Of a stretch of 64,000 nucleotides of DNA, positions 1-64,000 are shown piece by piece. Origin of the DNA: an uncultured Oleispira sp. (GTDB taxonomy: Bacteria; Pseudomonadota; Gammaproteobacteria; Pseudomonadales; Oceanobacteraceae); NCBI GenBank assembly GCA_963933055.1, contig CAWVSY010000012.1, positions 4,194-68,193 on the forward strand, written 5' to 3'. Every line of letters begins with the position of its first letter. The stretch's first letter is position 1. The position numbers were made by a program, and so were the translations under genes. Under the pieces are notes generated by a model. That model made no database searches. It had not been told where the DNA came from and saw only the letters and a list, made by a program, of their open reading frames with translations.

Positions 1-927
1 ACGGGTCGCAATTACTTTAATCGCTTCAGGTGCGGGTGTTGAAGAGCGCACCAGTTTGAAATAGTGTTTAGGTCTTTCGCTTTCAGTCTGCTGAGTAAAG
101 AGTGGCTGTGATGAAAAGTAAATATTCGCTAAAAACAAATGTTCGTAAATATAACGGCTGCTTAGCTGATACTTTAAAGAATCCTGATTTAAAAACGTTT
201 CCCACTGTATTACCTGATCGCTGATGTCTTTTGGCAAGGCTTTTTGGACGACCATAGGAGATCCTTGTTTCAGCCATTGAACGATACGATTATGTTCATC
301 ATTGGCGAGTGCCGGTAACCCATAAGGCATGCCCCATAAAGGCTGATCTTCAGCAAAGTATGGGAATTCATCAATGCTGGCACATTGCTGCTCTCTGGCT
401 AAACCAAATGAAAAATCATCATTTAATATACGCTCATCTGGTAGAGGGTGCTGTTTTTTCAACTGTAAGAATTGATAGATAAGGCTGCGTTCTAGATTGA
501 TGTCGGAAGTTTGATTGCGCTCGTTAAGGACATTAAAAAATCCTTTGCTGCGCCACTCATCAATACTGCTCGCATCAATCCCTAAACGGCTTGGCTCGCT
601 ATTTAGCATACGAGTTCCGTTGTATACCAGATCTTTACTCGCACCGCGTTCTATTCCTTCAGCCGAAGATAGCTTCAGCTGGCAAGGGGCATCATAGCAG
701 CCATGACAGACAACGCAGCGCTTATCAATCAGCGGCTGAACATCGTTTAAATAGGCTTGTCCTAATTCAGTATCTTGATGAACAGCGCGATCTGGCGGAT
801 TAACTTTGCCAAATAACTTATCCAGCTCAAAATAATCAATACTGATGGAGGCGCAACCGCCTAAGATGGCTGTTAATACTATGTATTTAGTGGTCGAGCT
901 AAGGCGGGAAAGCAGAGACTGGGTCAT
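1..927 (-). CDS. cti: Fatty acid cis/trans isomerase, N-terminal part (runs off window start)
   Basis: Manual translation from ATG at 927: MTQSLLSRLSSTTKYIVLTAILGGC...VQPLIDKRCVVCHGCYDAPCQLKLSS...WGMPYGLP...YIYEHLFLA; the CxxCH heme motif and following blocks are typical of Cti. Open to position 1; not in the ORF track. Confidence 0.92.
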   Translation of the reverse strand, partial: MTQSLLSRLSSTTKYIVLTAILGGCASISIDYFELDKLFGKVNPPDRAVHQDTELGQAYLNDVQPLIDKRCVVCHGCYDAPCQLKLSSAEGIERGASKDLVYNGTRMLNSEPSRLGIDASSIDEWRSKGFFNVLNERNQTSDINLERSLIYQFLQLKKQHPLPDERILNDDFSFGLAREQQCASIDEFPYFAEDQPLWGMPYGLPALANDEHNRIVQWLKQGSPMVVQKALPKDISDQVIQWETFLNQDSLKYQLSSRYIYEHLFLANIYFSSQPLFTQQTESERPKHYFKLVRSSTPAPEAIKVIATR

Positions 928-976
928 GATAAATGTAGACTGTGACAAATAGAGGCTTGCAGAATAGCAAAGTTAG

Positions 977-2029
977 TTAACGAGTTAAACAGACGGCATT
1001 AAATCCTGCTTCCATCATAATGTAAGCGGCAACTTCACTGCGGCGACCACCATCGCAACAAATCACGTATTGAAAATCATGATTTAAGCTCTTTAGCTTC
1101 TCTCGTAAATGATTAAGAGGAACATTATCACTGCCTTTTAAGCGGTCATGGCGAAACTCTTGAGGATGGCGAACATCAATCAAAACCGTTCCCGAATCTC
1201 CTTCTTCCATGTGAGTTTGTAATTGATTGATGGTAATTGACCTAATTGTAGGCTTTTTTAGTAGCTCATCAAAATCTTCTTTGCCTAATAACATAAGTGA
1301 GCCATTGCTCGCCATTGTTACCGTCGCATTACGCTCACTGCCAGAGATTAGAGCATCTTCGCCAAAACAATCCCCCGTTTGAATCGCCGCTACCGTCTTT
1401 TCTTTATGGCCTTCGCCTTGGGTAACAATGGCTCGGCCGTCTTTAATCACGAAAAAATCGTCACCATGGTCGTGTTCTTTCACGATAACCTCACCAAGAG
1501 AGACTTCTTTTTCTTGAAAACGAATAAGTAACGTTTGAATATTGGCCGCGGGTATTTTGGCAAATAAAGGCGAGCGTAAAAGGGCGTCCATCCAATCAAG
1601 GCTTTCTATTTCTTCAGCAGAGTCCTCAGCATTCATCTCGGCTTCATGATCTTCTAAATCTTCAGCAAGCTGCGACCAAGTTGTGACTAAATCAAGGTAA
1701 TCACGGTTGATGCTATAAATCTGGCAAGGGCTGGTCGTAATCGCTGAAGTACGATGAATTTTAGAGCTATTATCAAGTGCTAAGTAGTTATCATCACTGT
1801 TTGCCGTGACTTTATTAACATTGAAATTCTCATCGGCAAGATCGATATCCCCTTGTATAAGAAAATGACACTCAGGGTCTTCGCTGCCACGCTTAAATAC
1901 CAGCTTTCCTTTATCAAGTTCTTGAATCCGAAACTTACTCGCTAAATCATTGATACAAGCCGTGGTTAAATAATCAAAAGGAATAAATCCTTCTAGTTGC
2001 TTGATATCGATGTTACTGGATGCCGTCAT
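977..2029 (-). CDS. Two cyclic-nucleotide-binding domains plus C-terminal rhodanese domain protein
   Basis: Two cNMP-like repeats (LVFKRGSEDPECHFLIQG; GDCFGEDALISGSERNATV), then LIDVRHPQEF...VICCDGGRRS rhodanese-like motif. Confidence 0.85.
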   Translation of the reverse strand: MTASSNIDIKQLEGFIPFDYLTTACINDLASKFRIQELDKGKLVFKRGSEDPECHFLIQGDIDLADENFNVNKVTANSDDNYLALDNSSKIHRTSAITTSPCQIYSINRDYLDLVTTWSQLAEDLEDHEAEMNAEDSAEEIESLDWMDALLRSPLFAKIPAANIQTLLIRFQEKEVSLGEVIVKEHDHGDDFFVIKDGRAIVTQGEGHKEKTVAAIQTGDCFGEDALISGSERNATVTMASNGSLMLLGKEDFDELLKKPTIRSITINQLQTHMEEGDSGTVLIDVRHPQEFRHDRLKGSDNVPLNHLREKLKSLNHDFQYVICCDGGRRSEVAAYIMMEAGFNAVCLTR

Positions 2030-2105
2030 ATAACCTACTGCTTAAACATTGTTGATGTTTAAACTATAGCTAAAATTGAAAGCTTCGTACTTTAAGCTTG
2101 GTACT

Positions 2106-2810
2106 TTAAGAATTGTTGCGTTTAAACATATCCGGTGCGGCTAAATGATGAACCAGGTCTTTAGGGTGAATATGGGGGCTAAACGGAATTCGACCAAGAC
2201 AAGGTGCCTGGATATGCTGCTCTAAATAGTCAACGTTAGCTTCTTGTTCACTCATCTCAGGATCAATGTGATTGGCCACCCAGCCGATGATTGTGAGACC
2301 TGAGCTGAGAATCAATTGCTGAGTAAGCAATGCGTGGTTAATGCAGCCTAGCTTGATCCCAACGACTAAAATAATGTTATAGCCTTGCTGAGTGACTAAG
2401 TGCTGAGCAAGATCGGCTAGGGTTTCCTCATCGTTTAATGGCACCAGCCAGCCTCCTGCACCTTCGATCAAGTGAACATCAACGGGCTGCTGCAAGCTAC
2501 GCTCGCAGGTTTTTAAGACATCATTCACAGACAGTTTTTGCTGCTGTATTTGGGCTGCAATATGCGGAGCAATGGCTTGTGGAAGGGCAATCGGATTATG
2601 GCAGCTATAGGCTTGGCTCGGCTGACTGGCTGCTTGCAAGAATAAGGCATCATCATTCTGCCACTGGCCTTGGCGCCACTCACAACCCGCTGCGATAGGC
2701 TTCAGGCCGAAACAGCTAAGCCCCTCAGCTTGAGCCTTGTAGAGCAGAGTCGTAGCAACCAATGTTTTACCCGCATCGGTATCGGTGCCTGTGATAAATA
2801 ACTTATTCAT
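2106..2810 (-). CDS. bioD: Dethiobiotin synthetase
   Basis: LFITGTDTDAGKT, KPIAAG, IEGAGG, LGCINHALLT. Confidence 0.97.
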   Translation of the reverse strand: MNKLFITGTDTDAGKTLVATTLLYKAQAEGLSCFGLKPIAAGCEWRQGQWQNDDALFLQAASQPSQAYSCHNPIALPQAIAPHIAAQIQQQKLSVNDVLKTCERSLQQPVDVHLIEGAGGWLVPLNDEETLADLAQHLVTQQGYNIILVVGIKLGCINHALLTQQLILSSGLTIIGWVANHIDPEMSEQEANVDYLEQHIQAPCLGRIPFSPHIHPKDLVHHLAAPDMFKRNNS

Positions 2811-3679
2811 ATCTGCTGGAGTCCTAAATTATCTCTTTTGCGGGCAACGACCCAAATTAAATCATACGTCAGGGGCAAATAAGCAGATTGCAATCGATAG
2901 GCTTGTTCGAGTTGGCGTAGGCGTTCACGGCCACCCAAACCGGGACGTCGGCCAGGATTGACGTTGGTCGCACCGATGGCTTTGAGCTCTTTTAATAATG
3001 AAGTAAGGTTCGAGTGATGCTGCACAACGTCTTGCTGCTGTAAGGATTCAATCTCAAAAAAACGTTCGCACAGAGTGACCAAATTAGCGCTGTCATCAAA
3101 TTCATTTACATGGGTAAAAGGATCAACGGCCTGCCAAGCCTGCTTTAATTCAAACATTGTTTTTGGCCCGAGCGTAGCAAAAGCAAATAATCCCCCTGGT
3201 TTTATGACTCGGTGCGCTTCATAAAACAAGTCGCTTAATTGCTCGCTCCATTGAATCATTAAATTGGAATAAATGCCGTCAAAGCTGCCTTGAGCAAAAG
3301 GTAGATTTTCGGCGTCGCAGGTAATTGATTGAAAAGGCAATTGGGTCAGTTTTTCTTCGCTGGCCAAACACATTTCATGGGCTAGGTCAGCGCCAATAAC
3401 GTGCTGTGCACCTTGACGAATTAGATCAGACACAGCGAAACCCGTGCCGCAGCCCAAATCTAACCAAGTCCCCGTCATAGGGGTCTGCTTGCTCTTCTGA
3501 ATAAACTGTAATTGCTGATGTAATTCTAACGCTGAAAAATGCTGTATGCGTGCAGCGTCATCATAAGTCCGTGCAGCACGATTGAACTGGCTAGCGACTT
3601 GCTGTTTTTTTCTTAACGGTTTTGTTATTGGATGCTGTGTTATTAGCGGCTTTTGGTTTAATAAAGGTAAGTTGCTCAT
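2807..3679 (-). CDS. bioC: Malonyl-ACP O-methyltransferase
   Basis: VASQFNRAARTYD, LDLGCGTG SAM motif, position in bio operon. Confidence 0.95.
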   Translation of the reverse strand: MSNLPLLNQKPLITQHPITKPLRKKQQVASQFNRAARTYDDAARIQHFSALELHQQLQFIQKSKQTPMTGTWLDLGCGTGFAVSDLIRQGAQHVIGADLAHEMCLASEEKLTQLPFQSITCDAENLPFAQGSFDGIYSNLMIQWSEQLSDLFYEAHRVIKPGGLFAFATLGPKTMFELKQAWQAVDPFTHVNEFDDSANLVTLCERFFEIESLQQQDVVQHHSNLTSLLKELKAIGATNVNPGRRPGLGGRERLRQLEQAYRLQSAYLPLTYDLIWVVARKRDNLGLQQI

Positions 3680-4376
3680 AAATATTTAAAAGATGTTCCT
3701 TAATGATATCAGGGTGCTGAATGAAAAGTGCATGGCAAGCATTGGGGATTAATTCATAGTGACCCTGGTCGTGGCTATGAGGTGCCGCGACAAGCGCATC
3801 TTTTTCGGCAAATAAATGTAAGCAAAGACACTGGGTTTTATTCATGGCGGTGAAATCATATTGATCTAGCCATAATAATTGATGCGATAACGCATCGCTG
3901 GGTTCTAATTGCTGGTGAGCTAAGAAGCGAATAATGGCTTTCGGCTGGTCGATACCTTGAGCGTTAAGGGCTAAAAAACGATATTGAGTTTTTTTCGCAT
4001 GTTCCTGAAAGGCAGATACAAAGCCATCAAAGCGAGCTTGTGACATGCCATAAGGCCACTGTTTCGCGCGGCAGAACTTTGCGGGTGTTGCTAATGTGAT
4101 GAGAGCCGCAGGGGCTGGCTGACAATGTGCCACCGCTTCGGCAATGGCGCCTCCTAATGACCAGCCTACTAAAATAGGGTTTTTAGGTAAGTACTCACAT
4201 ACCTCAGAAACTGCTTGATCAAAGGTTTTTGCATCAGACCAGCGGTACCAATAATGCTGGCCGGGTAAATTATGGGCAAGCTCGGCAAATACTTCGGCTT
4301 TAAATCCCCAGCCAGGAAACCAAACCCATACTTGGTCAGATTCGCAGGTAGAAGCAAAAGCAAATTCAAGCACCAT
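3591..4376 (-). CDS. bioH: Pimeloyl-ACP methyl ester esterase (alpha/beta hydrolase)
   Basis: PGWG oxyanion loop, GWSLGG nucleophile elbow, terminal His; between bioF and bioC. Confidence 0.85.
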   Translation of the reverse strand: MVLEFAFASTCESDQVWVWFPGWGFKAEVFAELAHNLPGQHYWYRWSDAKTFDQAVSEVCEYLPKNPILVGWSLGGAIAEAVAHCQPAPAALITLATPAKFCRAKQWPYGMSQARFDGFVSAFQEHAKKTQYRFLALNAQGIDQPKAIIRFLAHQQLEPSDALSHQLLWLDQYDFTAMNKTQCLCLHLFAEKDALVAAPHSHDQGHYELIPNACHALFIQHPDIIKEHLLNIYEQLTFIKPKAANNTASNNKTVKKKTASR

Positions 4377-5577
4377 ATTCAGACTCCACTTCGCTTATGT
4401 TAAGTAGGGTGACTAGGCTGTTTAATAAATGATCGATGTCTTGTTTAGTATGGCTGGCAGTTAACGTTATGCGTAATCGAGCAGTACCTTTTGCTACGGT
4501 TGGAGGGCGAATAGCGGTGACTAACAGGCCTGCACGTTGTAACTGCTGGCTTAAGACTAATGCTTTGGCATCATCTTTAATCATTAATGGTTGAATGGCC
4601 GTCGTAGAAGGCAGGATGTTCAGCTGTAATGATTGAGCTTGCTGGCGAAAATAATGAATATTGTTGGCTAATATTTTTTGTCGCTCGCCGCTCATAACAA
4701 TCGCGAGGTTATTCTCCATTGCGACCGCTAATGCCGCCGGTAACGCGGTGGTATAGATGTAAGGGCGAGCAAATTGAATTAAATACTCAATCATCTCTTC
4801 AGAGCCGGCAACAAAAGCACCATAACCGCCTAACCCCTTACCAAGAGTGCCCATATAAATATCGACATCATGTGTGCAGAGGCCTTGTTCAGCCATACTT
4901 CCAGTATGTTGCTGATCGCCTAATACCGCGAAACCATGGGCATCATCAACCATCAACAGAGCATCAAATTGGCGGCATAACCTCGCCAGTTCAGCCAACG
5001 GTGCTTGATCGCCATCCATACTAAAAACGGCATCAGTAGCGACCAAAGATAATGAGTTATTGGATTTTGCTTGTTCTGGATTATGTTGTAAATTTTGCGT
5101 TAAAAAATGCTCTAAATGCGCAACATCGTTATGACGATAACGGCGCATTTGGGCATGGCTGAGCAAGCCGCCATCGATTAATGAAGCATGATTGAGTTTA
5201 TCTTGATAAAGAACATCATGGCGCTTTAATAGCGTCTGTAAAACGGCAAGGTTGGCCATATAGCCATTAGCAAAAAGCAAAGCCCGAGGGAAGCCAACCG
5301 ATTTAGCCAATGCGTTTTCGAGACTCTGGTGAGCCGCGCTGTGGCCAGAGACCAAGTGAGATGCGCCACTGCCCATCCCCCACGCTTTCGCGCCTGCGAT
5401 TAATGATTCAGACTGATGAGCCAAGCCTAAATAGTCATTACTGGAGAAATTCAATAGCGATTCACCATTAATAATTACCCGTGCCCCTTGTGGGCTGGCT
5501 AAATTGATACGTTGACGCCAAAGATTATTTTCTTTGCGCTGCTGAATCTCTTGTTGAATACGCTGATGCCAAGACAT
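4366..5577 (-). CDS. bioF: 8-amino-7-oxononanoate synthase
   Basis: FSSNDYLGL, GSGASHLVSGH, DKLNHASL, VDDAHG, GTLGKG PLP lysine. Confidence 0.97.
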   Translation of the reverse strand: MSWHQRIQQEIQQRKENNLWRQRINLASPQGARVIINGESLLNFSSNDYLGLAHQSESLIAGAKAWGMGSGASHLVSGHSAAHQSLENALAKSVGFPRALLFANGYMANLAVLQTLLKRHDVLYQDKLNHASLIDGGLLSHAQMRRYRHNDVAHLEHFLTQNLQHNPEQAKSNNSLSLVATDAVFSMDGDQAPLAELARLCRQFDALLMVDDAHGFAVLGDQQHTGSMAEQGLCTHDVDIYMGTLGKGLGGYGAFVAGSEEMIEYLIQFARPYIYTTALPAALAVAMENNLAIVMSGERQKILANNIHYFRQQAQSLQLNILPSTTAIQPLMIKDDAKALVLSQQLQRAGLLVTAIRPPTVAKGTARLRITLTASHTKQDIDHLLNSLVTLLNISEVESEYGA

Positions 5578-5641
5578 GCTAGTGAATGAATTCCAAGCTC
5601 GAATTAATAGAAGAGAATAATCATAATGCAGTAAATAAATC

Positions 5642-5672
5642 AGTCAACCTAGTTTGTTCTTGTTGGTTTACT
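5642..5672. promoter_or_regulatory. BirA (biotin repressor) operator
   Basis: AGTCAACC-N15-GGTTTACT, a near-perfect inverted repeat matching the TGTAAACC-N14-16-GGTTTACA gammaproteobacterial consensus, between divergent bioF and bioA. Confidence 0.8.
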
Positions 5673-5762
5673 AATGCCATTTTTAGTACACTGCTCATTC
5701 GCTGCTAACTGCGATAGCAAAAGTTCTGAGCCCAAATAGTAAGACGTAGAGAGAAAAACTCG

Positions 5763-7130
5763 ATGAACCTCCCTAAAAATAAACTGAAACATGATCCAAG
5801 CAGGACGATGTTTGCCCCTGAGTTTAATTTTCAAACCTCGGCCCAAGAGGCTCTGGCTTTTGATCGCCAACATATTTGGCACCCATACTCTTCTATGAAT
5901 TCCGCTAACAAAGAACAAGATGTCTGGCCAGTTGCGAGTGCCAAGGGTATTTATTTGACCCTCGCAGATGGCACTGAATTAATAGATGGCATGTCATCTT
6001 GGTGGAGTACCGTCCATGGCTATAGTCATCCAAGACTAGTGGCTGCAATCTGTGAGCAGGCGCAAACAATGTCTCATGTGATGTTCGGGGGTCTTACTCA
6101 TGAACCGGCCATCAATCTAGCGCAAAAGCTGGTGCAGCTAACCCCAGCAGGATTGGATAAAGTGTTTTTATCGGATTCAGGATCCGTTGCCGTTGAAGTC
6201 GCTGTCAAAATGGCCATCCAATATCAGCAGGCTCGAGGAAAAGCCAACAAAAGCAAACTGGTCGCATTAAAAAGCGGCTATCACGGCGATACCCTTGGCG
6301 CGATGTCGTTATGCGATCCAACAACGGGAATGCACCACCTGTTTAGCGGCATTTTAGCTCAGCAATATTTTGTCGCTCAGCCAGAAATTAGGTTTGATCA
6401 AGAATGGCAGGATAGTGACATTCAGCCATTGCGTTCATGCTTAGAAAAACACCATCAAACTATAGCCGCCTTAATACTAGAACCGATTGTTCAAGGGGCG
6501 GGTGGCATGCGTTTTTACCACCCTCAATACCTAGCGCAAGCGCGTATCTTGTGTGATAAGTACGACGTGCTTTTAATCGCCGATGAAATTGCTACCGGCT
6601 TTGGGCGCAGTGGAAAAATGTTCGCGTGTGAGCATGCCGATATTAGCCCAGATATTTTATGCGTCGGCAAAGCATTAACCGGAGGGCAAATGACCCTTGC
6701 GGCAACGCTAACCACAGAGCAGGTTGCGACAACCATTAGCGCAGGGGAAGCAGGGTGTTTTATGCACGGGCCAACGTTTATGGCCAATCCTCTGGCTTGC
6801 GCCGTGGCGAACGAAAGCTTAGCCTTATTAATCGATAACGATTGGCATCAACAAGTCTCGCGCCTAGAAAAAGGCTTGCTCAAAGGATTAGGGCCGGCTA
6901 ACGAACTGGATAGTGTGGCAGACGTGCGCATACTCGGAGCCATTGGGGTTATTGAAATGAAATCCCCTGTCGATATGAAGAAAATTCAGCCCGCCTGTAT
7001 TGAGCAAGGTATTTGGCTACGACCTTTTGGCAGGTTGGTCTACATAATGCCTGCCTATATAATGACTGACAAAGAGCTGGAAGAATTGACAGCTGGAATC
7101 CTAAAGGTCTTAAAGTCAGGGTTATTTTGA
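5763..7130 (+). CDS. bioA: Adenosylmethionine-8-amino-7-oxononanoate aminotransferase
   Basis: HIWHPYSSM, DGMSSWW, SDSGSVAVEVA, YHGDT, DEIATGFGR, GKALTGG; the start could also be ATG 5808. Confidence 0.97.
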   Translation: MNLPKNKLKHDPSRTMFAPEFNFQTSAQEALAFDRQHIWHPYSSMNSANKEQDVWPVASAKGIYLTLADGTELIDGMSSWWSTVHGYSHPRLVAAICEQAQTMSHVMFGGLTHEPAINLAQKLVQLTPAGLDKVFLSDSGSVAVEVAVKMAIQYQQARGKANKSKLVALKSGYHGDTLGAMSLCDPTTGMHHLFSGILAQQYFVAQPEIRFDQEWQDSDIQPLRSCLEKHHQTIAALILEPIVQGAGGMRFYHPQYLAQARILCDKYDVLLIADEIATGFGRSGKMFACEHADISPDILCVGKALTGGQMTLAATLTTEQVATTISAGEAGCFMHGPTFMANPLACAVANESLALLIDNDWHQQVSRLEKGLLKGLGPANELDSVADVRILGAIGVIEMKSPVDMKKIQPACIEQGIWLRPFGRLVYIMPAYIMTDKELEELTAGILKVLKSGLF

Positions 7131-7184
7131 CGAGAATTATTAATTTAAAGACTTAATTCGCAAAACTAGGGCTAAACTAAAAGG

Positions 7185-7220
7185 AATACAGCCGATCTGC
7201 CTGTGCTGTATTTATTCTTT
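7185..7220 (+). terminator. Possible intrinsic terminator after bioA
   Basis: AATACAGC / GCTGTATT stem followed by a T-rich tract. Confidence 0.4.
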
Positions 7221-7283
7221 AATAGGTACCTGATATTAAAGAGTACGAGTTAAACAGTGGTCCCGCTGTTTGCTCGGGTTTAG

Positions 7284-7335
7284 CTCTCGGGTTTACGACG
7301 TCGTCATCCCAACCGTAAGCTCGGGAGTTTTCTTT
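7284..7335 (+). terminator. 14-bp G-U-containing hairpin plus T tract upstream of the methyltransferase gene
   Basis: CTCTCGGGTTTACG (7284-7297) pairs with CGTAAGCTCGGGAG (7314-7327), followed by TTTTCTTT. Confidence 0.45.
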
Positions 7336-7402
7336 ACTTACATCCTGCCTCTTTTCGTAATAACATTAATATCATTTTAGATAGACTCAATGGCAACCAT
7401 TC

Positions 7403-8158
7403 ATGGCTATTATTTGGCAAGAAAAACGGGATGGCACTCATTATGAAGTGCGCAATGCAGGAAAAACGTTGCGTTTATATACCGATAAGGTTTTGCATAG
7501 CCAGTACAATTTTGAGAAAAAGCTCACCGGCAGTGTATGGGATTTATTATTTTTACCCGCACTGTGTTTAATGCGTACTAAACCACTACGCGTTCTCGTA
7601 TTAGGCGTGGGTGGTGGGGCCGTATTGCACATGATGGATGAATTTTTTGACTGTGAAAATATTACCGGCATCGAAATGAATGCAACGCATATCGAAATTG
7701 CAAAAAAATATTTTAAGTTAGATTCAAATACAATAAACCTAATCGAAGCCGATGCCATTACCTGGGTAGAAAACTATCAAACGACCCACCCTCGTGGTGG
7801 CAAGTTCGATGTTATTATTGATGATTTATTTTATGAAGAAGACGATGAGCCGATTAAAGTAGCGCCCCCTAATGCTACTTGGTTTTATCACTTATATAGC
7901 CTATTGAAACCCAATGGCATCATTATCATGAACTTTGTTGGTCGTCAAAGTGCCATGAGTGCCGCCCCCATTCATGATGACAGTGTTGCAAAATTATTAC
8001 CTTATGGCGTGCACTTAACAACACCACATTATGATAATCATGTATTGGCTTTTTCGCATCAAACATTACACGCCAATGACATTAGGCAATCAATAAACCG
8101 ACATGAAAAATTGAAGCACTTAAAAAGCTCACTGCGTTTTTCATGTCGATCTTGTTAG
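7403..8158 (+). CDS. Spermidine-synthase-like class I SAM-dependent methyltransferase
   Basis: VLVLGVGGGA, GIEMN, DAITWV, KFDVIIDDLF; exact activity unknown. Confidence 0.75.
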   Translation: MAIIWQEKRDGTHYEVRNAGKTLRLYTDKVLHSQYNFEKKLTGSVWDLLFLPALCLMRTKPLRVLVLGVGGGAVLHMMDEFFDCENITGIEMNATHIEIAKKYFKLDSNTINLIEADAITWVENYQTTHPRGGKFDVIIDDLFYEEDDEPIKVAPPNATWFYHLYSLLKPNGIIIMNFVGRQSAMSAAPIHDDSVAKLLPYGVHLTTPHYDNHVLAFSHQTLHANDIRQSINRHEKLKHLKSSLRFSCRSC

Positions 8159-8222
8159 CAAGGGATTTTTAGTAAATATTTTTTAGAAAAAAAGACAGTA
8201 AAAAAATAATAGGAAATTATCA

Positions 8223-8885
8223 ATGGAACACAGTTTTTGGCACAATAAATGGGATCTAAATCAAGTTGGTTTTCATCTGGATTATGTCCATCCAATATTG
8301 CAACGCAATCTTAAACTATTAGAGGTTAAGCCATTAGAGGTTAAAAAAGTATTTGTTCCCTTGTGTGGTAAAACCTTAGATATTGGTTATTTACTTGAAC
8401 AAGGTTATGACGTGGTCGCGGTTGAGCTGAGTGAAATTGCAATAAGCACTGTTTTTCAGCAGCTCGGACTTGAACCTGAAATACTCTCTTGGTCTCATGG
8501 AAAAATATATAAAGGAGATAGATTAACTATTTATGTGGGTGATTTTTTTGCGTTAACCCAACAGGATCTAGGAGAGTTAACCTGTGTTTATGATCGTGCA
8601 GCGTTAATTGCTTTACCAGAAGACATGCGTTTGCAATACGCGCAACATATCGCATCCATTACACAGCAAGCCCCTCAGCTTTTAATAACCCTAGATTATG
8701 ATCAAACCATTGCTGGTGGCCCTCCGTTTGCCGTTGCAACCCAAGAAGTCGAAGCGCTTTATGCTGAAACCTATACCCTCAAACTGTTAGAAGAAGCCGA
8801 TATTATTGAGCAAGAACCGCGATTTAAAGCCAAAGGTTTACCCAATTTTTATCAGCGTGGCTATCACCTGATTGCTAAAGCTTAG
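8223..8885 (+). CDS. tpm: Thiopurine S-methyltransferase
   Basis: FWHNKW...GFH, VFVPLCGKTLD, YDRAALIALP, GPPF. Confidence 0.93.
   Translation: MEHSFWHNKWDLNQVGFHLDYVHPILQRNLKLLEVKPLEVKKVFVPLCGKTLDIGYLLEQGYDVVAVELSEIAISTVFQQLGLEPEILSWSHGKIYKGDRLTIYVGDFFALTQQDLGELTCVYDRAALIALPEDMRLQYAQHIASITQQAPQLLITLDYDQTIAGGPPFAVATQEVEALYAETYTLKLLEEADIIEQEPRFKAKGLPNFYQRGYHLIAKA
8318..8344 (+). repeat. 15-bp-period in-frame duplication (LEVKP/LEVKK)
   Basis: ATTAGAGGTTAA at 8318-8329 and 8333-8344. Confidence 0.8.
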
Positions 8886-8896
8886 AAGGTTAAAGG

Positions 8897-9616
8897 TTAA
8901 AAAATAGAGACCGTCATAACCGTTAAATAACCCGGTTTTAGATAGCGCCATGTAATCTCTAAGTCCCAGATGTTAACCCCATATGAACGCTCAGGATCCG
9001 GTTTTTGATAAGCAGGCTTAGGATCTTGAGCCAACATTTGTTCAATCAGCTCTTTCACTGGCTGCTTTAACCTGATCGCATGAGTTTGTGCAGAGTTTAA
9101 CGCCTCCGGCATAAACTCCACTCGGCTTAACTCTGGGCTATCACTTGCCATATGGTTAACGGCAGTAGAAACGATATCGGCATAAGGCACATAGGGTTTG
9201 ATATCAACAATGGGCGTGCCATCTAACAAATCGATGCCAGAGATTTGTAAGCGACCCTTTTTAATACCCTCAAGTTTAACGACAGACAATCCAAGCGGAT
9301 TTGGCCTATGAGTAGCGCGGGTTGCAAATACCCCCATTTTTTTATTGCCCCCTAAGCGAGGAGGGCGTACCCGTAAACGGACTTCGTTTTCTTTGGGTAG
9401 CGCTTGATGAAAAATAAAGCTTAACCATAAGTGACTCACGTCTTCTAAACCTTCAATGGCGACCGGATCATCATAAGGAGGCAGTAGCTCAATTTCACCA
9501 CGAGCGGCAGGGGCTAAAGCAGGCTGGCGTGGAATGGCAAACTTCTCCTTAAAACACGAGTGGACAATACCAATGGGTTTAATTGTAAAGTCTGTAGGGT
9601 GCGAGTCGTTTGCCAT
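8897..9616 (-). CDS. tsaA: tRNA (N6-threonylcarbamoyladenosine(37)-N6)-methyltransferase TrmO
   Basis: KFAIPRQP, VRPPRLGGN, GVFATRATHRPNP, GIDLLDGTPIVDIKPY, LAQDPKPAY. Confidence 0.95.
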   Translation of the reverse strand: MANDSHPTDFTIKPIGIVHSCFKEKFAIPRQPALAPAARGEIELLPPYDDPVAIEGLEDVSHLWLSFIFHQALPKENEVRLRVRPPRLGGNKKMGVFATRATHRPNPLGLSVVKLEGIKKGRLQISGIDLLDGTPIVDIKPYVPYADIVSTAVNHMASDSPELSRVEFMPEALNSAQTHAIRLKQPVKELIEQMLAQDPKPAYQKPDPERSYGVNIWDLEITWRYLKPGYLTVMTVSIF

Positions 9617-9694
9617 GTTTTTAATTCTGAGAGTATTAGAAGGCTATTATTGCATACTCACGTGCTCTATTTTAACCCTCTTTAGTTTAGCTTT

Positions 9695-11410
9695 CTACAT
9701 GTTGGGATAGTTTGGTCCATCGCCTCCCTCAGGAATTGTCCAATTAATATTCTGCGCAGGGTCTTTAATATCACAGGTTTTACAGTGCAAACAGTTTTGT
9801 GAATTAATCTGGTAGTTGATTTTCCCAGTTTCATTTTCAGTCTTTTCATAGACCCCCGCTGGGCAATAAAAAAGAGAGGGTTCGGTGCGGCCATCGGTAA
9901 AGTTCGATAAATGCTTAAGTGGAATAGCCTCATCTTTAAGTTTTAAATGACAGGGCTGATCTTCTCCATGATTTGTATTCGATAGAAATACTGAATCGAG
10001 TTTATTAAACGTTAACATCCCATCGGCTTTGGGGTAGTTAATCGGTTTACTCTCTTTGTAAGTTTTCAGGGCTTGCCTAGAGGTTGATGCTTTGTGATCA
10101 GGCTGCGGGTCTTGCAAAGTCAGTGGTAATTTTCCATTGAATAAATTGATATCAATAAAAGAAAACATCCCTCCTAATATTTCACCAAAATGATGACGCG
10201 CAGGGCCCCAATTCTTTTGTTGGTATAGTTCTGTATAAATCCATGAATCTTTGAAAGCCTGTTCGTATTCACTCAAATCGGCTTGGTATCTATTCTCACT
10301 GAGGGCTTTTGAAATAACATCAGCGGCGAGCATGCCTGATTTCATCGCCGTATGGCTGCCTTTAATTTTGGCATTGTTAAGCGTTCCCGCATCGCAGCCA
10401 ATTAATAAACCGCCAGGGAAATGCATCTTGGGTAATGACTGTAATCCACCTTTCGCAATCGCCCGTGCACCATAACTAATGCGTTTTCCGCCGATTAAAA
10501 ATTTGGCAATGTCTGGGTGCGTTTTCCAGCGTTGCATTTCTTCGTAAGGATCATAAAAAGGATGCTGATAAGCCAGCTCTGAAATGAAACCTAAAGAAAT
10601 TTGATTATTTTCTAAATGGTATAAAAAGCCACCGCCACCGGCTTTTTCGTTGGCTAAACTCTCACTCACGGGCCAACCGGCGGTATGCAATACTAGACCT
10701 TCTTTATGCAGAGCATTTTTTGATGAATCAATTTGCCACAGCTCTTTAATGCCCAAGCCATAATGCTGTGGATCTTTCTTTTTGCCAGATACTTCATGAT
10801 TCAGCTGATAATGAGCAATAAGCTGTTTACCTAAATGGCCACGACAGCCTTCGCTAAAAACCGTATAGCGTGCATGAATTTCCATGCCAGCGGTGAACGT
10901 ATCTTTCTGCTCACCGTTTGTATCTAGGCCCATATCTCCGGTAATAACCCCGGTTATTTGATTCTGTTCACCCCATAACAGCTCACTTGCGGCAAAACCA
11001 GGATAAATCTCTACGCCCAATGCTTCTGCTTGCTCTGCGAGCCAGCGACAAATATTACCTAAACTCACGATGTAGTTGCCATGATTCTTTAATAATTTAG
11101 GCTCAAGCAGCTTAGGGAATTTTATTCCTCGGGTTTTAGTAAAGTAATAAACCTCATCTTCGATGACGGGAGTATGCAGCGGAGCGCCTAAGGATTGCCA
11201 ATCGGGAAATAGCTCATTCATCGCGGTCGGCTGCATAATTGCCCCAGATAAAATATGGGCACCAACTTCAGAGCCTTTTTCTAGCACCATGACGTGCGTA
11301 TCAGGATTTAATTGTTTTAAGCGACAAGCGGTTGCCAAACCGGCAGGGCCAGCGCCAATAATTAATACATCGACATCCAGCGTTTCACGTTTAATCGATA
11401 CAGTCTTCAT
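9695..11410 (-). CDS. etfD: Electron transfer flavoprotein-ubiquinone oxidoreductase
   Basis: DVLIIGAGPAG FAD motif, EKGSEVGAHILSG, CPAGVY, NCLHCKTCDIKDP 4Fe-4S motif, GPNYPNM end. Confidence 0.96.
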   Translation of the reverse strand: MKTVSIKRETLDVDVLIIGAGPAGLATACRLKQLNPDTHVMVLEKGSEVGAHILSGAIMQPTAMNELFPDWQSLGAPLHTPVIEDEVYYFTKTRGIKFPKLLEPKLLKNHGNYIVSLGNICRWLAEQAEALGVEIYPGFAASELLWGEQNQITGVITGDMGLDTNGEQKDTFTAGMEIHARYTVFSEGCRGHLGKQLIAHYQLNHEVSGKKKDPQHYGLGIKELWQIDSSKNALHKEGLVLHTAGWPVSESLANEKAGGGGFLYHLENNQISLGFISELAYQHPFYDPYEEMQRWKTHPDIAKFLIGGKRISYGARAIAKGGLQSLPKMHFPGGLLIGCDAGTLNNAKIKGSHTAMKSGMLAADVISKALSENRYQADLSEYEQAFKDSWIYTELYQQKNWGPARHHFGEILGGMFSFIDINLFNGKLPLTLQDPQPDHKASTSRQALKTYKESKPINYPKADGMLTFNKLDSVFLSNTNHGEDQPCHLKLKDEAIPLKHLSNFTDGRTEPSLFYCPAGVYEKTENETGKINYQINSQNCLHCKTCDIKDPAQNINWTIPEGGDGPNYPNM

Positions 11411-11424
11411 ACTCTGCTCTCTTT

Positions 11425-11455
11425 ATTAAGGAGTTCTAACATTAAGGAGTTCTAA
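11425..11455. repeat. Perfect 15-bp direct repeat (16-bp period) upstream of ETF-QO
   Basis: ATTAAGGAGTTCTAA-C-ATTAAGGAGTTCTAA. Confidence 0.85.
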
Positions 11456-11514
11456 AAAAGTGGCCTAAAAATCAGCAGGCATAGACAGACTACAAAGAAG
11501 TGCAGAAAATGAGA

Positions 11515-13050
11515 TCACCCCTTAGGGTGAATTAAAAGCAAAGCTTGTGTGCGGTTTTTAACCCCCATTTTCCCATAAAGGTTGCGAATATGAACTTTCA
11601 AAGTATTGAGGGAGATAAATAGCTGCTCGGCAATGTCTTTATTCGAAAGACCTTTCTGTACCAGAGCCATAACCTCCGTTTCACGCTTAGTTAATGGTTC
11701 AATTAATGGCTGAGTTAAGTCATCTATATCACGTTGAGTCGATGCCGTTTTTGACTGCGAAGCGCTAGAGTTTGCTACAGGAATAGAGTGTGGCGCGGGC
11801 ATAAAAGGGATGTTGAAGGCTTTAGAGGCTTTTTTACTGACAGACTCTGCGATATTGCTAGGCAGTTTTTCTAATAAATAAAAGAACGAATTATTCAGTC
11901 CTAAGTCGATTTTCTCTTGAACGATATTATTAAATAACTGTTCGCATCTGCACCAGTCTTTTAATATCAAGCTGTGCTGAAAAGCCAATTCATAATATCC
12001 GTTTTCTTCAAACCAGTTTGCTGCAGTTAAATGCAACGCTTGTTGCTGTTGTTGGCTTAGTGTTTGAAAATGCAATTGTAAAAACTGGCGAAATAAATCG
12101 TGGTAACGATACCAGCTGCGGTGATTATCAAGCGCGATAATAAATAGATTAGCGACTTCTAACTCTTTAATTACATGGTAGCTGTGCTCAATATTGCACA
12201 AGCTATTGGTTAGCGCAGGGCAGAATTTTTCAACACAAGCACTGAATAATAAAAAATCCTGTAAGGGTTGAGGCTGTTGAGAAAAAACTTCCTCAAATAA
12301 ATAATCTGCCATGTCTCGGTTAAGATTTTTATCTTTCGGTATGCCTTCTAATGACGACATTGCGGATAATTGAATACCCGTAACCCATCCCTCAGTTGCT
12401 AGACTTACTTGCTGTGCAATATCGAGAGAGATGTTTGTCTGCAATTTTTTCTGTAAAAAATCTTGGCACTCTTTTGCATTAAACGCTAAATCAGCTTGCT
12501 GCAATTCGATTAACTGGCCATTCGCGCGACGACGAGCGAGCGCTAGCTTAGGATCTTGGCGCACCGTCATCACAATACGCAAGCTAGGTGGAAGATGATC
12601 TAGAAATAAATTCAATGATGATAGTATTTCATCAGATTCGGCCTTATGAAAATCATCCATCACTAGGGTATAAGCATGGTCCGATTCTTGGGCAATATCC
12701 AAGCGATCAAGATCGTTTAATAAGCTAATCACCGCCGCCTCAATGCCTTGGGTCGGTAATACGGCTAATGCTTGCTGGCCGATATCGGCAATGATGGTTT
12801 GCAAAGCACCAATGATGTGTTGCCAAAAAACTTCTGCCAATGCTTGCTGGCTATCGACAATTAGCCAAGCAAAGCTTTGTGAATAGGTATGAAGCCATTG
12901 ACTGACCAAGGTCGTTTTACCATAGCCCGCAGGAGCGGAAATTAGTACTAATTGGCTGCCTTGAGTATTTTGCAGGCGTTCGATAAGCCCTGACCGCAGT
13001 AGGTGCTCAGGCTTAACGGGAGGAATATAAAAGCGAGTGCGTAATAACAT
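11515..13050 (-). CDS. MalT-type (STAND ATPase plus LuxR HTH) transcriptional regulator, shortened
   Basis: APAGYGKTTL Walker A, LVMDDFH Walker B, WYRYHDLF, C-terminal LTKRETEV...SNKDIAEQLFISLNTLKVHIRNLYGK. Confidence 0.9.
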   Translation of the reverse strand: MLLRTRFYIPPVKPEHLLRSGLIERLQNTQGSQLVLISAPAGYGKTTLVSQWLHTYSQSFAWLIVDSQQALAEVFWQHIIGALQTIIADIGQQALAVLPTQGIEAAVISLLNDLDRLDIAQESDHAYTLVMDDFHKAESDEILSSLNLFLDHLPPSLRIVMTVRQDPKLALARRRANGQLIELQQADLAFNAKECQDFLQKKLQTNISLDIAQQVSLATEGWVTGIQLSAMSSLEGIPKDKNLNRDMADYLFEEVFSQQPQPLQDFLLFSACVEKFCPALTNSLCNIEHSYHVIKELEVANLFIIALDNHRSWYRYHDLFRQFLQLHFQTLSQQQQQALHLTAANWFEENGYYELAFQHSLILKDWCRCEQLFNNIVQEKIDLGLNNSFFYLLEKLPSNIAESVSKKASKAFNIPFMPAPHSIPVANSSASQSKTASTQRDIDDLTQPLIEPLTKRETEVMALVQKGLSNKDIAEQLFISLNTLKVHIRNLYGKMGVKNRTQALLLIHPKG

Positions 13051-13218
13051 CTATAATAACAAATTTCCCTATTTTGACTGGCCATCTTAGCGAAATGAAT
13101 TGGCAAGTGCTAGTCAGCGGTCAATCTGATAGAATCCGCGCCAATAAATTCCTATTCCTATTTGTTAGCGGTTTAGTCAGCTTTTAAGCAGATCCTAAAC
13201 CCGCTAGAGGCCTTAGTT

Positions 13219-14322
13219 ATGAGTCTTGCAGATCAAATTTTAGCGGTAAATGACGACCTTCCAATTCGTACTGATAAGCCCGTTCATAGTGGCAAAGTAC
13301 GCTCTGTTTATTGGCTAACCGAGGCGGATAGTAAGCGTCTAATTGCAGAGAAGGGCTACGACGTAGCCGCAGATGCTCCGTTAGCAATCATGGTAATCAG
13401 TGATCGTATTTCGGCGTTTGATTGCATCTGGCATGGCGAAGGTGGCATGAAGGGTGTTCCTGGTAAAGGCGCAGCACTGAATGCTATTTCAAATCATTGG
13501 TTCCGTTTGTTCCGTGAGCAAGGCCTAGCCGACAGTCATATTCTTGATATCCCGCATCCGTTTGTCTGGATTGTACAAAAAGCTCGCCCAGTGATGATTG
13601 AAGCGATTTGTCGCCAGTATATTACAGGTTCGATGTGGCGCTCTTATAGCAAAGGCGAGCGTGACTTTTGTGGCATTCAAATGCCTGAAGGTTTAGAAAA
13701 AGATCAGAAATTACCTGAGCTATTAATTACCCCCTCTACTAAGGGTATTTTAAAAGGCATTCCGGGTGTTCCCGCGGTTGATGACGTCAACATCACTCGC
13801 GCCAATATCGCTGATAATTTTGAAGCATTTAACTTTACTCAAGCCGACGATATTGAACAGTATGAAAAACTGTTAAAAGAAGGCTTTGCTGTTATCTCTA
13901 ACGCATTAGCTGAGTTGGACCAGATCTTTGTTGATACCAAGTTTGAATTTGGTTACGTCAATGATGCTGCGGGTAATGAAAAACTGATTTATATGGACGA
14001 AGTAGGCACACCAGACTCTTCTCGTATTTGGGACGGTGCAGAATACCGTGTAGGCAACATTGTTGAAAATTCGAAAGAAGGTTTTCGCCAATTTTTACTC
14101 AATCATTTTGACGATGCCGATATCTTATTGAATAAAGATCGCATGGATGAGCGTTCAGCGCTGGCCCGCGATAATGAGTTGCCAGCCAATGTTTTAATGG
14201 ATTTATCTAAAACCTATTTGAACATTGCAGAAAAAGTCATCGGCGAAAAGATTGTTTTATCTGATAATCCAAAAGCTGAAATTATCGATGTTTTACGAGA
14301 TCAGTATGGATTGGTTGACTAG
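13219..14322 (+). CDS. purC: SAICAR synthase (Vibrio-type long form)
   Basis: [36 protein letters not shown]. Confidence 0.95.
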
Positions 14323-14890
14323 TTTTCTACTCATCTTTGCCGCTGAAATTGGCGATAAAAGCCAATTGGTTTGTATGGCCTTGGCAGTGCGCTATCGTGC
14401 GCTGCCTGTTGCCGTTGGGGCGATCTTAGCCTTTTTGGTATTGAATACATTAGCGGTGGTATTTGGCAGCGCCATTGCTAACTGGATTCCCGAACTCGTT
14501 ATTTCAATTTCTGTTAGCGTTTTGTTTTTAATGTTTGGCTTTCATGCGCTCTTTACTAAAGACGATGGCGAAGAGCTTGAAGATGATGATTTGCAGGTGA
14601 AAAGTCAGCAGCATATTATTTTTTCTACTTTTGCCTTAATTACAATCGCTGAATTTGGTGATAAAACCCAACTAGCCGTTGTCGCCTTAAGCAGTCATAG
14701 TTCGGCCATTGCGGTGTGGATTGGATCAACTCTCGCGCTGGTGAGTACCTCTATCATGGCGGTTTGGGCAGGGCGGACGATTTTACAACGAATTCCCATC
14801 GCATTATTACACCGCTTAAGTGGCGGGTTATTTATTATCTTAGGTTCATTAGCCGCTTATTCTGCGTACTCCATTTATACAGCGCTCTAA
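14306..14890 (+). CDS. TMEM165/GDT1 family membrane protein (Mn/Ca transporter-like)
   Basis: Two E-x-GD-K-[ST]-Q motifs (AEIGDKSQL; AEFGDKTQL); likely start ATG 14306 overlapping the purC end. Confidence 0.9.
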
Positions 14891-14924
14891 TTTTCATATT
14901 AAATTTTTTTTGTACAGGTTTCAC

Positions 14925-16310
14925 ATGTTTTCTGGTTTTGATTACGGCACATCCAACTGTGCTATGGGGATTATTCAGACTGAATCATCCAAGGTAAGTC
15001 TTTTACCCTTAGAGCAAGGCAAAGTCTTTATGCCTTCTACTTTATACGCACTGGAGCGCGAGCTGATTTGTGAACAAGTCGGGTTGGGCATTACAGATTC
15101 TGCAGATAAAGAAGCATTCTTAGCATTACGCGCTAATTCTTTAGCGCAAGCACGACGTATTCGTCAGCAAGAAGGGCTAGATTCCAGTGAGCAAAGTTTA
15201 TTTTTTGGCCGCAGTGCCTTTGAAGAATATTACGAATTTCCTGAAGAAGGCTATTTCGTAAAATCGCCTAAATCCTTTTTAGGTGCCAGTGGTTTGCGTC
15301 CTGAGCAAGTCTTCTTTTTTGAAGACATTGTGACTGCGATGATGCAAAACGTAAAACGTCAGGCAGAAAAAAGTGCTGCTGCTTTAGGCCTAAAAGATCC
15401 GATTGAACATACGGTAATCGGTCGCCCTGTAAACTTTCAGGGATTAAATGCCGAGCAAAGTAACAAACAAGCGATTGATATTTTAACCGTGTCGGCAAAA
15501 CGTGCGGGGTTTAATTCGGTTGAGTTTTTATACGAACCTATCGCCGCTGGTTTAAATTTCGAAGCGGAACTGAGCGAAAATAAAACAGTATTGGTTGTTG
15601 ATATTGGTGGTGGTACAACCGACTGCGCGATGGTGCGCATGGGACCAGATCATAAAAACCAAGAGCAACGCCAGCAAGACTTTATTGGCCACTCAGGGGA
15701 ACGCATAGGCGGTAACGACCTTGATATTCAATTAGCGGGCAGCAATTTAATGCCTCTGTTTGGAATGGGAACTGAGTTAAAAAATGGCAAACCCGTCTCA
15801 ACCAAAACATTTTGGGATGCGGTATCTACCAACGACATTAGTGCGCAAAGTAACTTTAATAGCCTGCAAACAGAACTGTATTTAGATCAATTAGTAAGAG
15901 ACAGCGCATCACCAGAATTGATTCGTCGCTTTATTAAGTTACGCGATGATAAACAAAATCATCATTTGGTGCGCAGCTCAGAGCAATGCAAAATCGAATT
16001 ATCTAGCAAGCCTGAACACCGAGTCGATTTATCTTTTATCGAACGCGATTTAAGCGAAGTGGTTACGCGAGAATTATTTGCAGAAGCCGTTAATCGACCT
16101 GTTGAAAAAATGACGGCATTAATGGATGAAGCAATTATACAAGCTGGTTGTAAGCCCGATCTTGTTTATGTGACCGGTGGTTCTGGCCAGTCTCCTGTGA
16201 TTCGCCAAGCTATTAAAGAAAAAATTGGCGAGGTTGAAGTCCTTGATGGCGATCACTTTGGCAGTGTCGCGTCTGGTCTAACGGTTTGGGCAGAAAGGCT
16301 TTTCCGTTAG
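14925..16310 (+). CDS. yegD: Hsp70-family chaperone YegD
   Basis: GFDYGTSNC, FVKSPKSFLG, VIGRPVNF, DIGGGTTD, GDHFGSV; start refined to ATG 14925. Confidence 0.92.
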   Translation: MFSGFDYGTSNCAMGIIQTESSKVSLLPLEQGKVFMPSTLYALERELICEQVGLGITDSADKEAFLALRANSLAQARRIRQQEGLDSSEQSLFFGRSAFEEYYEFPEEGYFVKSPKSFLGASGLRPEQVFFFEDIVTAMMQNVKRQAEKSAAALGLKDPIEHTVIGRPVNFQGLNAEQSNKQAIDILTVSAKRAGFNSVEFLYEPIAAGLNFEAELSENKTVLVVDIGGGTTDCAMVRMGPDHKNQEQRQQDFIGHSGERIGGNDLDIQLAGSNLMPLFGMGTELKNGKPVSTKTFWDAVSTNDISAQSNFNSLQTELYLDQLVRDSASPELIRRFIKLRDDKQNHHLVRSSEQCKIELSSKPEHRVDLSFIERDLSEVVTRELFAEAVNRPVEKMTALMDEAIIQAGCKPDLVYVTGGSGQSPVIRQAIKEKIGEVEVLDGDHFGSVASGLTVWAERLFR

Positions 16311-16330
16311 AACCAATGAATACAAGCGCA

Positions 16331-17974
16331 TTATGATGTTTTAAAGGTATCAATAATGCGCTTTAATTTTCCGCCTAAGTTATTCAAATTACTGCTTGCT
16401 CCTAGCACTTTATGGCTGTTTTCACTCGACTCTTCAGACAGCTTTGAAATCTTAACAACCGACTGATCAATTTCTTTGGCAACGGCTGATTGTTCTTCTG
16501 CTGCCGTCGCAATTTGAATCGTCATTTCAGAAATCGTTCCTACGGCTTCAACAATTTTTTCTAAAGCCATTGCCGATGTGCCAGCCAATTCAACCGTACT
16601 GTTGGCTTTTTCACTGCCATCATTCATGACTCTAACGGCATCGCTGGTGCCTTTTTGTAAGCGTGCAATCATTTCATTAATTTCTTCAGTCGATTGCTGC
16701 GTACGGCTCGCGAGTGTTCTTACCTCATCGGCAACCACCGCAAAGCCACGGCCTTGCTCACCCGCTCTAGCGGCTTCAATAGCGGCATTTAACGCTAATA
16801 GGTTGGTTTGTTCTGCAATACCACGAATAACATCCAATACCGACCCAATAGACTGGCTTTCAGCCTCAAGTTGATTAATCACAGCGGCCGCTGATTTAAC
16901 CTCATTAGCCAGCTCGGTAATGCCGTGGGTTGTTTGCCCCATTACCGCTAATCCTTCATTAGCTTCATCGTTAGCGCCTTTTACGGCAACGGCGGCTTGT
17001 TCCGCACTGCGAGCAATCTCTTGAACCGTAGACGACATTTCAGTCACCGCAGTAGCGACTTGATAGGTCTCTTGGCTCTGCTGCTCCATGTGTTTTTTAC
17101 CTACTTGAGCAACCTGCTCAAGTTGTTGTGACGCATCGGTTAATTCAGTATTCGTTTGGTTAACATCAATAATACTGATCTGAATTTTTTCAATAAAAGT
17201 ATTAAACGCTTTGGTTAAGTCCGCGACCTCATCTTTGCCTTCTGTTCGTAACCGTAGGGTTAAATCACCTTCGCCTTCCGAGATATTATTCATGGCTTTT
17301 GTCGTTGCGTTAATCGGTGATGAGATACTACGAGCAATTATCATAGCAATTGCGAGAAGAGGAATTAAAATAATAAAAATGATCAGCACCAGAGTCATTA
17401 CAACGTTATAAAACTCTACATCTACGTCATCAACATAGACTCCCGAGCCAACGATAAGCTGCCAAGGTTGGAAGCCCTTCACAAAAGAAATCTTATCAAC
17501 AGGATCTTCGGCTCCTGGTTTCGGCCACTGATAAGGAACAAAACCTTGCCCATGGCTAGCAACAATTTTTGTCATTTCAATAAAGATTTTCTTGCCGTTA
17601 GGATCGGCAAAATCGGCTAAATTTTTACCATTTAAAGCAGGCTTAATAGGGTGCATTACCATTTTTGCATCATAGTCGTTAACCCAAAAATAATTATCAC
17701 TGGCATAGCGTAACTTCGAAACCGCTTTTAAAGCTGCGGCCCGAGCCTCTTGCTCTGAAAACTCACCCAATTTAAAGCGATCATAATAATCACTTAATAA
17801 GCTATGAGTAGTTTGCACCAGAAGTTGTGTTTGCCCAGCTTTATGCTCTAGCAAGCTACTACGATACTGCATCAAGATAATGCTTGTTATGGTCAACAAA
17901 CCAACAATAAATAGCGCAATTAATAACGAAAGGCGACGAGAAATTTTAATATGACGTAAGAGAGATATCATCAT
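16331..17974 (-). CDS. Methyl-accepting chemotaxis protein with sCache_2-type sensor and HAMP domain
   Basis: YFWVND...MVMHP...DPNGKKIF...[10 protein letters not shown]; [34 protein letters not shown]. Confidence 0.95.
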
Positions 17975-18141
17975 TGAATACCACGACTCGAAATAGAAGA
18001 TAAATTAAGTTTAGTCGGTTGTGGCTATTTAGTATGAAAAGACAAAATCTAAGCTGTTTTTTGTCAATATAGTCAGCCTTCAGCATGGTTGATTAAAGGG
18101 CCTTACTTGCTTGAAAAAGAGAGCGTTACTCCTTCCTTTTG

Positions 18142-18176
18142 TTGATATTGCAAATGATAATGATTTGCAATATCAA
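18142..18176. promoter_or_regulatory. Fur box within an extended perfect palindrome upstream of the TonB-dependent receptor
   Basis: TTGATATTGCAAAT-GATAATG-ATTTGCAATATCAA; central 19-mer (18150-18168) matches 14/19 of GATAATGATAATCATTATC. Confidence 0.85.
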
Positions 18177-18259
18177 TACTATTACATTAAATTGGCGGCC
18201 AGAAATAAAGATTGAACTTTTTCAATTATTCATACCCCTCCAATAGAAGGACTCTCAAC

Positions 18260-20593
18260 ATGAAACATCAATTCCTTAAAAACAGTCTGGCTTTAGCCAT
18301 TAGCCTAGCCAGTACTGTTGCCATTGCCGAAGAAGCGGCTGCTGATAGCAGTACGAAGAAGCTCAATACCGTGACCGTAACGGGTCAGAAAATGGAGCGT
18401 TCATTACAAGATACAAAAGAGAGTGTCGTTGTACTTACTAGTGAAGATCTTGAAACTCGAAATTTAACGGAATTGACCGACGTCATTCAACAGACTCCGG
18501 GGATTAGTGGTGATCAGTTTGGATTTCGCATTCGTGGTGTGCGCAGCAGTGATGGGGCAATTAATCCTAATCGTGGTGACCTTGCATCCGTGGTGATAGA
18601 CGGAGTAACAACTTCAGGTTGGATTAAAAGTGGAGCCGTTGGCCAATTATGGGATGTATCCCAAGTAGAAATCTTAAGAGGTCCGCAATCCACTAACCTT
18701 GGCCGCAATGCGCTGGCGGGCGCAATCATCGTCAATACCAGTGACCCTGTCTATGCTAATGAAGGAAAAGTTAGACTAGGTTTTGGCAATTATGGTCAGC
18801 GAGAATATAAAGGTATTGCGAACATTAATTTGATGGAGGGTATTTCTGCATTACGCTTGTCAGCGGAACACAGTCAATCAGATGGTTTTATCGATAACAT
18901 CACTCGAAATGAAAAAGATTATAATGGCCGTGAGAATACTGTTTATCGCATGAAGCTGCTTTTAGAACCGACTGATGACCTGAAAATGGTGCTTTCATAT
19001 CAACACCTAGAAAATGAATATGGCGATAGCCGAGTGCTATTAGGTGAGTTTGATAAAGACGATCGAAAATCAACAAACGATGCGGATGCGGTATTCAAAA
19101 CCAAAGCTGATTTAGCCTCGCTGAATCTTGATTTCAAAATCAATCATCGCTGGGCATTGAAAAGCATCAGTGCCTACCAAGATGGCGAACGTGATCGTCT
19201 GAGTGATACCGATTTAAGTGCCTTGGCCTATGGAAGCGGCGGTGGCACGGTTATTCAAGACAATGAAGATACTAATTGGTCGCAAGAATTACGCTTAAAC
19301 TTTAACTCAGATACCGTTCGTGGAAGCACTGGTGTGTATTACACAAGTATCGAAGCTAAGAATAGCCAAGTCGCCAATAACGACCTTAATCTAGTCACAC
19401 AATTTGATAGTTTTGCCCGTAGTCAGAATATTAATTTTCCTTTAGGACAGTTTTTAACTAACCCGATTAACTTAGTTCCGTTTGGGGGCTCTGGAACGTT
19501 ATCGGCTCTTTATCCTGAATTCTATGGCACTGAGCAAACAGGATTTACAAACGTTGAGACTACGAGCTGGGCTGTATTTACCGAATGGGACGTTGATTTT
19601 GCTGAGAACTGGACAGCCAGCTTCGGCGCACGCTACGACAATGAGAAAAAAGAATATTCAACAGGTTCTAATTCAATTAGCCCAAATACTCTTCCTACCC
19701 CTCTGGGTGCACCACTAGGAACTGCAGACCTAGGGCTTGGTCCGATCACTCTAGATTATATTATCGGTATTGCTAATTCTCAATTAGCTTCATATACGCA
19801 AAGCGTTCCTGAAACGGATAAGAGCAAAAACTTTAATAACATACTTCCCCATGCTGGCATCACTTATCGCTGGAATGATGATGTTACGACGAGCTTTTTT
19901 GCGAAGAAAAGCTACCGTTCAGGTGGTTCTGAATTGACGCTATTGCATGGTGTAAATGACTTTGATCAAGAAGAGCTATGGAATTACGAACTGGCGCTTC
20001 GCTCTGAACTCTTAGATGGCCGCGGTTTACTAAATGCGAATATCTATTACAGTGACTGGAAAGATCAACAAGTGAAAATTCAAGAGCCGGGAACCAGCAG
20101 CTCTGCATATACAATTACTGAGAATTCTGGAAGGTCAGAACTGTATGGTGCAGAACTGAGTTTTGATTATATTTTAACAGAAACACTTGATTTATATGTA
20201 GGCGGTGCATTGTCAAATACCGAATACAAAGATTTCAAATCTGCAGATGGCTCTAATGACTACAGTGGTAATGAATTTACCTTTGCACCAAAGCATACTG
20301 CAATGACAGGTTTAAACTATCAAAGCTTCAATGGTTTCTTTTTAAATACTTCAATGAATTATCAAGGAAAATCCTACTCAGATGTTGCTAATGAGAAAGA
20401 GTTATCTGCGCGTACTCTTGTTAATATAAACGGAGGGTATGAGATCCAAGATTTAAAACTCGAAGTTTATGTTAAAAATGTATTCGATCGAACTTATGCA
20501 AATCATAACAACTTGCAAGCCGCAAATGGCACACCTGCGGTACGTATGGGCGACCCACGTGTCATCGGCGCGAGAGCAACTTACAACTTCTAA
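18260..20593 (+). CDS. TonB-dependent (siderophore) receptor
   Basis: Signal peptide, TonB-box-like TVTVTGQK, plug motif VEILRGPQSTNLGRNALAGAI, C-terminal ARATYNF; start ATG 18260 after AGAAGGA. Confidence 0.95.
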   Translation: MKHQFLKNSLALAISLASTVAIAEEAAADSSTKKLNTVTVTGQKMERSLQDTKESVVVLTSEDLETRNLTELTDVIQQTPGISGDQFGFRIRGVRSSDGAINPNRGDLASVVIDGVTTSGWIKSGAVGQLWDVSQVEILRGPQSTNLGRNALAGAIIVNTSDPVYANEGKVRLGFGNYGQREYKGIANINLMEGISALRLSAEHSQSDGFIDNITRNEKDYNGRENTVYRMKLLLEPTDDLKMVLSYQHLENEYGDSRVLLGEFDKDDRKSTNDADAVFKTKADLASLNLDFKINHRWALKSISAYQDGERDRLSDTDLSALAYGSGGGTVIQDNEDTNWSQELRLNFNSDTVRGSTGVYYTSIEAKNSQVANNDLNLVTQFDSFARSQNINFPLGQFLTNPINLVPFGGSGTLSALYPEFYGTEQTGFTNVETTSWAVFTEWDVDFAENWTASFGARYDNEKKEYSTGSNSISPNTLPTPLGAPLGTADLGLGPITLDYIIGIANSQLASYTQSVPETDKSKNFNNILPHAGITYRWNDDVTTSFFAKKSYRSGGSELTLLHGVNDFDQEELWNYELALRSELLDGRGLLNANIYYSDWKDQQVKIQEPGTSSSAYTITENSGRSELYGAELSFDYILTETLDLYVGGALSNTEYKDFKSADGSNDYSGNEFTFAPKHTAMTGLNYQSFNGFFLNTSMNYQGKSYSDVANEKELSARTLVNINGGYEIQDLKLEVYVKNVFDRTYANHNNLQAANGTPAVRMGDPRVIGARATYNF

Positions 20594-20642
20594 GTCTTAT
20601 AATGTAAGAATCATAATGTAAGCTTCATAATTAATGGGATAT

Positions 20643-20684
20643 CTCTTCGCCTTGCTGGCTATTGCAGCAAGGCGAGAGTTTTTT
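20643..20684 (+). terminator. Intrinsic terminator between the convergent receptor and PepSY genes
   Basis: CTCTTCGCCTTGCTG / CAGCAAGGCGAGAG stem followed by T6. Confidence 0.8.
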
Positions 20685-22173
20685 ATTTCGTAAACTTTTC
20701 TTGCTTTTCATCTGGCAGCTTTATATCCAAATAGACGAACAGCAGTGCAAAGAAAATAAGCCCGGCTTGAATATAAAAATTCCATCCTGAGGTTAGCCAT
20801 AACCATCGGCCATTAACCAGACCATCGACAATTAATGTTGATAAAAGTAGCGCAGCACTGATACGTAACATCCAGTGGCTCAGTTGGAAGCCATTCTTCC
20901 AAAAGAAAGGCGTGAATAACGCGACTCCCCAAGTAATCCAGAGAATCCACTCTTCGAAATGGTGGTGTTCTTCACCCAGTTTAAATACATAGAGCAATTG
21001 GCTTGCCGGAAAAAGAGCGCAGGTTGCAATCACAAGGCCGCCACAAATCCCCAGTGTTAATTTACTAAGAGGGTGTTCCATGCCATGCCCTCTACGCTCT
21101 AACCACAGCATATTGCCGGTCACAATCAGACCACACGTTCCTAAAGCGGCTAACGCATAACAGATTTTTAGCCAAATACTGCCAAACAATACGTAATGCA
21201 AAGGCGTGACCGCGGCAAAGATACGATGGAAAGGTCCTTTATCGATAAAGCTACCTTCGTGAACAGTCTCGCCAGTAGCGATAGAATAAGTCACGGTTTC
21301 TATGTTGCTTAAATGTTTCTGGTGGTGAGCTGAAAATTTAATCAATCCACCTTTGTCACCTGCTCCCTCAACTTCAATAAATTTAATTTCTTTGTCAGTG
21401 AGGTCAGAGTTGGCTTTGATCCAGAGTTCATTCAATGAATAAATAGGCGCCGGTTCACCAGTAATTTCAGCTCTTGGTCCAAGTATCGTATCCGTTGCTT
21501 TCTGAACGTCACCGTCGAACGCGGCCAGCGCTAGAATAGGGGTGATAATGCCTAATAAACCTAAAATAGTGCCAGTGAACGCAAGAATAAGGGTAAAAGG
21601 TAATGACCATAAGCCAAGCAACTTATGTTGGTCGGTTAATAATAAACGCCAGCTTCTTTTAGGACGTAGCATGACAAATTCTTTACGCCATTTAACATGT
21701 ATCAAAATGCCAGCGATGATAGCCAATAGCATAGCCATGCCTGCCAAACCGACAAGGTAGCGTCCGTAGGGTCGAGGTAAATAAAGATCGGTATGCAAAT
21801 AGGTAAGAATTTGACCTAATGCGGAAGGGGACGATTCGACTTCTTCATAGTTGCCCGCCTTTAAGTAGCGAATATCAAATTCACCTTCATCTGGGAAATG
21901 GCCAAGCATAATGTGATTATTCACTTCATCCGGTGGTTGAATGAAATATTTACCGTATTGAAAGCCGATGTTATTCGCCGCTTCAATGGTACGCTCAAGG
22001 TCAAAGGATTTATCTTCAGAAATCTCTCCGAAGGTTGAGTACTGCCAGTATCCTAACTCGTTCTCAAACAGGGCGGGTATACCAGAAAAGGTAACAATAA
22101 AAAGTAAGATGCCTGAGATAATGCCAACCCAGGAGTGCGTATCATAGAGGCGTTTATGAGTGTGTTGTTTCAT
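20683..22173 (-). CDS. PepSY-associated TM helix protein (iron-uptake membrane reductase-like)
   Basis: HSWVGII...LFIVTFSG, LHTDLYL, HKLLGLWSLPF, LHYVLFG heme-type His pattern. Confidence 0.88.
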   Translation of the reverse strand: MKQHTHKRLYDTHSWVGIISGILLFIVTFSGIPALFENELGYWQYSTFGEISEDKSFDLERTIEAANNIGFQYGKYFIQPPDEVNNHIMLGHFPDEGEFDIRYLKAGNYEEVESSPSALGQILTYLHTDLYLPRPYGRYLVGLAGMAMLLAIIAGILIHVKWRKEFVMLRPKRSWRLLLTDQHKLLGLWSLPFTLILAFTGTILGLLGIITPILALAAFDGDVQKATDTILGPRAEITGEPAPIYSLNELWIKANSDLTDKEIKFIEVEGAGDKGGLIKFSAHHQKHLSNIETVTYSIATGETVHEGSFIDKGPFHRIFAAVTPLHYVLFGSIWLKICYALAALGTCGLIVTGNMLWLERRGHGMEHPLSKLTLGICGGLVIATCALFPASQLLYVFKLGEEHHHFEEWILWITWGVALFTPFFWKNGFQLSHWMLRISAALLLSTLIVDGLVNGRWLWLTSGWNFYIQAGLIFFALLFVYLDIKLPDEKQEKFTK

Positions 22174-22181
22174 GGTAATTC

Positions 22182-22460
22182 TCAACTGGCTAAACTGATA
22201 ATATCTATCGTAAGGGCGGGTATTAATAAAATAAGGATCCTAGTCCAGGCCTGAAGGCCATCCAATGCCAAGATGGCCCAATAAAAAACTGAGGCCCAGA
22301 AAATAAAGAAAAAGATCCCTCCTGCAAATACCTGTTCCGCAAGACTGCCAAATGGCCATAGTAGGGTAATGGAAATGGTCAGTGCTACCGTCGCTAAAAA
22401 GCTCCCGATGATCGCGGCAATATTACGACTGCCGGTACTGCGAATAATGTTAATAAACAT
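22182..22460 (-). CDS. Small three-TM membrane protein of the PepSY iron-uptake module
   Basis: Hydrophobic 92 aa, abuts both neighbours; context typical of PepSY operons. Confidence 0.65.
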   Translation of the reverse strand: MFINIIRSTGSRNIAAIIGSFLATVALTISITLLWPFGSLAEQVFAGGIFFFIFWASVFYWAILALDGLQAWTRILILLIPALTIDIISLAS

Positions 22461-22752
22461 AGTCGATTCCCTTATATATAAGTCCAGTCAGGCTGAATGC
22501 TGTAATCAGATAGACAGACTTTGGCTGCCAAACTCTGAGTTGAACGAACGTGATAGCGACAGCCATTAATGCAAATAGCCAAATAAAGAAACCGTGCTCA
22601 AATCCGATTGGAATCCCCATCAAACAGGCAGATATTAATAATAGAGTTCTGCCGGCAACTCTTCTGTTGTAAGGAATTTTAGTGCTTCTATGTTCTTTTA
22701 GGCCATACATAGCATGAAGGGCGGGCCAGATTAAAAATACGCTGATGGGCAT
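22450..22752 (-). CDS. Small membrane protein, DUF3325-like
   Basis: 100 aa, three hydrophobic segments, G..LL.....G...W pattern; first gene of the PepSY module. Confidence 0.6.
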   Translation of the reverse strand: MPISVFLIWPALHAMYGLKEHRSTKIPYNRRVAGRTLLLISACLMGIPIGFEHGFFIWLFALMAVAITFVQLRVWQPKSVYLITAFSLTGLIYKGIDYVY

Positions 22753-22790
22753 AACAAATGTCCTGACGGTGGTTATGTGTTTGTGGTGAT

Positions 22791-22809
22791 GAGAATGAGA
22801 ATGCGTATC
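22791..22809. promoter_or_regulatory. Fur box upstream of the PepSY module
   Basis: GAGAATGAGAATGCGTATC, 14/19 to consensus. Confidence 0.65.
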
Positions 22810-22888
22810 ATAAAGCTTAATTGAGTGTGATCAAGAGATAATTTAGAGACTTCTGGTTAGTGGCGGTCATATTGGCAATATTATGCGC

Positions 22889-22918
22889 TTGACAAGTGAT
22901 AATGATTATCAATACTAT
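22889..22918 (+). promoter_or_regulatory. Sigma70 promoter with Fur box in the spacer
   Basis: TTGACA (22889-22894), perfect 7-1-7 Fur box TGATAATGATTATCA (22897-22911), TACTAT (22913-22918). Confidence 0.8.
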
Positions 22919-22949
22919 TTGTGTTTTAGACAAGGATGAAAAAAATCGT

Positions 22950-24071
22950 ATGAGAATCGTTCAACTGGATTTGATTCGTGGGATTGCTCTGCTCGGCATT
23001 TTTGTAATTAATATTACATTGTTCGCGTATTCTGAAACGGGACAGATAGAATTTTACCAGCAGTTAGGAGCGCATTTTCCTGCGCTGGAAAAGGGTCTAG
23101 GATCATTTTTATATGGTCATCTGATGCTTACTTCTTATTCGCTGATTCAAGCACTATTTTCACAAAAAATGATGACACTCTTTTCCTTTTTGTTTGGCGC
23201 TAGCATTATTTTAATGACAGAAAAATTGGATCAGAAAGGTGCCAATTCTTTCAGTGTATTTTACCGACGCAACTTCTGGTTAATGGTTATTGGTGCGCTA
23301 CATCTTTTAGTTTGGTATGGCGATATATTGTTCGTATATGCGCTATCTGGATTTCTGTTGTATCCATTAAGAAAACTAAACTCTAAGACGCTTATCTGCC
23401 TGAGTATTCCTTTATACAGTGTATGTACGGCATACATTGGGCCTGCACTCAGTGCTTATTATTATGACAGCAGCATCACCGATGCTCATTCGAATTTAAG
23501 CTTTGATCATTTAAGTTTTGATCATTTAAAGCTCATTAAATACTTCACGCTTTCTTTAGCCAATATGTTAATCGGTATGGCGTTGTATAAGCTCGGTTAT
23601 ATTTTGGGAAAATCGTCTACCCAGGTTTATCGTAATTGGGCAATTGGAGGATTAATATCCGGACTCGCTTTACAGGGGTTGGCATTATTTCTTAATGAGG
23701 CTTATGGCGTCGTCGTTGACCTGAACAATCTGGCCTCAATTCTTCAGGCGCTTTCTTACATTGGGATTATTATTTTATGGAGTCAGTCCAATAAACTTTT
23801 GTGGTTACAAGTCAGGCTGCAAGCTATCGGTCGTGCCGCATTAACCCATTATCTACTGCAAACGCTGATATCTGTGTTGTTATTCTATCCACTGTTTTTA
23901 AACTTTAGAGCCTTAGAGTTGGATTTACTGCAGCAAATTTGGGTAGTGCTTGGAGTATGGGCCCTGCAATTATTCATCGGTAAAATGCTGATGGAAAAAT
24001 TAAAGTTTGGTCCAGTAGAGTGGCTATGGAGAAGTTTATATTATTGGCAGCGCCAGCCGTTTCGTCGTTAA
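22950..24071 (+). CDS. DUF418 (YeiB-like) membrane protein
   Basis: RIVQLDLIRGIALLGI, KMMTLFSFLFG, WYGDILFVYA, ALTHYLLQT, FGPVEWLWRSL; start moved to ATG 22950 because the ORF-track start lies in the promoter. Confidence 0.88.
   Translation: MRIVQLDLIRGIALLGIFVINITLFAYSETGQIEFYQQLGAHFPALEKGLGSFLYGHLMLTSYSLIQALFSQKMMTLFSFLFGASIILMTEKLDQKGANSFSVFYRRNFWLMVIGALHLLVWYGDILFVYALSGFLLYPLRKLNSKTLICLSIPLYSVCTAYIGPALSAYYYDSSITDAHSNLSFDHLSFDHLKLIKYFTLSLANMLIGMALYKLGYILGKSSTQVYRNWAIGGLISGLALQGLALFLNEAYGVVVDLNNLASILQALSYIGIIILWSQSNKLLWLQVRLQAIGRAALTHYLLQTLISVLLFYPLFLNFRALELDLLQQIWVVLGVWALQLFIGKMLMEKLKFGPVEWLWRSLYYWQRQPFRR
23496..23525 (+). repeat. 15-bp in-frame tandem duplication (LSFDH x2)
   Basis: TTAAGCTTTGATCAT TTAAGTTTTGATCAT. 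Confidence 0.8.
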
Positions 24072-24084
24072 GGGGAAGTGAAAA

Positions 24085-24915
24085 TTAAACAGCGTCTTCA
24101 GCAATACTATCCTGTTTTTTTATGATTTTATGTTTATCTTCTGATTGCCCACTTTTCCAGTAGCTGCTTATGTAAAGTTGGTTACGAGGAACTTGCTTAT
24201 CTTTTTTAAAGTAGCTGCGTAATAAGCGCATATTGCTGAATTCACAGGCAGCCCAAATAGAAGGGGTGCCTAATAACCAAGGCAAGGTTTTTACCGCATC
24301 GCTTAGTATTGTATTTTCTGTATCCAGATGTGGATTAATCACCCATAAAATATCAATTCCCGCAGGTTTTTTAAGTGATTGCTTATCTTGCTCAGAATTA
24401 ATTTCAATCACAACATAGCCTGCCGCATTTGCAGGCAATTGTTCAAGCTGACAACTAATAGCTGGTAAAGCCGTCATGTCGCCAGCAAATAAAAACCAAT
24501 CGGCTTCCAGAGAAGCTGCTTTGACTTTGCCAGGACCAAACATCTGCAGAGTATCACCGGGTTTTGTTTGTGCAGCCCAAGTTGATGCAGGCCCAGAATG
24601 TTTGCCTAACTCACCGTGTAATACAAAATCGATATCAAGCATTAAATCATATGGGTTGAACTTGCGTATGGTGTAAGTTCGCATAATAACTTTGGCATCT
24701 TCATCACCTGACAGAGCTCCTTCAGAGAGAGTCCTTTCAGAGAGAGTCCTTTCAGAGAGAGTCCCTTCAACGGGAAAGAGAAGCTTTACATAGCTGCCTT
24801 CATATCCTGTTGGAAATTCCGCTAAGTCTTGTCCGTATAATGTAACCCGTTGCATATTGGGGCTAATGCGTTGGCTTTGGCTTACTGTTAATTGGTAAGG
24901 CAGATCTCTGGGCAT
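24085..24915 (-). CDS. Siderophore-interacting protein (FAD-dependent ferric-siderophore reductase, ViuB/YqjH type)
   Basis: ISPNMQRVTL, RTYTIR, IDFVLH, GPASTWA, AGDMTALPAI, ISSYWK. Confidence 0.93.
   Translation of the reverse strand: MPRDLPYQLTVSQSQRISPNMQRVTLYGQDLAEFPTGYEGSYVKLLFPVEGTLSERTLSERTLSEGALSGDEDAKVIMRTYTIRKFNPYDLMLDIDFVLHGELGKHSGPASTWAAQTKPGDTLQMFGPGKVKAASLEADWFLFAGDMTALPAISCQLEQLPANAAGYVVIEINSEQDKQSLKKPAGIDILWVINPHLDTENTILSDAVKTLPWLLGTPSIWAACEFSNMRLLRSYFKKDKQVPRNQLYISSYWKSGQSEDKHKIIKKQDSIAEDAV
24721..24765. repeat. 15-bp tandem repeat x3, in frame within the SIP gene
   Basis: TTCAGAGAGAGTCCT x2 plus TTCAGAGAGAGTCCC, encoding (TLSER)n. Confidence 0.9.
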
Positions 24916-24977
24916 GGATAATAACCTTTAAGACGTTTTGATTAATTCGGAGTACATTTAAAACAAAGCCCAATGGC

Positions 24978-26228
24978 TCAACTGATTTTGTACGAGTGTT
25001 TTTGCTGATTAGGTTTAAATTTAACCCAAGCTGTTGCTAGATAATGAGTCAGCACATAGAGCGCTAATAACGTTACTAAGAATCCAGTCCCACTTAGCGT
25101 TCGGAAACCAAAGTACATAAGTCCCCAGCCAATAAGTAACCAATGAACAACGTATATGGTGGTGATGTGTTTGCTCCAGGTATACCAGAAGCTGAATATT
25201 GGGTTGTGAGGTACCTTCTCGACAATCGTATTAAATAAGAAAATGGTGAGTGCGGTGAAGCCACTGATTGCGATAACCGCGCCTGGGCCTGCGCGCATTG
25301 AACCACCGATGTGGTAATCAACATCGGTAAAAATGATAGCAATACCTACGAATGTTGTGGTGAGGCTGAACCAGGCCGACTTTTTCAAAAAGCCATTTAA
25401 GTCATCGGCTTGTTTCATCCAGTGGCCAAATGCCATACCTGAAATGGCATAGGCTAGCCATGGCAACTGTGGGAAAAACGCGCCTTCTGCAATATTGCCA
25501 GCAAGCAGTTTTAATATTTCATCGACGAAAGCATTACCTGTCTGAGTATCCCATGCGTAAGGCGAAGCGAAAGCAATCGCGAGGGCGATGACCAGCCAGT
25601 GTTTTGGGTTAGGAAGGTAATGCCTCAGCAGGCTGCAAACAATAAAAGCGATGCCCGCAAATTGTAAAATATCAACCACCAACAATTCATAGATTGGATT
25701 GCCGTCGCCTAAATCTTCTTGGCTGACCAGACCGAATTCCAAGGAAAGCCACATGGGTAGCGAGCTGCGAAAAAAATTCAGTACGTAGCCTGCAAAAAAC
25801 AATATTACGCCACGTTTAATCGACAGTGATAAATTCTTATGTCCTGTCAGAGTGATAAAAATGCCCATCAGAAATACGAAGCAGCAGACACTGAAGAGTA
25901 ATACTTCGTGAGTAATTTCTAGCTGAACGTTAAGCCCGTGTAGGTAACTTAATATCAATGCATAGCCGAAGATGAAAAGAAATATTATGCGTTTGATGTG
26001 TTGTGTGCCCGTAGCATTCGGAGTCAGTAGGATAAGTAGCGATGATAAATAGAGGGTCACGACAGTCCAAATCGTTAGCAGTTCAAAAGATGAGCCAATA
26101 ATACTTTTGTTAAATTCTGCCGCGCCATAAAAATAAAGAAAGTGCACGATCAGCATAAACATGACACAAATTCCTCGATAGAAATCGAGCACTTTAATTC
26201 TTGAGGAGCCTTTCATTGTGTCATCCAT
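24978..26228 (-). CDS. Membrane protein, heparan-alpha-glucosaminide N-acetyltransferase (DUF1624)-like
   Basis: RIKVLDFYRGICVMFMLIVH, VDILQFAG, FFPQLPWLAY, IYVVHWLLIGW; start uncertain (26216-26276). Confidence 0.75.
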   Translation of the reverse strand: MDDTMKGSSRIKVLDFYRGICVMFMLIVHFLYFYGAAEFNKSIIGSSFELLTIWTVVTLYLSSLLILLTPNATGTQHIKRIIFLFIFGYALILSYLHGLNVQLEITHEVLLFSVCCFVFLMGIFITLTGHKNLSLSIKRGVILFFAGYVLNFFRSSLPMWLSLEFGLVSQEDLGDGNPIYELLVVDILQFAGIAFIVCSLLRHYLPNPKHWLVIALAIAFASPYAWDTQTGNAFVDEILKLLAGNIAEGAFFPQLPWLAYAISGMAFGHWMKQADDLNGFLKKSAWFSLTTTFVGIAIIFTDVDYHIGGSMRAGPGAVIAISGFTALTIFLFNTIVEKVPHNPIFSFWYTWSKHITTIYVVHWLLIGWGLMYFGFRTLSGTGFLVTLLALYVLTHYLATAWVKFKPNQQKHSYKIS

Positions 26229-26300
26229 TATGTCATCACTCTCATGAGAAAATTTATTAAGTCGCTTGTATGTCAATCAAGGGCAGGATTATTCCATAAA

Positions 26301-26315
26301 TAATAATGCTTATCA
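26301..26315. promoter_or_regulatory. Fur box in the divergent DUF1624/speA intergenic region
   Basis: TAATAATGCTTATCA, 12/14 to the 7-1-7 consensus. Confidence 0.6.
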
Positions 26316-26388
26316 ATTGCATTTAATTACTGGATAATCTAAATGCAAACCATTACCATTGCGGTCATTGAATTGTAAGGATTAAGTC

Positions 26389-28338
26389 GTGCGTGATATG
26401 AAAATAGAACAGCAGGCTGAATGGGATATCGAGCGAGCGCAAGATACCTACGGCATAAAAAATTGGGGAAATGGGTATTTTGATATCAGCCCTGACGGTG
26501 AAGTAGTCATTAAAAATCCCCAGGACTCTTTTTCCGAGCAGTTTTCTGGCTTGTCTTTGCTGGAAGTTATTGAAGGCTTGCGAGATCGTGACCTGCACAT
26601 GCCCGCGTTATTACGTATTGAAAATATAATCGATCACAGCATCAGTAATTTGAATGACTCTTTCAGAAAAATTATAGAGCGTCTCGATTACCAGGGTTCG
26701 TATCGAGGTGTATTTCCTATTAAAGTGAATCAGCAAGCGCAAATCGTTGAGGAGATCGCTCGGTTTGGGGAGCGCTATGGTTATGGTTTTGAGGTGGGCA
26801 GTAAGCCTGAAATGATCGCCGCTTTATCAACGCTCGGTAATAGCAGTGATCAGATGTTGATTTGCAATGGTTACAAAGATCAGGAGTTTATTGATCTGGC
26901 CTTGCAAGCGGTCAAGTTGGGTACTCGTTGTTTTGTGGTGATTGAGGCCCTGTCCGAGCTGCCAATTATTGTTGAGCGCAGCAAAGCTTTAGGCATCGAA
27001 CCTTTGATTGGTGTACGAGCAAAAATGACGACTAAGGTTGGTGGTCATTGGAATTCAACCAGTGGTGATCGCAGTGTCTTTGGTTTGTCAGCCAGTCAAA
27101 TTATTCAGGTTGTCGATGTACTGAGAGACAATGATATGTTGCATTGTTTGCAATTGTTGCATTGCCACTTGGGTTCTCAAATTCCTAATATTCGTGATAT
27201 TCGTGGTGGTGTAAGCGAAGCCTGTCGTTATTACGCAGACTTGTGTCGCGAAGGTGCCGCGATGAATTATATCGATTTGGGTGGTGGGTTGGCGGTAGAT
27301 TATACGGGGGCGCATTCACAAGAAAGCCAAAGTCGAAATTATTCTTTGGATGAATATTGTGAAGATGTGGTCGAAACCGTTATGTCGACGCTCGACGGTT
27401 ATGGTATCAGCCATCCTACGATTGTTACGGAATCCGGTCGTGCCACCGTCGCGTATTCATCTATATTATTGTTTAACATCTTAGATGTCGCGCGTTTTGA
27501 GCCTGTCGAGATAAGGACGTCTAGTGATGAAGGGCATGAGTTACTCGATAATTTGCGCAGCATCTTTGATTACTTAAAACCAGGTCGGGTGCAGGAGTGT
27601 TTTAATGATGCCCACTATTATCGTGATGAAGTGCGTGAGTTGTTTAAGCGCGGTCAGGTAGGTTTGCGTACCCGTGCTGAAGCAGAAAACCTGTTTTTAA
27701 AAGTGCTGCGAGATATTAAATCTTTATTACCTGAACTGGATCAAATTCCTAAAGAGCTAGAGGGATTCGATGAATCTTTAGCCGATATTTATTATGGCAA
27801 TTTCAGTCTGTTTCAATCTTTGCCAGATAGCTGGGCCATTGATCAGATGTTCCCTGTGATGCCGGTTCATCGCTTAAACGAAGAACCTGATCGTCGTGCT
27901 GTATTAGCGGATATTACCTGTGATTGCGACGGAAAAATTGATCGTTTTATTGCTACCGATCGCGAATATGCTCCGACCTTACCCGTGCATTCATTAAAAG
28001 AATCTGAAGAATATTATATGGGTGTCTTCCTTGTGGGTGCCTATCAGGAGACCCTTGGGGATTTACACAATTTGTTTGGTGATACCAACGTGGCCAGCAT
28101 TCGTTTAAACGAAGGGGGGGGTTACGAATTTGTTAAAGAAATTCACGGCGATACCATCGAAGACGTTTTGGGTTATGTGGAATACCAGCCTTGGGAAATG
28201 AAATTACGTTACCGCAATAAATTAGAAGCCGCCGTAAATGAAGGTCGCATCAGTGCTCGTGAACGCCAGCAAATGATGAATACTTTCAATGCCAGTATGC
28301 AAGGCTACACCTATTACGAAAAAGACCATGTGCTTTAA
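26389..28338 (+). CDS. speA: Biosynthetic arginine decarboxylase
   Basis: VFPIKVNQ PLP lysine, EVGSKPE, CNGYKD, HCHLGSQI, DLGGGL, ESGRA, DITCDCDG, GAYQETLGDLHNLFGDTN. Confidence 0.96.
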   Translation: MRDMKIEQQAEWDIERAQDTYGIKNWGNGYFDISPDGEVVIKNPQDSFSEQFSGLSLLEVIEGLRDRDLHMPALLRIENIIDHSISNLNDSFRKIIERLDYQGSYRGVFPIKVNQQAQIVEEIARFGERYGYGFEVGSKPEMIAALSTLGNSSDQMLICNGYKDQEFIDLALQAVKLGTRCFVVIEALSELPIIVERSKALGIEPLIGVRAKMTTKVGGHWNSTSGDRSVFGLSASQIIQVVDVLRDNDMLHCLQLLHCHLGSQIPNIRDIRGGVSEACRYYADLCREGAAMNYIDLGGGLAVDYTGAHSQESQSRNYSLDEYCEDVVETVMSTLDGYGISHPTIVTESGRATVAYSSILLFNILDVARFEPVEIRTSSDEGHELLDNLRSIFDYLKPGRVQECFNDAHYYRDEVRELFKRGQVGLRTRAEAENLFLKVLRDIKSLLPELDQIPKELEGFDESLADIYYGNFSLFQSLPDSWAIDQMFPVMPVHRLNEEPDRRAVLADITCDCDGKIDRFIATDREYAPTLPVHSLKESEEYYMGVFLVGAYQETLGDLHNLFGDTNVASIRLNEGGGYEFVKEIHGDTIEDVLGYVEYQPWEMKLRYRNKLEAAVNEGRISARERQQMMNTFNASMQGYTYYEKDHVL

Positions 28339-28383
28339 TTTTTTAAAGAAATAATTTAAGAGAAGCGTTTAGGGGAACCTGTT

Positions 28384-29592
28384 ATGAAAAAAATTATGAT
28401 TATTGGTGCTGGTGGCGTAGGTCAGGTTGTTGCCCATAAATGTGCTCAATTGCCGGAAGTGTTCAGTGACATTGTATTGGCCAGCCGTACTCAAAGTAAG
28501 TGTGATGATATCGCCAAGCAAATTAAGGCAAGGTATGGTGGCGACATTGAAACGGATCACGTTGATGCGGATAGTGTGTCTGATCTTGTGCGCTTATTTA
28601 AGAAGTACGATCCGTTCATGGTGATCAATGTGGCGCTGCCCTATCAGGATCTGACCATTATGGATGCCTGCTTAGAAATGAAAGTACACTATCTTGATAC
28701 GGCCAATTATGAGCCATTAGATACGGCAAAATTTGAGTACAAATGGCAATGGGAGTATCAGGATAAATTCAAACAAGCGGGCTTGATGGCGCTGTTAGGT
28801 TCAGGCTTTGATCCTGGTGCTACCAATATGTTTACGGCTTACGCTGCTAAGCATTATTTCGATGAGATCCATACCTTAGATATCATTGATGTTAATGGTG
28901 GCGATCATGGTTACCCATTTGCGACTAATTTCAATCCGGAAATAAATATTCGTGAAGTGACCGCTGAATGTCGCCATTGGGAAAACGGTGAGTTTATTAC
29001 AACACCTGCTATGTCGACTAATCAAGAATTTACCTGCCCCGATGGTATTGGCACTTACAATATTTACCGCATGTACCACGAAGAGTTGGAATCGTTAGCT
29101 AAACATTATCCTACGCTTAAGTGTGCACAATTCTGGATGAGCTTTGGTGATAGTTACCTTAAACACTTAGAGGTGCTAGGCAATGTGGGTATGACAGGTA
29201 TTGAACCTATTAATTTTAATGGACAGGAAATTATCCCACTTCAGTTTTTAAAAGAACTGCTGCCTGAACCCTCCACATTAGGCCCTCGTACAATAGGTAA
29301 AACCTGTATTGGCTGTGTTGTGACCGGTATTAAAAATGGTAAAGCGCGCACAGTGTATGTATACAATATCAAAGATCATCAGGATTGTTATGGTGAGGTG
29401 CAGTCACAGGCTATTTCTTATACCACCGCTGTGCCAGCCATGATCGGCGCGAAGATGATGATAGAAGGTCAATGGCTTAAGGAGGGCGTTTGGAATATGG
29501 AGCAGCTGGACCCAGATCCATTCATGGATGACATGAACAAATACGGCTTGCCGTTCAAGGTGATTGAAGAGCCAGGCTTCGATCTGATTTGA
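28384..29592 (+). CDS. Carboxy(nor)spermidine dehydrogenase, copy 1 (saccharopine dehydrogenase family)
   Basis: IIGAGGVGQVVAHKCAQ, YLDTANYEP, GSGFDPG, FATNFNPEINIRE, YHEELESL, SQAISYTTAVPA. Confidence 0.9.
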   Translation: MKKIMIIGAGGVGQVVAHKCAQLPEVFSDIVLASRTQSKCDDIAKQIKARYGGDIETDHVDADSVSDLVRLFKKYDPFMVINVALPYQDLTIMDACLEMKVHYLDTANYEPLDTAKFEYKWQWEYQDKFKQAGLMALLGSGFDPGATNMFTAYAAKHYFDEIHTLDIIDVNGGDHGYPFATNFNPEINIREVTAECRHWENGEFITTPAMSTNQEFTCPDGIGTYNIYRMYHEELESLAKHYPTLKCAQFWMSFGDSYLKHLEVLGNVGMTGIEPINFNGQEIIPLQFLKELLPEPSTLGPRTIGKTCIGCVVTGIKNGKARTVYVYNIKDHQDCYGEVQSQAISYTTAVPAMIGAKMMIEGQWLKEGVWNMEQLDPDPFMDDMNKYGLPFKVIEEPGFDLI

Positions 29593-29622
29593 TCATAATC
29601 TGACTGAATCATAAAAAGTACA

Positions 29623-30495
29623 ATGCACATGACGACATTACCGAGTCCTCGAATTCAGCTGAACTATGCGTCCCTTGACCTTTTAAACGATAAACGTTTT
29701 TCAACGCAAGTTCTAGGCTGGCTGAGTGCAGAAGAGCGAAAGCGTCACAAGAGCTTTGTGAGTCAGCAGCAGGCTAAGCAATATCTGTTAGCGAGGGCTT
29801 TATTGCGTAGTCAATTATCAAAACGAGTGCCGTGTGTATTGCCCCATGAATGGGTATTCGTCATTGATAATTCTGGTAAGCCAAGATTGGCGGATGGGTT
29901 TTCATATTTAAATCTGCACTTTAATTTATCACACAGTGAAGACCTAGTGGTATTGGCGCTGGGTGAAGAATTAGGTGAGGGGTTAGGTGAGGGGTTAGGT
30001 GAAGGATTGGATTTGGGCGTTGATGTTGAATGTATTCATCGTCCGATATTTAACATGGCCTTTGCTAAACGCTATTTCTCTGAAAGGGAATTGTCTGATC
30101 TGATGAGGCTGACTGAGTCGCAGAAAATTAAACGCATAGCTCAATTGTGGACGTTAAAAGAATCCTACCTGAAGGCCAGTGGTTTAGGCATAAGAATACC
30201 GCTCGCTAAGCTGGCTTTTTCTTTTAAGGGGCAAGGCGATCTGGGTCTTAGTATATCGCCTTCTTTGGCTGAAATTTTACCCGTAAAAAAAGGCAGTTTT
30301 ATCGCTTTATTTAGCGTGTGGTCAGATTACAGTTTGGCGTTAACCATAGGTACCGATAAAGAAATGGATGTCTCTGCTATAACATCTGCTATGACAATTA
30401 ATGAATGGGCTGGTTTGAACAGCCAGCTTTTGGGTTTGCCATACAAGCTGTTAAGAACTAAAACTGACCAAAAAATAAGTCGTAACGTTTCATAA
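29623..30495 (+). CDS. Sfp-type 4'-phosphopantetheinyl transferase
   Basis: SGKP, FNLSHS, GVDVE, WTLKESYLKASGLG. Confidence 0.92.
   Translation: MHMTTLPSPRIQLNYASLDLLNDKRFSTQVLGWLSAEERKRHKSFVSQQQAKQYLLARALLRSQLSKRVPCVLPHEWVFVIDNSGKPRLADGFSYLNLHFNLSHSEDLVVLALGEELGEGLGEGLGEGLDLGVDVECIHRPIFNMAFAKRYFSERELSDLMRLTESQKIKRIAQLWTLKESYLKASGLGIRIPLAKLAFSFKGQGDLGLSISPSLAEILPVKKGSFIALFSVWSDYSLALTIGTDKEMDVSAITSAMTINEWAGLNSQLLGLPYKLLRTKTDQKISRNVS
29959..30006 (+). repeat. 12-bp in-frame tandem repeat x4 (LGEE/LGEG) in the PPTase gene
   Basis: CTGGGTGAAGAA TTAGGTGAGGGG TTAGGTGAGGGG TTAGGTGAAGGA. Confidence 0.9.
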
Positions 30496-30545
30496 GATTA
30501 TTTATAAAATTTTATGAAATTTATTATAAAATATTTTGAGATATT

Positions 30546-31904
30546 ATGAATAAGAATCTAATCGATACCTCTCCTGATAGTGGACCTTTAGTAGCCACTT
30601 TTTTCCGTTTTGTTATTCCTTCTACATTGAGTTTGCTGGCTATTTCGACTGCCAGTGTCGTCGATGGTTTTTTTGTGGGAAATTATATTGGCGCAGAGGC
30701 ATTAGCGGCGGTTAATTTATTGATGCCGTACTTTGCCTTGTTATTTGGTGTGGCTCTGATGTTTGCCGTCGGAGGTTCAGTTAAAGCCAGTATTTATATC
30801 GGCGATAAAAAATACGCTTTAGCGTCATCTATTTTTAGTCAGGTTTTCTTTGTGATACTGGCCATGGCAGCGCTGGCGGTACCCCTGTCTCTTGTCTTTA
30901 GTGAGTATCTGTTTGCTGCTTTGGGGGCTACTCCTTCGTTATATCCCCTGATGCAGAGCTATTTTGAAGTTTTTTGTTTTGTAACGGTTGTGCAACTGAC
31001 CTGTCTGGTGATGTACTACTTTATTCGTGCAGATAACCGACCTGAGTTGGGTATGCGCGCATTGATGTTAGGTGCCTTTGTCAATGTTGCTCTTGATGCA
31101 CTTTTTATAGGCAATTTGGGGTGGGGTATTGAGGGAGCCGCTTGGGCGACCTTGATTGGGCAAGTGATTCAATTGATTTACATTTCAAGCTACTTTTTTT
31201 CTGGCCGCAATAGTTTGAAATTATCCTTTCCGATTTTTAAAATTAAACAATTGGGATTTATTGCCTTTAATGGCTTCTCTGAGTTCATAAATGAATTTTC
31301 CATTGGCTTAGTTATTTTGGTTTTTCATTGGGTTATTAGTCGGCAAAGTGGTATTGAAGGGATTGCAGCATTTAGCGTAGTGAATTATTTAATTTATATC
31401 AGCTTGATGGTGTATTACGGCATCATTGACGCGATGCATGTTCTATTAGGGCAGAATTTTGGGGCGCAGCGTCTTGATCGGGTTAAGGCGTTTATGCGGA
31501 TCGCGGCCCTATCGATTGCGATATTGAGCATTGTTCTGGTGGTTATACTGCATGTTTTTGAAGGCCCAATCATTGCCTTTTTTCTCGATGACGATGCAAA
31601 AAATGCTCAGCAATTAGCGCAGAATTTTTTACATGTTATCTGGCCTATCTTTTTGTTTAACGGTTTTAATGTGCTTATTTGTGCGTATCTCACGTCGGCA
31701 GAGCAAGCGATGCATTCCAGTATTATCGCTATGTTACGTTCATTAATTTTACCCATAAGTTTTGCATTGTTATTCAGCGCAATACTTCCAGGGATGAACT
31801 TTTTATACGCTGTACCTGTAGCAGAAGCCCTCGCATTTGTATTTGCTTTCATCTTTTATATTAATTATCGACCTGCATTATTGATTAAAAAATCACTTAA
31901 ATAA
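30546..31904 (+). CDS. MATE family efflux transporter (candidate siderophore or precursor exporter)
   Basis: 12-TM protein, VVDGFFVGNYIG.EALAAVN, NVALDALFI..LGWGIEGAAWAT, LLGQNFGA. Confidence 0.9.
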   Translation: MNKNLIDTSPDSGPLVATFFRFVIPSTLSLLAISTASVVDGFFVGNYIGAEALAAVNLLMPYFALLFGVALMFAVGGSVKASIYIGDKKYALASSIFSQVFFVILAMAALAVPLSLVFSEYLFAALGATPSLYPLMQSYFEVFCFVTVVQLTCLVMYYFIRADNRPELGMRALMLGAFVNVALDALFIGNLGWGIEGAAWATLIGQVIQLIYISSYFFSGRNSLKLSFPIFKIKQLGFIAFNGFSEFINEFSIGLVILVFHWVISRQSGIEGIAAFSVVNYLIYISLMVYYGIIDAMHVLLGQNFGAQRLDRVKAFMRIAALSIAILSIVLVVILHVFEGPIIAFFLDDDAKNAQQLAQNFLHVIWPIFLFNGFNVLICAYLTSAEQAMHSSIIAMLRSLILPISFALLFSAILPGMNFLYAVPVAEALAFVFAFIFYINYRPALLIKKSLK

Positions 31905-31949
31905 TTTTATTTTATAAAAATAATCATAAAACTTAATCTAAATGATAAA

Positions 31950-31968
31950 TAAAATGAGAATCAATCGT
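31950..31968. promoter_or_regulatory. Possible Fur box upstream of asbA
   Basis: TAAAATGAGAATCAATCGT, 12/19 to consensus, in an AT-rich intergenic region. Confidence 0.5.
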
Positions 31969-32019
31969 ATTTAGTGCGTATACTGCAATTCAAATGGAAA
32001 TTAGTGAGCTAGGGTTCAT

Positions 32020-33927
32020 ATGAAATTTGCAGCAAACAACACTGCTGAGTACGCATCTTTTCACGCTTTTATTAATGCTTACTTACGCGAAATTGACGCC
32101 GGAATTTGGAAGGTCAAAAGCCAATTTTTGGCGTTGTCAGATTTTCCTTATGAGTTAAAGGGTGCTGAGGTTTTAGAACTTCGTTTACCTGAAAGTCAGC
32201 AGTGCATTGTGATGGATGTAGCCTATAAATCTAAAGTAGGTCGTCATCATTTTCAGGGTGTGTATGTGCGCACTGAATACAATGAAGCGCATAGCAGTCC
32301 TTGGCAGTCAGCCGATATCATGTACTTGTTGATTGCTTTGGTTCGGCAGATTTACCAACGACAAAATACACTTTCTATGGGGAGTGAATTGTCAGAATCA
32401 ATAAGAATGAATGAAGTTGAGTTGCTAGGTCGTCTATTAGGCAGCTATCAAACTATGGCGTATTTTCTTAGCCAGCGAGCGGGTGATGCGAGATTAAACA
32501 GTCTTGATTTTATTAATTCCGAGCAATCCATTCTGTACGGACATTGGTTGCACCCAACACCAAAAAGTCAGCAGGGTATTACACCTTGGCAGCAAACGTT
32601 TTATTCCCCTGAATTATGCGGCCGCTTTAAATTACATTATTTCTCTGCTGATAAATCTTTAGCTAAAGAAGGCTCCTCATTAGCGCAAAGTACCAGTGAA
32701 ATTTTATATTCTGAAGTCAGTCGCTACGATTCGATAGAACTGGCGAATGACCATGTTCTCGTTCCGGTTCACCCATTACAGGCTGCTAACTTGTTATTGG
32801 AAAAATGGGTGAAAGATCTCATTGCAGAGGGACGCTTGAACTATCTTGGAGAAAAAGGGGCTGAATATACCGCTACTTCTTCTGTGCGTACGGTCGCTAA
32901 CGAAACGTCTGACTGGATGATAAAGCTATCGATTCCCGTAAAAATAACCAATTCATTACGTACTAATAAACGGCGTGAATTAGAAGACGGAATGGTGATT
33001 GAGAGCTATCTGAATCACATTGGCTTTCTGACGGATCGCCCTCAATTTAAAGTGGTTGATGATCCTGCGTACATCACCATCAATCATCCAAAAGATCATC
33101 AATTAGATTCCGGCTTTGAAGTTGTTTTGCGCCGTAATCCATTCATGAAAGAAAAAGGTCGAGGGGTATGTTCAATTCTTACTCTTGTACAAGACCCGAT
33201 TCCCAATGTCGATGGAACAGCTGGGTCTAGCTTGCTTAATAATATTATTTTAGATCTGGCTGCTAAAGAAAATCGATCGCTCGATCAGGTTGCACTCGAC
33301 TGGTTTGATCGTTATTGGCACTGTGCCATTGAGTCAATATTGTCACTTTATGATGGCTATGGCATCGCATTAGAGGCGCATCAGCAAAACAGTTTATTGG
33401 ATGTCTCAGCAGGTTACCCAAGCTGCTATTACTACCGAGATAATCAAGGATTTTATTTATCAGAACACTTCAAAGCGGAGCTAGCGGACGTTGGAAGTCA
33501 ATTAAATCTCACTAATATTTTTTATGATGATGAAAAAATTTTCACGGCCATTTCCTACTACGTCTTTGTCAATCAGTTATTTGCCGTGATCTACCGCTTA
33601 GGAGCCGATGGCCTAATAGACGAAGGCATCTTGGTGGAGCGCTGTCGTAAAAAATTATTAGAAATGCAAAAAAATATGCAAGGTATCGGTAAAGATTTTA
33701 TTAACTACATTCTGAACAGCGAACGACTGGATTATAAAACCAATCTTTTGGCTCGCGTAAATAATATTGATGAATTACAGGAAGGCATGGAGCACACCGT
33801 TTATTCAACAATCGTGAATCCCCTGTATTTAAAGTCAAATTCTAAATCTGTATCAACAGCAACATCAGTGCTGCAGAAAGATCTTATTAAAGCTGGCGAA
33901 GGTGAGCGAGGTGCAGTCTATGGATAG
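32020..33927 (+). CDS. asbA: NRPS-independent siderophore synthetase (IucA/IucC), petrobactin AsbA-like
   Basis: EQSILYGHWLHPTPKS, VPVHPLQA, TSSVRTV, KLSIPVKITNSLR, ALEAHQQNSL, YYRDNQG. Confidence 0.9.
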   Translation: MKFAANNTAEYASFHAFINAYLREIDAGIWKVKSQFLALSDFPYELKGAEVLELRLPESQQCIVMDVAYKSKVGRHHFQGVYVRTEYNEAHSSPWQSADIMYLLIALVRQIYQRQNTLSMGSELSESIRMNEVELLGRLLGSYQTMAYFLSQRAGDARLNSLDFINSEQSILYGHWLHPTPKSQQGITPWQQTFYSPELCGRFKLHYFSADKSLAKEGSSLAQSTSEILYSEVSRYDSIELANDHVLVPVHPLQAANLLLEKWVKDLIAEGRLNYLGEKGAEYTATSSVRTVANETSDWMIKLSIPVKITNSLRTNKRRELEDGMVIESYLNHIGFLTDRPQFKVVDDPAYITINHPKDHQLDSGFEVVLRRNPFMKEKGRGVCSILTLVQDPIPNVDGTAGSSLLNNIILDLAAKENRSLDQVALDWFDRYWHCAIESILSLYDGYGIALEAHQQNSLLDVSAGYPSCYYYRDNQGFYLSEHFKAELADVGSQLNLTNIFYDDEKIFTAISYYVFVNQLFAVIYRLGADGLIDEGILVERCRKKLLEMQKNMQGIGKDFINYILNSERLDYKTNLLARVNNIDELQEGMEHTVYSTIVNPLYLKSNSKSVSTATSVLQKDLIKAGEGERGAVYG

Positions 33928-35854
33928 TTTAGATAAAGATACAATATTGGTAAAAATTGCAGAACAATTTTGTCCTCAGCATGCTCAATATATAAAAGGT
34001 CCTGAATCTTCTGATAAGGAAGAGCAGCGAGTCGTACGTCAGTTTGTAGAAGCATTACTGTACGAAGAAATTGTTGAATTTAGTTCTGAGGACAGAATAA
34101 ATTTTTCAGCAGAATTTAATCACTTCGATGGCGTATTCGATAATATTTACTCATTCAATATGGGCGGGCGGGCTTTTAGGTGTTTAGGCGCTCGCCGTAT
34201 TTTTGAACGTATTCGAATTGCCGATGGTTCGGTACAGATACTTGAACATGATAAAGAGTATCGTAGTGATAAAGAGTATCGTGAATGCCGAATTGAAGAA
34301 CTCATTTGTTACCTCGATACCGACTCGGAAACCAAGATGCGGCTATTGGGCGAGTTGATGCAGACCATCGCATTATGTCGATGGAATACTCGTTATTTAG
34401 AGCATCATAAAAAACCAAGGCGCAAGCTAAATTTTGCGCAATTAGAATCGGCTATTACAGAAGGCCATCTATATCACCCCAGCTTTAAAGCCAGAACAGG
34501 ATTCACACTGCAGGACCATATTCAATATGGCCCTGAGGCTGCAGGAACGATCCAGTTTCGATGGTTGGCCATTCAATCACAGCATGTTGAGTATAACTAC
34601 CCAAGTGCGAGCATTGATTTCTGGACTGAAGAACTGGGGGAAGAGCAATTTACAGTTTTGAGTAAGCGCCTCGAATCGCTAGGTAAAAACTGGCTGTCTT
34701 ATGCTCTTGTACCCATTCATCCATGGCAGGTAGATGCCATTCAGAATCGTGGTTTGAGTGATGCGATTGATTGTGGTGACATTATTGAATTGGGCGAGGC
34801 GGGTGATTTTTATCAAGCAACCCAATCGTTACGCACCTTAGTCAATGTCAGTCACCCTGAAAAAGCGAATGTCAAAATCCCTTTGAATCTGGTGAGCACG
34901 TCTTCGCATCGTAATTTGCAAGATCATTTTGTGTGTACGGCTCCGGCGATTTCAACATGGTTACAAGAAGTAGTGGCTAAGGATGAGTACTTGCAGCGGG
35001 AAGGTAAGCTGCTGCTGTTAAGTGAATATGCAGGTTTACTTTATAAGCCGGAAGATGAAACAAAAGCCAAAGAGATGGATGGCTTGATCGGTGCTATTTT
35101 CCGCGAAAGTATTGTTGATAAATTGCAGCCAGGTGAAGAGGCTATTCCCTTTACGGCACTTATGTTGGTTGAATCAGATAATCGTCCTTTTATAGCAGAC
35201 TGGTTAGATCGCTATGGCGTTGATGCTTGGGTTAATCGTTTATTAGACGTCATGTTAGTACCTATTTGGCACATGTTGGTTCATAACGGCATTGCCTTTG
35301 AAGCCCATTGCCAAAATCTAATATTAACGCACAAAGACGGCTGGCCTCATCGCATCGCACTGCGCGATTTTCATGAAGATATGGAATACGTAGAAGACTA
35401 TTTAAAATTTCCCGAGCACCTTCCAAAGTTGGCTGAAACCGATTCATATTTTGAAACCATCGCATTAGATGAAGGTTTTAGTATGTCGGACATTGATGAG
35501 TTGCGTGAATTATTTATGGATACCGTTTATGTCCTGAATTTAGCGGATTTGTCTTTCTTATTAGAACGTTACCATGATTATTCTGAAACCCAATTTTGGA
35601 ACCGAGTACGTAATCATCTTAATGGCTATCGTCAATCAGGTATTACCCGTTCAGCACGTATTGATCGTATTGGCGCTGAAAATCCAAGCATTATTGTTGA
35701 GTCGCTACTGAAGAAAAAAATATTAAATGGCGGCACCTTAGATTATTTCGAACACACCGTAAGCAACCCGTTAGCCACTGAGTTGGATAAAAGTGCTGAA
35801 GATAAAATCGCTGAAAATAAAAAGTTGCGACAAGCTGAATCCCAAACAAGTTAA
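33920..35854 (+). CDS. asbB: NIS synthetase, petrobactin AsbB-like
   Basis: EGHLYHPSFKARTGF, VPIHPWQ, TQSLRTL, NTS-like VSTSSHR, AFEAHCQN, ALRDFHE; start ATG 33920 after GAGG. Confidence 0.9.
   Translation: MDSLDKDTILVKIAEQFCPQHAQYIKGPESSDKEEQRVVRQFVEALLYEEIVEFSSEDRINFSAEFNHFDGVFDNIYSFNMGGRAFRCLGARRIFERIRIADGSVQILEHDKEYRSDKEYRECRIEELICYLDTDSETKMRLLGELMQTIALCRWNTRYLEHHKKPRRKLNFAQLESAITEGHLYHPSFKARTGFTLQDHIQYGPEAAGTIQFRWLAIQSQHVEYNYPSASIDFWTEELGEEQFTVLSKRLESLGKNWLSYALVPIHPWQVDAIQNRGLSDAIDCGDIIELGEAGDFYQATQSLRTLVNVSHPEKANVKIPLNLVSTSSHRNLQDHFVCTAPAISTWLQEVVAKDEYLQREGKLLLLSEYAGLLYKPEDETKAKEMDGLIGAIFRESIVDKLQPGEEAIPFTALMLVESDNRPFIADWLDRYGVDAWVNRLLDVMLVPIWHMLVHNGIAFEAHCQNLILTHKDGWPHRIALRDFHEDMEYVEDYLKFPEHLPKLAETDSYFETIALDEGFSMSDIDELRELFMDTVYVLNLADLSFLLERYHDYSETQFWNRVRNHLNGYRQSGITRSARIDRIGAENPSIIVESLLKKKILNGGTLDYFEHTVSNPLATELDKSAEDKIAENKKLRQAESQTS
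34250..34282 (+). repeat. 18-bp-period in-frame duplication (DKEYR-S-DKEYR)
   Basis: GATAAAGAGTATCGT at 34250-34264 and 34268-34282. Confidence 0.85.
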
Positions 35855-35897
35855 TGAATAAAAAATTAACTAAAAGCGAATTAATGAAAGGCTAAAT

Positions 35898-37163
35898 ATG
35901 ATTTATATCAATGATGAACACTACGATAAAAATTATTTTGAGCAGTGTTACCAGAAGTTCAATCAGCATGACGTTCTAGGGAACGGCCAGGGTAAGCGCA
36001 TCACAGCTTGTATCAGCGATGCGGCCGTATGGATTGCGTTGTGTCTGTATGCTCGTGATCACGGAATATCGGTATTTCCTTTGCCAGCGGGTACTCCAGA
36101 AGAAGCATTACGCAGAAGAGCACAACTCAGTAGTAGTCACTACCAAGTGATGGCCGCTTCGATGGCGGAGCTGCTGACAAATATTGAAAAAATAAGTGAT
36201 CACGAAGATGACGTTGAACCTGTATTAGTGCAAATGAGCTCAGGCACAACAGGCGAGCCAAAGTGTATTAATCGCTCTTGGCTGAGTATTGATATCGAAT
36301 TGCAAAACTACATTGAGCACTTTACTGATTTGGCGGAAATGACCGCAGTCGTCGCATGTCCAGTGAATCATTCTTATGGTTTGATCTGCGGTATTTTAGC
36401 CAGTATTAAACGGGGTTCAGAGCCCGTGATTATTACTAACTTTAACCCTAAATATATTATTAAAAAGGTGCGTGAAACAACGACCCCTATCTTATATTCA
36501 TCCCCAGCATTGATCACTACGATCACCATGATGGTAAAAGCGGATCAGCCTATTCATGCCATTATGACGTCTGGCACCTTGATGCAGGCGACCTGGTTAG
36601 AGCAAGCCGCTAATAAATGTGAAAAATTGTATCAGCAATATGGCTGTTCGGAAGTAGGTTGTATCTCTTTGGGTGGAGATATTAAGTCTATTCATGATCA
36701 GGGGATGGTATTACCTCATCTTACTGTTAAGTCTGGATCTTCGGCAGAAGAACCACAAGAAATCATAGTGGCTATACAAGCTAGTACTACAGAAAATAAT
36801 ATTCGTGTTTCAACTCGCGATTTAGGTTTTCTGGATGCCAATAACCGTCTGCATTTTATTTCTCGCATCGATGAAATGATTAATGTGTCAGGACTTAATG
36901 TCTATCCCGCAGAAGTAGAAAAAGTGGTTATGGATATGCCAAATGTTAGCGATGCCGTGGTATTTAAAAAAAGCCACGCATTTGGTAATGACCAAGTATG
37001 TTTGCAGTTTATCGCTGAGCAAGAGATTGCTAACGAAGATATTCGCAGCTGGTGCAGCAAATATTTAAATAAATATCAGGTACCCCTACAGATTGCTCAA
37101 GTTGAAAAAATTGAGCGCTTACCTAACGGCAAGGTTAGTCGTAAAGCACTAGCGCTTGCATAA
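35898..37163 (+). CDS. asbC: 3,4-dihydroxybenzoate-AMP ligase, AsbC-like
   Basis: MSSGTTGEPK adenylation motif, QQYGCSEVG, TRDLG, NVSGLNVYP, LPNGKVSR; position in asb cluster. Confidence 0.88.
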   Translation: MIYINDEHYDKNYFEQCYQKFNQHDVLGNGQGKRITACISDAAVWIALCLYARDHGISVFPLPAGTPEEALRRRAQLSSSHYQVMAASMAELLTNIEKISDHEDDVEPVLVQMSSGTTGEPKCINRSWLSIDIELQNYIEHFTDLAEMTAVVACPVNHSYGLICGILASIKRGSEPVIITNFNPKYIIKKVRETTTPILYSSPALITTITMMVKADQPIHAIMTSGTLMQATWLEQAANKCEKLYQQYGCSEVGCISLGGDIKSIHDQGMVLPHLTVKSGSSAEEPQEIIVAIQASTTENNIRVSTRDLGFLDANNRLHFISRIDEMINVSGLNVYPAEVEKVVMDMPNVSDAVVFKKSHAFGNDQVCLQFIAEQEIANEDIRSWCSKYLNKYQVPLQIAQVEKIERLPNGKVSRKALALA

Positions 37164-37225
37164 ATAGGCGCTTGCATCAACGTCGGTATTTTTAAAGAAA
37201 AACGAATAACTAGATTGATAAAATT

Positions 37226-38521
37226 ATGATGACAAAAGAACAGATTGTTGAATCCCTATTCAAAGTATTAAGCGAGAACATGTCTCTGTTGAATATGGAT
37301 AAATTCCACAGCGATGCCCGTTTATTAGAAGACCTAGCATTAGATTCATCCATGGTATTGCACATGCTGATGTTGCTCGAAGTGGAGTATGAAATGGCGA
37401 TGGATGAAAATGCCTTAATGAATGAAGATTTTGAAACCGTACGAGCGGTTGCCAATATTTTATATGCAGGCCAAAACCTACCAAAGCATGAAAAGGGTCT
37501 TGAAGTTTATGAAGACGTTAAGATCCATTGTGTTGCTAGTAATTTGGCCGAAGTCGTAAAGCGTTTTCCACAATTAGATCATCGCATTTTGTATTTTGCT
37601 GTGTCCGACGCAAATGCCTGTATCGATGATCGTTTTGTTTTGACCTACCATAACGAAAATATCAATCACGATATTTTCTTTAACTGGTACGAGCGCCTTT
37701 ATGGAATGCCGATTCGTCCTTGGTATGACAAGCAAGCGAGCAAAGAACAGAACCTAGCGATATTAGAAACTCTGGTGCAGAAGCGAGCGCCTGGCCAGCA
37801 TATTTTAGTGATGTTAGACATGTTCCATTTACCTGAACGGGAGAATGAATTCAATAAAGATCCTTTTCCTCATTATGTCATGTTGGGACCGACCAATAAT
37901 CCTGATCTTTGGTTTATGTATGACCCAGATTATCGTTGGGAAGGTGTATTTAACAAAGATCGAATTTTAAACGCAGTGGCTCAGCCAACCGTATCCGGTG
38001 GTTATGTGTTTTCTGAACAAGGCGCGAGAGCAACTCCGGTTGAAGAAGTTATCGCTTTTTTTGACGCCTCTGTCGTGCCAGATGCTAATCCCGTTACGGA
38101 TATGATTCGCGCAATCATCACTGCTCACATTAACGGTGAAGATAAAAATGGCGAGCCGTTACCGCTAGAAAATTTAATCAAAGCGGTAGAAGAAATACCG
38201 GTTATGTCACCGCGTAAATACGCCTATGAACATGGCTTTGCATTTTTCTGGCGTGAGCTGGAGCTGCCAGAGCAAGAGTTTGACGATTGGTGTGATGTGA
38301 TTGATGAGTTAGCAAAAACCTACAAGCTGATTCAATTTAATGCCATGAAATTAGCGGTGACAAAAAAAGAAGCCTTTGCTGAAAAATTATTCCAGTTATT
38401 AGATCAGCAAGACGAAAGAGAATTCAAACTTAAGCAACGTTTAATTGAAGTGAAAGATAGTTGGGCAAAAACCATGCTCGAGCCGTCTGATACTCAGCAA
38501 CTAGAAGGGGCCTGTCTGTGA
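37226..38521 (+). CDS. asbDE: Fused aryl carrier protein (AsbD) plus AsbE-like amide ligase
   Basis: N-terminal about 85 aa carrier with LALDSS phosphopantetheine serine, then KIHCV...LDMFHLPERENEFNKDPFPHYVML typical of AsbE; single open frame. Confidence 0.82.
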   Translation: MMTKEQIVESLFKVLSENMSLLNMDKFHSDARLLEDLALDSSMVLHMLMLLEVEYEMAMDENALMNEDFETVRAVANILYAGQNLPKHEKGLEVYEDVKIHCVASNLAEVVKRFPQLDHRILYFAVSDANACIDDRFVLTYHNENINHDIFFNWYERLYGMPIRPWYDKQASKEQNLAILETLVQKRAPGQHILVMLDMFHLPERENEFNKDPFPHYVMLGPTNNPDLWFMYDPDYRWEGVFNKDRILNAVAQPTVSGGYVFSEQGARATPVEEVIAFFDASVVPDANPVTDMIRAIITAHINGEDKNGEPLPLENLIKAVEEIPVMSPRKYAYEHGFAFFWRELELPEQEFDDWCDVIDELAKTYKLIQFNAMKLAVTKKEAFAEKLFQLLDQQDEREFKLKQRLIEVKDSWAKTMLEPSDTQQLEGACL

Positions 38522-39381
38522 AATATTCCGTTTGCACCATTTCTTTCCGCCATCAGTTGATATCACTGGAACGCATTGCCAATTGGGCGAAAGCGCATCA
38601 GTTTGACGCGATTGAGCTGTGGGGCGTGCATGCCAAGAACCTTCGTCAATCACCAGATTTCACTCTAGAGAGTTTGGTCGAAAAAGGTTTGTCAGTATCA
38701 ATGGTCAGTGATTATTTGCCTTTAGACGGAGATCTAAAGGTTGCGTTAGAAGGCGCTAAATCACTGTGCACGATTACACGTTCTTGGGGGGCTAAAAAAT
38801 TACGTACTTTTTCTGGCAACAAACCCAGTGCAGGCATGAGTATGAGAGAACGAGCAGCCTGTACTAAGCGCTTGCGCGAATATTGCAAAATAGCAGCGGA
38901 CTATGGGGTTTATCTTATTGTTGAAACGCACCCCAATACATTAGCGGATACCTTGGCATCGACTCTTCAGTTAATTGAAGAAGTGAATCACCCGGCATTG
39001 CGTATTAATTTTGATGTGATCCATGTTTGGGAAATGGGCAGTGATCCGATCGTTGCACTCGATCAGCTCGCGCCTTTAATAGAGCACATGCATTTTAAAA
39101 ACATCACTCAACGTAATCTTTTGAATGTTTTTAATCCCGGTAATGTTTATGCCCCCGCAGGCACTCGTGAAGGTATGACGCCAATTTTCAACGGCGAATA
39201 CGATTTCAAGCAGTTCTTAGATTATTTGATGAAAGAGTCCGCTATACCGTGGCAAAACATGGATGCTTCGTTGGAGTGGTTCGGACCGGATGTCTTCACT
39301 ACTCTGGATAACGATCGTAAAGAACTCGCGAAACTGGAATCACACTTTATCCAACAGTCCCAGCCAGAGCTAACGATATGA
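38518..39381 (+). CDS. asbF: 3-dehydroshikimate dehydratase (3,4-DHB synthase)
   Basis: MKYSVCTISFRHQLIS...IELWGVHA, VETHPNTLADT, NFDVIHVWE, HMHFKNI; nearly identical start to Bacillus AsbF. Confidence 0.93.
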   Translation: MKYSVCTISFRHQLISLERIANWAKAHQFDAIELWGVHAKNLRQSPDFTLESLVEKGLSVSMVSDYLPLDGDLKVALEGAKSLCTITRSWGAKKLRTFSGNKPSAGMSMRERAACTKRLREYCKIAADYGVYLIVETHPNTLADTLASTLQLIEEVNHPALRINFDVIHVWEMGSDPIVALDQLAPLIEHMHFKNITQRNLLNVFNPGNVYAPAGTREGMTPIFNGEYDFKQFLDYLMKESAIPWQNMDASLEWFGPDVFTTLDNDRKELAKLESHFIQQSQPELTI

Positions 39382-40535
39382 AAATGAGCACACCTTATTA
39401 CCTAATTGATGAGACTCGCATGTTAAAGGCGATGGAACGTATCGCTTATGTGCGTGAGTGTAGTGGTGCCAAAAGTGTTCTCGCATTGAAATGTTTTTCT
39501 AGCTGGTGCGTATTTGATTTTATGAAGGACTATATGGCTGGAACAACGAGTAGTAGTTTATATGAAGCGCGTTTAGGTTATGAGAAATTTGGTGGCGAAA
39601 CCCATGGTTACAGTGTTGCTTATAGCGAAGATGAAATTCCTGAACTCGTTGAGTACTGCGACAAAGTTATTTTCAATTCGTTGAATCAATTAGAGCAATA
39701 CAAAGCGCAGGTAAAAGAAAAAGGCCGTTCAATTGGGCTGCGTATAAATCCAGAAGTAGGCCATTCCGAATACGGTTTAAGTGATACGGTTGCAAAATAT
39801 TCACGCCTCGGGGTACGTCACGATTTGTTGCCTGACAATATCACCGATGAAATTGAGGGTGCTATGTTTCACATGAATTGTGAAAACGATGACTTCACAA
39901 GCCTTAGTCAACAGCTGGATGAAATTGAACGCCGTTTTTCTACGATTCTGCCTAAGTTGAACTGGCTTAGTTTAGGCGGTGGTATTGCCTTTACCCGTGA
40001 TGGTTATGCATTGAATGCTTTATGTGGCCGCCTCAAATTATTAGCTGAAACTTATGACTTGCAAGTATACCTAGAACCAGGTGAAGCATCGGTCACTCAA
40101 TCCACTTCCCTTGTCGTTAAGGTATTAGACAAGGTAGACAACCAATTATCAACGTTGATCGTCGACGCCGGTGTTGAAACTCATTTGCTGGATGTATTGG
40201 TTTACAAGTTTACGCCTGAACTAGAAGGTGCAGAACCAATCGCAGAAGAAAATATAGAAGCCGCATTACAACAAGCGTTACAAGAAGGTAAGTCTGTTTA
40301 TCGTATTAGTGGACGTACCTGTTTGGCGGGTGATGTATTCGGAACCTATATTTTCAATCAAAAAGTTGAAATAGGGGATGAACTGAGATTCACCGATGTC
40401 GCTGGTTATTCCATGGTGAAGAAAAATTTCTTCAACGGAATCAAAATGCCCGCCATTTGCCATAAAAATATTCATGGAGAAACCCGCGTCATTCGCGAGT
40501 TTGATTACGAAGATTTTCGAGACTTTTTGTCTTAA
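39378..40535 (+). CDS. nspC: Carboxy(nor)spermidine decarboxylase
   Basis: TPYYLIDE, LALKCFS, SSLYEARLG, LSLGGG, YLEPGEA, TCLAGD, YSMVKKNFFNG. Confidence 0.93.
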   Translation: MKMSTPYYLIDETRMLKAMERIAYVRECSGAKSVLALKCFSSWCVFDFMKDYMAGTTSSSLYEARLGYEKFGGETHGYSVAYSEDEIPELVEYCDKVIFNSLNQLEQYKAQVKEKGRSIGLRINPEVGHSEYGLSDTVAKYSRLGVRHDLLPDNITDEIEGAMFHMNCENDDFTSLSQQLDEIERRFSTILPKLNWLSLGGGIAFTRDGYALNALCGRLKLLAETYDLQVYLEPGEASVTQSTSLVVKVLDKVDNQLSTLIVDAGVETHLLDVLVYKFTPELEGAEPIAEENIEAALQQALQEGKSVYRISGRTCLAGDVFGTYIFNQKVEIGDELRFTDVAGYSMVKKNFFNGIKMPAICHKNIHGETRVIREFDYEDFRDFLS

Positions 40536-40576
40536 CTTTTAGTCTGAGCTTTTTAAAAATTTGGGGGGAATATGTT

Positions 40577-41839
40577 ATGAAAAAGAACGTACTCATTATT
40601 GGCGCAGGTGCCGTAGGCGCAGTGGTTGCTCACAAGTGCGCACAGAGTAGCGATGTATTCGCATCCGTTTGCTTAGCTTCTAAAAATGTTGCTAAATGCG
40701 ATGCCATTATCGATTCAGTGAATAGAAAGAATTATCAAACGGTAGCAGGCTTTCAGTTCTATAGTCGAGAAGTGAACGCCGACAATACCGACGACTTGGT
40801 GACGTTGATTCGATCAACCGAAAGCCAGATCGTTATTAATGTCTGCACCGTCTTTGTCAATATGAATATTTTGGATGCTTGCTTAGAAACCGGTGCCGCT
40901 TATATCGATACGGCGGTTCATGAAGATTATAGTGTGATGAATGCACCGTATCCGTGGTATGCCAACTACGAATGGAAAAAGCGTGAATTATGCAAAAAGA
41001 AGGGGGTGACGGCTATTTTAGGCAGCGGTTTTGATCCTGGTGTCGTGAACGCTTATTGCGCTTATGCACAAAAACACGAATTCGATTCCATCGAAAGCAT
41101 CGATATTATGGATGTGAATGATGGCGACCATGGTCATTATTTCTCAACCAATTTTGACCCTGAAGTGAACCTGCGGGAAATCATTGAAGATGCGGGTTGC
41201 TTAGAAGATGGTCAATGGCGCACTTATCCACATCATAGCCGTTCGATGAATTACGATTTTCCTGAAGTGGGTGAGCACAAGTTGTATCTGATGGGACACG
41301 ACGAAGTGCATTCGTTATCGAAAAATATTCCTGGGGTAGAAACTGTACGCTTCTGGATGGGCTTTGGTGATCATTACTTAAAGTGTTTAGAAGTCTTCGA
41401 AAAAGTGGGGTTATTGAATCACGAAACGGTGACAACCAATAATGGTGAAAAAGTGATACCTCTACATACCTTGAAAGCTTGCTTGCCTGACCCTGCGAGT
41501 CTAGCGCCAAAATACAAAGGGAAAACCTGCATTGGCACATTGATTAAAGGTAAGCGCGATGGTCAGGATAAAGAACTGCTTGTTTATAACATCTGTGATC
41601 ATGAAGTAACGTATGCTGATATTGATTCTCAGGCCATCGCCTTCACCGCGGGTGTACCTCCGGTTGCCGCGGCTAAGCTGATTGCAAGTGGCGAATGGGA
41701 TGTTAAAGGCATGGTAAATGTAGAAGAGTTAGACCCCATTCCGTTCTTTGAGCGCTTAGCTGAAATGGGTATTTCTACCGAGGTTTACGACGTAAGTGCC
41801 GATAAAGACAGCCCTGCCAACAGAGTATTGTACGCTTAA
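40577..41839 (+). CDS. Carboxy(nor)spermidine dehydrogenase, copy 2
   Basis: IIGAGAVGAVVAHKCAQ, YIDTAVHED, GSGFDPG, FSTNFDPEVNLRE, GHDEVHSL, SQAIAFTAGVP. Confidence 0.9.
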   Translation: MKKNVLIIGAGAVGAVVAHKCAQSSDVFASVCLASKNVAKCDAIIDSVNRKNYQTVAGFQFYSREVNADNTDDLVTLIRSTESQIVINVCTVFVNMNILDACLETGAAYIDTAVHEDYSVMNAPYPWYANYEWKKRELCKKKGVTAILGSGFDPGVVNAYCAYAQKHEFDSIESIDIMDVNDGDHGHYFSTNFDPEVNLREIIEDAGCLEDGQWRTYPHHSRSMNYDFPEVGEHKLYLMGHDEVHSLSKNIPGVETVRFWMGFGDHYLKCLEVFEKVGLLNHETVTTNNGEKVIPLHTLKACLPDPASLAPKYKGKTCIGTLIKGKRDGQDKELLVYNICDHEVTYADIDSQAIAFTAGVPPVAAAKLIASGEWDVKGMVNVEELDPIPFFERLAEMGISTEVYDVSADKDSPANRVLYA

Positions 41840-42103
41840 TCTATTTTTATAGCGTGTGATCATTGGGCTCATAGAGCTCGATGGTCATCAATCTCACCAT
41901 CTCATTATAAAATACAAAACAGTTAATTAGCATTAGAATCAGAGAGACATAGTTCATGAAATTATTTGGGCAAATAAAATTAGCTTAAATATAAGCTGGC
42001 AGATATCGATAAAAAATGAGTAACTGTTAGTTCAGGTTTTAGGTATTACAGTTATACTATTAGGAGCGCTATTTAATGCCCAACTCAATGCTAGGAGAAG
42101 CGA

Positions 42104-42823
42104 TTGAAATACATTAAATCTTCTCTTATGAGCTTATCCATTATTTTTCTATTATTCACCTCATGCGTAACGTGGGCAAAAGACATTACCATCGCCACAT
42201 TTTCACTTGAAAGCCTGCAAGTAGACAGTGCCATTGCCATCATGACCCCCATTTACAAACGCATCGGTTATGACATGAAGATTCTTCGCTTTCCGGGAAA
42301 ACGATCGGTTGTAGAAGCCGATAAAGGAACAATACAAGGTGAGCTGCTGCGCGTAAAAACGATAGAAAACGATTACCCCAATCTTATTCGAATCCCCTAT
42401 GCCATCGGCTACTTAAACGTAATTGCAATCACCTGTCATGAGCAACCAGAAATCACAGAACTGTCTTCAATCGTGAATCAACGAGTAGGAATTCTGCGTG
42501 GCGTTGAAGTCTTTGATGCCCTTACCAAAAACCTCAAACGAGAAGTAGTGAATAACATTGATAGCCTCTTTGGCATACTGTTTAGTGGCCGAGTTGATGT
42601 AATTTTATTTCCAGAGCTGGATGCCCAGCAATACATAAAAAGCTATGGCATCGCTGAAAAAGTTAACATAGGCCGCAAAGCCATTCTAAAAATGCCGCTC
42701 TACCATTTCGTTCACAAAGACGCATCCAACGTAGCCGACAAGCTAATGCAAGTGATGAAGCCGATGCAAGAAAGTGGCGAACTCGATCGTTTAATTGAAA
42801 AAACAGAAAGCGCCTACGACTAA
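42104..42823 (+). CDS. Periplasmic substrate-binding protein (family 3-like)
   Basis: Signal peptide, RFPGKRSVVEADKG.IQGE, LFSGRVDVI, YHFVHK; TTG start after AGGAG. Confidence 0.7.
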   Translation: MKYIKSSLMSLSIIFLLFTSCVTWAKDITIATFSLESLQVDSAIAIMTPIYKRIGYDMKILRFPGKRSVVEADKGTIQGELLRVKTIENDYPNLIRIPYAIGYLNVIAITCHEQPEITELSSIVNQRVGILRGVEVFDALTKNLKREVVNNIDSLFGILFSGRVDVILFPELDAQQYIKSYGIAEKVNIGRKAILKMPLYHFVHKDASNVADKLMQVMKPMQESGELDRLIEKTESAYD

Positions 42824-42942
42824 AAACTGAAGGGTTTGACATAAACTAACACTTAAAGACTATAAAGCCCGAAGCAGAGCCAGTATCATAGCGCCATTAA
42901 AACCCCTTAATCATGTCTCAATGATAAACGCAGGAAGACACC

Positions 42943-43299
42943 GTGGCGCAAGATCAGGCAGTAACAGAACAAGCAATACCTTCAGAACAAGCGCAGATAG
43001 CACAACAATCTGCCTTAAAAACCCTCACCATCGTTGGCTACTTAGAAGGAACGTCCTTCTTATTACTGCTGTGCATCGCAATGCCATTAAAATACATGAT
43101 GGGAATCCCAGAAGGGGTGAAATACATCGGTATGGCACATGGTGTATTATTCATCGCCTACATTGTTATTCTTATGGGGGCCGCCAATAAAATAAAAATG
43201 CCACTATGGGCCATGCCTGCGGGCGTCATGGGATCGTTTCTACCGCTCGGCCCGTTTGTCTTTGATCACCTGTTGAAAAAAAGCTTAAAGCAGCGCTAA
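42943..43299 (+). CDS. DUF3817 family membrane protein
   Basis: GYLEGTSFLLLLCIAMPLKY...GMAHGVLFIAY...PLGPF. Confidence 0.8.
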   Translation: MAQDQAVTEQAIPSEQAQIAQQSALKTLTIVGYLEGTSFLLLLCIAMPLKYMMGIPEGVKYIGMAHGVLFIAYIVILMGAANKIKMPLWAMPAGVMGSFLPLGPFVFDHLLKKSLKQR

Positions 43300-43302
43300 T
43301 AC

Positions 43303-46300
43303 CTAACGCTGACTCGAATCAGAATACTGTTCTACTCGATCACTTAAGTTATCCAATTCGGTGATCGCCTCAGTAATATCCGAATGGGCGAGCTGTGCTT
43401 TTGTAACAGCTTGTCCCCATTTTAAAGACAGGGTATTCAATGCTGTCAAAGACGTATTTATTTCAGCGATATAGCCATCAAGAATACCTTGCTGTTGCGC
43501 ATCACGTTGTAATCCAGATAATTTAGTCACTTCTGCCCATTGTTGAAAATTATCCAATACCGCTAATAATACCTGCTCACTGGCACCGCTATAACGAATG
43601 AAGGTCAGTTCATTTGGGCTTAAGCGTTCTGATAAAATCCATATGACCTTTTTATACTGCTCAATAACCTGGTTAAGTAATATTAAGCAAGTATGAGCAT
43701 TAAGCGAAACTAGGCTGCCTTCAATATCACGGGTTGTTTCGGCCAGCATCGGGTTGATTGATAATAACTTCATCCATAATCCCAGCTTTTTTGGACCTTC
43801 TAATTGCCCTAGCGTATTTTTCTCTTTGAGTGCTTTAAAGGCCTCATCAATACTGGATAAAACCTGCGATCGTTTAAAGCGCCAGCTAGTGACGCAAATT
43901 GGAATGATTGATAAGCCAGCACGTTCAAATATTTTATAGCGGCTTAGATGAAAGGCATCGGCTTCTTCACCGGCAAAGCCGACTAAATCTATTGCCAGTA
44001 CTTCACTTTCTTTCATCACAACCATGTCCATTTCTATGCCCGCAACAGGATAGTTTAATAGCACGTGGTAATCATCTGCGCGCAAATACGCAATTAAATC
44101 CTTAATGTCGTGATGGCGTTCGCGCTCGCAACGGATTTCAATGTTTTGTATTTTATCGACAGATAAAATGAATTTTTTAAGTAAACTTTTTTCAGGTAAC
44201 TGATCTTCAGGGCAAGAAAGGTAAATCAATTGCCGCTCACGAGCACGAGTAATCGAAACATTAAAGACATCGGTTCGATTAATATAATTAAAGCTTCCGG
44301 CAACGGAGTTATTATCGACCGCGCAAGAAATCAGCATGATATCTCGCTCTTCACCTTGAAACGCATACGGTGTGCCGCAGCGCAGTTTGTGCGCCATGAT
44401 TTCTTCAAGGTTAAAATGTTTAAAAATCTCATCTTGAATGTACTCTGCTTGAGCACGGAAAAACGACAGCACTCCAATAGACAGTTTATATTCGGCTGAA
44501 ACTTTTGATTGATCCAATACCAGTTGGCGAACTTTATTTAAAATGGCCTCAGCTTCTATAAGATTAATACCATTAAGGCGCTCGGCTTGTTCGACATGAA
44601 TAACAGCAATGGAATTTTTTGTTGTTAACGTCGGCTTCTCTGTCATTAGACGTAAGCGGCTATCATAAAAATTTTCATTACTAAAACGAATAATGTCGGG
44701 GGCGCTGCGATAATGTTCATTTAGCATAATAATTGAAGATTGCTGCTGAATATGACGCTGAGCTAAATCAATTAAACTATGATCACGGTAATTAATCTCG
44801 CGGCTCAAGCTATATTTTTCTGATAGCGCTTGCTGTTTGTTTTTTGATAAAAAAGAAATATGACGTAATTGCTTCGGATCTCCTACCACCATCGCGCGTT
44901 TAGCACGTTGTAAGGCCGGTAAACAGGAGGCGATATCGCACTGAGTCGCTTCATCAATAATCACCAAATCAAAAAGTTCAGAAATCAATGGCAGTGTTTT
45001 ATGCAGCCCTTCAAGAGAGCACAACCAAATCGGCATGCTTTCTAATAAAATAGAAAAATCCAAACCGGCCAAAATCTTTTCTTGGCGCGAAGAGGTACGA
45101 GCGCTTAAGGCTGACTTAAATCCGGTTAACTGGCGACGATGATGAAACAGAGTGTGATTAATTTTATTGGTCGCACTATGGTCAATATTTTTAGCTAATA
45201 AATCATCACGTTTTTTATGCAGATTCTGAATTTTCTTCAGACTCTCTTGTAGCAGTCCTTGGCTATTAGAATAGCGTTGGCTCCACCACAATCTAACCTG
45301 CTTTAACCAGCGAAAATTGCCTAGACCCGATTCAAGCTGATGCAATAATTCGCCTTCATGTTCGGCACGTCTAAAGCGCTTAATTAATTCGGCTTCGGCC
45401 ATCCGTAAATCATTATTAACCTGATTCAATGATTTTTTTAACTGAGAGCCTGACGGGCTGCGCTCTTTCGATAACGTATTCTTATGCGATTTTTCTTGCA
45501 GGATGTGATCTAAATGCTGTTTTAGTTCGCGGTGATAACCTTTTGTTCCTGCACGCATGATCGAGGATTGGCTTAAACCAAAGGTCTCTGTGATTTTATC
45601 TTTAATAACATCAATTGCATGTTCATTTTTAGAAACAATTAATACAGACTCGCCTTGCATGAAACGCTCTAACGCTAAACAGGCAATGGTATAGCTTTTA
45701 CCTGTGCCAGGAGGGCCAATCAATAAACTAAACTCAGACTCTGCCGCGCAGGTTAATGCTTCTTTTTGAGCGTTGCTTAAAATACCAGGAATGAGCTGAT
45801 GATTTGCCGGTTTAACATTATGAAATTCACTAGCAAGATCAGCGCCTAAGCTTAATTGCAGCGGTTTAGAAAATTGATCTTCAGCCGCGAGCAAAGACAG
45901 CTCGTCTAAAATCCCCCGAGTGGATATTGATTTTTCAACAACCGCACACGCATCCATCGCGACTAAATAATAATGGCCAAGTTCGATTCCCTTAAATGCT
46001 TTATTAAAAGACGCTTTGTCATGAAACTCAGCCGTGCTTAAAGTAATTGGGATATCGGGGTTAGACGCTGATAGCCGCTCTATAATCGCATCATGTTGAG
46101 TTTGAATATTGTCTGTACTGTTCGCCGAAAAGGCATCTTTTAATGCTTTTTCGTTTGGCCATAGGCTTAATGCAAAGTTGTTCACACTGAGCGATGAGGT
46201 ATCAAGCACTTGCTGTTTTTCTAACGATGCTTCAAAACTGAACAAAGGCGCGCAAACAGTCGATACTGTTGTTTTTCCATAGCGGTTACTTTTTTGCTTA

Positions 46301-46533
46301 CCAATAATAAAGTAAGAAAAATGGCGAAAACTTTTCTCTCGGCGATAACTTTCAATAATGGGTAAAACAGTATTGCGATAATCGTCCGGAACCTGCAAAG
46401 ATCCCGCAGGGCTAAATAAAAGCTGTTCAACTTTGCTGGAAAAGATACTTCCCAATTCATGGCGGCCATTATCGCTCTCAAAACATTCGTGTAAGAAAGC
46501 AATAGCCGCAGCGGTAGTAGAATTAACAGACAT
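43303..46533 (-). CDS. DNA2/NAM7 (Upf1-like SF1) helicase with restriction-endonuclease-like domain and C-terminal helical domain
   Basis: GPPGTGKS, IIDEATQ, VGDPKQL, LNEHYRS, YAFQGEERD, FNVSITRAR; then a Vsr/DUF559-like segment (YPVAGIEMDMVV...AIDLVG); then about 156 aa of helical tail. Confidence 0.88.
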   Translation of the reverse strand: MSVNSTTAAAIAFLHECFESDNGRHELGSIFSSKVEQLLFSPAGSLQVPDDYRNTVLPIIESYRREKSFRHFSYFIIGKQKSNRYGKTTVSTVCAPLFSFEASLEKQQVLDTSSLSVNNFALSLWPNEKALKDAFSANSTDNIQTQHDAIIERLSASNPDIPITLSTAEFHDKASFNKAFKGIELGHYYLVAMDACAVVEKSISTRGILDELSLLAAEDQFSKPLQLSLGADLASEFHNVKPANHQLIPGILSNAQKEALTCAAESEFSLLIGPPGTGKSYTIACLALERFMQGESVLIVSKNEHAIDVIKDKITETFGLSQSSIMRAGTKGYHRELKQHLDHILQEKSHKNTLSKERSPSGSQLKKSLNQVNNDLRMAEAELIKRFRRAEHEGELLHQLESGLGNFRWLKQVRLWWSQRYSNSQGLLQESLKKIQNLHKKRDDLLAKNIDHSATNKINHTLFHHRRQLTGFKSALSARTSSRQEKILAGLDFSILLESMPIWLCSLEGLHKTLPLISELFDLVIIDEATQCDIASCLPALQRAKRAMVVGDPKQLRHISFLSKNKQQALSEKYSLSREINYRDHSLIDLAQRHIQQQSSIIMLNEHYRSAPDIIRFSNENFYDSRLRLMTEKPTLTTKNSIAVIHVEQAERLNGINLIEAEAILNKVRQLVLDQSKVSAEYKLSIGVLSFFRAQAEYIQDEIFKHFNLEEIMAHKLRCGTPYAFQGEERDIMLISCAVDNNSVAGSFNYINRTDVFNVSITRARERQLIYLSCPEDQLPEKSLLKKFILSVDKIQNIEIRCERERHHDIKDLIAYLRADDYHVLLNYPVAGIEMDMVVMKESEVLAIDLVGFAGEEADAFHLSRYKIFERAGLSIIPICVTSWRFKRSQVLSSIDEAFKALKEKNTLGQLEGPKKLGLWMKLLSINPMLAETTRDIEGSLVSLNAHTCLILLNQVIEQYKKVIWILSERLSPNELTFIRYSGASEQVLLAVLDNFQQWAEVTKLSGLQRDAQQQGILDGYIAEINTSLTALNTLSLKWGQAVTKAQLAHSDITEAITELDNLSDRVEQYSDSSQR

Positions 46534-46552
46534 AAAACCAACAGGCCTAAAA

Positions 46553-47698
46553 CTAAGTCAAATCTAATAGAATTTGATTGTGCTCTGTGTCACTTGCACC
46601 TAAAGCAGCCAAGCTGGAATCCATCTGAGCGGTTAACTCGCTCATTTCGCTGATGGAGTGCGACATCGCAGGGATGGCCTCACGGCGAAAACGACTAATA
46701 TCGTCAATAGTAATTAGAATACTTTCAAAAGATTGCTTTAGATTATTGATATCCAGCTGTGCAGAAGCCGCTTGCTTATGAATATCGCCTGCTTGCTGCT
46801 TTAAGGCTTGGGAGGTTTGAGCAATCAAATCGTCGGTTGTGGCATTAATCGCACTAATGCTATCAGAGATATTCTTTTGTGACTGCAAAGCAATCGCCAA
46901 AGATGCGGCGATATTCAGTGCCGATACCGTCACATTTAATGCTCTTGATACCCCTCTGATTAATTCACGATTATTTTTAATGATAATGTCTGAAGTTAAA
47001 ATGCCTTGTTGATTCACCGCCAGCTGCTGTTGCAAGTCTAAAGTACGTTGCTTCAAGGAAAATAACAGCTCTTCTTCAATAAACTTACGCTGCTCAGGGC
47101 TAATGCTATTATCAGATGATAAGCGCTGACTGATTTTTTCATCGAGTAAAATGCAAAAGCTTAGATAATCTTTCAGCTGAAAAACCAGCTCTTTCATCTC
47201 AACTTGGTCTTGGCTTAGCGTCACATTATCGCGTTCCAGCTGAGATTGGCCATCTTTCAGGTCTTTCACAATCCCTTGAATGATACTGTCTACCGTTTGA
47301 AACTTTGCAAACCAACGAGAAATCGGCGTGCCAATAGCGGGTATTTTCGCTAACCAACGGCGTAAACCACTCATATTAAAATCAACCTTATTAGGATTGA
47401 TTTTATACGTTTGCTCTTGCAACGCGATTAACGAATGGCTAACCGACCCTTCTTTAGACTCACTCACCAACTTAGCTAAAGGCTGCTTTAACAAATGGCT
47501 GCGCTTAGCCAGCTGCTGCTGAACGCCAACCCCAAGCTTTCTAATGGCGATAGAATGTTGCTGTAAGTTGCTAACATCTTGCATGTCTAAATGAAAAAAT
47601 TGATTTACTAATGTTTCTGATTGTTCTTCTAGCTTAGAAGCGGTCTGAGGGGAAAGGGCGGTGATCTCTGCTGAGGTGCCAGTAATCTGAGTCGACAT
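46553..47698 (-). CDS. telA: Toxic anion resistance protein TelA/KlaB family
   Basis: Coiled-coil; GQSQLERDNVTL, QRTLDLQQQLAVNQQGILTSDIIIKNNRELIRGVSRA..VTVSAL; start ATG 47698 after AAGGA. Confidence 0.88.
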   Translation of the reverse strand: MSTQITGTSAEITALSPQTASKLEEQSETLVNQFFHLDMQDVSNLQQHSIAIRKLGVGVQQQLAKRSHLLKQPLAKLVSESKEGSVSHSLIALQEQTYKINPNKVDFNMSGLRRWLAKIPAIGTPISRWFAKFQTVDSIIQGIVKDLKDGQSQLERDNVTLSQDQVEMKELVFQLKDYLSFCILLDEKISQRLSSDNSISPEQRKFIEEELLFSLKQRTLDLQQQLAVNQQGILTSDIIIKNNRELIRGVSRALNVTVSALNIAASLAIALQSQKNISDSISAINATTDDLIAQTSQALKQQAGDIHKQAASAQLDINNLKQSFESILITIDDISRFRREAIPAMSHSISEMSELTAQMDSSLAALGASDTEHNQILLDLT

Positions 47699-47903
47699 TC
47701 TAAGTTCCTTCTTAAGGCATATAATCAATACATAGGGGTGAATATAGATAAATAGGGTCGCAATTATACCTGCTAATTACTGATGATTGAATAATTAATA
47801 AACAGACGTGTGTCTAGTTTCTAATACAAAAAAATGCTACATTCTGGCAAAATTATTTACCTCGTTAGCCAACGCAAAACAAGCCACGACAAGGAACCGT
47901 CTT

Positions 47904-50900
47904 ATGCTCAAACGCTCATTCTTTTGGATAGCATCAGCACTCTTATTGCAACTAACATTTTTGCAGATATCCGGCTGTAGCGACTCATCAAATACGGAAG
48001 CCTCAAAGCCCGCGAAAGAGGCAACGGTCATTTCGCAACAGAATAACCCTTGGCTGCAGGTTTTGCGCTCGCATACTACGGGGCAGCTATCACGATTTGG
48101 CAGTATTGACCTGCACTTCAATCAAGACCTTCCTAAAAGCCAAGAACTTGCACAAAATTCACAACTGGCTCAGCAATTATTAAGCTTTGAACCCGCTATC
48201 GAAGGCACCGCGACCTTAGTTAATAAGCGTCACTATCGCTTTACGCCTACGCAGCCATTGCCATCGGGCCAAGCGTATAGCGCAACGCTATCAGCACAAG
48301 CGGTTGCGTTGACTCAAGAAGGTAGCGAAGATTTTGTCTTTAACTTCAATGTTATTGAACAAGCCTTCGAAATAAAAATGAACGGCTTAGAAGTTAACCA
48401 AGATGGCAGCATGAAGCTGCAAGGCGAGTTAAATACCGCAGACGTTACCGTGATAGACGACATCAAACACATTATTAGCGCGAGCGTTCAAAATCAGAGC
48501 TTAAACGTCGATTGGGAAAAAGAAACAAAAGCACAAAAACAACACCGCTTCACCATCAACAATATTCAACGTAAAGACAGCGCAGCCATACTCATCGTTA
48601 AATGGAATGGTGCGGATATCAATGTTGCATCAACAGGAGAGCGCAAATTTGAAGTTCCTGCGTTAGGCCAGTTTGTTGTCTCATCGATTGTCGCCTTGCA
48701 AGGCAGCGATCAAACCATTGAAATAAACTTTTCAGAACCTTTATTGAAAAAACAAAACCTAAAAGGTCTGATTCAAGTATCAACGGGGACGGTTAAAACC
48801 CGCATCGAAGAAGCCAAAATCACCCTATACCCTAGCAGTGTGATTAGCGGCGAATTTGAAATAACGCTGGATTCGAATATTAAAAATGCCCAAGGTTTTA
48901 ACTTAGGAAAATCATTCTCTGAAACCTTGCACTTTTTAAGTAAAAAACCTGCGGTACGCTTTACTGGCCAAGGCAATATTTTGCCGATTAGTGATAAGTT
49001 AAGTATTCCTTTTGAAGCCACCAATGTTGATTCCATTCAAGTGACGGCCTTTCAAATACAAGAACATAGCATGCCGCAGTATTTTCAAGAGAACCAACTG
49101 AATACAACCTATAACTTGCACCGTGTAGGGCGTCATATTTGGCGTAAAACCGTGCAGTTAAAAACCCCCGTTGCCGACCAATGGAATCGCTTTAACTTAG
49201 ATGTTCGCCAGCTGGTACTGGATAACCCAGGCAGCTTGTTCCGCTTTGAATTGTCGATTAACCGCTCCAATTCCATTTTGACCTGCTCTGAAGCCGATAA
49301 TAATATTCCGGTTACAAAAGAAAATGCGCCGAGTAATTATGAAGATGAATACATCAGTGAAAGCAGCGCTTGGGATGGTATAGAAGGGTATTACGGTCAG
49401 AATCAAAATACATCAATCAGCTGGAATGATAGAGAAAACCCTTGTCGAGACGGTTTTTATCAATACGGCAGCCAAATAAAAGATCAAAGAAACTTCATTG
49501 CTAGCAACATCGGCTTAATCGCTAAAAAAGGCGAAGATAACCAGCTAGTGGTTATTGCAACCGAGCTGAGCAGTGGTTTGCCGTTGCCTGCCGCGCAGAT
49601 AGAAATCCGTAATTTTCAAAACCAAACCATTGCCTCGGAGACTACCGATAACAATGGTTTTGCCGAAGTTGCCTTAAACAGCACCCCGTTTTTGATTGTT
49701 GCAAGCACGCATAATAGCCATCAAGACAGCGGCCCTAAAGATATTGGTTATTTAAAAATTAACAAAGCTCAAGCCATTTCAACCAGCCACTTTAATGTGG
49801 GTGGCAAGGTGGTTAAAGACGGTATTAAAGCGCAAATTTATACCGAACGTGGGGTATGGCGACCAGGGGATAAAATCTTTTTAACCGTCGTGATTGAAGA
49901 TAAAGCGGATCAAATACCTGATAATCACCCACTCATGTTAGAACTGATTAACCCAAAAAATCAGCGTGTTAGCGTACAAGTCAATGCCAAACCCGTGGGT
50001 GGTTTGTATGCATTTACCTTAGAAACCGCCGAAGAAGACGAAACCGGAAACTGGAAAGCCATCGCGAGTCTGGGTAGCTTAAAGTTTGAGCACAATATTA
50101 AGATTGAAATGGTGAAACCCAACCATCTAAAAATGAACATGGATCTTGCGAGTGACGATATTCGTGCTTATCAAGTAGGGCGTTATGGCAGTGATGCCAA
50201 ACTTGAAGGTGAGTTTTTCTCGCAGTGGTTGCACGGTGCAAAAGCTTCCGGTTTAAAAACAATTTTAAACTTATCGATGTCGCCACAAAAAACCCGTTTT
50301 GATACCTACAACGACTTTAAATTTGACGATCCGGCAAAAGAATTCCGCAGCCAAAACGATGAAATTGCTACTTTCGAATTGGATAACGACGGCAAAGCCA
50401 ACGTCAGTGCAGACATTAACATCGCCTCCTTACCCGCGGGCAAATTACGCGGCAGCTTAACCAGTCGTGTCTTTGAACCGAGCGGTGATTTTAGTATTGC
50501 TAAGCAAAGTTTAGACATTCACCCGTACCAGCACTATGTCGGCATGCAAATGCCAAAAGGCGATGCTGCGCGCGGCATGTTATTAACCGATCAAAAACAC
50601 CCCGTTGAATTGGTCGTGGTTGATGCCGATGGCAAACCCCTACAAGGTAAGCAAAAGCTTCACCTAACCTTGTACAAATTATCGTGGAAATGGTGGTGGG
50701 ATAGCAGCAGTGATGATCAGCTAGCCAACTACGTTAGCCGCCATTCCAATAGCATACTTAAGCAAGAAGACATTGATATAAGCAATGGCCAAGGCCAGTG
50801 GAAATTTGAAGTAAAATACCCAGATTGGGGTCGTTACATGATTCGTGCTTGTGATAAAAAAGGCCTGCATTGTACTGGCCAAGTATTCTACATGGACTGG

Positions 50901-53588
50901 CCTGGCTGGGCAGGGCGCGATCAAAAAAGCAAAGGTTTAGGTGCCAATACCCTGAGCTTAAGTGCTGATAAAGAACAATACATTGTCGGCGAAACAGCGA
51001 TTGTTTCTTTACCTGAAGCCGCCAGTGGCCGAGCGTTAGTCTCGATCGAAAATGGCAGCCAAGTGATCGATTATTATTGGGTTAAATTGTCGGAAGTCGG
51101 TTCGCAATTACACATTCCAATTACCAATGCAATGACCCCCAATGCCTATGTTTCGGTCAGCGTGATTCAAGCCCATGCGAATAAAAAGAACGACGAACCG
51201 ATTCGTCTGATGGGTATTTTACCGTTAACCGTCACCGACCCAGCAACACACCTTAAGCCGCAGTTAACCATGGTTAGCGAAGTTGAACCTGAAAGCACAT
51301 TAACGGTTGAAGTGAACGAAGCCACGGGCCGCAGTTTTAACTATACCTTAGCGGTAGTGGATGAAGGCCTATTAGGGCTCACCCAATTTAGAACCCCTGA
51401 TTTGCACAAAGGCTTTTATAAAAAAGAAGCCTTGGGCGTTAAAACCTGGGATCTATACGACAGTGTTGTGGGTGCTTATGGCGCCGAACTCGAACAACTA
51501 TTAGCCATTGGTGGTGATGGTGACTTGGGTGGCAAAGACAATGAAAATGACGAACGTCGTTTCCCTCCGGTTGTTCGATTCTTAGGGCCGTTCCATTTAG
51601 AACAAGCCGAAGTCGCGCAGCATAAAATCGACATTCCACAATACCTCGGCGCTGTACGCGTCATGTTGGTTGCCGCTAAAGACGGTGCTTATGGTCGCAG
51701 CGAAAAAGAAGTTTTAGTACGTAAACCACTCAACGTATTAGCGACCTTGCCACGCGTATTAGGCAAAGACGAAACACTGCAAATGCCGATTACGCTATTC
51801 ACCAGCGACGATAGCATCAACAACGTCAGTATCACGGTGAAAGCCGACGACAAAATTGTGCTACTGAAAAGCGAGTTGAATGTTGAATTTGATAAAGCCG
51901 GTGAGCGCATGGTTTTTGTGCCGATGCGAGCCTTAAAACTGGGCAGCAGCAAAGTCGAAATTGTTGCTACGGCGACCACCGCGACGTCTGAATTCAGCGC
52001 GCAGCAAACCATTCATATTCCTGTGAATGCACAAACTTTACCTGAAAAACGTTTTAAAATGGCCAAGATCGAAGCCGGACAACGTTGGAATAATCAGGCC
52101 GAATTGTTTGGTATTGACGGTACGCAAAATGTTGAACTTGAATTCACCACCATGCCGCCAATGAATCTGCAAAACCACTTGCAGTATTTATTAGGCTACC
52201 CTCATGGCTGTGTTGAACAGACAACCTCAAAAGCGTTGCCGCAGTTATTCTTGCCAGAATTAACCAACCTTAATGAAGAGCAACTATTAACCAGCCAAAA
52301 CAACATTGCCGCCGCGATTGATAAACTCAGCCGCCATCAAGCCAGCTCGGGTGGTTTTAGCTACTGGCCAGGTATTGGCAATGTTAACGATTGGTCTACC
52401 AGTTACGCCGGACACTTTTTATTATTGGCGAAAGATCATGGCTACGACGTGCCAGAAAAAATGTTAACGGATTGGAAAATTAATCAAAGCCGCGCCGCCC
52501 GAGCATGGACGGCCAGCGCTTCCAATAACCGCAGTCATATCAATTCTTATAAGGCGCAAGCCTATCGCTTATTCACCTTAGCGGTGGCAGGCAATAGTGA
52601 AATCGGAGCGATGAACCGCTTCCGCCAAAAACAAGACCTTGATAATTTATCGCGCTGGTTATTAGCCGCCGCCTATCAATTAGCGGGGCAGCAACAAGCC
52701 GCCGCGACATTAGCCGCGACGGCACAATTGGATATGAATGATTACGTAGTAAGTGACTACAGCTTTGGCTCAACCTTGCGTGACGAAGCCATGTTACTAA
52801 TGAGTTTGCTGGTATTAAACGACAGTGATAATAGCGCCAATCTTGCTGAAAAAATCAGTCAGCAACTGGTCGCAGATAACCGTCGATACAGCACACAAAC
52901 CACCGCATTTTCATTATTAGCCATGGCGGCGTATAGCGAAAAAAATCAAAGCAATAATAGTAACGTGAGCATTAACTGGCAGCAAAACGAACAGACGCTG
53001 GTATTGGAAAAAGCCATTAACCTAATGCCGCTGAATTTGCCGCCACGAAATCAAGGCGCGCTTGATCTAGACGTTAGCGTTCACAATAACGGCAGCGTCC
53101 CTGTTTATGCCCAACTGATGAGTGAAGGTATTCCAGAACTAGGACAAGAGCAGCCGTACAGTCACGAGCTGGCATTAGACGTAAAATACTTTGATGGGGC
53201 GAAAGAACGCGACAGAAATGCCATCGATCTTAATACCTTAACTCAAGGCCAAGATATTCTAGTAGTGGTTAATGTGACGAATAACAGTATTCACCCGATT
53301 GAGCATCTTGCGTTAACCGTACCGGTCGCCTCGGGTTTTGAAATTCGTAATACCGATGCTTTAGATGCGGTTAATACCAGCAACAACCTTTACGATTATC
53401 AAGATATTCGTGATGACCGTATTTACAGCTATCTCAAGCTGGCGGTCGGCGAACGTAAAACCCTAGAGTTTAGAATTAACGCCACGTACCAAGGTCGTTA
53501 TTATCAACCTGCGGTCATGATTAACGACATGTACGACGAAACCCGAGCAGCGCGTAATACAGGACACTGGGTTGAAATTGCACGCTAA
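47904..53588 (+). CDS. yfhM: Bacterial alpha-2-macroglobulin lipoprotein
   Basis: Lipobox ISGC, YTERGVWRPGD, AVVDEGLLGLT, thioester motif YPHGCVEQ, YQDIRDDR; start ATG 47904 after AAGGA. Confidence 0.95.
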   Translation: MLKRSFFWIASALLLQLTFLQISGCSDSSNTEASKPAKEATVISQQNNPWLQVLRSHTTGQLSRFGSIDLHFNQDLPKSQELAQNSQLAQQLLSFEPAIEGTATLVNKRHYRFTPTQPLPSGQAYSATLSAQAVALTQEGSEDFVFNFNVIEQAFEIKMNGLEVNQDGSMKLQGELNTADVTVIDDIKHIISASVQNQSLNVDWEKETKAQKQHRFTINNIQRKDSAAILIVKWNGADINVASTGERKFEVPALGQFVVSSIVALQGSDQTIEINFSEPLLKKQNLKGLIQVSTGTVKTRIEEAKITLYPSSVISGEFEITLDSNIKNAQGFNLGKSFSETLHFLSKKPAVRFTGQGNILPISDKLSIPFEATNVDSIQVTAFQIQEHSMPQYFQENQLNTTYNLHRVGRHIWRKTVQLKTPVADQWNRFNLDVRQLVLDNPGSLFRFELSINRSNSILTCSEADNNIPVTKENAPSNYEDEYISESSAWDGIEGYYGQNQNTSISWNDRENPCRDGFYQYGSQIKDQRNFIASNIGLIAKKGEDNQLVVIATELSSGLPLPAAQIEIRNFQNQTIASETTDNNGFAEVALNSTPFLIVASTHNSHQDSGPKDIGYLKINKAQAISTSHFNVGGKVVKDGIKAQIYTERGVWRPGDKIFLTVVIEDKADQIPDNHPLMLELINPKNQRVSVQVNAKPVGGLYAFTLETAEEDETGNWKAIASLGSLKFEHNIKIEMVKPNHLKMNMDLASDDIRAYQVGRYGSDAKLEGEFFSQWLHGAKASGLKTILNLSMSPQKTRFDTYNDFKFDDPAKEFRSQNDEIATFELDNDGKANVSADINIASLPAGKLRGSLTSRVFEPSGDFSIAKQSLDIHPYQHYVGMQMPKGDAARGMLLTDQKHPVELVVVDADGKPLQGKQKLHLTLYKLSWKWWWDSSSDDQLANYVSRHSNSILKQEDIDISNGQGQWKFEVKYPDWGRYMIRACDKKGLHCTGQVFYMDWPGWAGRDQKSKGLGANTLSLSADKEQYIVGETAIVSLPEAASGRALVSIENGSQVIDYYWVKLSEVGSQLHIPITNAMTPNAYVSVSVIQAHANKKNDEPIRLMGILPLTVTDPATHLKPQLTMVSEVEPESTLTVEVNEATGRSFNYTLAVVDEGLLGLTQFRTPDLHKGFYKKEALGVKTWDLYDSVVGAYGAELEQLLAIGGDGDLGGKDNENDERRFPPVVRFLGPFHLEQAEVAQHKIDIPQYLGAVRVMLVAAKDGAYGRSEKEVLVRKPLNVLATLPRVLGKDETLQMPITLFTSDDSINNVSITVKADDKIVLLKSELNVEFDKAGERMVFVPMRALKLGSSKVEIVATATTATSEFSAQQTIHIPVNAQTLPEKRFKMAKIEAGQRWNNQAELFGIDGTQNVELEFTTMPPMNLQNHLQYLLGYPHGCVEQTTSKALPQLFLPELTNLNEEQLLTSQNNIAAAIDKLSRHQASSGGFSYWPGIGNVNDWSTSYAGHFLLLAKDHGYDVPEKMLTDWKINQSRAARAWTASASNNRSHINSYKAQAYRLFTLAVAGNSEIGAMNRFRQKQDLDNLSRWLLAAAYQLAGQQQAAATLAATAQLDMNDYVVSDYSFGSTLRDEAMLLMSLLVLNDSDNSANLAEKISQQLVADNRRYSTQTTAFSLLAMAAYSEKNQSNNSNVSINWQQNEQTLVLEKAINLMPLNLPPRNQGALDLDVSVHNNGSVPVYAQLMSEGIPELGQEQPYSHELALDVKYFDGAKERDRNAIDLNTLTQGQDILVVVNVTNNSIHPIEHLALTVPVASGFEIRNTDALDAVNTSNNLYDYQDIRDDRIYSYLKLAVGERKTLEFRINATYQGRYYQPAVMINDMYDETRAARNTGHWVEIAR

Positions 53589-55911
53589 ACCCAACCTACG
53601 ATTATTCGCCATATTGCTCTTGCTAATAATCGTACTTCTCAGCAGCTGGTGGCATTCATTGCCCCAGCCGCTGTTTTCAACACCTTATTCCAGCATCTTA
53701 TTAGACCGTAATAACCAACTGCTTGAAGCGCGTATTGCCAGCGATGAACAGTGGCGCTTTCCGCCGAGTGAAAGCCTACCTAAATCGTATGTGAGCGCGT
53801 TATTATTATTCGAAGATAAACGCTTTTATGAACATAGCGGTATCGACTGGTTAGCGTTAGGTCGCGCGACTTTGCAAAACCTAAAATCGGGCAAAGTAGT
53901 GAGTGGTGCCAGTACCCTCAGCATGCAAGTGATTCGCCTTGCACGCAAAAGTGAACACCGCGACTTCAGCACAAAAATAATAGAAAGCCTGCAAGCCTTA
54001 CGTTTGGAATTTTCGTATAGCAAACAACAAATTTTAAACCTGTACGCTTCGCACGCGCCGTTTGGTGGCAACGTAGTCGGTATCTCAGCCGCAAGCTGGC
54101 GTTATTTTGGCCGCGGCCCAGACAGTTTATCGTGGGCAGAATCGGCCTTATTAGCGGTACTGCCCAACAGACCTAACTATTTGCGTCCGGGTAAAAACCA
54201 ACAAAAATTAAAACAAAAACGCGATCGCCTATTAACCCGATTGCAGCAAGCAGGGCAGTTCGACCAACTGCAATTAGCATTAGCCTTGAGTGAACCCCTG
54301 CCAGAAAAAATATTAGCATTTCCAAAACGCGCACCGCATTTATTAGAAACCTTGATTAGCCGTACTCATAATAAAAGCGGACTAATAAAAACCAGCCTAA
54401 ACGGCAACCTACAAGCGCAAGTACAAAACGTAGTAGATCATTACGCCCAACGATTATTAAACGCGCAAATCACCCACCTAGCCGCGGTGATAATGGACAA
54501 TAAAACCGGATTGCCCGTCGCCTATATTGGCAACTCGGGTTTTAGCCATGTTCCTCATTCGGGCAAAGGCATTGATTTATTACACCGCTCGCGCAGTACC
54601 GGCAGTATTTTAAAACCCTTGTTATACGCCACCATGTTGCAGCAAGGAGAAATAACCCCACTGCAATTGGTAGAAGACATACCAATAAAATTTAAAGGCT
54701 ATCAACCAGAAAACTACGACCTGGATTATCGCGGCGTCGTACGGGCGAAAAAAGCCCTCGCGCAATCGCTGAATATTCCTGCGGTAAACATGCTAAAACA
54801 ATACGGCATAAAACCGTTTTATGATTTCTTAAAACAACACGGTATTAGCACCTTACACCGCAGCGCTGAAGGTTACGGGTTACCCCTAATACTCGGTGGC
54901 GCAGAAGGCACGCTTTGGGAAATGACCCATCTTTATATGCAGCTTGCGCGCATTGCACAAAACTTACCTGCGCAACCGATCAGCCGTTTACCTACAATTT
55001 TTCTAAAGCAAGAAAAGCAAAAAAGCATTTCAAGTTTAACCGCAGGATCGGCTTGGTTAACCCTACAAGCGTTATTAGACGTCAGCCGCCCCGGCAATGA
55101 AAACCGCTGGCGACAATTTACCAACAGTCGCCAAGTCGCGTGGAAAACAGGCACAAGCTACGGCTTTCGAGACGGCTGGGCGATTGGCACAACCGCTGAA
55201 TATACCATTGGCGTTTGGACAGGGAATGCCGAAGGCGGCAGCGTTCCAGGGCTTACGGGCACTCAAGCCGCCGCGCCATTATTATTCGAATTATTTAACC
55301 TATTGCCTAAAACGCATTGGTTTAAAAAACCTGAATTCGACCTGCGCCAAGTACGGGTTTGTAAAAATGACGGCTTCCTCGCCACACCGTATTGCGACAG
55401 CATAATTGCAGACTTACCATTGGCCTCAACCTACAGCACCGTATCGCCTTACCACGTTCGTATTCATACCGATGTCCAACGTTATCACCGAGTATCATCC
55501 GCTTGCGAAGCCGTCCATAAAATACATTCACAGAATTGGTTTACCTTGCCACCGCACATCGCTTTTTATTATCAAAAAAAACACAGCGAATACAAAGCCA
55601 TGCCCAATTGGCGAGCTGACTGCTTAAACTTTATGACAGCACAAAGCCCAATATCATTTATTTATCCACACAAAAATACCCAAGTGTATTTACCGATAAC
55701 ACTCAGCGGCAACCGCACCAATATGATCAGCGAACTCGCGCATCAATATGCTGGCTCGATAGTTTACTGGTACCTCGATCAAGAATACCTCGGCAAAACG
55801 CAGCAAATACACCAAATGGAAATGAGCCCAAGTTTAGGCAAGCATGAATTGTTAGTCGTTGATGAAGAAGGCAATCAGCAAACATTAAGTTTTAAAGTAC
55901 TGAGCCAATAA
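53572..55911 (+). CDS. pbpC: Penicillin-binding protein 1C
   Basis: Transglycosylase EDKRFYEHSGID, GASTLSMQ; transpeptidase STGSILKP, SLN, KTGTS; BiPBP-type C-terminus; overlaps the A2M stop. Confidence 0.95.
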   Translation: MKLHAKPNLRLFAILLLLIIVLLSSWWHSLPQPLFSTPYSSILLDRNNQLLEARIASDEQWRFPPSESLPKSYVSALLLFEDKRFYEHSGIDWLALGRATLQNLKSGKVVSGASTLSMQVIRLARKSEHRDFSTKIIESLQALRLEFSYSKQQILNLYASHAPFGGNVVGISAASWRYFGRGPDSLSWAESALLAVLPNRPNYLRPGKNQQKLKQKRDRLLTRLQQAGQFDQLQLALALSEPLPEKILAFPKRAPHLLETLISRTHNKSGLIKTSLNGNLQAQVQNVVDHYAQRLLNAQITHLAAVIMDNKTGLPVAYIGNSGFSHVPHSGKGIDLLHRSRSTGSILKPLLYATMLQQGEITPLQLVEDIPIKFKGYQPENYDLDYRGVVRAKKALAQSLNIPAVNMLKQYGIKPFYDFLKQHGISTLHRSAEGYGLPLILGGAEGTLWEMTHLYMQLARIAQNLPAQPISRLPTIFLKQEKQKSISSLTAGSAWLTLQALLDVSRPGNENRWRQFTNSRQVAWKTGTSYGFRDGWAIGTTAEYTIGVWTGNAEGGSVPGLTGTQAAAPLLFELFNLLPKTHWFKKPEFDLRQVRVCKNDGFLATPYCDSIIADLPLASTYSTVSPYHVRIHTDVQRYHRVSSACEAVHKIHSQNWFTLPPHIAFYYQKKHSEYKAMPNWRADCLNFMTAQSPISFIYPHKNTQVYLPITLSGNRTNMISELAHQYAGSIVYWYLDQEYLGKTQQIHQMEMSPSLGKHELLVVDEEGNQQTLSFKVLSQ

Positions 55912-55927
55912 TTCACTCAGCTTAAGC

Positions 55928-56488
55928 TCAAAACAACCCTTGCTGCGGGTGATGCAAACACACAGTATCACCCACAGAAATTTTGCCCGACTGCACAACC
56001 TTTAAACACAAGCCACCATGGCCCATCATCGCCGCAATGCCACCTTTTCCTAGCAGCTCTTCCATACGCAAACACGGATGACACAACGCACCCGCTTCAA
56101 AAATAGCCCCACCAATTGAAAACTGCTGATAACGCAGCGCCTCTAAATTCATTCCCTTAATCACCAAATTACGGCGTAATAACTTAGGATGAACCGAATG
56201 CTGAAGAAGCATGTTGGTATTTGAACGGCTAAGCGACAAAAAATGCGCAATCTGGCCAATATACTCCTCACTCATCAACGTCACCTGACGCCCAGACCCC
56301 AGCGTATTTTCAAAGCGGTGATCACCGTCTAAACCCGACCCAGCAATGGCCTGAACAGAATTGACCTCGACCACCTCAGCTTGACGCTCAGGGCGCAACC
56401 CTATCCAAGTGAGCTTACCAGGTGGAAGATCTTCAATATAACGAGAAAACAAACGCTTCTGAGAAACAGAAGTACGCGAAACAGCCAT
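55928..56488 (-). CDS. MOSC domain protein
   Basis: GLDGDH, RQVTL, LRRNLVI, PCLRME, GGLCLKVVQSGKISVGD. Confidence 0.9.
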   Translation of the reverse strand: MAVSRTSVSQKRLFSRYIEDLPPGKLTWIGLRPERQAEVVEVNSVQAIAGSGLDGDHRFENTLGSGRQVTLMSEEYIGQIAHFLSLSRSNTNMLLQHSVHPKLLRRNLVIKGMNLEALRYQQFSIGGAIFEAGALCHPCLRMEELLGKGGIAAMMGHGGLCLKVVQSGKISVGDTVCLHHPQQGLF

Positions 56489-56712
56489 AGCAAACCACTA
56501 ACAATGAACGAAGCCTAAACCATATCACAACATGGCTACAGCCTGCTTAGAACAAGGCATTTGAATAACTCGCTAGAATTTACAAAAAGATCACTAACTT
56601 GAAAAAATAGCCAGATTAGGGCATTGTTCGTATTCACGGACAAACGTTATGGACAAAACTCTACGGATTAAGCAGTACGTACAAAAAATCTATAGAGAAT
56701 AGGTATCAAGGA

Positions 56713-57399
56713 ATGATGATCGTCTACTCAGCCACCAAGCAGCAATTCGTTAACGATGTACGTTCAAATGCCATTGCCGCCCTGATACAAGACTACAGCG
56801 AAACCGTGCGTAACGAGTCCATAGCACTCTTACTCTGTGCCTACCTGCACAACATGAAAGCGCGCGACGCTATAACCGATGACGGCAGCCTGTGGTTAAT
56901 CGCAGAAAATTCAGTCGAACAAATAGGCTGCATGCACACCTGTCAACCCCTAGAGCACCCATCAAGAGACAAAGCACTCAGCGGTATTCGTGGTCGATTA
57001 AAAAAAGAACCCGAAGCAGCACTAATCGCCGCAGACGGCTTCAGTGATCGGCAGGATTTAGAAAATGTGGGCAACCCGGAAGAAAGCGAATGGGTTCAGC
57101 TACCAGAACACATCAATACCACGAAAGGCATGTTCGTTACCCGCGTAGTGGGCGAGTCCATGAACAAACGAATCATCAACGGTTCTTGGTGTTTGTTTAA
57201 AGCCAATCCCAGCGGCAGCCGTAATGGCAAAAATGTATTAGTAGAGCACTGTGACATTGAAGATCCAGATCATGGTGGCACCTACACAGTTAAAACGTAT
57301 CACAGTGAAAAAATAGAAGAAGATGGTGTGTTGGTTAATCAGCGCATCGCGTACTTAAGCCGGAAACTAATGCTTATGGGTATTCGCCGATTGAAATAA
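56713..57399 (+). pseudogene. Internally deleted DUF2075 (helicase-like)-S24 peptidase/HTH relic
   Basis: In-frame mosaic of pieces: MIVYSATKQQFVNDV (N-terminus), ETV..SI.L..CAYLHN, DGSLWLIA.NSVEQIGCMHTCQ, RDKALSGIRG.LKKEP, then S24-like VVGESMNKRIINGSWCLF...YTVK; only 228 aa. Confidence 0.7.
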
Positions 57400-57474
57400 A
57401 AGAAAATTCTGAGGAATTAGTTGTAGTTGGCGTTATTAAGCCCTATAGAATATTAATAAAAAATGGATTTATGA

Positions 57475-60000
57475 ATGAAAGTATTTATCAGTTATTCGCA
57501 TGTAGATGAACAATTTCGTAAGGAGTTAAATACTCACTTATCGTTAATGAAACGAAATGGTGAGATAGAAACTTGGGATGATAGAAAAATAGTCCCAGGA
57601 GAGGAATGGTGTGAGGAAATTTCTAATTCATTAGAAGTTGCGGAAATTATCTTATTATTGATTAGTCCTGATTTTATTAGTTCAGACTATTGCTTTGATA
57701 TTGAAGTTGCTAGAGCTATCGAAAAACATAATGAAGGAACTGCAGCAGTAATACCAATCTTATTGAGAGTATGTGACTGGAAGAGTGCTCCATTCTCGAA
57801 ATTACAAGCATTGCCAGCAGAAGCGAAGCCAATTAAAAAATGGGATGACTCTGATGAAGCATGGAATGATGTGGTTAATGGGATTAGAACTACTTTAACT
57901 GAGCTAAAAAAAAAGACCTCTCTAGTTGAGATAAAACCCCAGTTATTATGTGGAGGTATAAGGATGGAGTTTCTAGATTGGCTTAATGATACTGAAGTAC
58001 AGCTATCACATAGAAATGTTACTAAAGTTCAGTTTGCTGATGTATATGTAGCTCCACATGTTAAAAATCTAATATCAAATTCTGATGAGCTTGTTAAACC
58101 TGTAGATGCTATTGAAAAATTAGATAATGAAAGCAATTTAATTATTTTTGGCGATGATCAATCTGGTAAGACATCACTTATTAAACACTATTATTCTGAA
58201 TTATATGGTAAGGGCTTGTTGCCAGTATATATTGACGGAGAATGCATTAAATCATCGGACATTGAAAATCTTGTTTGCAAAGGAGTGTTGGAGCAATATG
58301 GAGGTGAGGTTGATACTTGTAATGTTCTTCTGATCGATAATTTTTCAAAAATTAAATTAAATCAAAAACACTTAAATAAACTTCTTGAATCTATAAATGA
58401 TAAATTTAATAAGGTTGTATGTCTTGCTCACGACTCATTTCAGTATATAGCCCCTGAGTTGGATGGTTTTTTAGAATATGATTTTTGTGAAATTTTACCA
58501 TTAGGTAATTTAAAAAGATCTGAAGTTATAGAAAAGTGGGTTTCATTGGGGGTGTCAGAGCAGATAGATGATAAAGAGCTTTATAAAGAGGCTGATGAGA
58601 TAAAGCTTAGATTAGATTCAATGGTTAGAGGGAATGTAGTGCCTGCTAAACCGATATTTATCTTAACTATGCTGCAGATGTTTGAAGCGTATACACCTCA
58701 AAATTTAGAGTTGACATCATATGGACACTGTTATCAGTATTTAGTATATCAAGCTTTGGAAAAGGCTAAAATAAAAGCTTCAGAGATTGATTTGTATTTA
58801 AATATATTAACTGAGTTATCTTGGGAAATATATAAAAATAAGCAGGGGTTGAATAAAACTGGGCTTACATACTTTTTCGGTAAATACCGAGAAAAATATG
58901 TACTTGGTATTGAGGATTCAGTAGTTATAAATAAGATACTTTCAAATGGTATCTTACTAGATGACGAAGGTATCGTGTCTTTTAAATACAAATATGTATA
59001 TTACTTTTTTGTTGCAAAGAAAATTGCAGAATCATTTAATCTGGATGCTGTTTTCAAAGAAGAAATTAGGGAGCTATTATCTGACCTTCATAGAGAGGAA
59101 GCGGCAAATATAATTATTTTCATATCGCATCATACAAAAGAAAGCTGGATTCTCGATGAGTTGCAGTTATGTCTAATGGAATTGTTTGATGAGCAAAAAG
59201 AGGCGGAGTTGTCCTCTAGTTCTTTGTCGTTCATGGATGATTTTATAGCTGAAATACCTGATTTAATTCTTAGGGAGAAGGAGGTAAGTCGTGAAAGGAA
59301 TAAGCGAAATGAGTTGATTGATGACTTAGAAAGGATAGAGGGTTCTGATGAAGAGGGTAAATTTGAATCGAATGATTTTCTTGTGAAAATTAATAAAGTG
59401 TTTAAAGGAATTGAAATTGTCGGTCAAATAGTAAGAAATCGGCATGCATCTTTAAATAAAGAGATGCTTTTTCAAATGATTGAATTTTCAACACATACGG
59501 GGTTGAGATTTCTTCAATATTTTATTGAAATTTCGGACGTGTCGAAAGAAGAAGTGATAAAAACGATACAGCATATGCTAATTGATAATGTTGATGTTGA
59601 TAATGATGACTTAGAGAAAGAAGCTAGAGATGCATTTTTAAAATTGACCTATGGAATTATCTATGGCGTGTTGAAAAAGATATCAACCGCAATAGGCTCA
59701 AAAGATGCTTATGAAATATATAATGAGCTCGAAGATAAGACCCCTACACCTGCTATTAAATTGATAAATCAGGCAATAGCGTTACAGTTTAAAAAACAAC
59801 TTAATTTTAAGAAGTTAAGTAAGATTAGCCACGAATTTAATACCAATCCAGTGTGCGAGAGAATGTTAAAGGAGATCGTTGTTCAGCATGCTTATATGTT
59901 TCCTGTTGATTATAAAGATAAACAAAAAATATCAAGCATCCTGAATGTTTCTGTACAAGGACAGACAATGATGGACTTACAGAAAAAGTTGAAGGTCTAA
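57475..60000 (+). CDS. TIR domain plus STAND/NACHT-type NTPase (candidate NLR-like defence protein)
   Basis: MKVFISYSH...WDDRKI.PGEEW...LLLISPDFISSDYCFDIEV TIR; GDDQSGKTS Walker A, VLLIDNF Walker B; helical C-terminal region; visibly lower GC than flanking core genes. Confidence 0.88.
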   Translation: MKVFISYSHVDEQFRKELNTHLSLMKRNGEIETWDDRKIVPGEEWCEEISNSLEVAEIILLLISPDFISSDYCFDIEVARAIEKHNEGTAAVIPILLRVCDWKSAPFSKLQALPAEAKPIKKWDDSDEAWNDVVNGIRTTLTELKKKTSLVEIKPQLLCGGIRMEFLDWLNDTEVQLSHRNVTKVQFADVYVAPHVKNLISNSDELVKPVDAIEKLDNESNLIIFGDDQSGKTSLIKHYYSELYGKGLLPVYIDGECIKSSDIENLVCKGVLEQYGGEVDTCNVLLIDNFSKIKLNQKHLNKLLESINDKFNKVVCLAHDSFQYIAPELDGFLEYDFCEILPLGNLKRSEVIEKWVSLGVSEQIDDKELYKEADEIKLRLDSMVRGNVVPAKPIFILTMLQMFEAYTPQNLELTSYGHCYQYLVYQALEKAKIKASEIDLYLNILTELSWEIYKNKQGLNKTGLTYFFGKYREKYVLGIEDSVVINKILSNGILLDDEGIVSFKYKYVYYFFVAKKIAESFNLDAVFKEEIRELLSDLHREEAANIIIFISHHTKESWILDELQLCLMELFDEQKEAELSSSSLSFMDDFIAEIPDLILREKEVSRERNKRNELIDDLERIEGSDEEGKFESNDFLVKINKVFKGIEIVGQIVRNRHASLNKEMLFQMIEFSTHTGLRFLQYFIEISDVSKEEVIKTIQHMLIDNVDVDNDDLEKEARDAFLKLTYGIIYGVLKKISTAIGSKDAYEIYNELEDKTPTPAIKLINQAIALQFKKQLNFKKLSKISHEFNTNPVCERMLKEIVVQHAYMFPVDYKDKQKISSILNVSVQGQTMMDLQKKLKV

Positions 60001-60083
60001 TGCTAGCGTTACATGATTAATGTGTCTGCAGCGAACATTGTTGTTAAGAATAGCTTATCTATCAGATAAGAGAGCAAAAGCAA

Positions 60084-60128
60084 AGCCTCTACTTGCCACA
60101 GGGAATACCCCTGTGGCAAGTAGAGGCT
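60084..60128. repeat. Perfect 20-bp inverted repeat with 5-nt loop; possible terminator for the methyltransferase gene
   Basis: AGCCTCTACTTGCCACAGGG-AATAC-CCCTGTGGCAAGTAGAGGCT; followed by TTGCTTTTG on the minus strand. Confidence 0.9.
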
Positions 60129-60342
60129 GGTGAAACTCCATCTTTGATTATGGTGATAAACGCATTCGTCTTTTAGCCTACAAGGTAAAACACGTCTCGG
60201 GTGAGTTTCAGCTAATAGATCATGATGAGATTCGTTGGTTGCCTATTGAAGAGCTAGATAGCTTAAAGTGGGCACCTGCGACCTTCCTATTATTGAAGCG
60301 TTAAATCAGCAAGCCAAAGATCAGCCTACTGCTGAGTTCTAA
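60102..60342 (+). pseudogene. NUDIX (MutT/NudG-like) pyrophosphohydrolase remnant
   Basis: EYPCGK/EAGETP (degenerate NUDIX box, frameshifted), deletion, then FDYGDKRIRLLAYKV...HDEIRWLPIEELDSLKWAPA, frameshift, LPIIEAL. Confidence 0.8.
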
Positions 60343-61639
60343 CCTTAACATTTTCTGCACTCACCATTGTATCTCTCATACTTTCAGCAACAGCCCTAAT
60401 TACATTGATACAGACTGAGTTTCCAAATTGTTTGTATATCTGGCCATGTGATACGGCGTCCACAATGAACTTGTCAGGAAAGCCTTGTAGGCGCGCGCAT
60501 TCACGTGGCGTGAGTAAGCGTGGGTTGCGTCCAATTTCAGATTGATCGATTAGGACCTCTGACCCGTCTTTATAATACCTAGCACTGATAGTATTAACGT
60601 ATTCACTATCATGATTAAATAGAGAGTAGCCGAAGCCATTGCCTTTAAGTAAGTGTTCAGCTTTACGTTTTTTGTGCCCAGCCCACAACTTGTCAGAAAT
60701 AGTATACCTGTCATCAAGCTTAGCCAGTTGCTTGGGCGTTTGTAGGATTTTACCTAATCTAGTTTTTGTTTTCGGTGGGGTAGGCCAATCAAATAATTCA
60801 TTGAAATCAGCATCTTTACCATAGTAATCTTTATCAAATCCAACGATAAAAATACGTTCACGATTTTGAGGTGCGCCAAAGTCACCTGCTCTTAGAACTC
60901 TGAATTCTGTGTGGTAATTTAACTTTTGCGATAATGCTTTTCTAGCTTCATCTGACATTGGGATATCTGATGGAATATCTTGCTTATGCTCACCGCGAAG
61001 GATTGCCAAAATAGTTTCTAAAGTTCTACCTTTATTATGGCCTTTAAGCTGTTTGACGTTTTCCAACAAGAATGCTTTTGGGCGCTTTTCAGCAAGAATT
61101 CGCTGCACCTCAAAAAACATTGTACCGCGCGTATCATCGAAACCTTGCTTTAAACCTGCTTGAGAGAACGATTGGCAGGGAAAGCCTGCTAATAATACAT
61201 CGTGGTCGGGTACATCTTTGGATTTTATGTTCGTTATATCACCATTAGGGACTTCACCATAATTTGCCACATATGTCTTTTGCGCAAACTTATCCCACTC
61301 GGATGTGAGAACACACTCACCACCCAACTCTTGGAATGGTTGTCTGATACCACCAATACCTGCAAATAGGTCTATAAACTTGAATTCAGCAGGGGTGCTG
61401 TCATCGTATTTAAACGGTGCTTTGGCTCGGATGTCGTTTAATTGTTCTTCAAGATTATTGATTGCATCGATTTTGCCTTTCGTTGGCTTGTGTTCACCAG
61501 TTTCCCAGCCTCTTACTGTTCTTTCGCCAGTAGAGTTCATGCCCAATAAATTTGCAAATTCTGTACGGCCTAGGCCTAACTTTTCGCGTGTACTTTTTAT
61601 CAGTGAGGCTATATTATTAGACTCTTTAGTTATATTCAT
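60326..61639 (-). CDS. C5-cytosine DNA methyltransferase with N-terminal XRE HTH, M.SsoII-like
   Basis: HTH (REKLGLGRTEFANLLG...ERTVRGWETG), FAGIGG, GFPCQ, ENV, QNRERIF, TRD motif TISARYYKDGSE, TPRECARLQGFP, YKQFGNSV. Confidence 0.93.
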   Translation of the reverse strand: MNITKESNNIASLIKSTREKLGLGRTEFANLLGMNSTGERTVRGWETGEHKPTKGKIDAINNLEEQLNDIRAKAPFKYDDSTPAEFKFIDLFAGIGGIRQPFQELGGECVLTSEWDKFAQKTYVANYGEVPNGDITNIKSKDVPDHDVLLAGFPCQSFSQAGLKQGFDDTRGTMFFEVQRILAEKRPKAFLLENVKQLKGHNKGRTLETILAILRGEHKQDIPSDIPMSDEARKALSQKLNYHTEFRVLRAGDFGAPQNRERIFIVGFDKDYYGKDADFNELFDWPTPPKTKTRLGKILQTPKQLAKLDDRYTISDKLWAGHKKRKAEHLLKGNGFGYSLFNHDSEYVNTISARYYKDGSEVLIDQSEIGRNPRLLTPRECARLQGFPDKFIVDAVSHGQIYKQFGNSVCINVIRAVAESMRDTMVSAENVKVRTQQ

Positions 61640-61667
61640 TGTTTGGCCATACTTATCCGGTTATTGC

Positions 61668-61701
61668 CCTGGAGAATAGCACTGTGTATTTGAACAGTCA
61701 A
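61668..61701 (-). promoter_or_regulatory. Methyltransferase sigma70 promoter with overlapping LexA-type box and adjacent CCWGG site
   Basis: Minus strand TTGACT (61701-61696), N17, TATTCT (61678-61673); CTGT-N8-ACAG at 61682-61697; CCTGG at 61668-61672. Confidence 0.7.
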
Positions 61702-61782
61702 TCGTGCTTGAGTAATATAGTGTGGCAATTTGGTTTGTTCTCTTTCGATATTATTAATACGTAGTTAGGATAGGATTCTTTT

Positions 61783-63804
61783 ATGTTACGTGATTTAACC
61801 CAGCTAAAAGGCATTGTTGTTGATGAAGATGGACTTAGTGATTTTAAGCTACCGTCACAATTAATATCACAACTTAAAGACCCTTTGAGTGCGCTAGGGT
61901 ATGAGCTTAATGATTACACTTCATACGCTATTACGGATAAAGCGTCTGTAGGCAAGCCAGCTAAATTTGCTCTAATACCAAATAGATATTTTTTGTTTTC
62001 CTATCAAATGCATGAACTTGCAATAGAACTTTATAAATATTCTGAAATATTTGATCGAATAAGGCAGCATGCAAAAAAATTAGTAGGTGATGCTAGCTAT
62101 ATTTCTAATGCGATAAAGACTGCCCCTGAAATGTTAAATCTATTTAAGGATGAGAATGACATTTCACTTTTTTCAAGGTTTTTAGATAAAGATGCTTCAG
62201 AATATCGCTTAGGCTCTAAGCGGCTGATAAATGATAAAGGTGTGGCTAGGGGGACTAAGGATTGTTTTGGCTCCGTAATATTGAAAGGAATAAATATACC
62301 CGATTCATCATCTAGCATTTATGGTCGCTTAGTTTACGATCTTTGTGCTAACCAAAGTGTGTATGATGAACTCCTTTCAATTATTTTAGAAAACCTCTTC
62401 GAAGCAGAAATAATTATCATAAGTGATACTTCGATTCGTGACTTTGCTCTTAAAATTTTTAAAACTTTTTATGAAGGAAGTTGGAATGAAGTTGTCTTAG
62501 AAGGTGATTCTAGAGAAGCTAAAGTTGGTGATGCAACTTTTTTAACTAAAGACTTTGGGCCTTTTAAACGCTTGATCGGTGTGTTTGAAAGCCTGCAAGA
62601 TAAATCAACTTTGACTTCATCTGGTGCATCTAGATTTTTTGATACTCCTGTTTTTTCAAATGATAATGGTTACTATTATTTTACTTCACAATGGAATGGT
62701 TCGGGTGACTACAGTCTTTCTTTTGATAACCTTAAGTCATTTTTTGAATTAAAATTTCCAGAATACTTCCTTGAGTTTAAGGAAGGTGAATATAGATTAT
62801 TAAAAATTAGTACACAAAAAACCCTTAATAAGCTTCATGCTAAGGGAGCATCAAATATAATATATTATGGTGCCCCCGGTACCGGAAAAAGTTATGCCAT
62901 TGATGAAATAGTAAAAACAGCCAATCATGTTTCTACTGTTTTTCACCCTGAGACTCAATACAGTGACTTTGTTGGTTGTTTAAAACCATCTATGAATGGT
63001 TCTGAGGTTGAGTATAAATTTAGGGAAGGGCCATTTTGTAAGGTTCTCAAAGTTGCTGATGAAAATCCCCAAGAGCATTGTTACCTAGTAATTGAAGAAA
63101 TTAATAGAGCCTCTTCAGCAGCCGTGTTTGGTGAAATATTTCAGCTTCTTGATCGTGAATCTAATGGTAGTAGTCGTTATGGTGTTGATATTAATGACCC
63201 TGATATGCTTTCTTATTTAACTATAAATGCGCCATCAGTAATTGTTGATGGACAGTTAAAATTACCTTCGAATTTATCTATATACGCAACAATGAATAGT
63301 AGTGACCAAGCTGTTATGCCTATGGATACTGCATTTAAGAGGAGGTGGAGGTTTGAGTATAAAGCTATTGATTTTTCTACTTGTGCAAGTGGCTCATTTA
63401 CAATTTTAGATTCTGATAAAGAACCCTTAACAATTAATTGGAAAGATTTTGCTATTTGTACAAATGAGTGTCTAGCAGATCAAGGAATTCCTGAAGATCG
63501 CCATTTAGGCCCTTGGTTTTTAAGTAGTGAAGAACTGGCTGAAGATTCGGTTAACAGTGTACTTACAGGTAAATTGTTCATGTATCTATGGGATGATGTG
63601 CTACGTCATGGACTACAGGGCGCTGTATTTGATAAAAGCAATATTAGAAATTATGGTCAGCTTGTGCAAAAATTTAATACAGGTGAATTAATATTTAGCG
63701 AAGTACTGCTTGATAAATTCATGAAGATTTCTGGTGTGAAGAATTTGTCGCTTGTAGCTGAGCCAAAGCCTGAATATATAGTTCAGAATAATAGAGAAGA
63801 GTAG
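61783..63804 (+). CDS. McrB-like AAA+ GTPase subunit of a restriction system
   Basis: YGAPGTGKS, FHPETQYSDFVG, LVIEEINRA, ATMNSSD (NxxD), DTAFKRRW; long uncharacterised N-terminus. Confidence 0.92.
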   Translation: MLRDLTQLKGIVVDEDGLSDFKLPSQLISQLKDPLSALGYELNDYTSYAITDKASVGKPAKFALIPNRYFLFSYQMHELAIELYKYSEIFDRIRQHAKKLVGDASYISNAIKTAPEMLNLFKDENDISLFSRFLDKDASEYRLGSKRLINDKGVARGTKDCFGSVILKGINIPDSSSSIYGRLVYDLCANQSVYDELLSIILENLFEAEIIIISDTSIRDFALKIFKTFYEGSWNEVVLEGDSREAKVGDATFLTKDFGPFKRLIGVFESLQDKSTLTSSGASRFFDTPVFSNDNGYYYFTSQWNGSGDYSLSFDNLKSFFELKFPEYFLEFKEGEYRLLKISTQKTLNKLHAKGASNIIYYGAPGTGKSYAIDEIVKTANHVSTVFHPETQYSDFVGCLKPSMNGSEVEYKFREGPFCKVLKVADENPQEHCYLVIEEINRASSAAVFGEIFQLLDRESNGSSRYGVDINDPDMLSYLTINAPSVIVDGQLKLPSNLSIYATMNSSDQAVMPMDTAFKRRWRFEYKAIDFSTCASGSFTILDSDKEPLTINWKDFAICTNECLADQGIPEDRHLGPWFLSSEELAEDSVNSVLTGKLFMYLWDDVLRHGLQGAVFDKSNIRNYGQLVQKFNTGELIFSEVLLDKFMKISGVKNLSLVAEPKPEYIVQNNREE

Positions 63805-63808
63805 CCAC

Positions 63809-64000
63809 TTGTCTTCTCTAAAGTTCTTTAATGATCGCCAGAATATCTCAGATATTGATGCCAGCCTAGTTGATGAGTTGAAGTCACTGGGGCTTATTTT
63901 ACATGGAAAAATACCGAAGGTTTCTTTTTGTGGGCTATTAGTAAAATCTTCGCAGTTGTTTATATTTCTACCACGCTCCATTAGTATCAACTCTCTAAGT
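63809..64000 (+). CDS. McrC/LlaJI-family restriction endonuclease subunit, 5' part (runs off window end)
   Basis: TTG start after GAAGAG, 4 nt past the McrB stop: (M)SSLKFFNDRQ...KVSFCGLLVKSSQLFIFLPRS; not in the ORF track. Confidence 0.7.
   Translation, partial: MSSLKFFNDRQNISDIDASLVDELKSLGLILHGKIPKVSFCGLLVKSSQLFIFLPRSISINSLS

What the first reader, a model, noticed from the sequence alone, without database searches (positions are those of the whole stretch)
26389..41839. Petrobactin-type cluster with built-in polyamine supply and two distinct carboxyspermidine dehydrogenases but no agmatinase
Seen: speA-CASDH1-PPTase-MATE-asbABC(DE)F-nspC-CASDH2, all co-oriented; the two dehydrogenases differ at conserved positions (DTANYEP/YHEELESL versus DTAVHED/GHDEVHSL); no speB or aguAB in the window. 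Established: petrobactin is citrate plus 2 spermidine plus 2 3,4-DHB (B. anthracis asb); CANSDH/CANSDC make (nor)spermidine in Vibrio; Synechocystis uses a related dehydrogenase directly on agmatine (carboxyaminopropylagmatine route). Inference: CASDH1, coupled to SpeA, may act on agmatine while CASDH2 acts on putrescine, diaminopropane or a triamine, so the product could be a petrobactin analogue with a non-standard polyamine arm, or spermidine may be made via aminopropylagmatine.
Basis: partly seen in the sequence, partly recalled or inferred. Interest (0 to 1): 0.72.

Follow-up and report, generated by a model that had tools for sequence, protein, structure and literature searches.

The report
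Petrobactin cluster with two spermidine routes
An Oleispira-like marine bacterium has a petrobactin-type iron-scavenging gene cluster carrying its own polyamine genes, including one dehydrogenase predicted to use agmatine and one predicted to use putrescine; this genome alone has lost the two genes that would supply putrescine.

Summary
Window 26389-41839 (+) reads SpeA, dehydrogenase 1, PPTase, MATE, AsbA, AsbB, AsbC, AsbD-E fusion, AsbF, decarboxylase (CASDC), dehydrogenase 2.

- **Dehydrogenase 1** has the N105/E107/E229 signature of agmatine-using CAPADH enzymes. It is 83% identical to a housekeeping copy in a speA-CAPADH-CAPADC locus on contig C73.
- **The only ureohydrolase in the genome** lies near that locus. 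Its orthologue in Bermanella closes a speA-CAPADH-CAPADC-ureohydrolase operon, so it is probably an aminopropylagmatine ureohydrolase, not a plain agmatinase.
- **Dehydrogenase 2** (V105/E107/D229) is sister to housekeeping I/E/D putrescine-type CASDHs. With its decarboxylase it is a conserved module of asb-type clusters in several phyla.
- **New here:** nine related clusters carry agmatine-deiminase-like and carbamoylputrescine-amidase-like genes between the HGSNAT-like and SIP genes; a tenth keeps only the amidase. This window has a clean 2,051-bp gap there.

The ancestral cluster therefore encoded two parallel routes from arginine to spermidine. Here only the agmatine-first route is complete, and dehydrogenase 2 has no evident putrescine supply.

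A non-standard siderophore is neither supported nor excluded. This is a new variant of known systems, of moderate interest.

The parts
18212..20593 (+). TonB-dependent receptor, probably the ferric-siderophore receptor. A Fur-box-like site lies upstream at 18156-18174.
   Evidence: Plug and TonB_dep_Rec_b-barrel domains. 16/19 match to the Fur consensus.
20683..22185 (-). PepSY_TM membrane protein, a common neighbour of siderophore loci
   Evidence: PF03929, 168 bits. Also present next to the asb-type clusters L017 and L018.
22896..24071 (+). DUF418/YeiB-like membrane protein. A Fur-box-like site lies at 22898-22916, overlapping its predicted GTG start codon.
   Evidence: PF04235. 16/19 match to the Fur consensus.
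24085..24915 (-). SIP-type siderophore-interacting ferric reductase
   Evidence: PF08021 and PF04954.
24952..24981 (.). Junction where relatives carry a 2,051-bp segment encoding an agmatine-deiminase-like gene and an N-carbamoylputrescine-amidase-like gene. Both are absent here.
   Evidence: blastn against same-genus genome G043: window 24982 matches L030 6719 and window 24951 matches L030 8771. Both genes are present in L011, L013, L022, L030, L032 and L033; L012 and L014 show only the deiminase-like gene because the locus ends there; L015 (Bermanella) shows only the amidase-like gene. tblastn finds no deiminase anywhere in the own genome.
24978..26276 (-). HGSNAT/DUF1624-like membrane acyltransferase, divergent from speA. 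In relatives it heads the operon acyltransferase, deiminase-like, amidase-like, SIP.
   Evidence: PF07786. Conserved in all five loci L011-L015. Gene order in L030.
26302..26320 (.). Fur-box-like site in the divergent promoter region, overlapping a promoter-like site upstream of speA
   Evidence: 14/19 match to the Fur consensus. TTATCA-17-GATAAT at 26310-26338. A weak, consensus-level match only.
26389..28338 (+). Cluster copy of biosynthetic arginine decarboxylase (SpeA), which makes agmatine
   Evidence: NF003763 810 bits and TIGR01273 714 bits, both over their cut-offs. 68% identical to the housekeeping SpeA on C73.
28384..29592 (+). Dehydrogenase 1: predicted carboxyaminopropylagmatine dehydrogenase (CAPADH-type, agmatine-using)
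   Evidence: DTANYE and YHEE give N105/E107/H228/E229 in the alignment to 8DEB. Top PDB hits are 4INA, 4RL6 and 8DEB at 529-551 bits. 83% identical to the housekeeping copy. Falls in the CAPADH clade of the tree.
29623..30495 (+). Sfp/HetI-type phosphopantetheinyl transferase, for the AsbD carrier domain
   Evidence: PF01648 and PF22624.
30546..31904 (+). MATE efflux transporter, probably the siderophore exporter
   Evidence: PF01554. Conserved next to the dehydrogenase 2 module in L017-L019 and L021.
32020..33927 (+). AsbA-like type A NIS synthetase (citrate plus polyamine)
   Evidence: IucA_IucC and FhuF domains. Best PDB hit is IucA, 169 bits.
33902..35854 (+). AsbB-like type C NIS synthetase
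   Evidence: Best PDB hit is 3TO3, petrobactin biosynthesis protein AsbB, E 7e-96 over the full length.
35898..37163 (+). AsbC-like 3,4-dihydroxybenzoate adenylating enzyme
   Evidence: NF006167 497.5 bits, just under its 513-bit cut-off. AMP-binding domains present.
37226..38521 (+). AsbD-AsbE fusion: aryl carrier domain plus DUF6005 transferase
   Evidence: NF005798 (AsbD) matches residues 2-83. PF19468 DUF6005, 452 bits, matches residues 97-425.
38518..39381 (+). AsbF, the 3-dehydroshikimate dehydratase that makes 3,4-dihydroxybenzoate
   Evidence: Only PDB hit is 3DX5 (AsbF), E 4.5e-71 over residues 1-270.
39378..40535 (+). Carboxy(nor)spermidine-type decarboxylase (CASDC), the only decarboxylase of this kind in the cluster
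   Evidence: TIGR01047 nspC 419 bits against a cut-off of 409. 35% identical to the housekeeping decarboxylase. 48-61% identical (tblastn/blastp) to the partner decarboxylases of the dehydrogenase 2 clade.
40577..41839 (+). Dehydrogenase 2: CASDH-type, with V105/E107/D229; predicted to use putrescine
   Evidence: Alignment to 8DEB. V-x-E plus GHDE is kept in 116 of 120 relatives at 59% identity or more. Sister to housekeeping DTAIHEDP/GHDE enzymes. dN/dS 0.032 against G043.

Best explanation
This is an iron-regulated petrobactin-type (asb) siderophore cluster that carries its own spermidine supply.

**Ancestral cluster.** As kept in Oleispira, Bacterioplanoides and a second family, the cluster encodes two parallel routes from arginine to spermidine. 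Both start from cluster SpeA and share one decarboxylase.
1. Agmatine-first route: agmatine plus aspartate semialdehyde is condensed by dehydrogenase 1 (CAPADH-type) to carboxyaminopropylagmatine. The decarboxylase turns this into aminopropylagmatine, and removal of the guanidino group gives spermidine.
2. Putrescine route: the deiminase-like and amidase-like enzymes convert agmatine to putrescine. Dehydrogenase 2 (CASDH-type) makes carboxyspermidine, and the same decarboxylase gives spermidine.

**This genome.** The deiminase/amidase pair is missing. Only route 1 is complete. Its last step is done in trans by the single housekeeping ureohydrolase on contig C73, which is predicted to be an aminopropylagmatine ureohydrolase. 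Dehydrogenase 2 is intact but has no evident putrescine source. It would depend on a side activity of that ureohydrolase on agmatine, on imported putrescine, or on a secondary activity towards spermidine.

**Downstream.** AsbA to AsbF then assemble citrate, two spermidines and two 3,4-dihydroxybenzoates into petrobactin or a close analogue.

**Shown versus inferred.** Shown: gene content, motifs, phylogeny, synteny and the gap. Inferred: every substrate assignment and the identity of the product.
For: **Cluster identity.** AsbB and AsbF have their best solved relatives in B. anthracis AsbB (3TO3, E 7e-96) and AsbF (3DX5, E 4.5e-71). The AsbC, AsbD and DUF6005 (AsbE) models also hit.

**Dehydrogenase 1.**
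- It has N105/E107/H228/E229 in the alignment to 8DEB.
- This is the agmatine signature proposed in PMC13683441. [quoted passage not shown] Xi et al. (PMC10599626) showed the same for S. pneumoniae SPD_0812 (4RL6).
- It is 83% identical to the housekeeping copy in speA-CAPADH-CAPADC on C73.

**Ureohydrolase.**
- It is the only PF00491 hit in the genome.
- Its best PDB hit is T. volcanium 3PZL, which Xi et al. call an aminopropylagmatine ureohydrolase.
- It shares DAHxDxR with 3PZL.
- Its 71%-identical orthologues in genus g4 (Bermanella) close a four-gene speA-CAPADH-CAPADC-ureohydrolase operon.

**Dehydrogenase 2.**
- It has V105/E107/D229, conserved across its clade.
- It is sister to housekeeping CASDC-CASDH pairs with the canonical putrescine signature I/E/D.
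- The CASDC-dehydrogenase 2 module sits inside asb-type clusters of other phyla.

**Other routes absent from the genome (99.95% complete).** No agmatine deiminase, no ornithine or lysine decarboxylase, no diaminobutyrate decarboxylase, no AdoMet decarboxylase.

**Relatives.**
- They carry deiminase-like and amidase-like genes in the cluster. The window has a clean 2,051-bp gap there.
- Clusters L011 and L013 lack dehydrogenase 1 but keep SpeA, deiminase, amidase, decarboxylase and dehydrogenase 2. That is a self-sufficient putrescine route.

**Selection and published enzymology.**
- Both dehydrogenases are under strong purifying selection: dN/dS 0.056 and 0.032.
- Li et al. 2025 (PMC11999265) showed that the dehydrogenase, not the decarboxylase, sets substrate choice. 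One shared decarboxylase is therefore plausible.
Against: - No enzyme here has been assayed.
- The specificity motif is itself a docking-based hypothesis in its source paper.
- Dehydrogenase 2 has V, not the I of the tested putrescine enzymes. No member of its V/E/D clade has been characterised.
- The cluster deiminase-like and amidase-like proteins of relatives score well below the AguA and AguB equivalog cut-offs: 207-214 bits against 382, and 287-302 against 410. They might act on aminopropylagmatine rather than agmatine. That would leave dehydrogenase 2 without putrescine in those genomes too.
- Retention of both dehydrogenases in several genera and in a Myxococcota cluster could mean they are not merely redundant.
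- The siderophore of this lineage has not been described in the literature I could search.
Confidence: 0.55

Rival explanations
1. Plain redundancy. Both dehydrogenases use putrescine, the C73 ureohydrolase is an ordinary agmatinase (SpeB), and the cluster simply boosts the classical route arginine, agmatine, putrescine, carboxyspermidine, spermidine for canonical petrobactin.
For: - The ureohydrolase passes the TIGR01230 agmatinase model: 220 bits against a cut-off of 174.
- Earlier papers reported putrescine activity for B. fragilis and C. leptum dehydrogenases of the same type (background in PMC13683441).
Against: - The same enzymes were re-measured and are far more efficient with agmatine.
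- Dehydrogenase 1 has the full N/E/E signature.
- The ureohydrolase orthologue is the fourth gene of a speA-CAPADH-CAPADC-ureohydrolase operon in Bermanella. It also shares the arginine that Xi et al. say is conserved only in aminopropylagmatine ureohydrolases.
- The two dehydrogenases sit in different deep clades.
Confidence: 0.1
2. Dehydrogenase 2 and its decarboxylase are a siderophore-dedicated aminopropylating pair that does not act on free putrescine. It might act on spermidine, giving a spermine or thermospermine arm. It might instead act on an acylated diamine intermediate such as citryl-putrescine or DHB-putrescine. The product would then be a petrobactin analogue, or the pair would fix the orientation of the arm.
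For: - The module lies between asbF and the MATE or second synthetase gene in clusters from several phyla.
- The asb-linked clade has a near-fixed V105 where housekeeping sisters have I.
- It has the lowest dN/dS in the cluster.
- In this genome no putrescine route is evident.
- Tested I/E/D enzymes also aminopropylate spermidine (PMC11999265).
- Orientation isomers such as roseobactin exist.
Against: - I to V is a conservative change.
- Clusters L011 and L013 pair this module with SpeA, a deiminase-like gene and an amidase-like gene, which fits a simple putrescine supply.
- Precursor-supply genes inside siderophore clusters are common; for example, Microbulbifer AsbG, AsbH and AsbI.
- There is no chemical data.
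Confidence: 0.12
3. Dehydrogenase 2 is a Vibrio-type carboxynorspermidine dehydrogenase, and the siderophore carries norspermidine.
For: - V at position 105 and D at position 229 are shared with the Vibrio enzyme.
- NF043000 (carboxynorspermidine synthase) scores it higher than dehydrogenase 1: 478 against 413 bits.
Against: - Position 107 is E, not V.
- Both scores are far below the 800-bit cut-off.
- The genome has no group II (PF00282) decarboxylase. Its only alanine-racemase-fold decarboxylases are two SpeA and LysA, so no known route to 1,3-diaminopropane was found.
- The Vibrio-like representative P0005 (DTSVGV/AHDE) branches outside the clade of dehydrogenase 2.
Confidence: 0.03

Closest known systems
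Petrobactin (asbABCDEF) biosynthesis of Bacillus anthracis; petrobactin producers Marinobacter nauticus and Alteromonas macleodii
   Same: Same six catalytic functions: type A and type C NIS synthetases, aryl adenylating enzyme, carrier protein, AsbE-family transferase and 3-dehydroshikimate dehydratase. AsbB and AsbF are the best solved relatives.
   Different: - AsbD and AsbE are fused.
- A PPTase, a MATE exporter and five polyamine genes are inside the cluster.
- PMC13573596 calls the inclusion of polyamine genes unique to its Microbulbifer strain among the petrobactin producers it compared.
- The product here is unknown.
Microbulbifer sp. CNSA002 asb cluster with AsbG/H/I (arginine decarboxylase, agmatine deiminase, carbamoylputrescine amidase), and the Bacterioplanoides sp. 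SCSIO 12839 cluster noted in the same paper (PMC13573596, 2026)
   Same: Petrobactin-type cluster with embedded arginine-to-polyamine genes. That paper already noted co-association of carboxy(nor)spermidine dehydrogenase and decarboxylase genes with such clusters.
   Different: - In the passages I read, that paper does not distinguish two dehydrogenase types or an agmatine-first branch.
- The present genome lacks the deiminase/amidase pair, which the Oleispira, Bacterioplanoides and G448 clusters examined here keep (the Bermanella locus shows only the amidase).
Carboxyaminopropylagmatine (CAPA) pathway: Synechocystis Slr0049/Sll0873/Sll0228 (Xi et al. 2023, PMC10599626); B. fragilis and C. leptum CAPADH (PMC13683441); D. 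desulfuricans and H. thermophila (PMC11999265)
   Same: - Dehydrogenase 1 and its housekeeping paralogue share the N/E/E signature.
- They are adjacent to an arginine decarboxylase.
- A decarboxylase and an APAUH-like ureohydrolase are present.
- A four-gene operon version exists in the sister genus.
   Different: A copy of the first two genes has been recruited into a siderophore cluster. There it has no dedicated decarboxylase of its own type and coexists with a putrescine-type dehydrogenase.
Classical carboxyspermidine route: A. tumefaciens, B. abortus and P. denitrificans CASDH/CASDC (I105/E107/D229); V. cholerae CANSDH (V/V/D)
   Same: Dehydrogenase 2 shares E107 and D229 and the decarboxylase-then-dehydrogenase gene pair. 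It groups with I/E/D housekeeping enzymes.
   Different: - It has V at position 105.
- It belongs to a clade found mostly inside asb-type clusters.
- No putrescine-forming enzyme is evident in this genome.

Membership tests
Petrobactin-type (asb) NIS siderophore cluster | AsbA-type and AsbB-type IucA/IucC synthetases | tested here: met
   Both have IucA_IucC plus FhuF domains. The AsbB homologue hits 3TO3 at E 7e-96. The AsbA homologue is IucA-like type A.
Petrobactin-type (asb) NIS siderophore cluster | The 3,4-dihydroxybenzoate branch: AsbC adenylating enzyme, AsbD carrier, AsbE transferase, AsbF dehydroshikimate dehydratase | tested here: met
   - AsbC: NF006167, 497.5 bits (cut-off 513).
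- AsbD: NF005798 hit.
- AsbE: DUF6005, 452 bits.
- AsbF: 3DX5, E 4.5e-71.
Petrobactin-type (asb) NIS siderophore cluster | The product is petrobactin: citrate, two spermidines and two 3,4-dihydroxybenzoates | not testable with these tools
   No chemistry is available, and the one paper naming both Oleispira and petrobactin concerns an unrelated Serratia genome.
CAPADH (agmatine-using dehydrogenase), for dehydrogenase 1 | N105, E107 and E229 next to catalytic H228 (B. fragilis numbering, PMC13683441) | tested here: met
   DTANYE and YHEE are aligned residue for residue to 8DEB.
CAPADH (agmatine-using dehydrogenase), for dehydrogenase 1 | Close homology to biochemically verified CAPADH enzymes | tested here: met
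   548 bits to 4RL6 (S. pneumoniae), 529 bits to 8DEB (B. fragilis), 474 bits to 8H4Z (H. pylori).
CAPADH (agmatine-using dehydrogenase), for dehydrogenase 1 | Genomic partners: arginine decarboxylase, a decarboxylase, and an enzyme that removes the guanidino group from aminopropylagmatine | tested here: met
   SpeA lies directly upstream. Two decarboxylases are in the genome. There is one APAUH-like ureohydrolase.
CAPADH (agmatine-using dehydrogenase), for dehydrogenase 1 | Kinetic preference for agmatine over putrescine | not testable with these tools
   Needs an enzyme assay.
CASDH (putrescine-using dehydrogenase), for dehydrogenase 2 | I105, E107 and D229 | tested here: inconclusive
   E107 and D229 are present. 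Position 105 is V, not I. The sister housekeeping enzymes have I.
CASDH (putrescine-using dehydrogenase), for dehydrogenase 2 | Adjacent carboxyspermidine decarboxylase | tested here: met
   The nspC-type gene ends 41 bp upstream. The pair is conserved in all relatives.
CASDH (putrescine-using dehydrogenase), for dehydrogenase 2 | A putrescine source in the same genome (ornithine decarboxylase, agmatinase, or deiminase plus amidase) | tested here: not met
   No ornithine decarboxylase of either fold, no agmatine deiminase, and only an APAUH-like ureohydrolase. Relatives do have deiminase-like and amidase-like genes in the cluster.
CANSDH (Vibrio diaminopropane-using dehydrogenase), for dehydrogenase 2 | V105, V107 and D229, plus diaminobutyrate aminotransferase and decarboxylase in the genome | tested here: not met
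   Position 107 is E. There is no PF00282 hit, and no alanine-racemase-fold decarboxylase other than two SpeA and LysA.
Aminopropylagmatine ureohydrolase (APAUH), for the C73 ureohydrolase | The arginine two residues after the metal-binding aspartate (R151 in Synechocystis), and clustering with CAPADH and CAPADC | tested here: met
   - DAHADLR aligns with DAHSDFR of 3PZL. That this arginine corresponds to R151 is inferred, because the Synechocystis sequence was not at hand.
- Orthologues 71% identical follow CAPADC directly in G009 and G023.
Aminopropylagmatine ureohydrolase (APAUH), for the C73 ureohydrolase | E60 equivalent, and specificity for aminopropylagmatine over agmatine | not testable with these tools
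Specificity needs an assay.

The most novel reading that the evidence does not exclude
The V105/E107/D229 dehydrogenase and its decarboxylase, embedded in asb-type clusters across phyla, may be an uncharacterised siderophore-dedicated aminopropylation module. Its true substrate would not be free putrescine but spermidine or an acylated amine intermediate. The clusters would then make a petrobactin analogue, or control the orientation of the polyamine arm by building it on the scaffold. This genome, which has lost the putrescine-forming genes but keeps the module under strong constraint, would be the natural test case.
Probability: 0.12. Interest if true: 0.8.

Novelty: new variant of a known kind. 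Interest (0 to 1): 0.5.

Why it matters
- **A side-by-side test of a new model.** A 2026 structural model proposes three residues that decide whether this enzyme family takes agmatine, putrescine or diaminopropane. This cluster puts an N/E/E enzyme and a V/E/D enzyme in one operon with a single shared decarboxylase. It is a compact natural system for testing the model.
- **A first handle on an uncharacterised clade.** No member of the V/E/D clade that travels with petrobactin-type clusters has been studied.
[quoted passage not shown] These bacteria have wired both known aspartate-semialdehyde-dependent spermidine routes into the cluster, and single lineages prune one branch. That bears on how precursor supply limits siderophore output in iron-poor seawater.
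- **No new chemistry demonstrated.** If the enzymes behave as predicted, this is an elegant but expected combination of known parts.

Tried and rejected
- **Norspermidine or cadaverine arm.** Rejected, because no diaminobutyrate or lysine decarboxylase of either fold is present.
- **SAM-dependent spermidine synthesis.** Rejected. There is no AdoMet decarboxylase. The only Spermine_synth hits are two weak ones of 34-36 bits in small methyltransferase-like ORFs.
- **Third alanine-racemase-fold decarboxylase (C39) as an ornithine decarboxylase.** Rejected; it is LysA, 512 bits against a cut-off of 298.
- **Dehydrogenase 1 as a recent duplication private to this genome.** Rejected. The in-cluster copies of three genera form one clade with 100/99 support.
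- **Decay of dehydrogenase 2 after loss of the putrescine genes.** No sign of it; the gene is intact and dN/dS is 0.032. That value averages over both lineages, so it cannot show recent relaxation.
- **Named anchors for the tree (A. tumefaciens, V. cholerae, Synechocystis).** Their sequences could not be obtained. The listing of cluster members gave no organism names, and the look-up of encoding contigs had no record for the Spongiibacter protein. I used motif classes and gene context instead.
- **The search of protein representatives.** It did not return dehydrogenase 2's own 50% cluster; the best full-length hit was 45% identical. The search for homologous proteins recovered the clade.
- **One literature query** ('carboxyspermidine dehydrogenase' or 'paralog') was too broad and useless.
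I could check neither the gap junction in raw reads nor expression.

Full report
**1. Observation**

ORF listing and Pfam/NCBIfam scans confirm the order on the + strand:

| Window coordinates | Gene |
|---|---|
| 26389-28338 | SpeA |
| 28384-29592 | dehydrogenase 1 |
| 29623-30495 | PPTase |
| 30546-31904 | MATE |
| 32020-33927 | AsbA |
| 33902-35854 | AsbB |
| 35898-37163 | AsbC |
| 37226-38521 | AsbD-AsbE fusion |
| 38518-39381 | AsbF |
| 39378-40535 | nspC-type decarboxylase (CASDC) |
| 40577-41839 | dehydrogenase 2 |

- Gaps are short or the genes overlap. The one exception is 115 bp before asbA.
- The best solved relatives of the AsbB and AsbF homologues are B. anthracis AsbB (3TO3, E 7e-96) and AsbF (3DX5, E 4.5e-71).
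- The cluster sits in a wider iron-uptake island. This holds a TonB-dependent receptor, PepSY_TM, DUF418, a SIP reductase and an HGSNAT-like acyltransferase. Fur-box-like sites lie at 18156, 22898 and 26302. These are consensus-level matches only.
- The two dehydrogenases are 42% identical, and the quoted motifs are there.

**2. The rest of the genome**

The assembly is 3.55 Mb in 121 contigs and 99.95% complete. The closest named loci are Oleispira MAGs.

Contig C73 holds a second locus, speA-dehydrogenase 3-decarboxylase. An agmatinase-family gene lies 3.5 kb further on. That gene is the only PF00491 hit in the genome.

| Cluster gene | Identity to C73 counterpart |
|---|---|
| Dehydrogenase 1 | 83% (to dehydrogenase 3) |
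| SpeA | 68% |
| Dehydrogenase 2 | 43% (42% to dehydrogenase 1) |
| Decarboxylase | 35% |

Absent from the genome:
- agmatine deiminase (tblastn);
- aspartate-aminotransferase-fold ornithine or lysine decarboxylase;
- group II decarboxylase;
- AdoMet decarboxylase.

The only alanine-racemase-fold decarboxylases are the two SpeA and LysA. Agmatine is therefore the only primary amine precursor the genome can evidently make. Diaminopropane and cadaverine are not available by known routes.

**3. What the dehydrogenases are**

[quoted passage not shown] It proposed a recognition motif:

| Substrate | Position 105 | Position 107 | Position 229 |
|---|---|---|---|
| Agmatine | N | E | E |
| Putrescine | I | E | D |
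| Diaminopropane | V | V | D |

- **Dehydrogenases 1 and 3.** Aligned to the B. fragilis chain 8DEB, they read N, E and E next to H228. Their top solved relatives also include S. pneumoniae 4RL6 and H. pylori 8H4Z. Xi et al. identified 4RL6 as a CAPADH biochemically and synthesised the H. pylori gene as a CAPADH.
- **Dehydrogenase 2.** It reads V, E and D. Among 120 relatives of at least 59% identity, 116 keep V-x-E with GHDE.
- **Tree.** A maximum-likelihood tree splits the family into two groups. One is a CAPADH-type group containing dehydrogenases 1 and 3. The other (support 99/97) contains a Vibrio-like V/V/D representative, housekeeping I/E/D enzymes, and the asb-linked V/E/D clade of dehydrogenase 2.
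- **I/E/D sisters.** These are decarboxylase-dehydrogenase pairs among ordinary housekeeping genes (tig-clpX, pheT) in other families of the same order.

**4. The ureohydrolase**

- Its best solved relative is T. volcanium 3PZL, which Xi et al. propose is an aminopropylagmatine ureohydrolase.
- It shares the arginine in DAHxDxR. I take this to be the R151 that Xi et al. describe as conserved only in that subfamily.
- Thirteen of the 14 other genomes of the genus have this orthologue.
- In the sister genus (Bermanella, by contig-length match of L015 to G026:C19), orthologues 71% identical are the fourth gene of speA-CAPADH-CAPADC-ureohydrolase operons.
- The housekeeping route of this lineage is therefore very probably the agmatine-first (CAPA) pathway. 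The ureohydrolase is its last enzyme, not a putrescine-forming agmatinase.

**5. Comparative anatomy of the cluster**

Fifteen related asb-type clusters were examined.
- Five named loci: Oleispira, Bermanella and Bacterioplanoides MAGs.
- Six genome handles: same genus G043 and G055; genus g3 G006; family f2 G448; family f18 G230. Some handles are the same records as named loci.
- Four metagenomic or MAG contigs from other phyla, including Myxococcota.

*(a) The decarboxylase-dehydrogenase 2 pair is the constant polyamine element.* Outside the Oceanospirillales it sits between asbF and the MATE or second synthetase gene.

*(b) SpeA and dehydrogenase 1 are additions found in the Oceanospirillales.*
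- The Myxococcota cluster also carries an N/E/E dehydrogenase at its end.
- In-cluster copies of dehydrogenase 1 from three genera form one clade (100/99), sister to the Oleispira housekeeping enzymes. The copy is an old cluster member, not a private duplication.
- Two Oleispira clusters lack it (L011, L013). In L013 the housekeeping dehydrogenase-decarboxylase pair lies directly downstream.
- In genus g3 (Bacterioplanoides) the in-cluster copy is the only CAPADH-type gene. Those genomes have no ureohydrolase at all.

*(c) An agmatine-deiminase-like gene and an N-carbamoylputrescine-amidase-like gene lie beside the cluster in nearly all Oceanospirillales relatives.*
- They usually form an operon: HGSNAT-like, deiminase, amidase, SIP.
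- Six loci show both genes. L012 and L014 end inside the deiminase-like gene. The Bermanella locus L015 shows only the amidase-like gene.
- They score below the AguA and AguB equivalog cut-offs.
- In the window, exactly this 2,051-bp segment is missing. Synteny with the same-genus genome G043 breaks at window 24982/24951, leaving about 30 bp.
- The pair is present in the same genus, in a sister genus and in another family. Loss in this genome is therefore the parsimonious reading.

**6. Mechanism proposed**

The ancestral cluster can turn arginine into spermidine in two orders of steps with one shared decarboxylase.
- Agmatine-first: dehydrogenase 1, then the decarboxylase, then removal of the guanidino group.
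- Putrescine route: deiminase plus amidase, then dehydrogenase 2, then the decarboxylase.

Sharing one decarboxylase is plausible. Li et al. 2025 found that the dehydrogenase, not the decarboxylase, sets specificity.

L011-type clusters keep only the putrescine route in cis. The present genome keeps only the agmatine-first route, finished in trans by the housekeeping ureohydrolase.

Dehydrogenase 2 is intact here. Over the divergence from G043 it has the lowest dN/dS in the cluster (0.032; dehydrogenase 1 is 0.056). It has no evident putrescine source. Its current role in this strain is the main open point.

All substrate assignments are inferences from motif, phylogeny and context.

**7. What is already known, and what is not**

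- Already reported: polyamine genes inside petrobactin-type clusters, and the co-association of carboxy(nor)spermidine dehydrogenase and decarboxylase genes with them. This appeared in 2026 for Microbulbifer, with Bacterioplanoides singled out as having a full set (PMC13573596).
- Already known: the CAPA pathway (2023), its hybrid variants (2025) and the specificity model (2026).
- Not found in the passages I read:
  - the coexistence of an agmatine-type and a putrescine-type dehydrogenase sharing one decarboxylase in such a cluster;
  - the asb-linked V/E/D clade as a distinct, uncharacterised lineage;
  - the lineage-specific pruning of one branch.
- Verdict: a new variant of known systems.

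**8. Limits**

- No enzyme or product has been assayed.
- The motif model is explicitly a hypothesis in its source.
- Reference sequences from A. tumefaciens, V. cholerae and Synechocystis could not be brought in.

Noticed in passing
window 24978-26276 (-) and 22896-24071 (+); L030 5413-9592: The HGSNAT/DUF1624-like membrane acyltransferase is conserved next to speA in all relatives. There it heads an operon with the deiminase-like, amidase-like and SIP reductase genes. A DUF418 membrane protein flanks the island. Acylated petrobactins were recently reported in Microbulbifer (PMC13573596), so a role in siderophore or polyamine acylation or recycling is conceivable.
   Followed up: partly
L016 7160-11224 and L020 7055-11224 (Candidatus Electrothrix): A non-siderophore polyamine operon reads: small AdoMetDC-like gene, decarboxylase, then two tandem dehydrogenases of the dehydrogenase 2 clade. 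One is I/E/D (DTAIHEEP) and one is V/E/D (DTAVHEEV). This suggests the I and V forms are not equivalent.
   Followed up: partly
G005, G006, G008 against G004, G007 (genus g3, Bacterioplanoides); L027, L032: In this genus the only dehydrogenase and decarboxylase genes of this family lie inside the siderophore cluster. There is no ureohydrolase, and there are two agmatine-deiminase paralogues. Genomes without the cluster have no such dehydrogenase at all. The cluster may therefore be the sole spermidine source there.
   Followed up: partly
L015 2-2206 (Bermanella MAG = G026:C19): The amidase-like gene lies directly next to the HGSNAT-like gene with no deiminase-like gene between them. This may be another partial loss.
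   Followed up: no
L023 9598-11707 (G230:C37): In this asb cluster the dehydrogenase 2 orthologue has an internal TAA stop. The decarboxylase matches only over a short stretch. The polyamine module may be decaying in one lineage.
   Followed up: no
window 7403-8158 (+) and G000:C2:96476-97225: Two small ORFs give weak Spermine_synth hits of 34-36 bits. The genome has no AdoMet decarboxylase. They look like methyltransferase-fold proteins rather than spermidine synthases.
   Followed up: partly
window 31905-32019: The AT-rich 115-bp spacer before asbA contains AATGATAAATAAAATGAGAATCAAT, a second Fur-box-like stretch. This suggests an internal iron-regulated promoter for the asb genes.
   Followed up: no
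window 43303-46533 (-): Immediately downstream of the cluster is a 1,076-aa SF1 helicase with a nuclease-like domain (AAA_11/AAA_12, MTES_1575). It is weakly similar to anti-phage helicases and marks the start of a defence-type island.
   Followed up: no

What the first reader, a model, noticed from the sequence alone, without database searches (positions are those of the whole stretch)
43303..47698. telA operon whose partner is an SF1 helicase-nuclease fused to a TelA-partner-like helical domain: candidate undescribed defence or stress system
Seen: telA is followed after 19 nt by a 1076-aa protein with all SF1 helicase motifs, a Vsr/DUF559-like nuclease segment, and a roughly 156-aa helical tail (43303-43773; LSERLSPNELTFIRYSGASEQVLLAVLDNF). 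Established: TelA usually pairs with a small helical partner (xpaC-yaaN in Bacillus, klaA-klaB on IncP plasmids); Upf1-like helicase-nuclease fusions and Ter/Tel proteins are often linked to anti-phage or anti-plasmid defence. Inference: the tail resembles, from my recollection of telA-neighbour proteins, that partner, so a nucleic-acid-degrading module may be physically tethered to a TelA membrane or stress complex. I know of no named system with this architecture.
Basis: partly seen in the sequence, partly recalled or inferred. Interest (0 to 1): 0.82.

Follow-up and report, generated by a model that had tools for sequence, protein, structure and literature searches.

The report
TelA paired with partner-domain helicase-nuclease
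A gene for the poorly understood membrane-stress protein TelA sits beside a DNA/RNA-unwinding and cutting enzyme whose tail is a soluble copy of TelA's usual membrane partner, a conserved and apparently undescribed pairing that gives a testable clue to what TelA does.

Summary
telA (46553-47698, minus strand) is followed after 19 nt by a 1076-aa protein. That protein has an unassigned N-terminal domain, a complete Upf1/Senataxin-like SF1B helicase core, a weak REase_MTES_1575 nuclease match and a helical tail of about 160 aa.

A profile of the tail finds hundreds of unannotated stand-alone proteins of about 260 aa, each with two N-terminal membrane helices followed by the same helical domain. 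Wherever I could see their flanks, they lie next to telA.

Tail-bearing helicases form one clade (support 98) inside a large family of tail-less helicases of about 900 aa. telA is adjacent in 15 of 22 tail-bearing loci, in three gene orders and in lineages that the sources name differently. It is adjacent in 0 of 150 tail-less loci. Genomes whose tailed helicase lacks an adjacent telA carry telA elsewhere with the stand-alone partner. This genome has one telA and no stand-alone partner.

The partner family matches no Pfam or NCBIfam model. Its relation to XpaC is inconclusive, and KlaA could not be tested.

The tail is most likely a TelA-docking adaptor. Physical binding and the biological role (defence or stress response) remain inferred. 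I found no published description.

The parts
46553..47698 (-). telA (381 aa from the ATG at 47698; the ORF could also start at the TTG at 47728)
   Evidence: It matches PF05816 TelA at E 5.7e-59, 200 bits against a cut-off of 30. It is the only TelA in the genome. M1 is invariant among helicase-linked TelAs.
46534..46552 (-). 19-nt spacer between the telA stop and the helicase start, which suggests co-transcription
   Evidence: ORF coordinates. The terminator scan found no site in the spacer, and the scan as a whole was not above chance.
43303..46533 (-). Gene for the 1076-aa SF1B helicase-nuclease with a TelA-partner-like tail
   Evidence: It is single-copy in the genome. The full-length model has pLDDT 81, and its best structural matches are Senataxin/Sen1, UPF1, IGHMBP2, Aquarius and Dna2.
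45784..46533 (-). N-terminal domain (residues 1-250), mixed alpha/beta, family unassigned
   Evidence: No Pfam or NCBIfam hit. It is conserved in long and short forms, with invariant C17, D21, Y63, R65, E66, R206, G207 and E211.
44227..45774 (-). SF1B helicase core (residues 254-769) with a long helical insertion at about residues 362-500
   Evidence: AAA_11 and AAA_12 match. The helicase motifs are invariant. Secondary structure comes from the model.
43843..44100 (-). Restriction-endonuclease-fold segment (residues 812-897), REase_MTES_1575-like
   Evidence: PF18741 scores 25.8 bits, below its cut-off of 38.2. The same family is on record for several homologues. D836 is invariant and D849 nearly invariant.
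43306..43788 (-). C-terminal helical tail (residues 916-1076), homologous to the cytoplasmic domain of the stand-alone two-TM TelA partner family; shared ELT(F/Y)xRY motif
   Evidence: Tail alignment A2. The model has pLDDT 85. The profile search finds the stand-alone family. hhalign to the pAM7 telA neighbour gives 97%. The stand-alone-family HMM hits this tail at E 1e-24 to 1e-26.

Best explanation
telA and the downstream gene form a conserved two-gene module. The second protein is a Upf1/Senataxin-like SF1B helicase with a restriction-endonuclease-fold nuclease. Once in its history this helicase acquired a soluble copy of the cytoplasmic helical domain of TelA's usual two-TM membrane partner, as a C-terminal tail. 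The tail most likely works as a TelA-docking adaptor. On this model TelA binds it as it binds the stand-alone partner, so the helicase-nuclease is recruited to TelA or gated by it. TelA is a presumed sub-membrane envelope-stress protein. The most likely output is stress- or invasion-triggered unwinding and cleavage of nucleic acid. Shown here: the architecture, the homology of the tail to the telA-linked partner family, the single origin of the tail, and the conserved adjacency. Inferred: physical binding, the direction of control, the substrate and the biological role.
For: The tail profile recovers a large family of unannotated proteins of about 260 aa with the same domain after a hydrophobic stretch of about 45 residues. 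These proteins flank telA in L172, L178, L179, L181, L182 and L183. All 20 tail-bearing helicases form one clade (SH-aLRT 98) on a tree built without the tail. That clade is nested among 142 tail-less forms. telA is adjacent in 15 of 22 tail-bearing loci, in three arrangements: upstream on the same strand, downstream on the same strand (L130), and convergent (L167-L169). The source names include Oceanospirillaceae, Cellvibrionaceae, Nitrincola, Spirochaetales and an unclassified bacterium. telA is adjacent in 0 of 150 tail-less loci, of which 112 have at least 1.3 kb on both sides. L082 keeps a 37-aa telA remnant just upstream of the helicase, which points to secondary loss. G000, G690, G692 and G693 each have a single telA, next to the helicase, and no stand-alone partner. 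G691 has two telA genes, one beside each kind of partner. The four genomes with an orphan tailed helicase carry telA together with the stand-alone partner elsewhere. The TelA tree repeats three sub-clades of the helicase tree. In Enterococcus faecium the phenotype of an xpaC deletion depends on intact telA, so TelA and its membrane partner interact functionally there (PMC6811118).
Against: There is no direct evidence of binding, because no multimer prediction was available. Seven of 22 tailed helicases lack an adjacent telA, so the tail can persist without the operon link, although telA was present elsewhere in all four such genomes that I could check. The tail shows no detectable similarity to TelA itself or to any solved structure, so its fold gives no functional hint. 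The nuclease match is below Pfam's cut-off.
Confidence: 0.6

Rival explanations
1. It is an anti-phage or anti-plasmid defence system. TelA senses membrane perturbation during DNA entry, or acts as a membrane effector. The tail-docked helicase-nuclease then degrades invading or host nucleic acid. This is a specific biological reading of the best explanation, not a contradiction of it.
For: The helicase core gives partial hits to models of defence helicases: PADLOC PDC-S37, MkoC/MkoA and Hhe, and NCBIfam ProA, PLuB and Hhe. Other sub-clades of the same helicase family pair with a PLD-type nuclease, a partner-swapping pattern common among defence genes. The pair sits in varied genomic contexts, once next to RadC and an integrase. 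Ter/TelA components have been proposed to act against phage entry (PMC7824862). A TIR-STAND gene and a C5 methylase lie about 10 kb away in the window.
Against: All defence-model hits cover only the generic helicase or nuclease core and lie far below the curated cut-offs, for example ProA at 156 bits against 1500. TelA matches no PADLOC model. The immediate neighbours here and in most loci are housekeeping or metabolic genes. The alpha-2-macroglobulin gene next to telA is also there in the Oleispira relative L001, so the locus looks stable rather than island-like.
Confidence: 0.35
2. It is an envelope-stress-coupled housekeeping function. TelA reports membrane or toxic-ion stress and recruits a Senataxin/Upf1-like helicase-nuclease to process the cell's own RNA or DNA, for example R-loops, stalled transcripts or membrane-proximal damaged DNA.
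For: The closest structures are RNA/DNA-processing helicases (Senataxin/Sen1, UPF1, IGHMBP2, Dna2). The context is chromosomal, single-copy and housekeeping-like, with conserved local synteny in the genus. TelA and XpaC are linked to envelope-stress regulons and to tolerance of cell-envelope antibiotics (PMC3498285; PMC12791056; PMC6811118).
Against: The distribution is patchy. Tail-like domains were found in only 8 of 300 sampled gammaproteobacterial genomes, and two of those eight matches are helicase tails. Repeated loss of adjacency also fits an accessory role better than a core one. A restriction-endonuclease-fold domain is unusual for transcript surveillance.
Confidence: 0.25
3. The tail is only an oligomerisation or autoregulatory helical bundle and does not touch TelA. 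On this view the adjacency reflects co-regulation or shared ancestry of a mobile cassette.
For: The fold is a generic helical bundle with no specific structural match. Seven tailed helicases function, presumably, without an adjacent telA.
Against: The same domain, with the same conserved ELTxxRY and LDN motifs, is the hallmark of a stand-alone family that always flanks telA. The tail was gained once, and telA adjacency is found only in the tailed clade. Adjacency survives three different gene orders. All four telA-less loci whose genomes I could check have telA elsewhere in the genome.
Confidence: 0.12

Closest known systems
XpaC-TelA (YaaN) pairs of Bacillota (B. subtilis xpaC-yaaN, Listeria lmo1966-lmo1967, E. 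faecium xpaC-telA) and proteobacterial PF10112-telA pairs
   Same: In both cases a TelA gene is immediately linked to a gene whose product has an N-terminal membrane hairpin and a cytoplasmic helical domain. In 12 of 12 alphaproteobacterial PF10112 loci a telA lies directly next to the PF10112 gene. The stand-alone relatives of the tail have the same architecture and the same neighbour.
   Different: The tail and its stand-alone relatives do not match PF10112. Profile-profile similarity to XpaC-like proteins is 39% for the stand-alone family and 0.1% for the tail. In this locus the partner domain has no membrane anchor and is fused to a helicase-nuclease of about 900 aa.
Unnamed stand-alone two-TM TelA partner family (for example the 257-aa hypothetical protein upstream of telA on Vibrio rotiferianus pAM7, and L173-L183)
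   Same: The C-terminal helical domain is homologous. HMMER gives E 1e-14 to 1e-36 in both directions and hhalign gives 97%. The motifs ELT(Y/F)xRY, (L/I)DN and a C-terminal Y are shared, and so is adjacency to telA of the same TelA subfamily.
   Different: The stand-alone proteins carry two predicted membrane helices and nothing else. The window protein replaces the anchor with an N-terminal domain, a helicase and a nuclease.
Upf1-like SF1B helicases with a C-terminal REase_MTES_1575 nuclease (annotated 'DNA2/NAM7 family helicase'), including the defence proteins Mokosh MkoA/MkoC, Hhe, ProA and PDC-S37
   Same: The helicase core (AAA_11 plus AAA_12) and a restriction-endonuclease-fold C-terminal module are shared. 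The structural neighbours are Senataxin, UPF1, IGHMBP2 and Dna2.
   Different: Scores are far below the family cut-offs, and only the core aligns. None of those families is described with a TelA partner or a TelA-partner domain. The nearest true relatives are the short forms of about 900 aa, which lack the tail and lack telA.
RK2/RP4 kilA operon (klaA - klaB/telA - klaC/telB)
   Same: It is a TelA homologue encoded with small partner proteins. This rests on my own knowledge and was not tested here.
   Different: KlaA could not be retrieved for comparison. IncP plasmids did not appear among the plasmid hits to this TelA. The kilA operon contains no helicase or nuclease.

Membership tests
TelA / toxic anion resistance protein (Pfam PF05816) | Full-length match to the TelA profile above the gathering score | tested here: met
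   200.3 bits against a cut-off of 30; profile positions 11-331 of 332 are matched.
SF1B Upf1-like / DNA2-NAM7 helicases | AAA_11 and AAA_12 halves with intact Walker A, motif II (DEATQ) and motif VI, and a Upf1-like fold | tested here: met
   AAA_11 scores 98 bits and AAA_12 scores 83 bits. The motifs are invariant in 22 homologues. Foldseek top hits are Senataxin, UPF1, IGHMBP2, Sen1, Aquarius and Dna2 at E 1e-16 to 5e-21.
REase_MTES_1575 (PF18741) nuclease domain | Match above the gathering score, and conserved acidic catalytic residues | tested here: inconclusive
   25.8 bits, below the cut-off of 38.2. The family is on record for several close homologues. D836 is invariant and D849 nearly invariant. 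Catalytic competence was not tested.
XpaC / Halogen_Hydrol (PF10112) | Sequence match of the tail to the XpaC profile | tested here: not met
   No hit at E<=5 for the tail or for 14 stand-alone relatives. hhalign of the tail against 12 XpaC-like proteins gives 0.1%; the stand-alone family against them gives 39%, E 3e-4.
XpaC / Halogen_Hydrol (PF10112) | N-terminal membrane hairpin | tested here: not met
   The helicase has no segment with Kyte-Doolittle 19-residue hydropathy of 1.6 or more.
Stand-alone two-TM TelA partner family (unnamed, no Pfam or NCBIfam model) | C-terminal helical domain with the ELTxxRY and LDN motifs | tested here: met
   The tail profile finds the family (586 hits at E<=1e-10). 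The family HMM finds the tail (E 1e-24 to 1e-26). hhalign gives 97%.
Stand-alone two-TM TelA partner family (unnamed, no Pfam or NCBIfam model) | Two N-terminal transmembrane helices, total length about 250-290 aa | tested here: not met
   The window protein has 1076 aa and no hydrophobic segment. The stand-alone members have a hydrophobic stretch at about residues 27-74.
Stand-alone two-TM TelA partner family (unnamed, no Pfam or NCBIfam model) | Encoded next to telA | tested here: met
   19-nt gap in the window. telA is adjacent in 15 of 22 tailed-helicase loci.
Known defence helicases (Mokosh MkoA/MkoC, Hhe, ProA, PLuB, PDC-S37) | Full-length match above the curated cut-off | tested here: not met
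   ProA scores 156 bits against 1500, Hhe 96 against 2000, and PLuB 97 against 999. The PADLOC hits cover only the core.
KlaA of the IncP kilA operon | Sequence or profile similarity of the tail to KlaA | not testable with these tools
   The RK2 record is not in the plasmid collection, and no IncP hit appeared with this TelA.

The most novel reading that the evidence does not exclude
The helical domain of the TelA partner is a portable adaptor that plugs different effectors into TelA. In most bacteria it is anchored in the membrane. In this clade it hands TelA's signal, membrane or envelope perturbation such as phage DNA entry, to a helicase-nuclease. That would make a previously unrecognised two-gene, membrane-triggered system for degrading nucleic acid, and it would give the first mechanistic role for TelA as a sensor or scaffold.
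Probability: 0.3. Interest if true: 0.82.

Novelty: new variant of a known kind. Interest (0 to 1): 0.68.

Why it matters
TelA has been known since the RK2 kilA work, and later as a tellurite and cell-envelope-antibiotic tolerance factor, but it still has no mechanism. This locus adds three things. First, it identifies a large unannotated partner family, with no Pfam or NCBIfam model, that accompanies one TelA subfamily. Second, it shows that the partner's cytoplasmic domain can be detached from its membrane anchor and fused to an enzyme while the telA linkage is kept. That is the signature of a protein-protein docking module, and it marks a conserved ELTxxRY surface to mutate. Third, it links TelA to nucleic-acid processing for the first time. 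The pair is small (two genes, 4.4 kb), soluble apart from any TelA membrane association, and easy to clone. TelA-tail binding and a phage, plasmid or stress phenotype can therefore be tested directly.

Tried and rejected
1. Tail as a TelA-like domain: hhalign of the tail against TelA gave 0.6% probability. Rejected.

2. Tail against solved structures: sequence search gave only coiled-coil noise at E>=0.017. Foldseek against the PDB gave nothing below E 0.19 and TM-scores of 0.42 or less.

3. TelA against the PDB by sequence: no hit.

4. Tail and stand-alone partners against Pfam, NCBIfam and PADLOC: no family found.

5. XpaC relation: no XpaC in the Bacillus record first tried. XpaC-like proteins were then fetched from Pseudomonadota and the comparison was inconclusive.

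6. KlaA: the accession is not held.

7. Word-index search with the stand-alone family returned only nine proteins, all called 'hypothetical' or given an unrelated name.

8. Promoter and terminator scans were not above chance.

10. The Anantharaman, Iyer and Aravind 2012 paper on Ter systems is not held.

11. Literature searches for TelA together with a helicase found nothing relevant.

12. Chance adjacency is rejected by the counts and by the three gene orders.

13. A stand-alone tail ORF next to short-form helicases (a split version of the fusion) was not found in 150 loci.


Full report
**What is there**

On the minus strand, a 391-codon ORF (46553-47728) is followed after 19 nt by a 1076-codon ORF (43303-46533). 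The likely start of the first ORF is the ATG at 47698.

The first product is a full-length TelA: PF05816, E 5.7e-59, 200 bits against a cut-off of 30.

The second product has four parts:
- Residues 1-250 match no family.
- Residues 254-769 carry AAA_11 and AAA_12, the two halves of Upf1-like SF1B helicases.
- Residues 812-897 give a sub-threshold match to the restriction-endonuclease-fold family REase_MTES_1575 (25.8 bits against 38.2).
- The last 160 or so residues match nothing in Pfam or NCBIfam.

In an alignment of 22 homologues, Walker A, DEATQC, VGDxKQL, FQGEER and TRAR are invariant or nearly so, D836 is invariant and D849 is nearly invariant. A full-length AlphaFold model (pLDDT 81) finds Senataxin/Sen1, UPF1, IGHMBP2, Aquarius and Dna2 as best structural matches at E down to 5e-21. 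The gene is single-copy, and telA is the only TelA in this 3.55-Mb genome.

**Two forms of the helicase**

Database homologues fall into two length classes. The long class is about 1070-1130 aa and covers 99% of the query. The short class is about 890-935 aa and stops right after the nuclease domain.

I collected 160 loci from genomes and metagenomes and 13 more around individual long-form proteins. A tail HMM hits only the long forms. No separate tail ORF was found in any of the 170 loci scanned (169 plus the window).

On a maximum-likelihood tree built from the core region without the tail, all 20 tail-bearing sequences form one clade (SH-aLRT 98). That clade is nested among 142 short forms. 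The tail was therefore gained once.

**The telA link**

I ran an HMM built from helicase-linked TelAs over every ORF of the first 170 loci. For L200-L203 I used the Pfam calls given with the loci.
- Tail-bearing loci with readable flanks: telA is adjacent in 15 of 22.
- Short-form loci: telA is adjacent in 0 of 150. Of these, 112 have at least 1.3 kb on both sides.
- A naive Fisher test gives p = 1e-15. Related sequences are not independent, so this overstates the case.

The stronger argument is that adjacency survives three gene orders:
- telA upstream on the same strand (this window and 10 others);
- telA downstream on the same strand (L130);
- telA convergent, 0-73 nt from the helicase stop (L167-L169).

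The pairs come from sources that name them Oleispira, Cellvibrionaceae, Nitrincola, Spirochaetales and an unclassified bacterium. L082 retains a 37-residue telA fragment directly upstream of its helicase, a footprint of secondary loss. TelA and helicase trees share the sub-clades (window, L001, L081), (L083, L165) and (L167-L169).

**What the tail is**

The tail is not TelA-like (hhalign 0.6%). It resembles no solved structure by sequence or by fold, although the model is confident (pLDDT 85, pTM 0.72; best Foldseek E 0.19).

The decisive result came from running the 19-tail profile over 1.84 billion representative proteins. There were 1023 hits at E<=0.001 and 586 at E<=1e-10. Apart from long helicases and their fragments, the listed hits are stand-alone proteins, mostly of 250-290 aa, in which the domain occupies the C-terminal 150-170 residues.

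Thirty of these proteins align well. They share with the tail the motif ELT(Y/F)xRY...AEQV...(L/I)DN and a C-terminal helix ending in Y. They begin with a hydrophobic stretch of about 45 residues, consistent with two membrane helices. They match no Pfam or NCBIfam model, and where a source names them they are 'hypothetical'.

**The stand-alone family is a telA neighbour**

- The 257-aa hypothetical protein directly upstream of telA on Vibrio rotiferianus plasmid pAM7 matches the tail profile at 97% probability, E 1e-10.
- In a sample of 300 gammaproteobacterial genomes the family was found in six. All five loci with enough flank have telA immediately beside it.
- The four genomes whose tailed helicase lacks an adjacent telA (Hahella, Arenicella and two MAGs) each have telA elsewhere, and there it sits next to a stand-alone partner.
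- Conversely G000, G690, G692 and G693 have one telA, next to the helicase, and no stand-alone partner.
- G691 has two telA genes, one beside each kind of partner.

In every genome examined, each telA of this subfamily has a partner domain encoded next to it, either membrane-anchored or fused to the helicase. One divergent second telA, in G001 (L177), lies next to neither, and its neighbours were not examined.

**Relation to XpaC and KlaA**

PF10112 (XpaC) proteins from 12 alphaproteobacterial genomes all have a divergent telA directly beside them. The architecture 'two-TM helical protein plus TelA' is therefore general.

HMMER sees no similarity between PF10112 and the new family or the tail. 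hhalign gives 39% (E 3e-4) for the stand-alone family, aligned over the membrane hairpin and a DLTxxRKYL / ELTYxRYL stretch, and 0.1% for the tail alone. I call this inconclusive. KlaA could not be obtained.

**How it most likely works**

Shown:
- a complete helicase;
- a probable nuclease;
- a tail homologous to TelA's partner domain;
- a single origin of the tail;
- conserved telA adjacency.

Inferred: the domain is the surface through which partners bind TelA, so the fusion docks the helicase-nuclease onto TelA or places it under TelA's control. In E. faecium the xpaC deletion phenotype needs intact telA (PMC6811118), which shows functional coupling between TelA and its partner in at least one system.

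The helicase has no membrane segment and this genome has no anchored partner. TelA has one borderline hydrophobic stretch, at residues 263-281.

**Defence or stress**

For defence:
- weak core similarity to Mokosh, Hhe, ProA and PDC-S37 helicases;
- partner swapping within the helicase family (PLD nuclease in 10 loci, alpha/beta hydrolase in 7);
- variable contexts;
- the proposal that Ter/TelA components block phage entry (PMC7824862).

Against defence:
- all those hits are far below the cut-offs;
- TelA is not in PADLOC;
- the neighbours here are siderophore genes, DUF3817, and an alpha-2-macroglobulin with PBP1C;
- the macroglobulin gene next to telA is also there in the Oleispira relative.

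I put defence at about 0.35, stress-coupled nucleic-acid processing at about 0.25, and a tail unrelated to TelA binding at about 0.12.

**Novelty**

Full-text searches for TelA together with a helicase or with anti-phage terms found nothing describing this. Earlier notes of this scan list several TelA operons with XpaC-like partners, but none with a helicase.

I rate it a new variant of known kinds, namely TelA-partner modules and Upf1-like helicase-nucleases. Its value is that it exposes a portable TelA-docking domain and an unannotated partner family.

**Limits**

- Only 22 tailed loci could be examined.
- The samples were chosen by similarity to the query.
- No multimer prediction, expression data or experiment was available.

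Noticed in passing
window 57475-61639: An 841-aa TIR plus STAND-NTPase protein (57475-60000) lies in a low-GC patch (GC 0.32 at 58-60 kb). Next to it is a C5 cytosine DNA methylase (60326-61639). Together they look like a small defence island about 10 kb from the telA pair.
   Followed up: no
window 47808-55911: A 1926-aa bacterial alpha-2-macroglobulin is followed by a PBP1C-type penicillin-binding protein, and the pair is divergent from telA. A macroglobulin-sized gene (1911 aa) sits next to telA in the Oleispira MAG L001 as well.
   Followed up: partly
window 32020-41839: There is a run of same-strand genes for an IucA/IucC-type siderophore synthetase, an AMP-binding enzyme, DUF6005, a TIM-barrel protein, a PLP decarboxylase and a saccharopine dehydrogenase. 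It is probably an NRPS-independent siderophore or polyamine-derived cluster.
   Followed up: no
L053, L070, L074-L076, L080, L133, L134, L139 (Pseudomonas clade) and L032 (Schleiferiaceae): Short-form helicases of the same family have a PLD-like nuclease (PLDc_2) of about 229 aa immediately upstream, often with overlapping stop and start. This is a second conserved two-gene arrangement for the helicase family.
   Followed up: partly
L012, L025, L092, L097, L099, L101, L104 (Colwellia-like); L166 (Desulfobacterales long form): An alpha/beta-hydrolase of about 222 aa lies directly upstream of the helicase in Colwellia-like short forms. A similar 224-aa hydrolase precedes the long form in L166.
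   Followed up: no
L003:11503-11907, L163:8222-8650, L201:7299-7781: A small GNAT acetyltransferase recurs just downstream of tailed helicases in three unrelated loci. A GNAT also lies upstream on the opposite strand in L033.
   Followed up: no
L082:7864-7974: A 37-residue fragment, 51% identical to TelA residues 142-178, lies in the 318-nt spacer upstream of a tailed helicase. It is an apparent remnant of a deleted telA.
   Followed up: partly
L182:1489-2799 and L183:1486-2442: These are variants of the stand-alone partner with longer N-terminal membrane regions (436 aa with several hydrophobic segments, and 318 aa). Both are still next to telA.
   Followed up: no
L172 (Vibrio rotiferianus pAM7, 178122-189243): On this plasmid the partner-telA pair closes a same-strand run of OmpA-family, vWA-domain and phosphate-binding/OmpA genes. 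The run resembles an envelope-spanning cluster.
   Followed up: no
L171 (Bacillus sp. N5-665 record NZ_CP093325.1): A record of 5.5 Mb is labelled as a plasmid. It carries a TelA followed by a DUF3974 protein instead of XpaC, and it contains no PF10112 gene.
   Followed up: no
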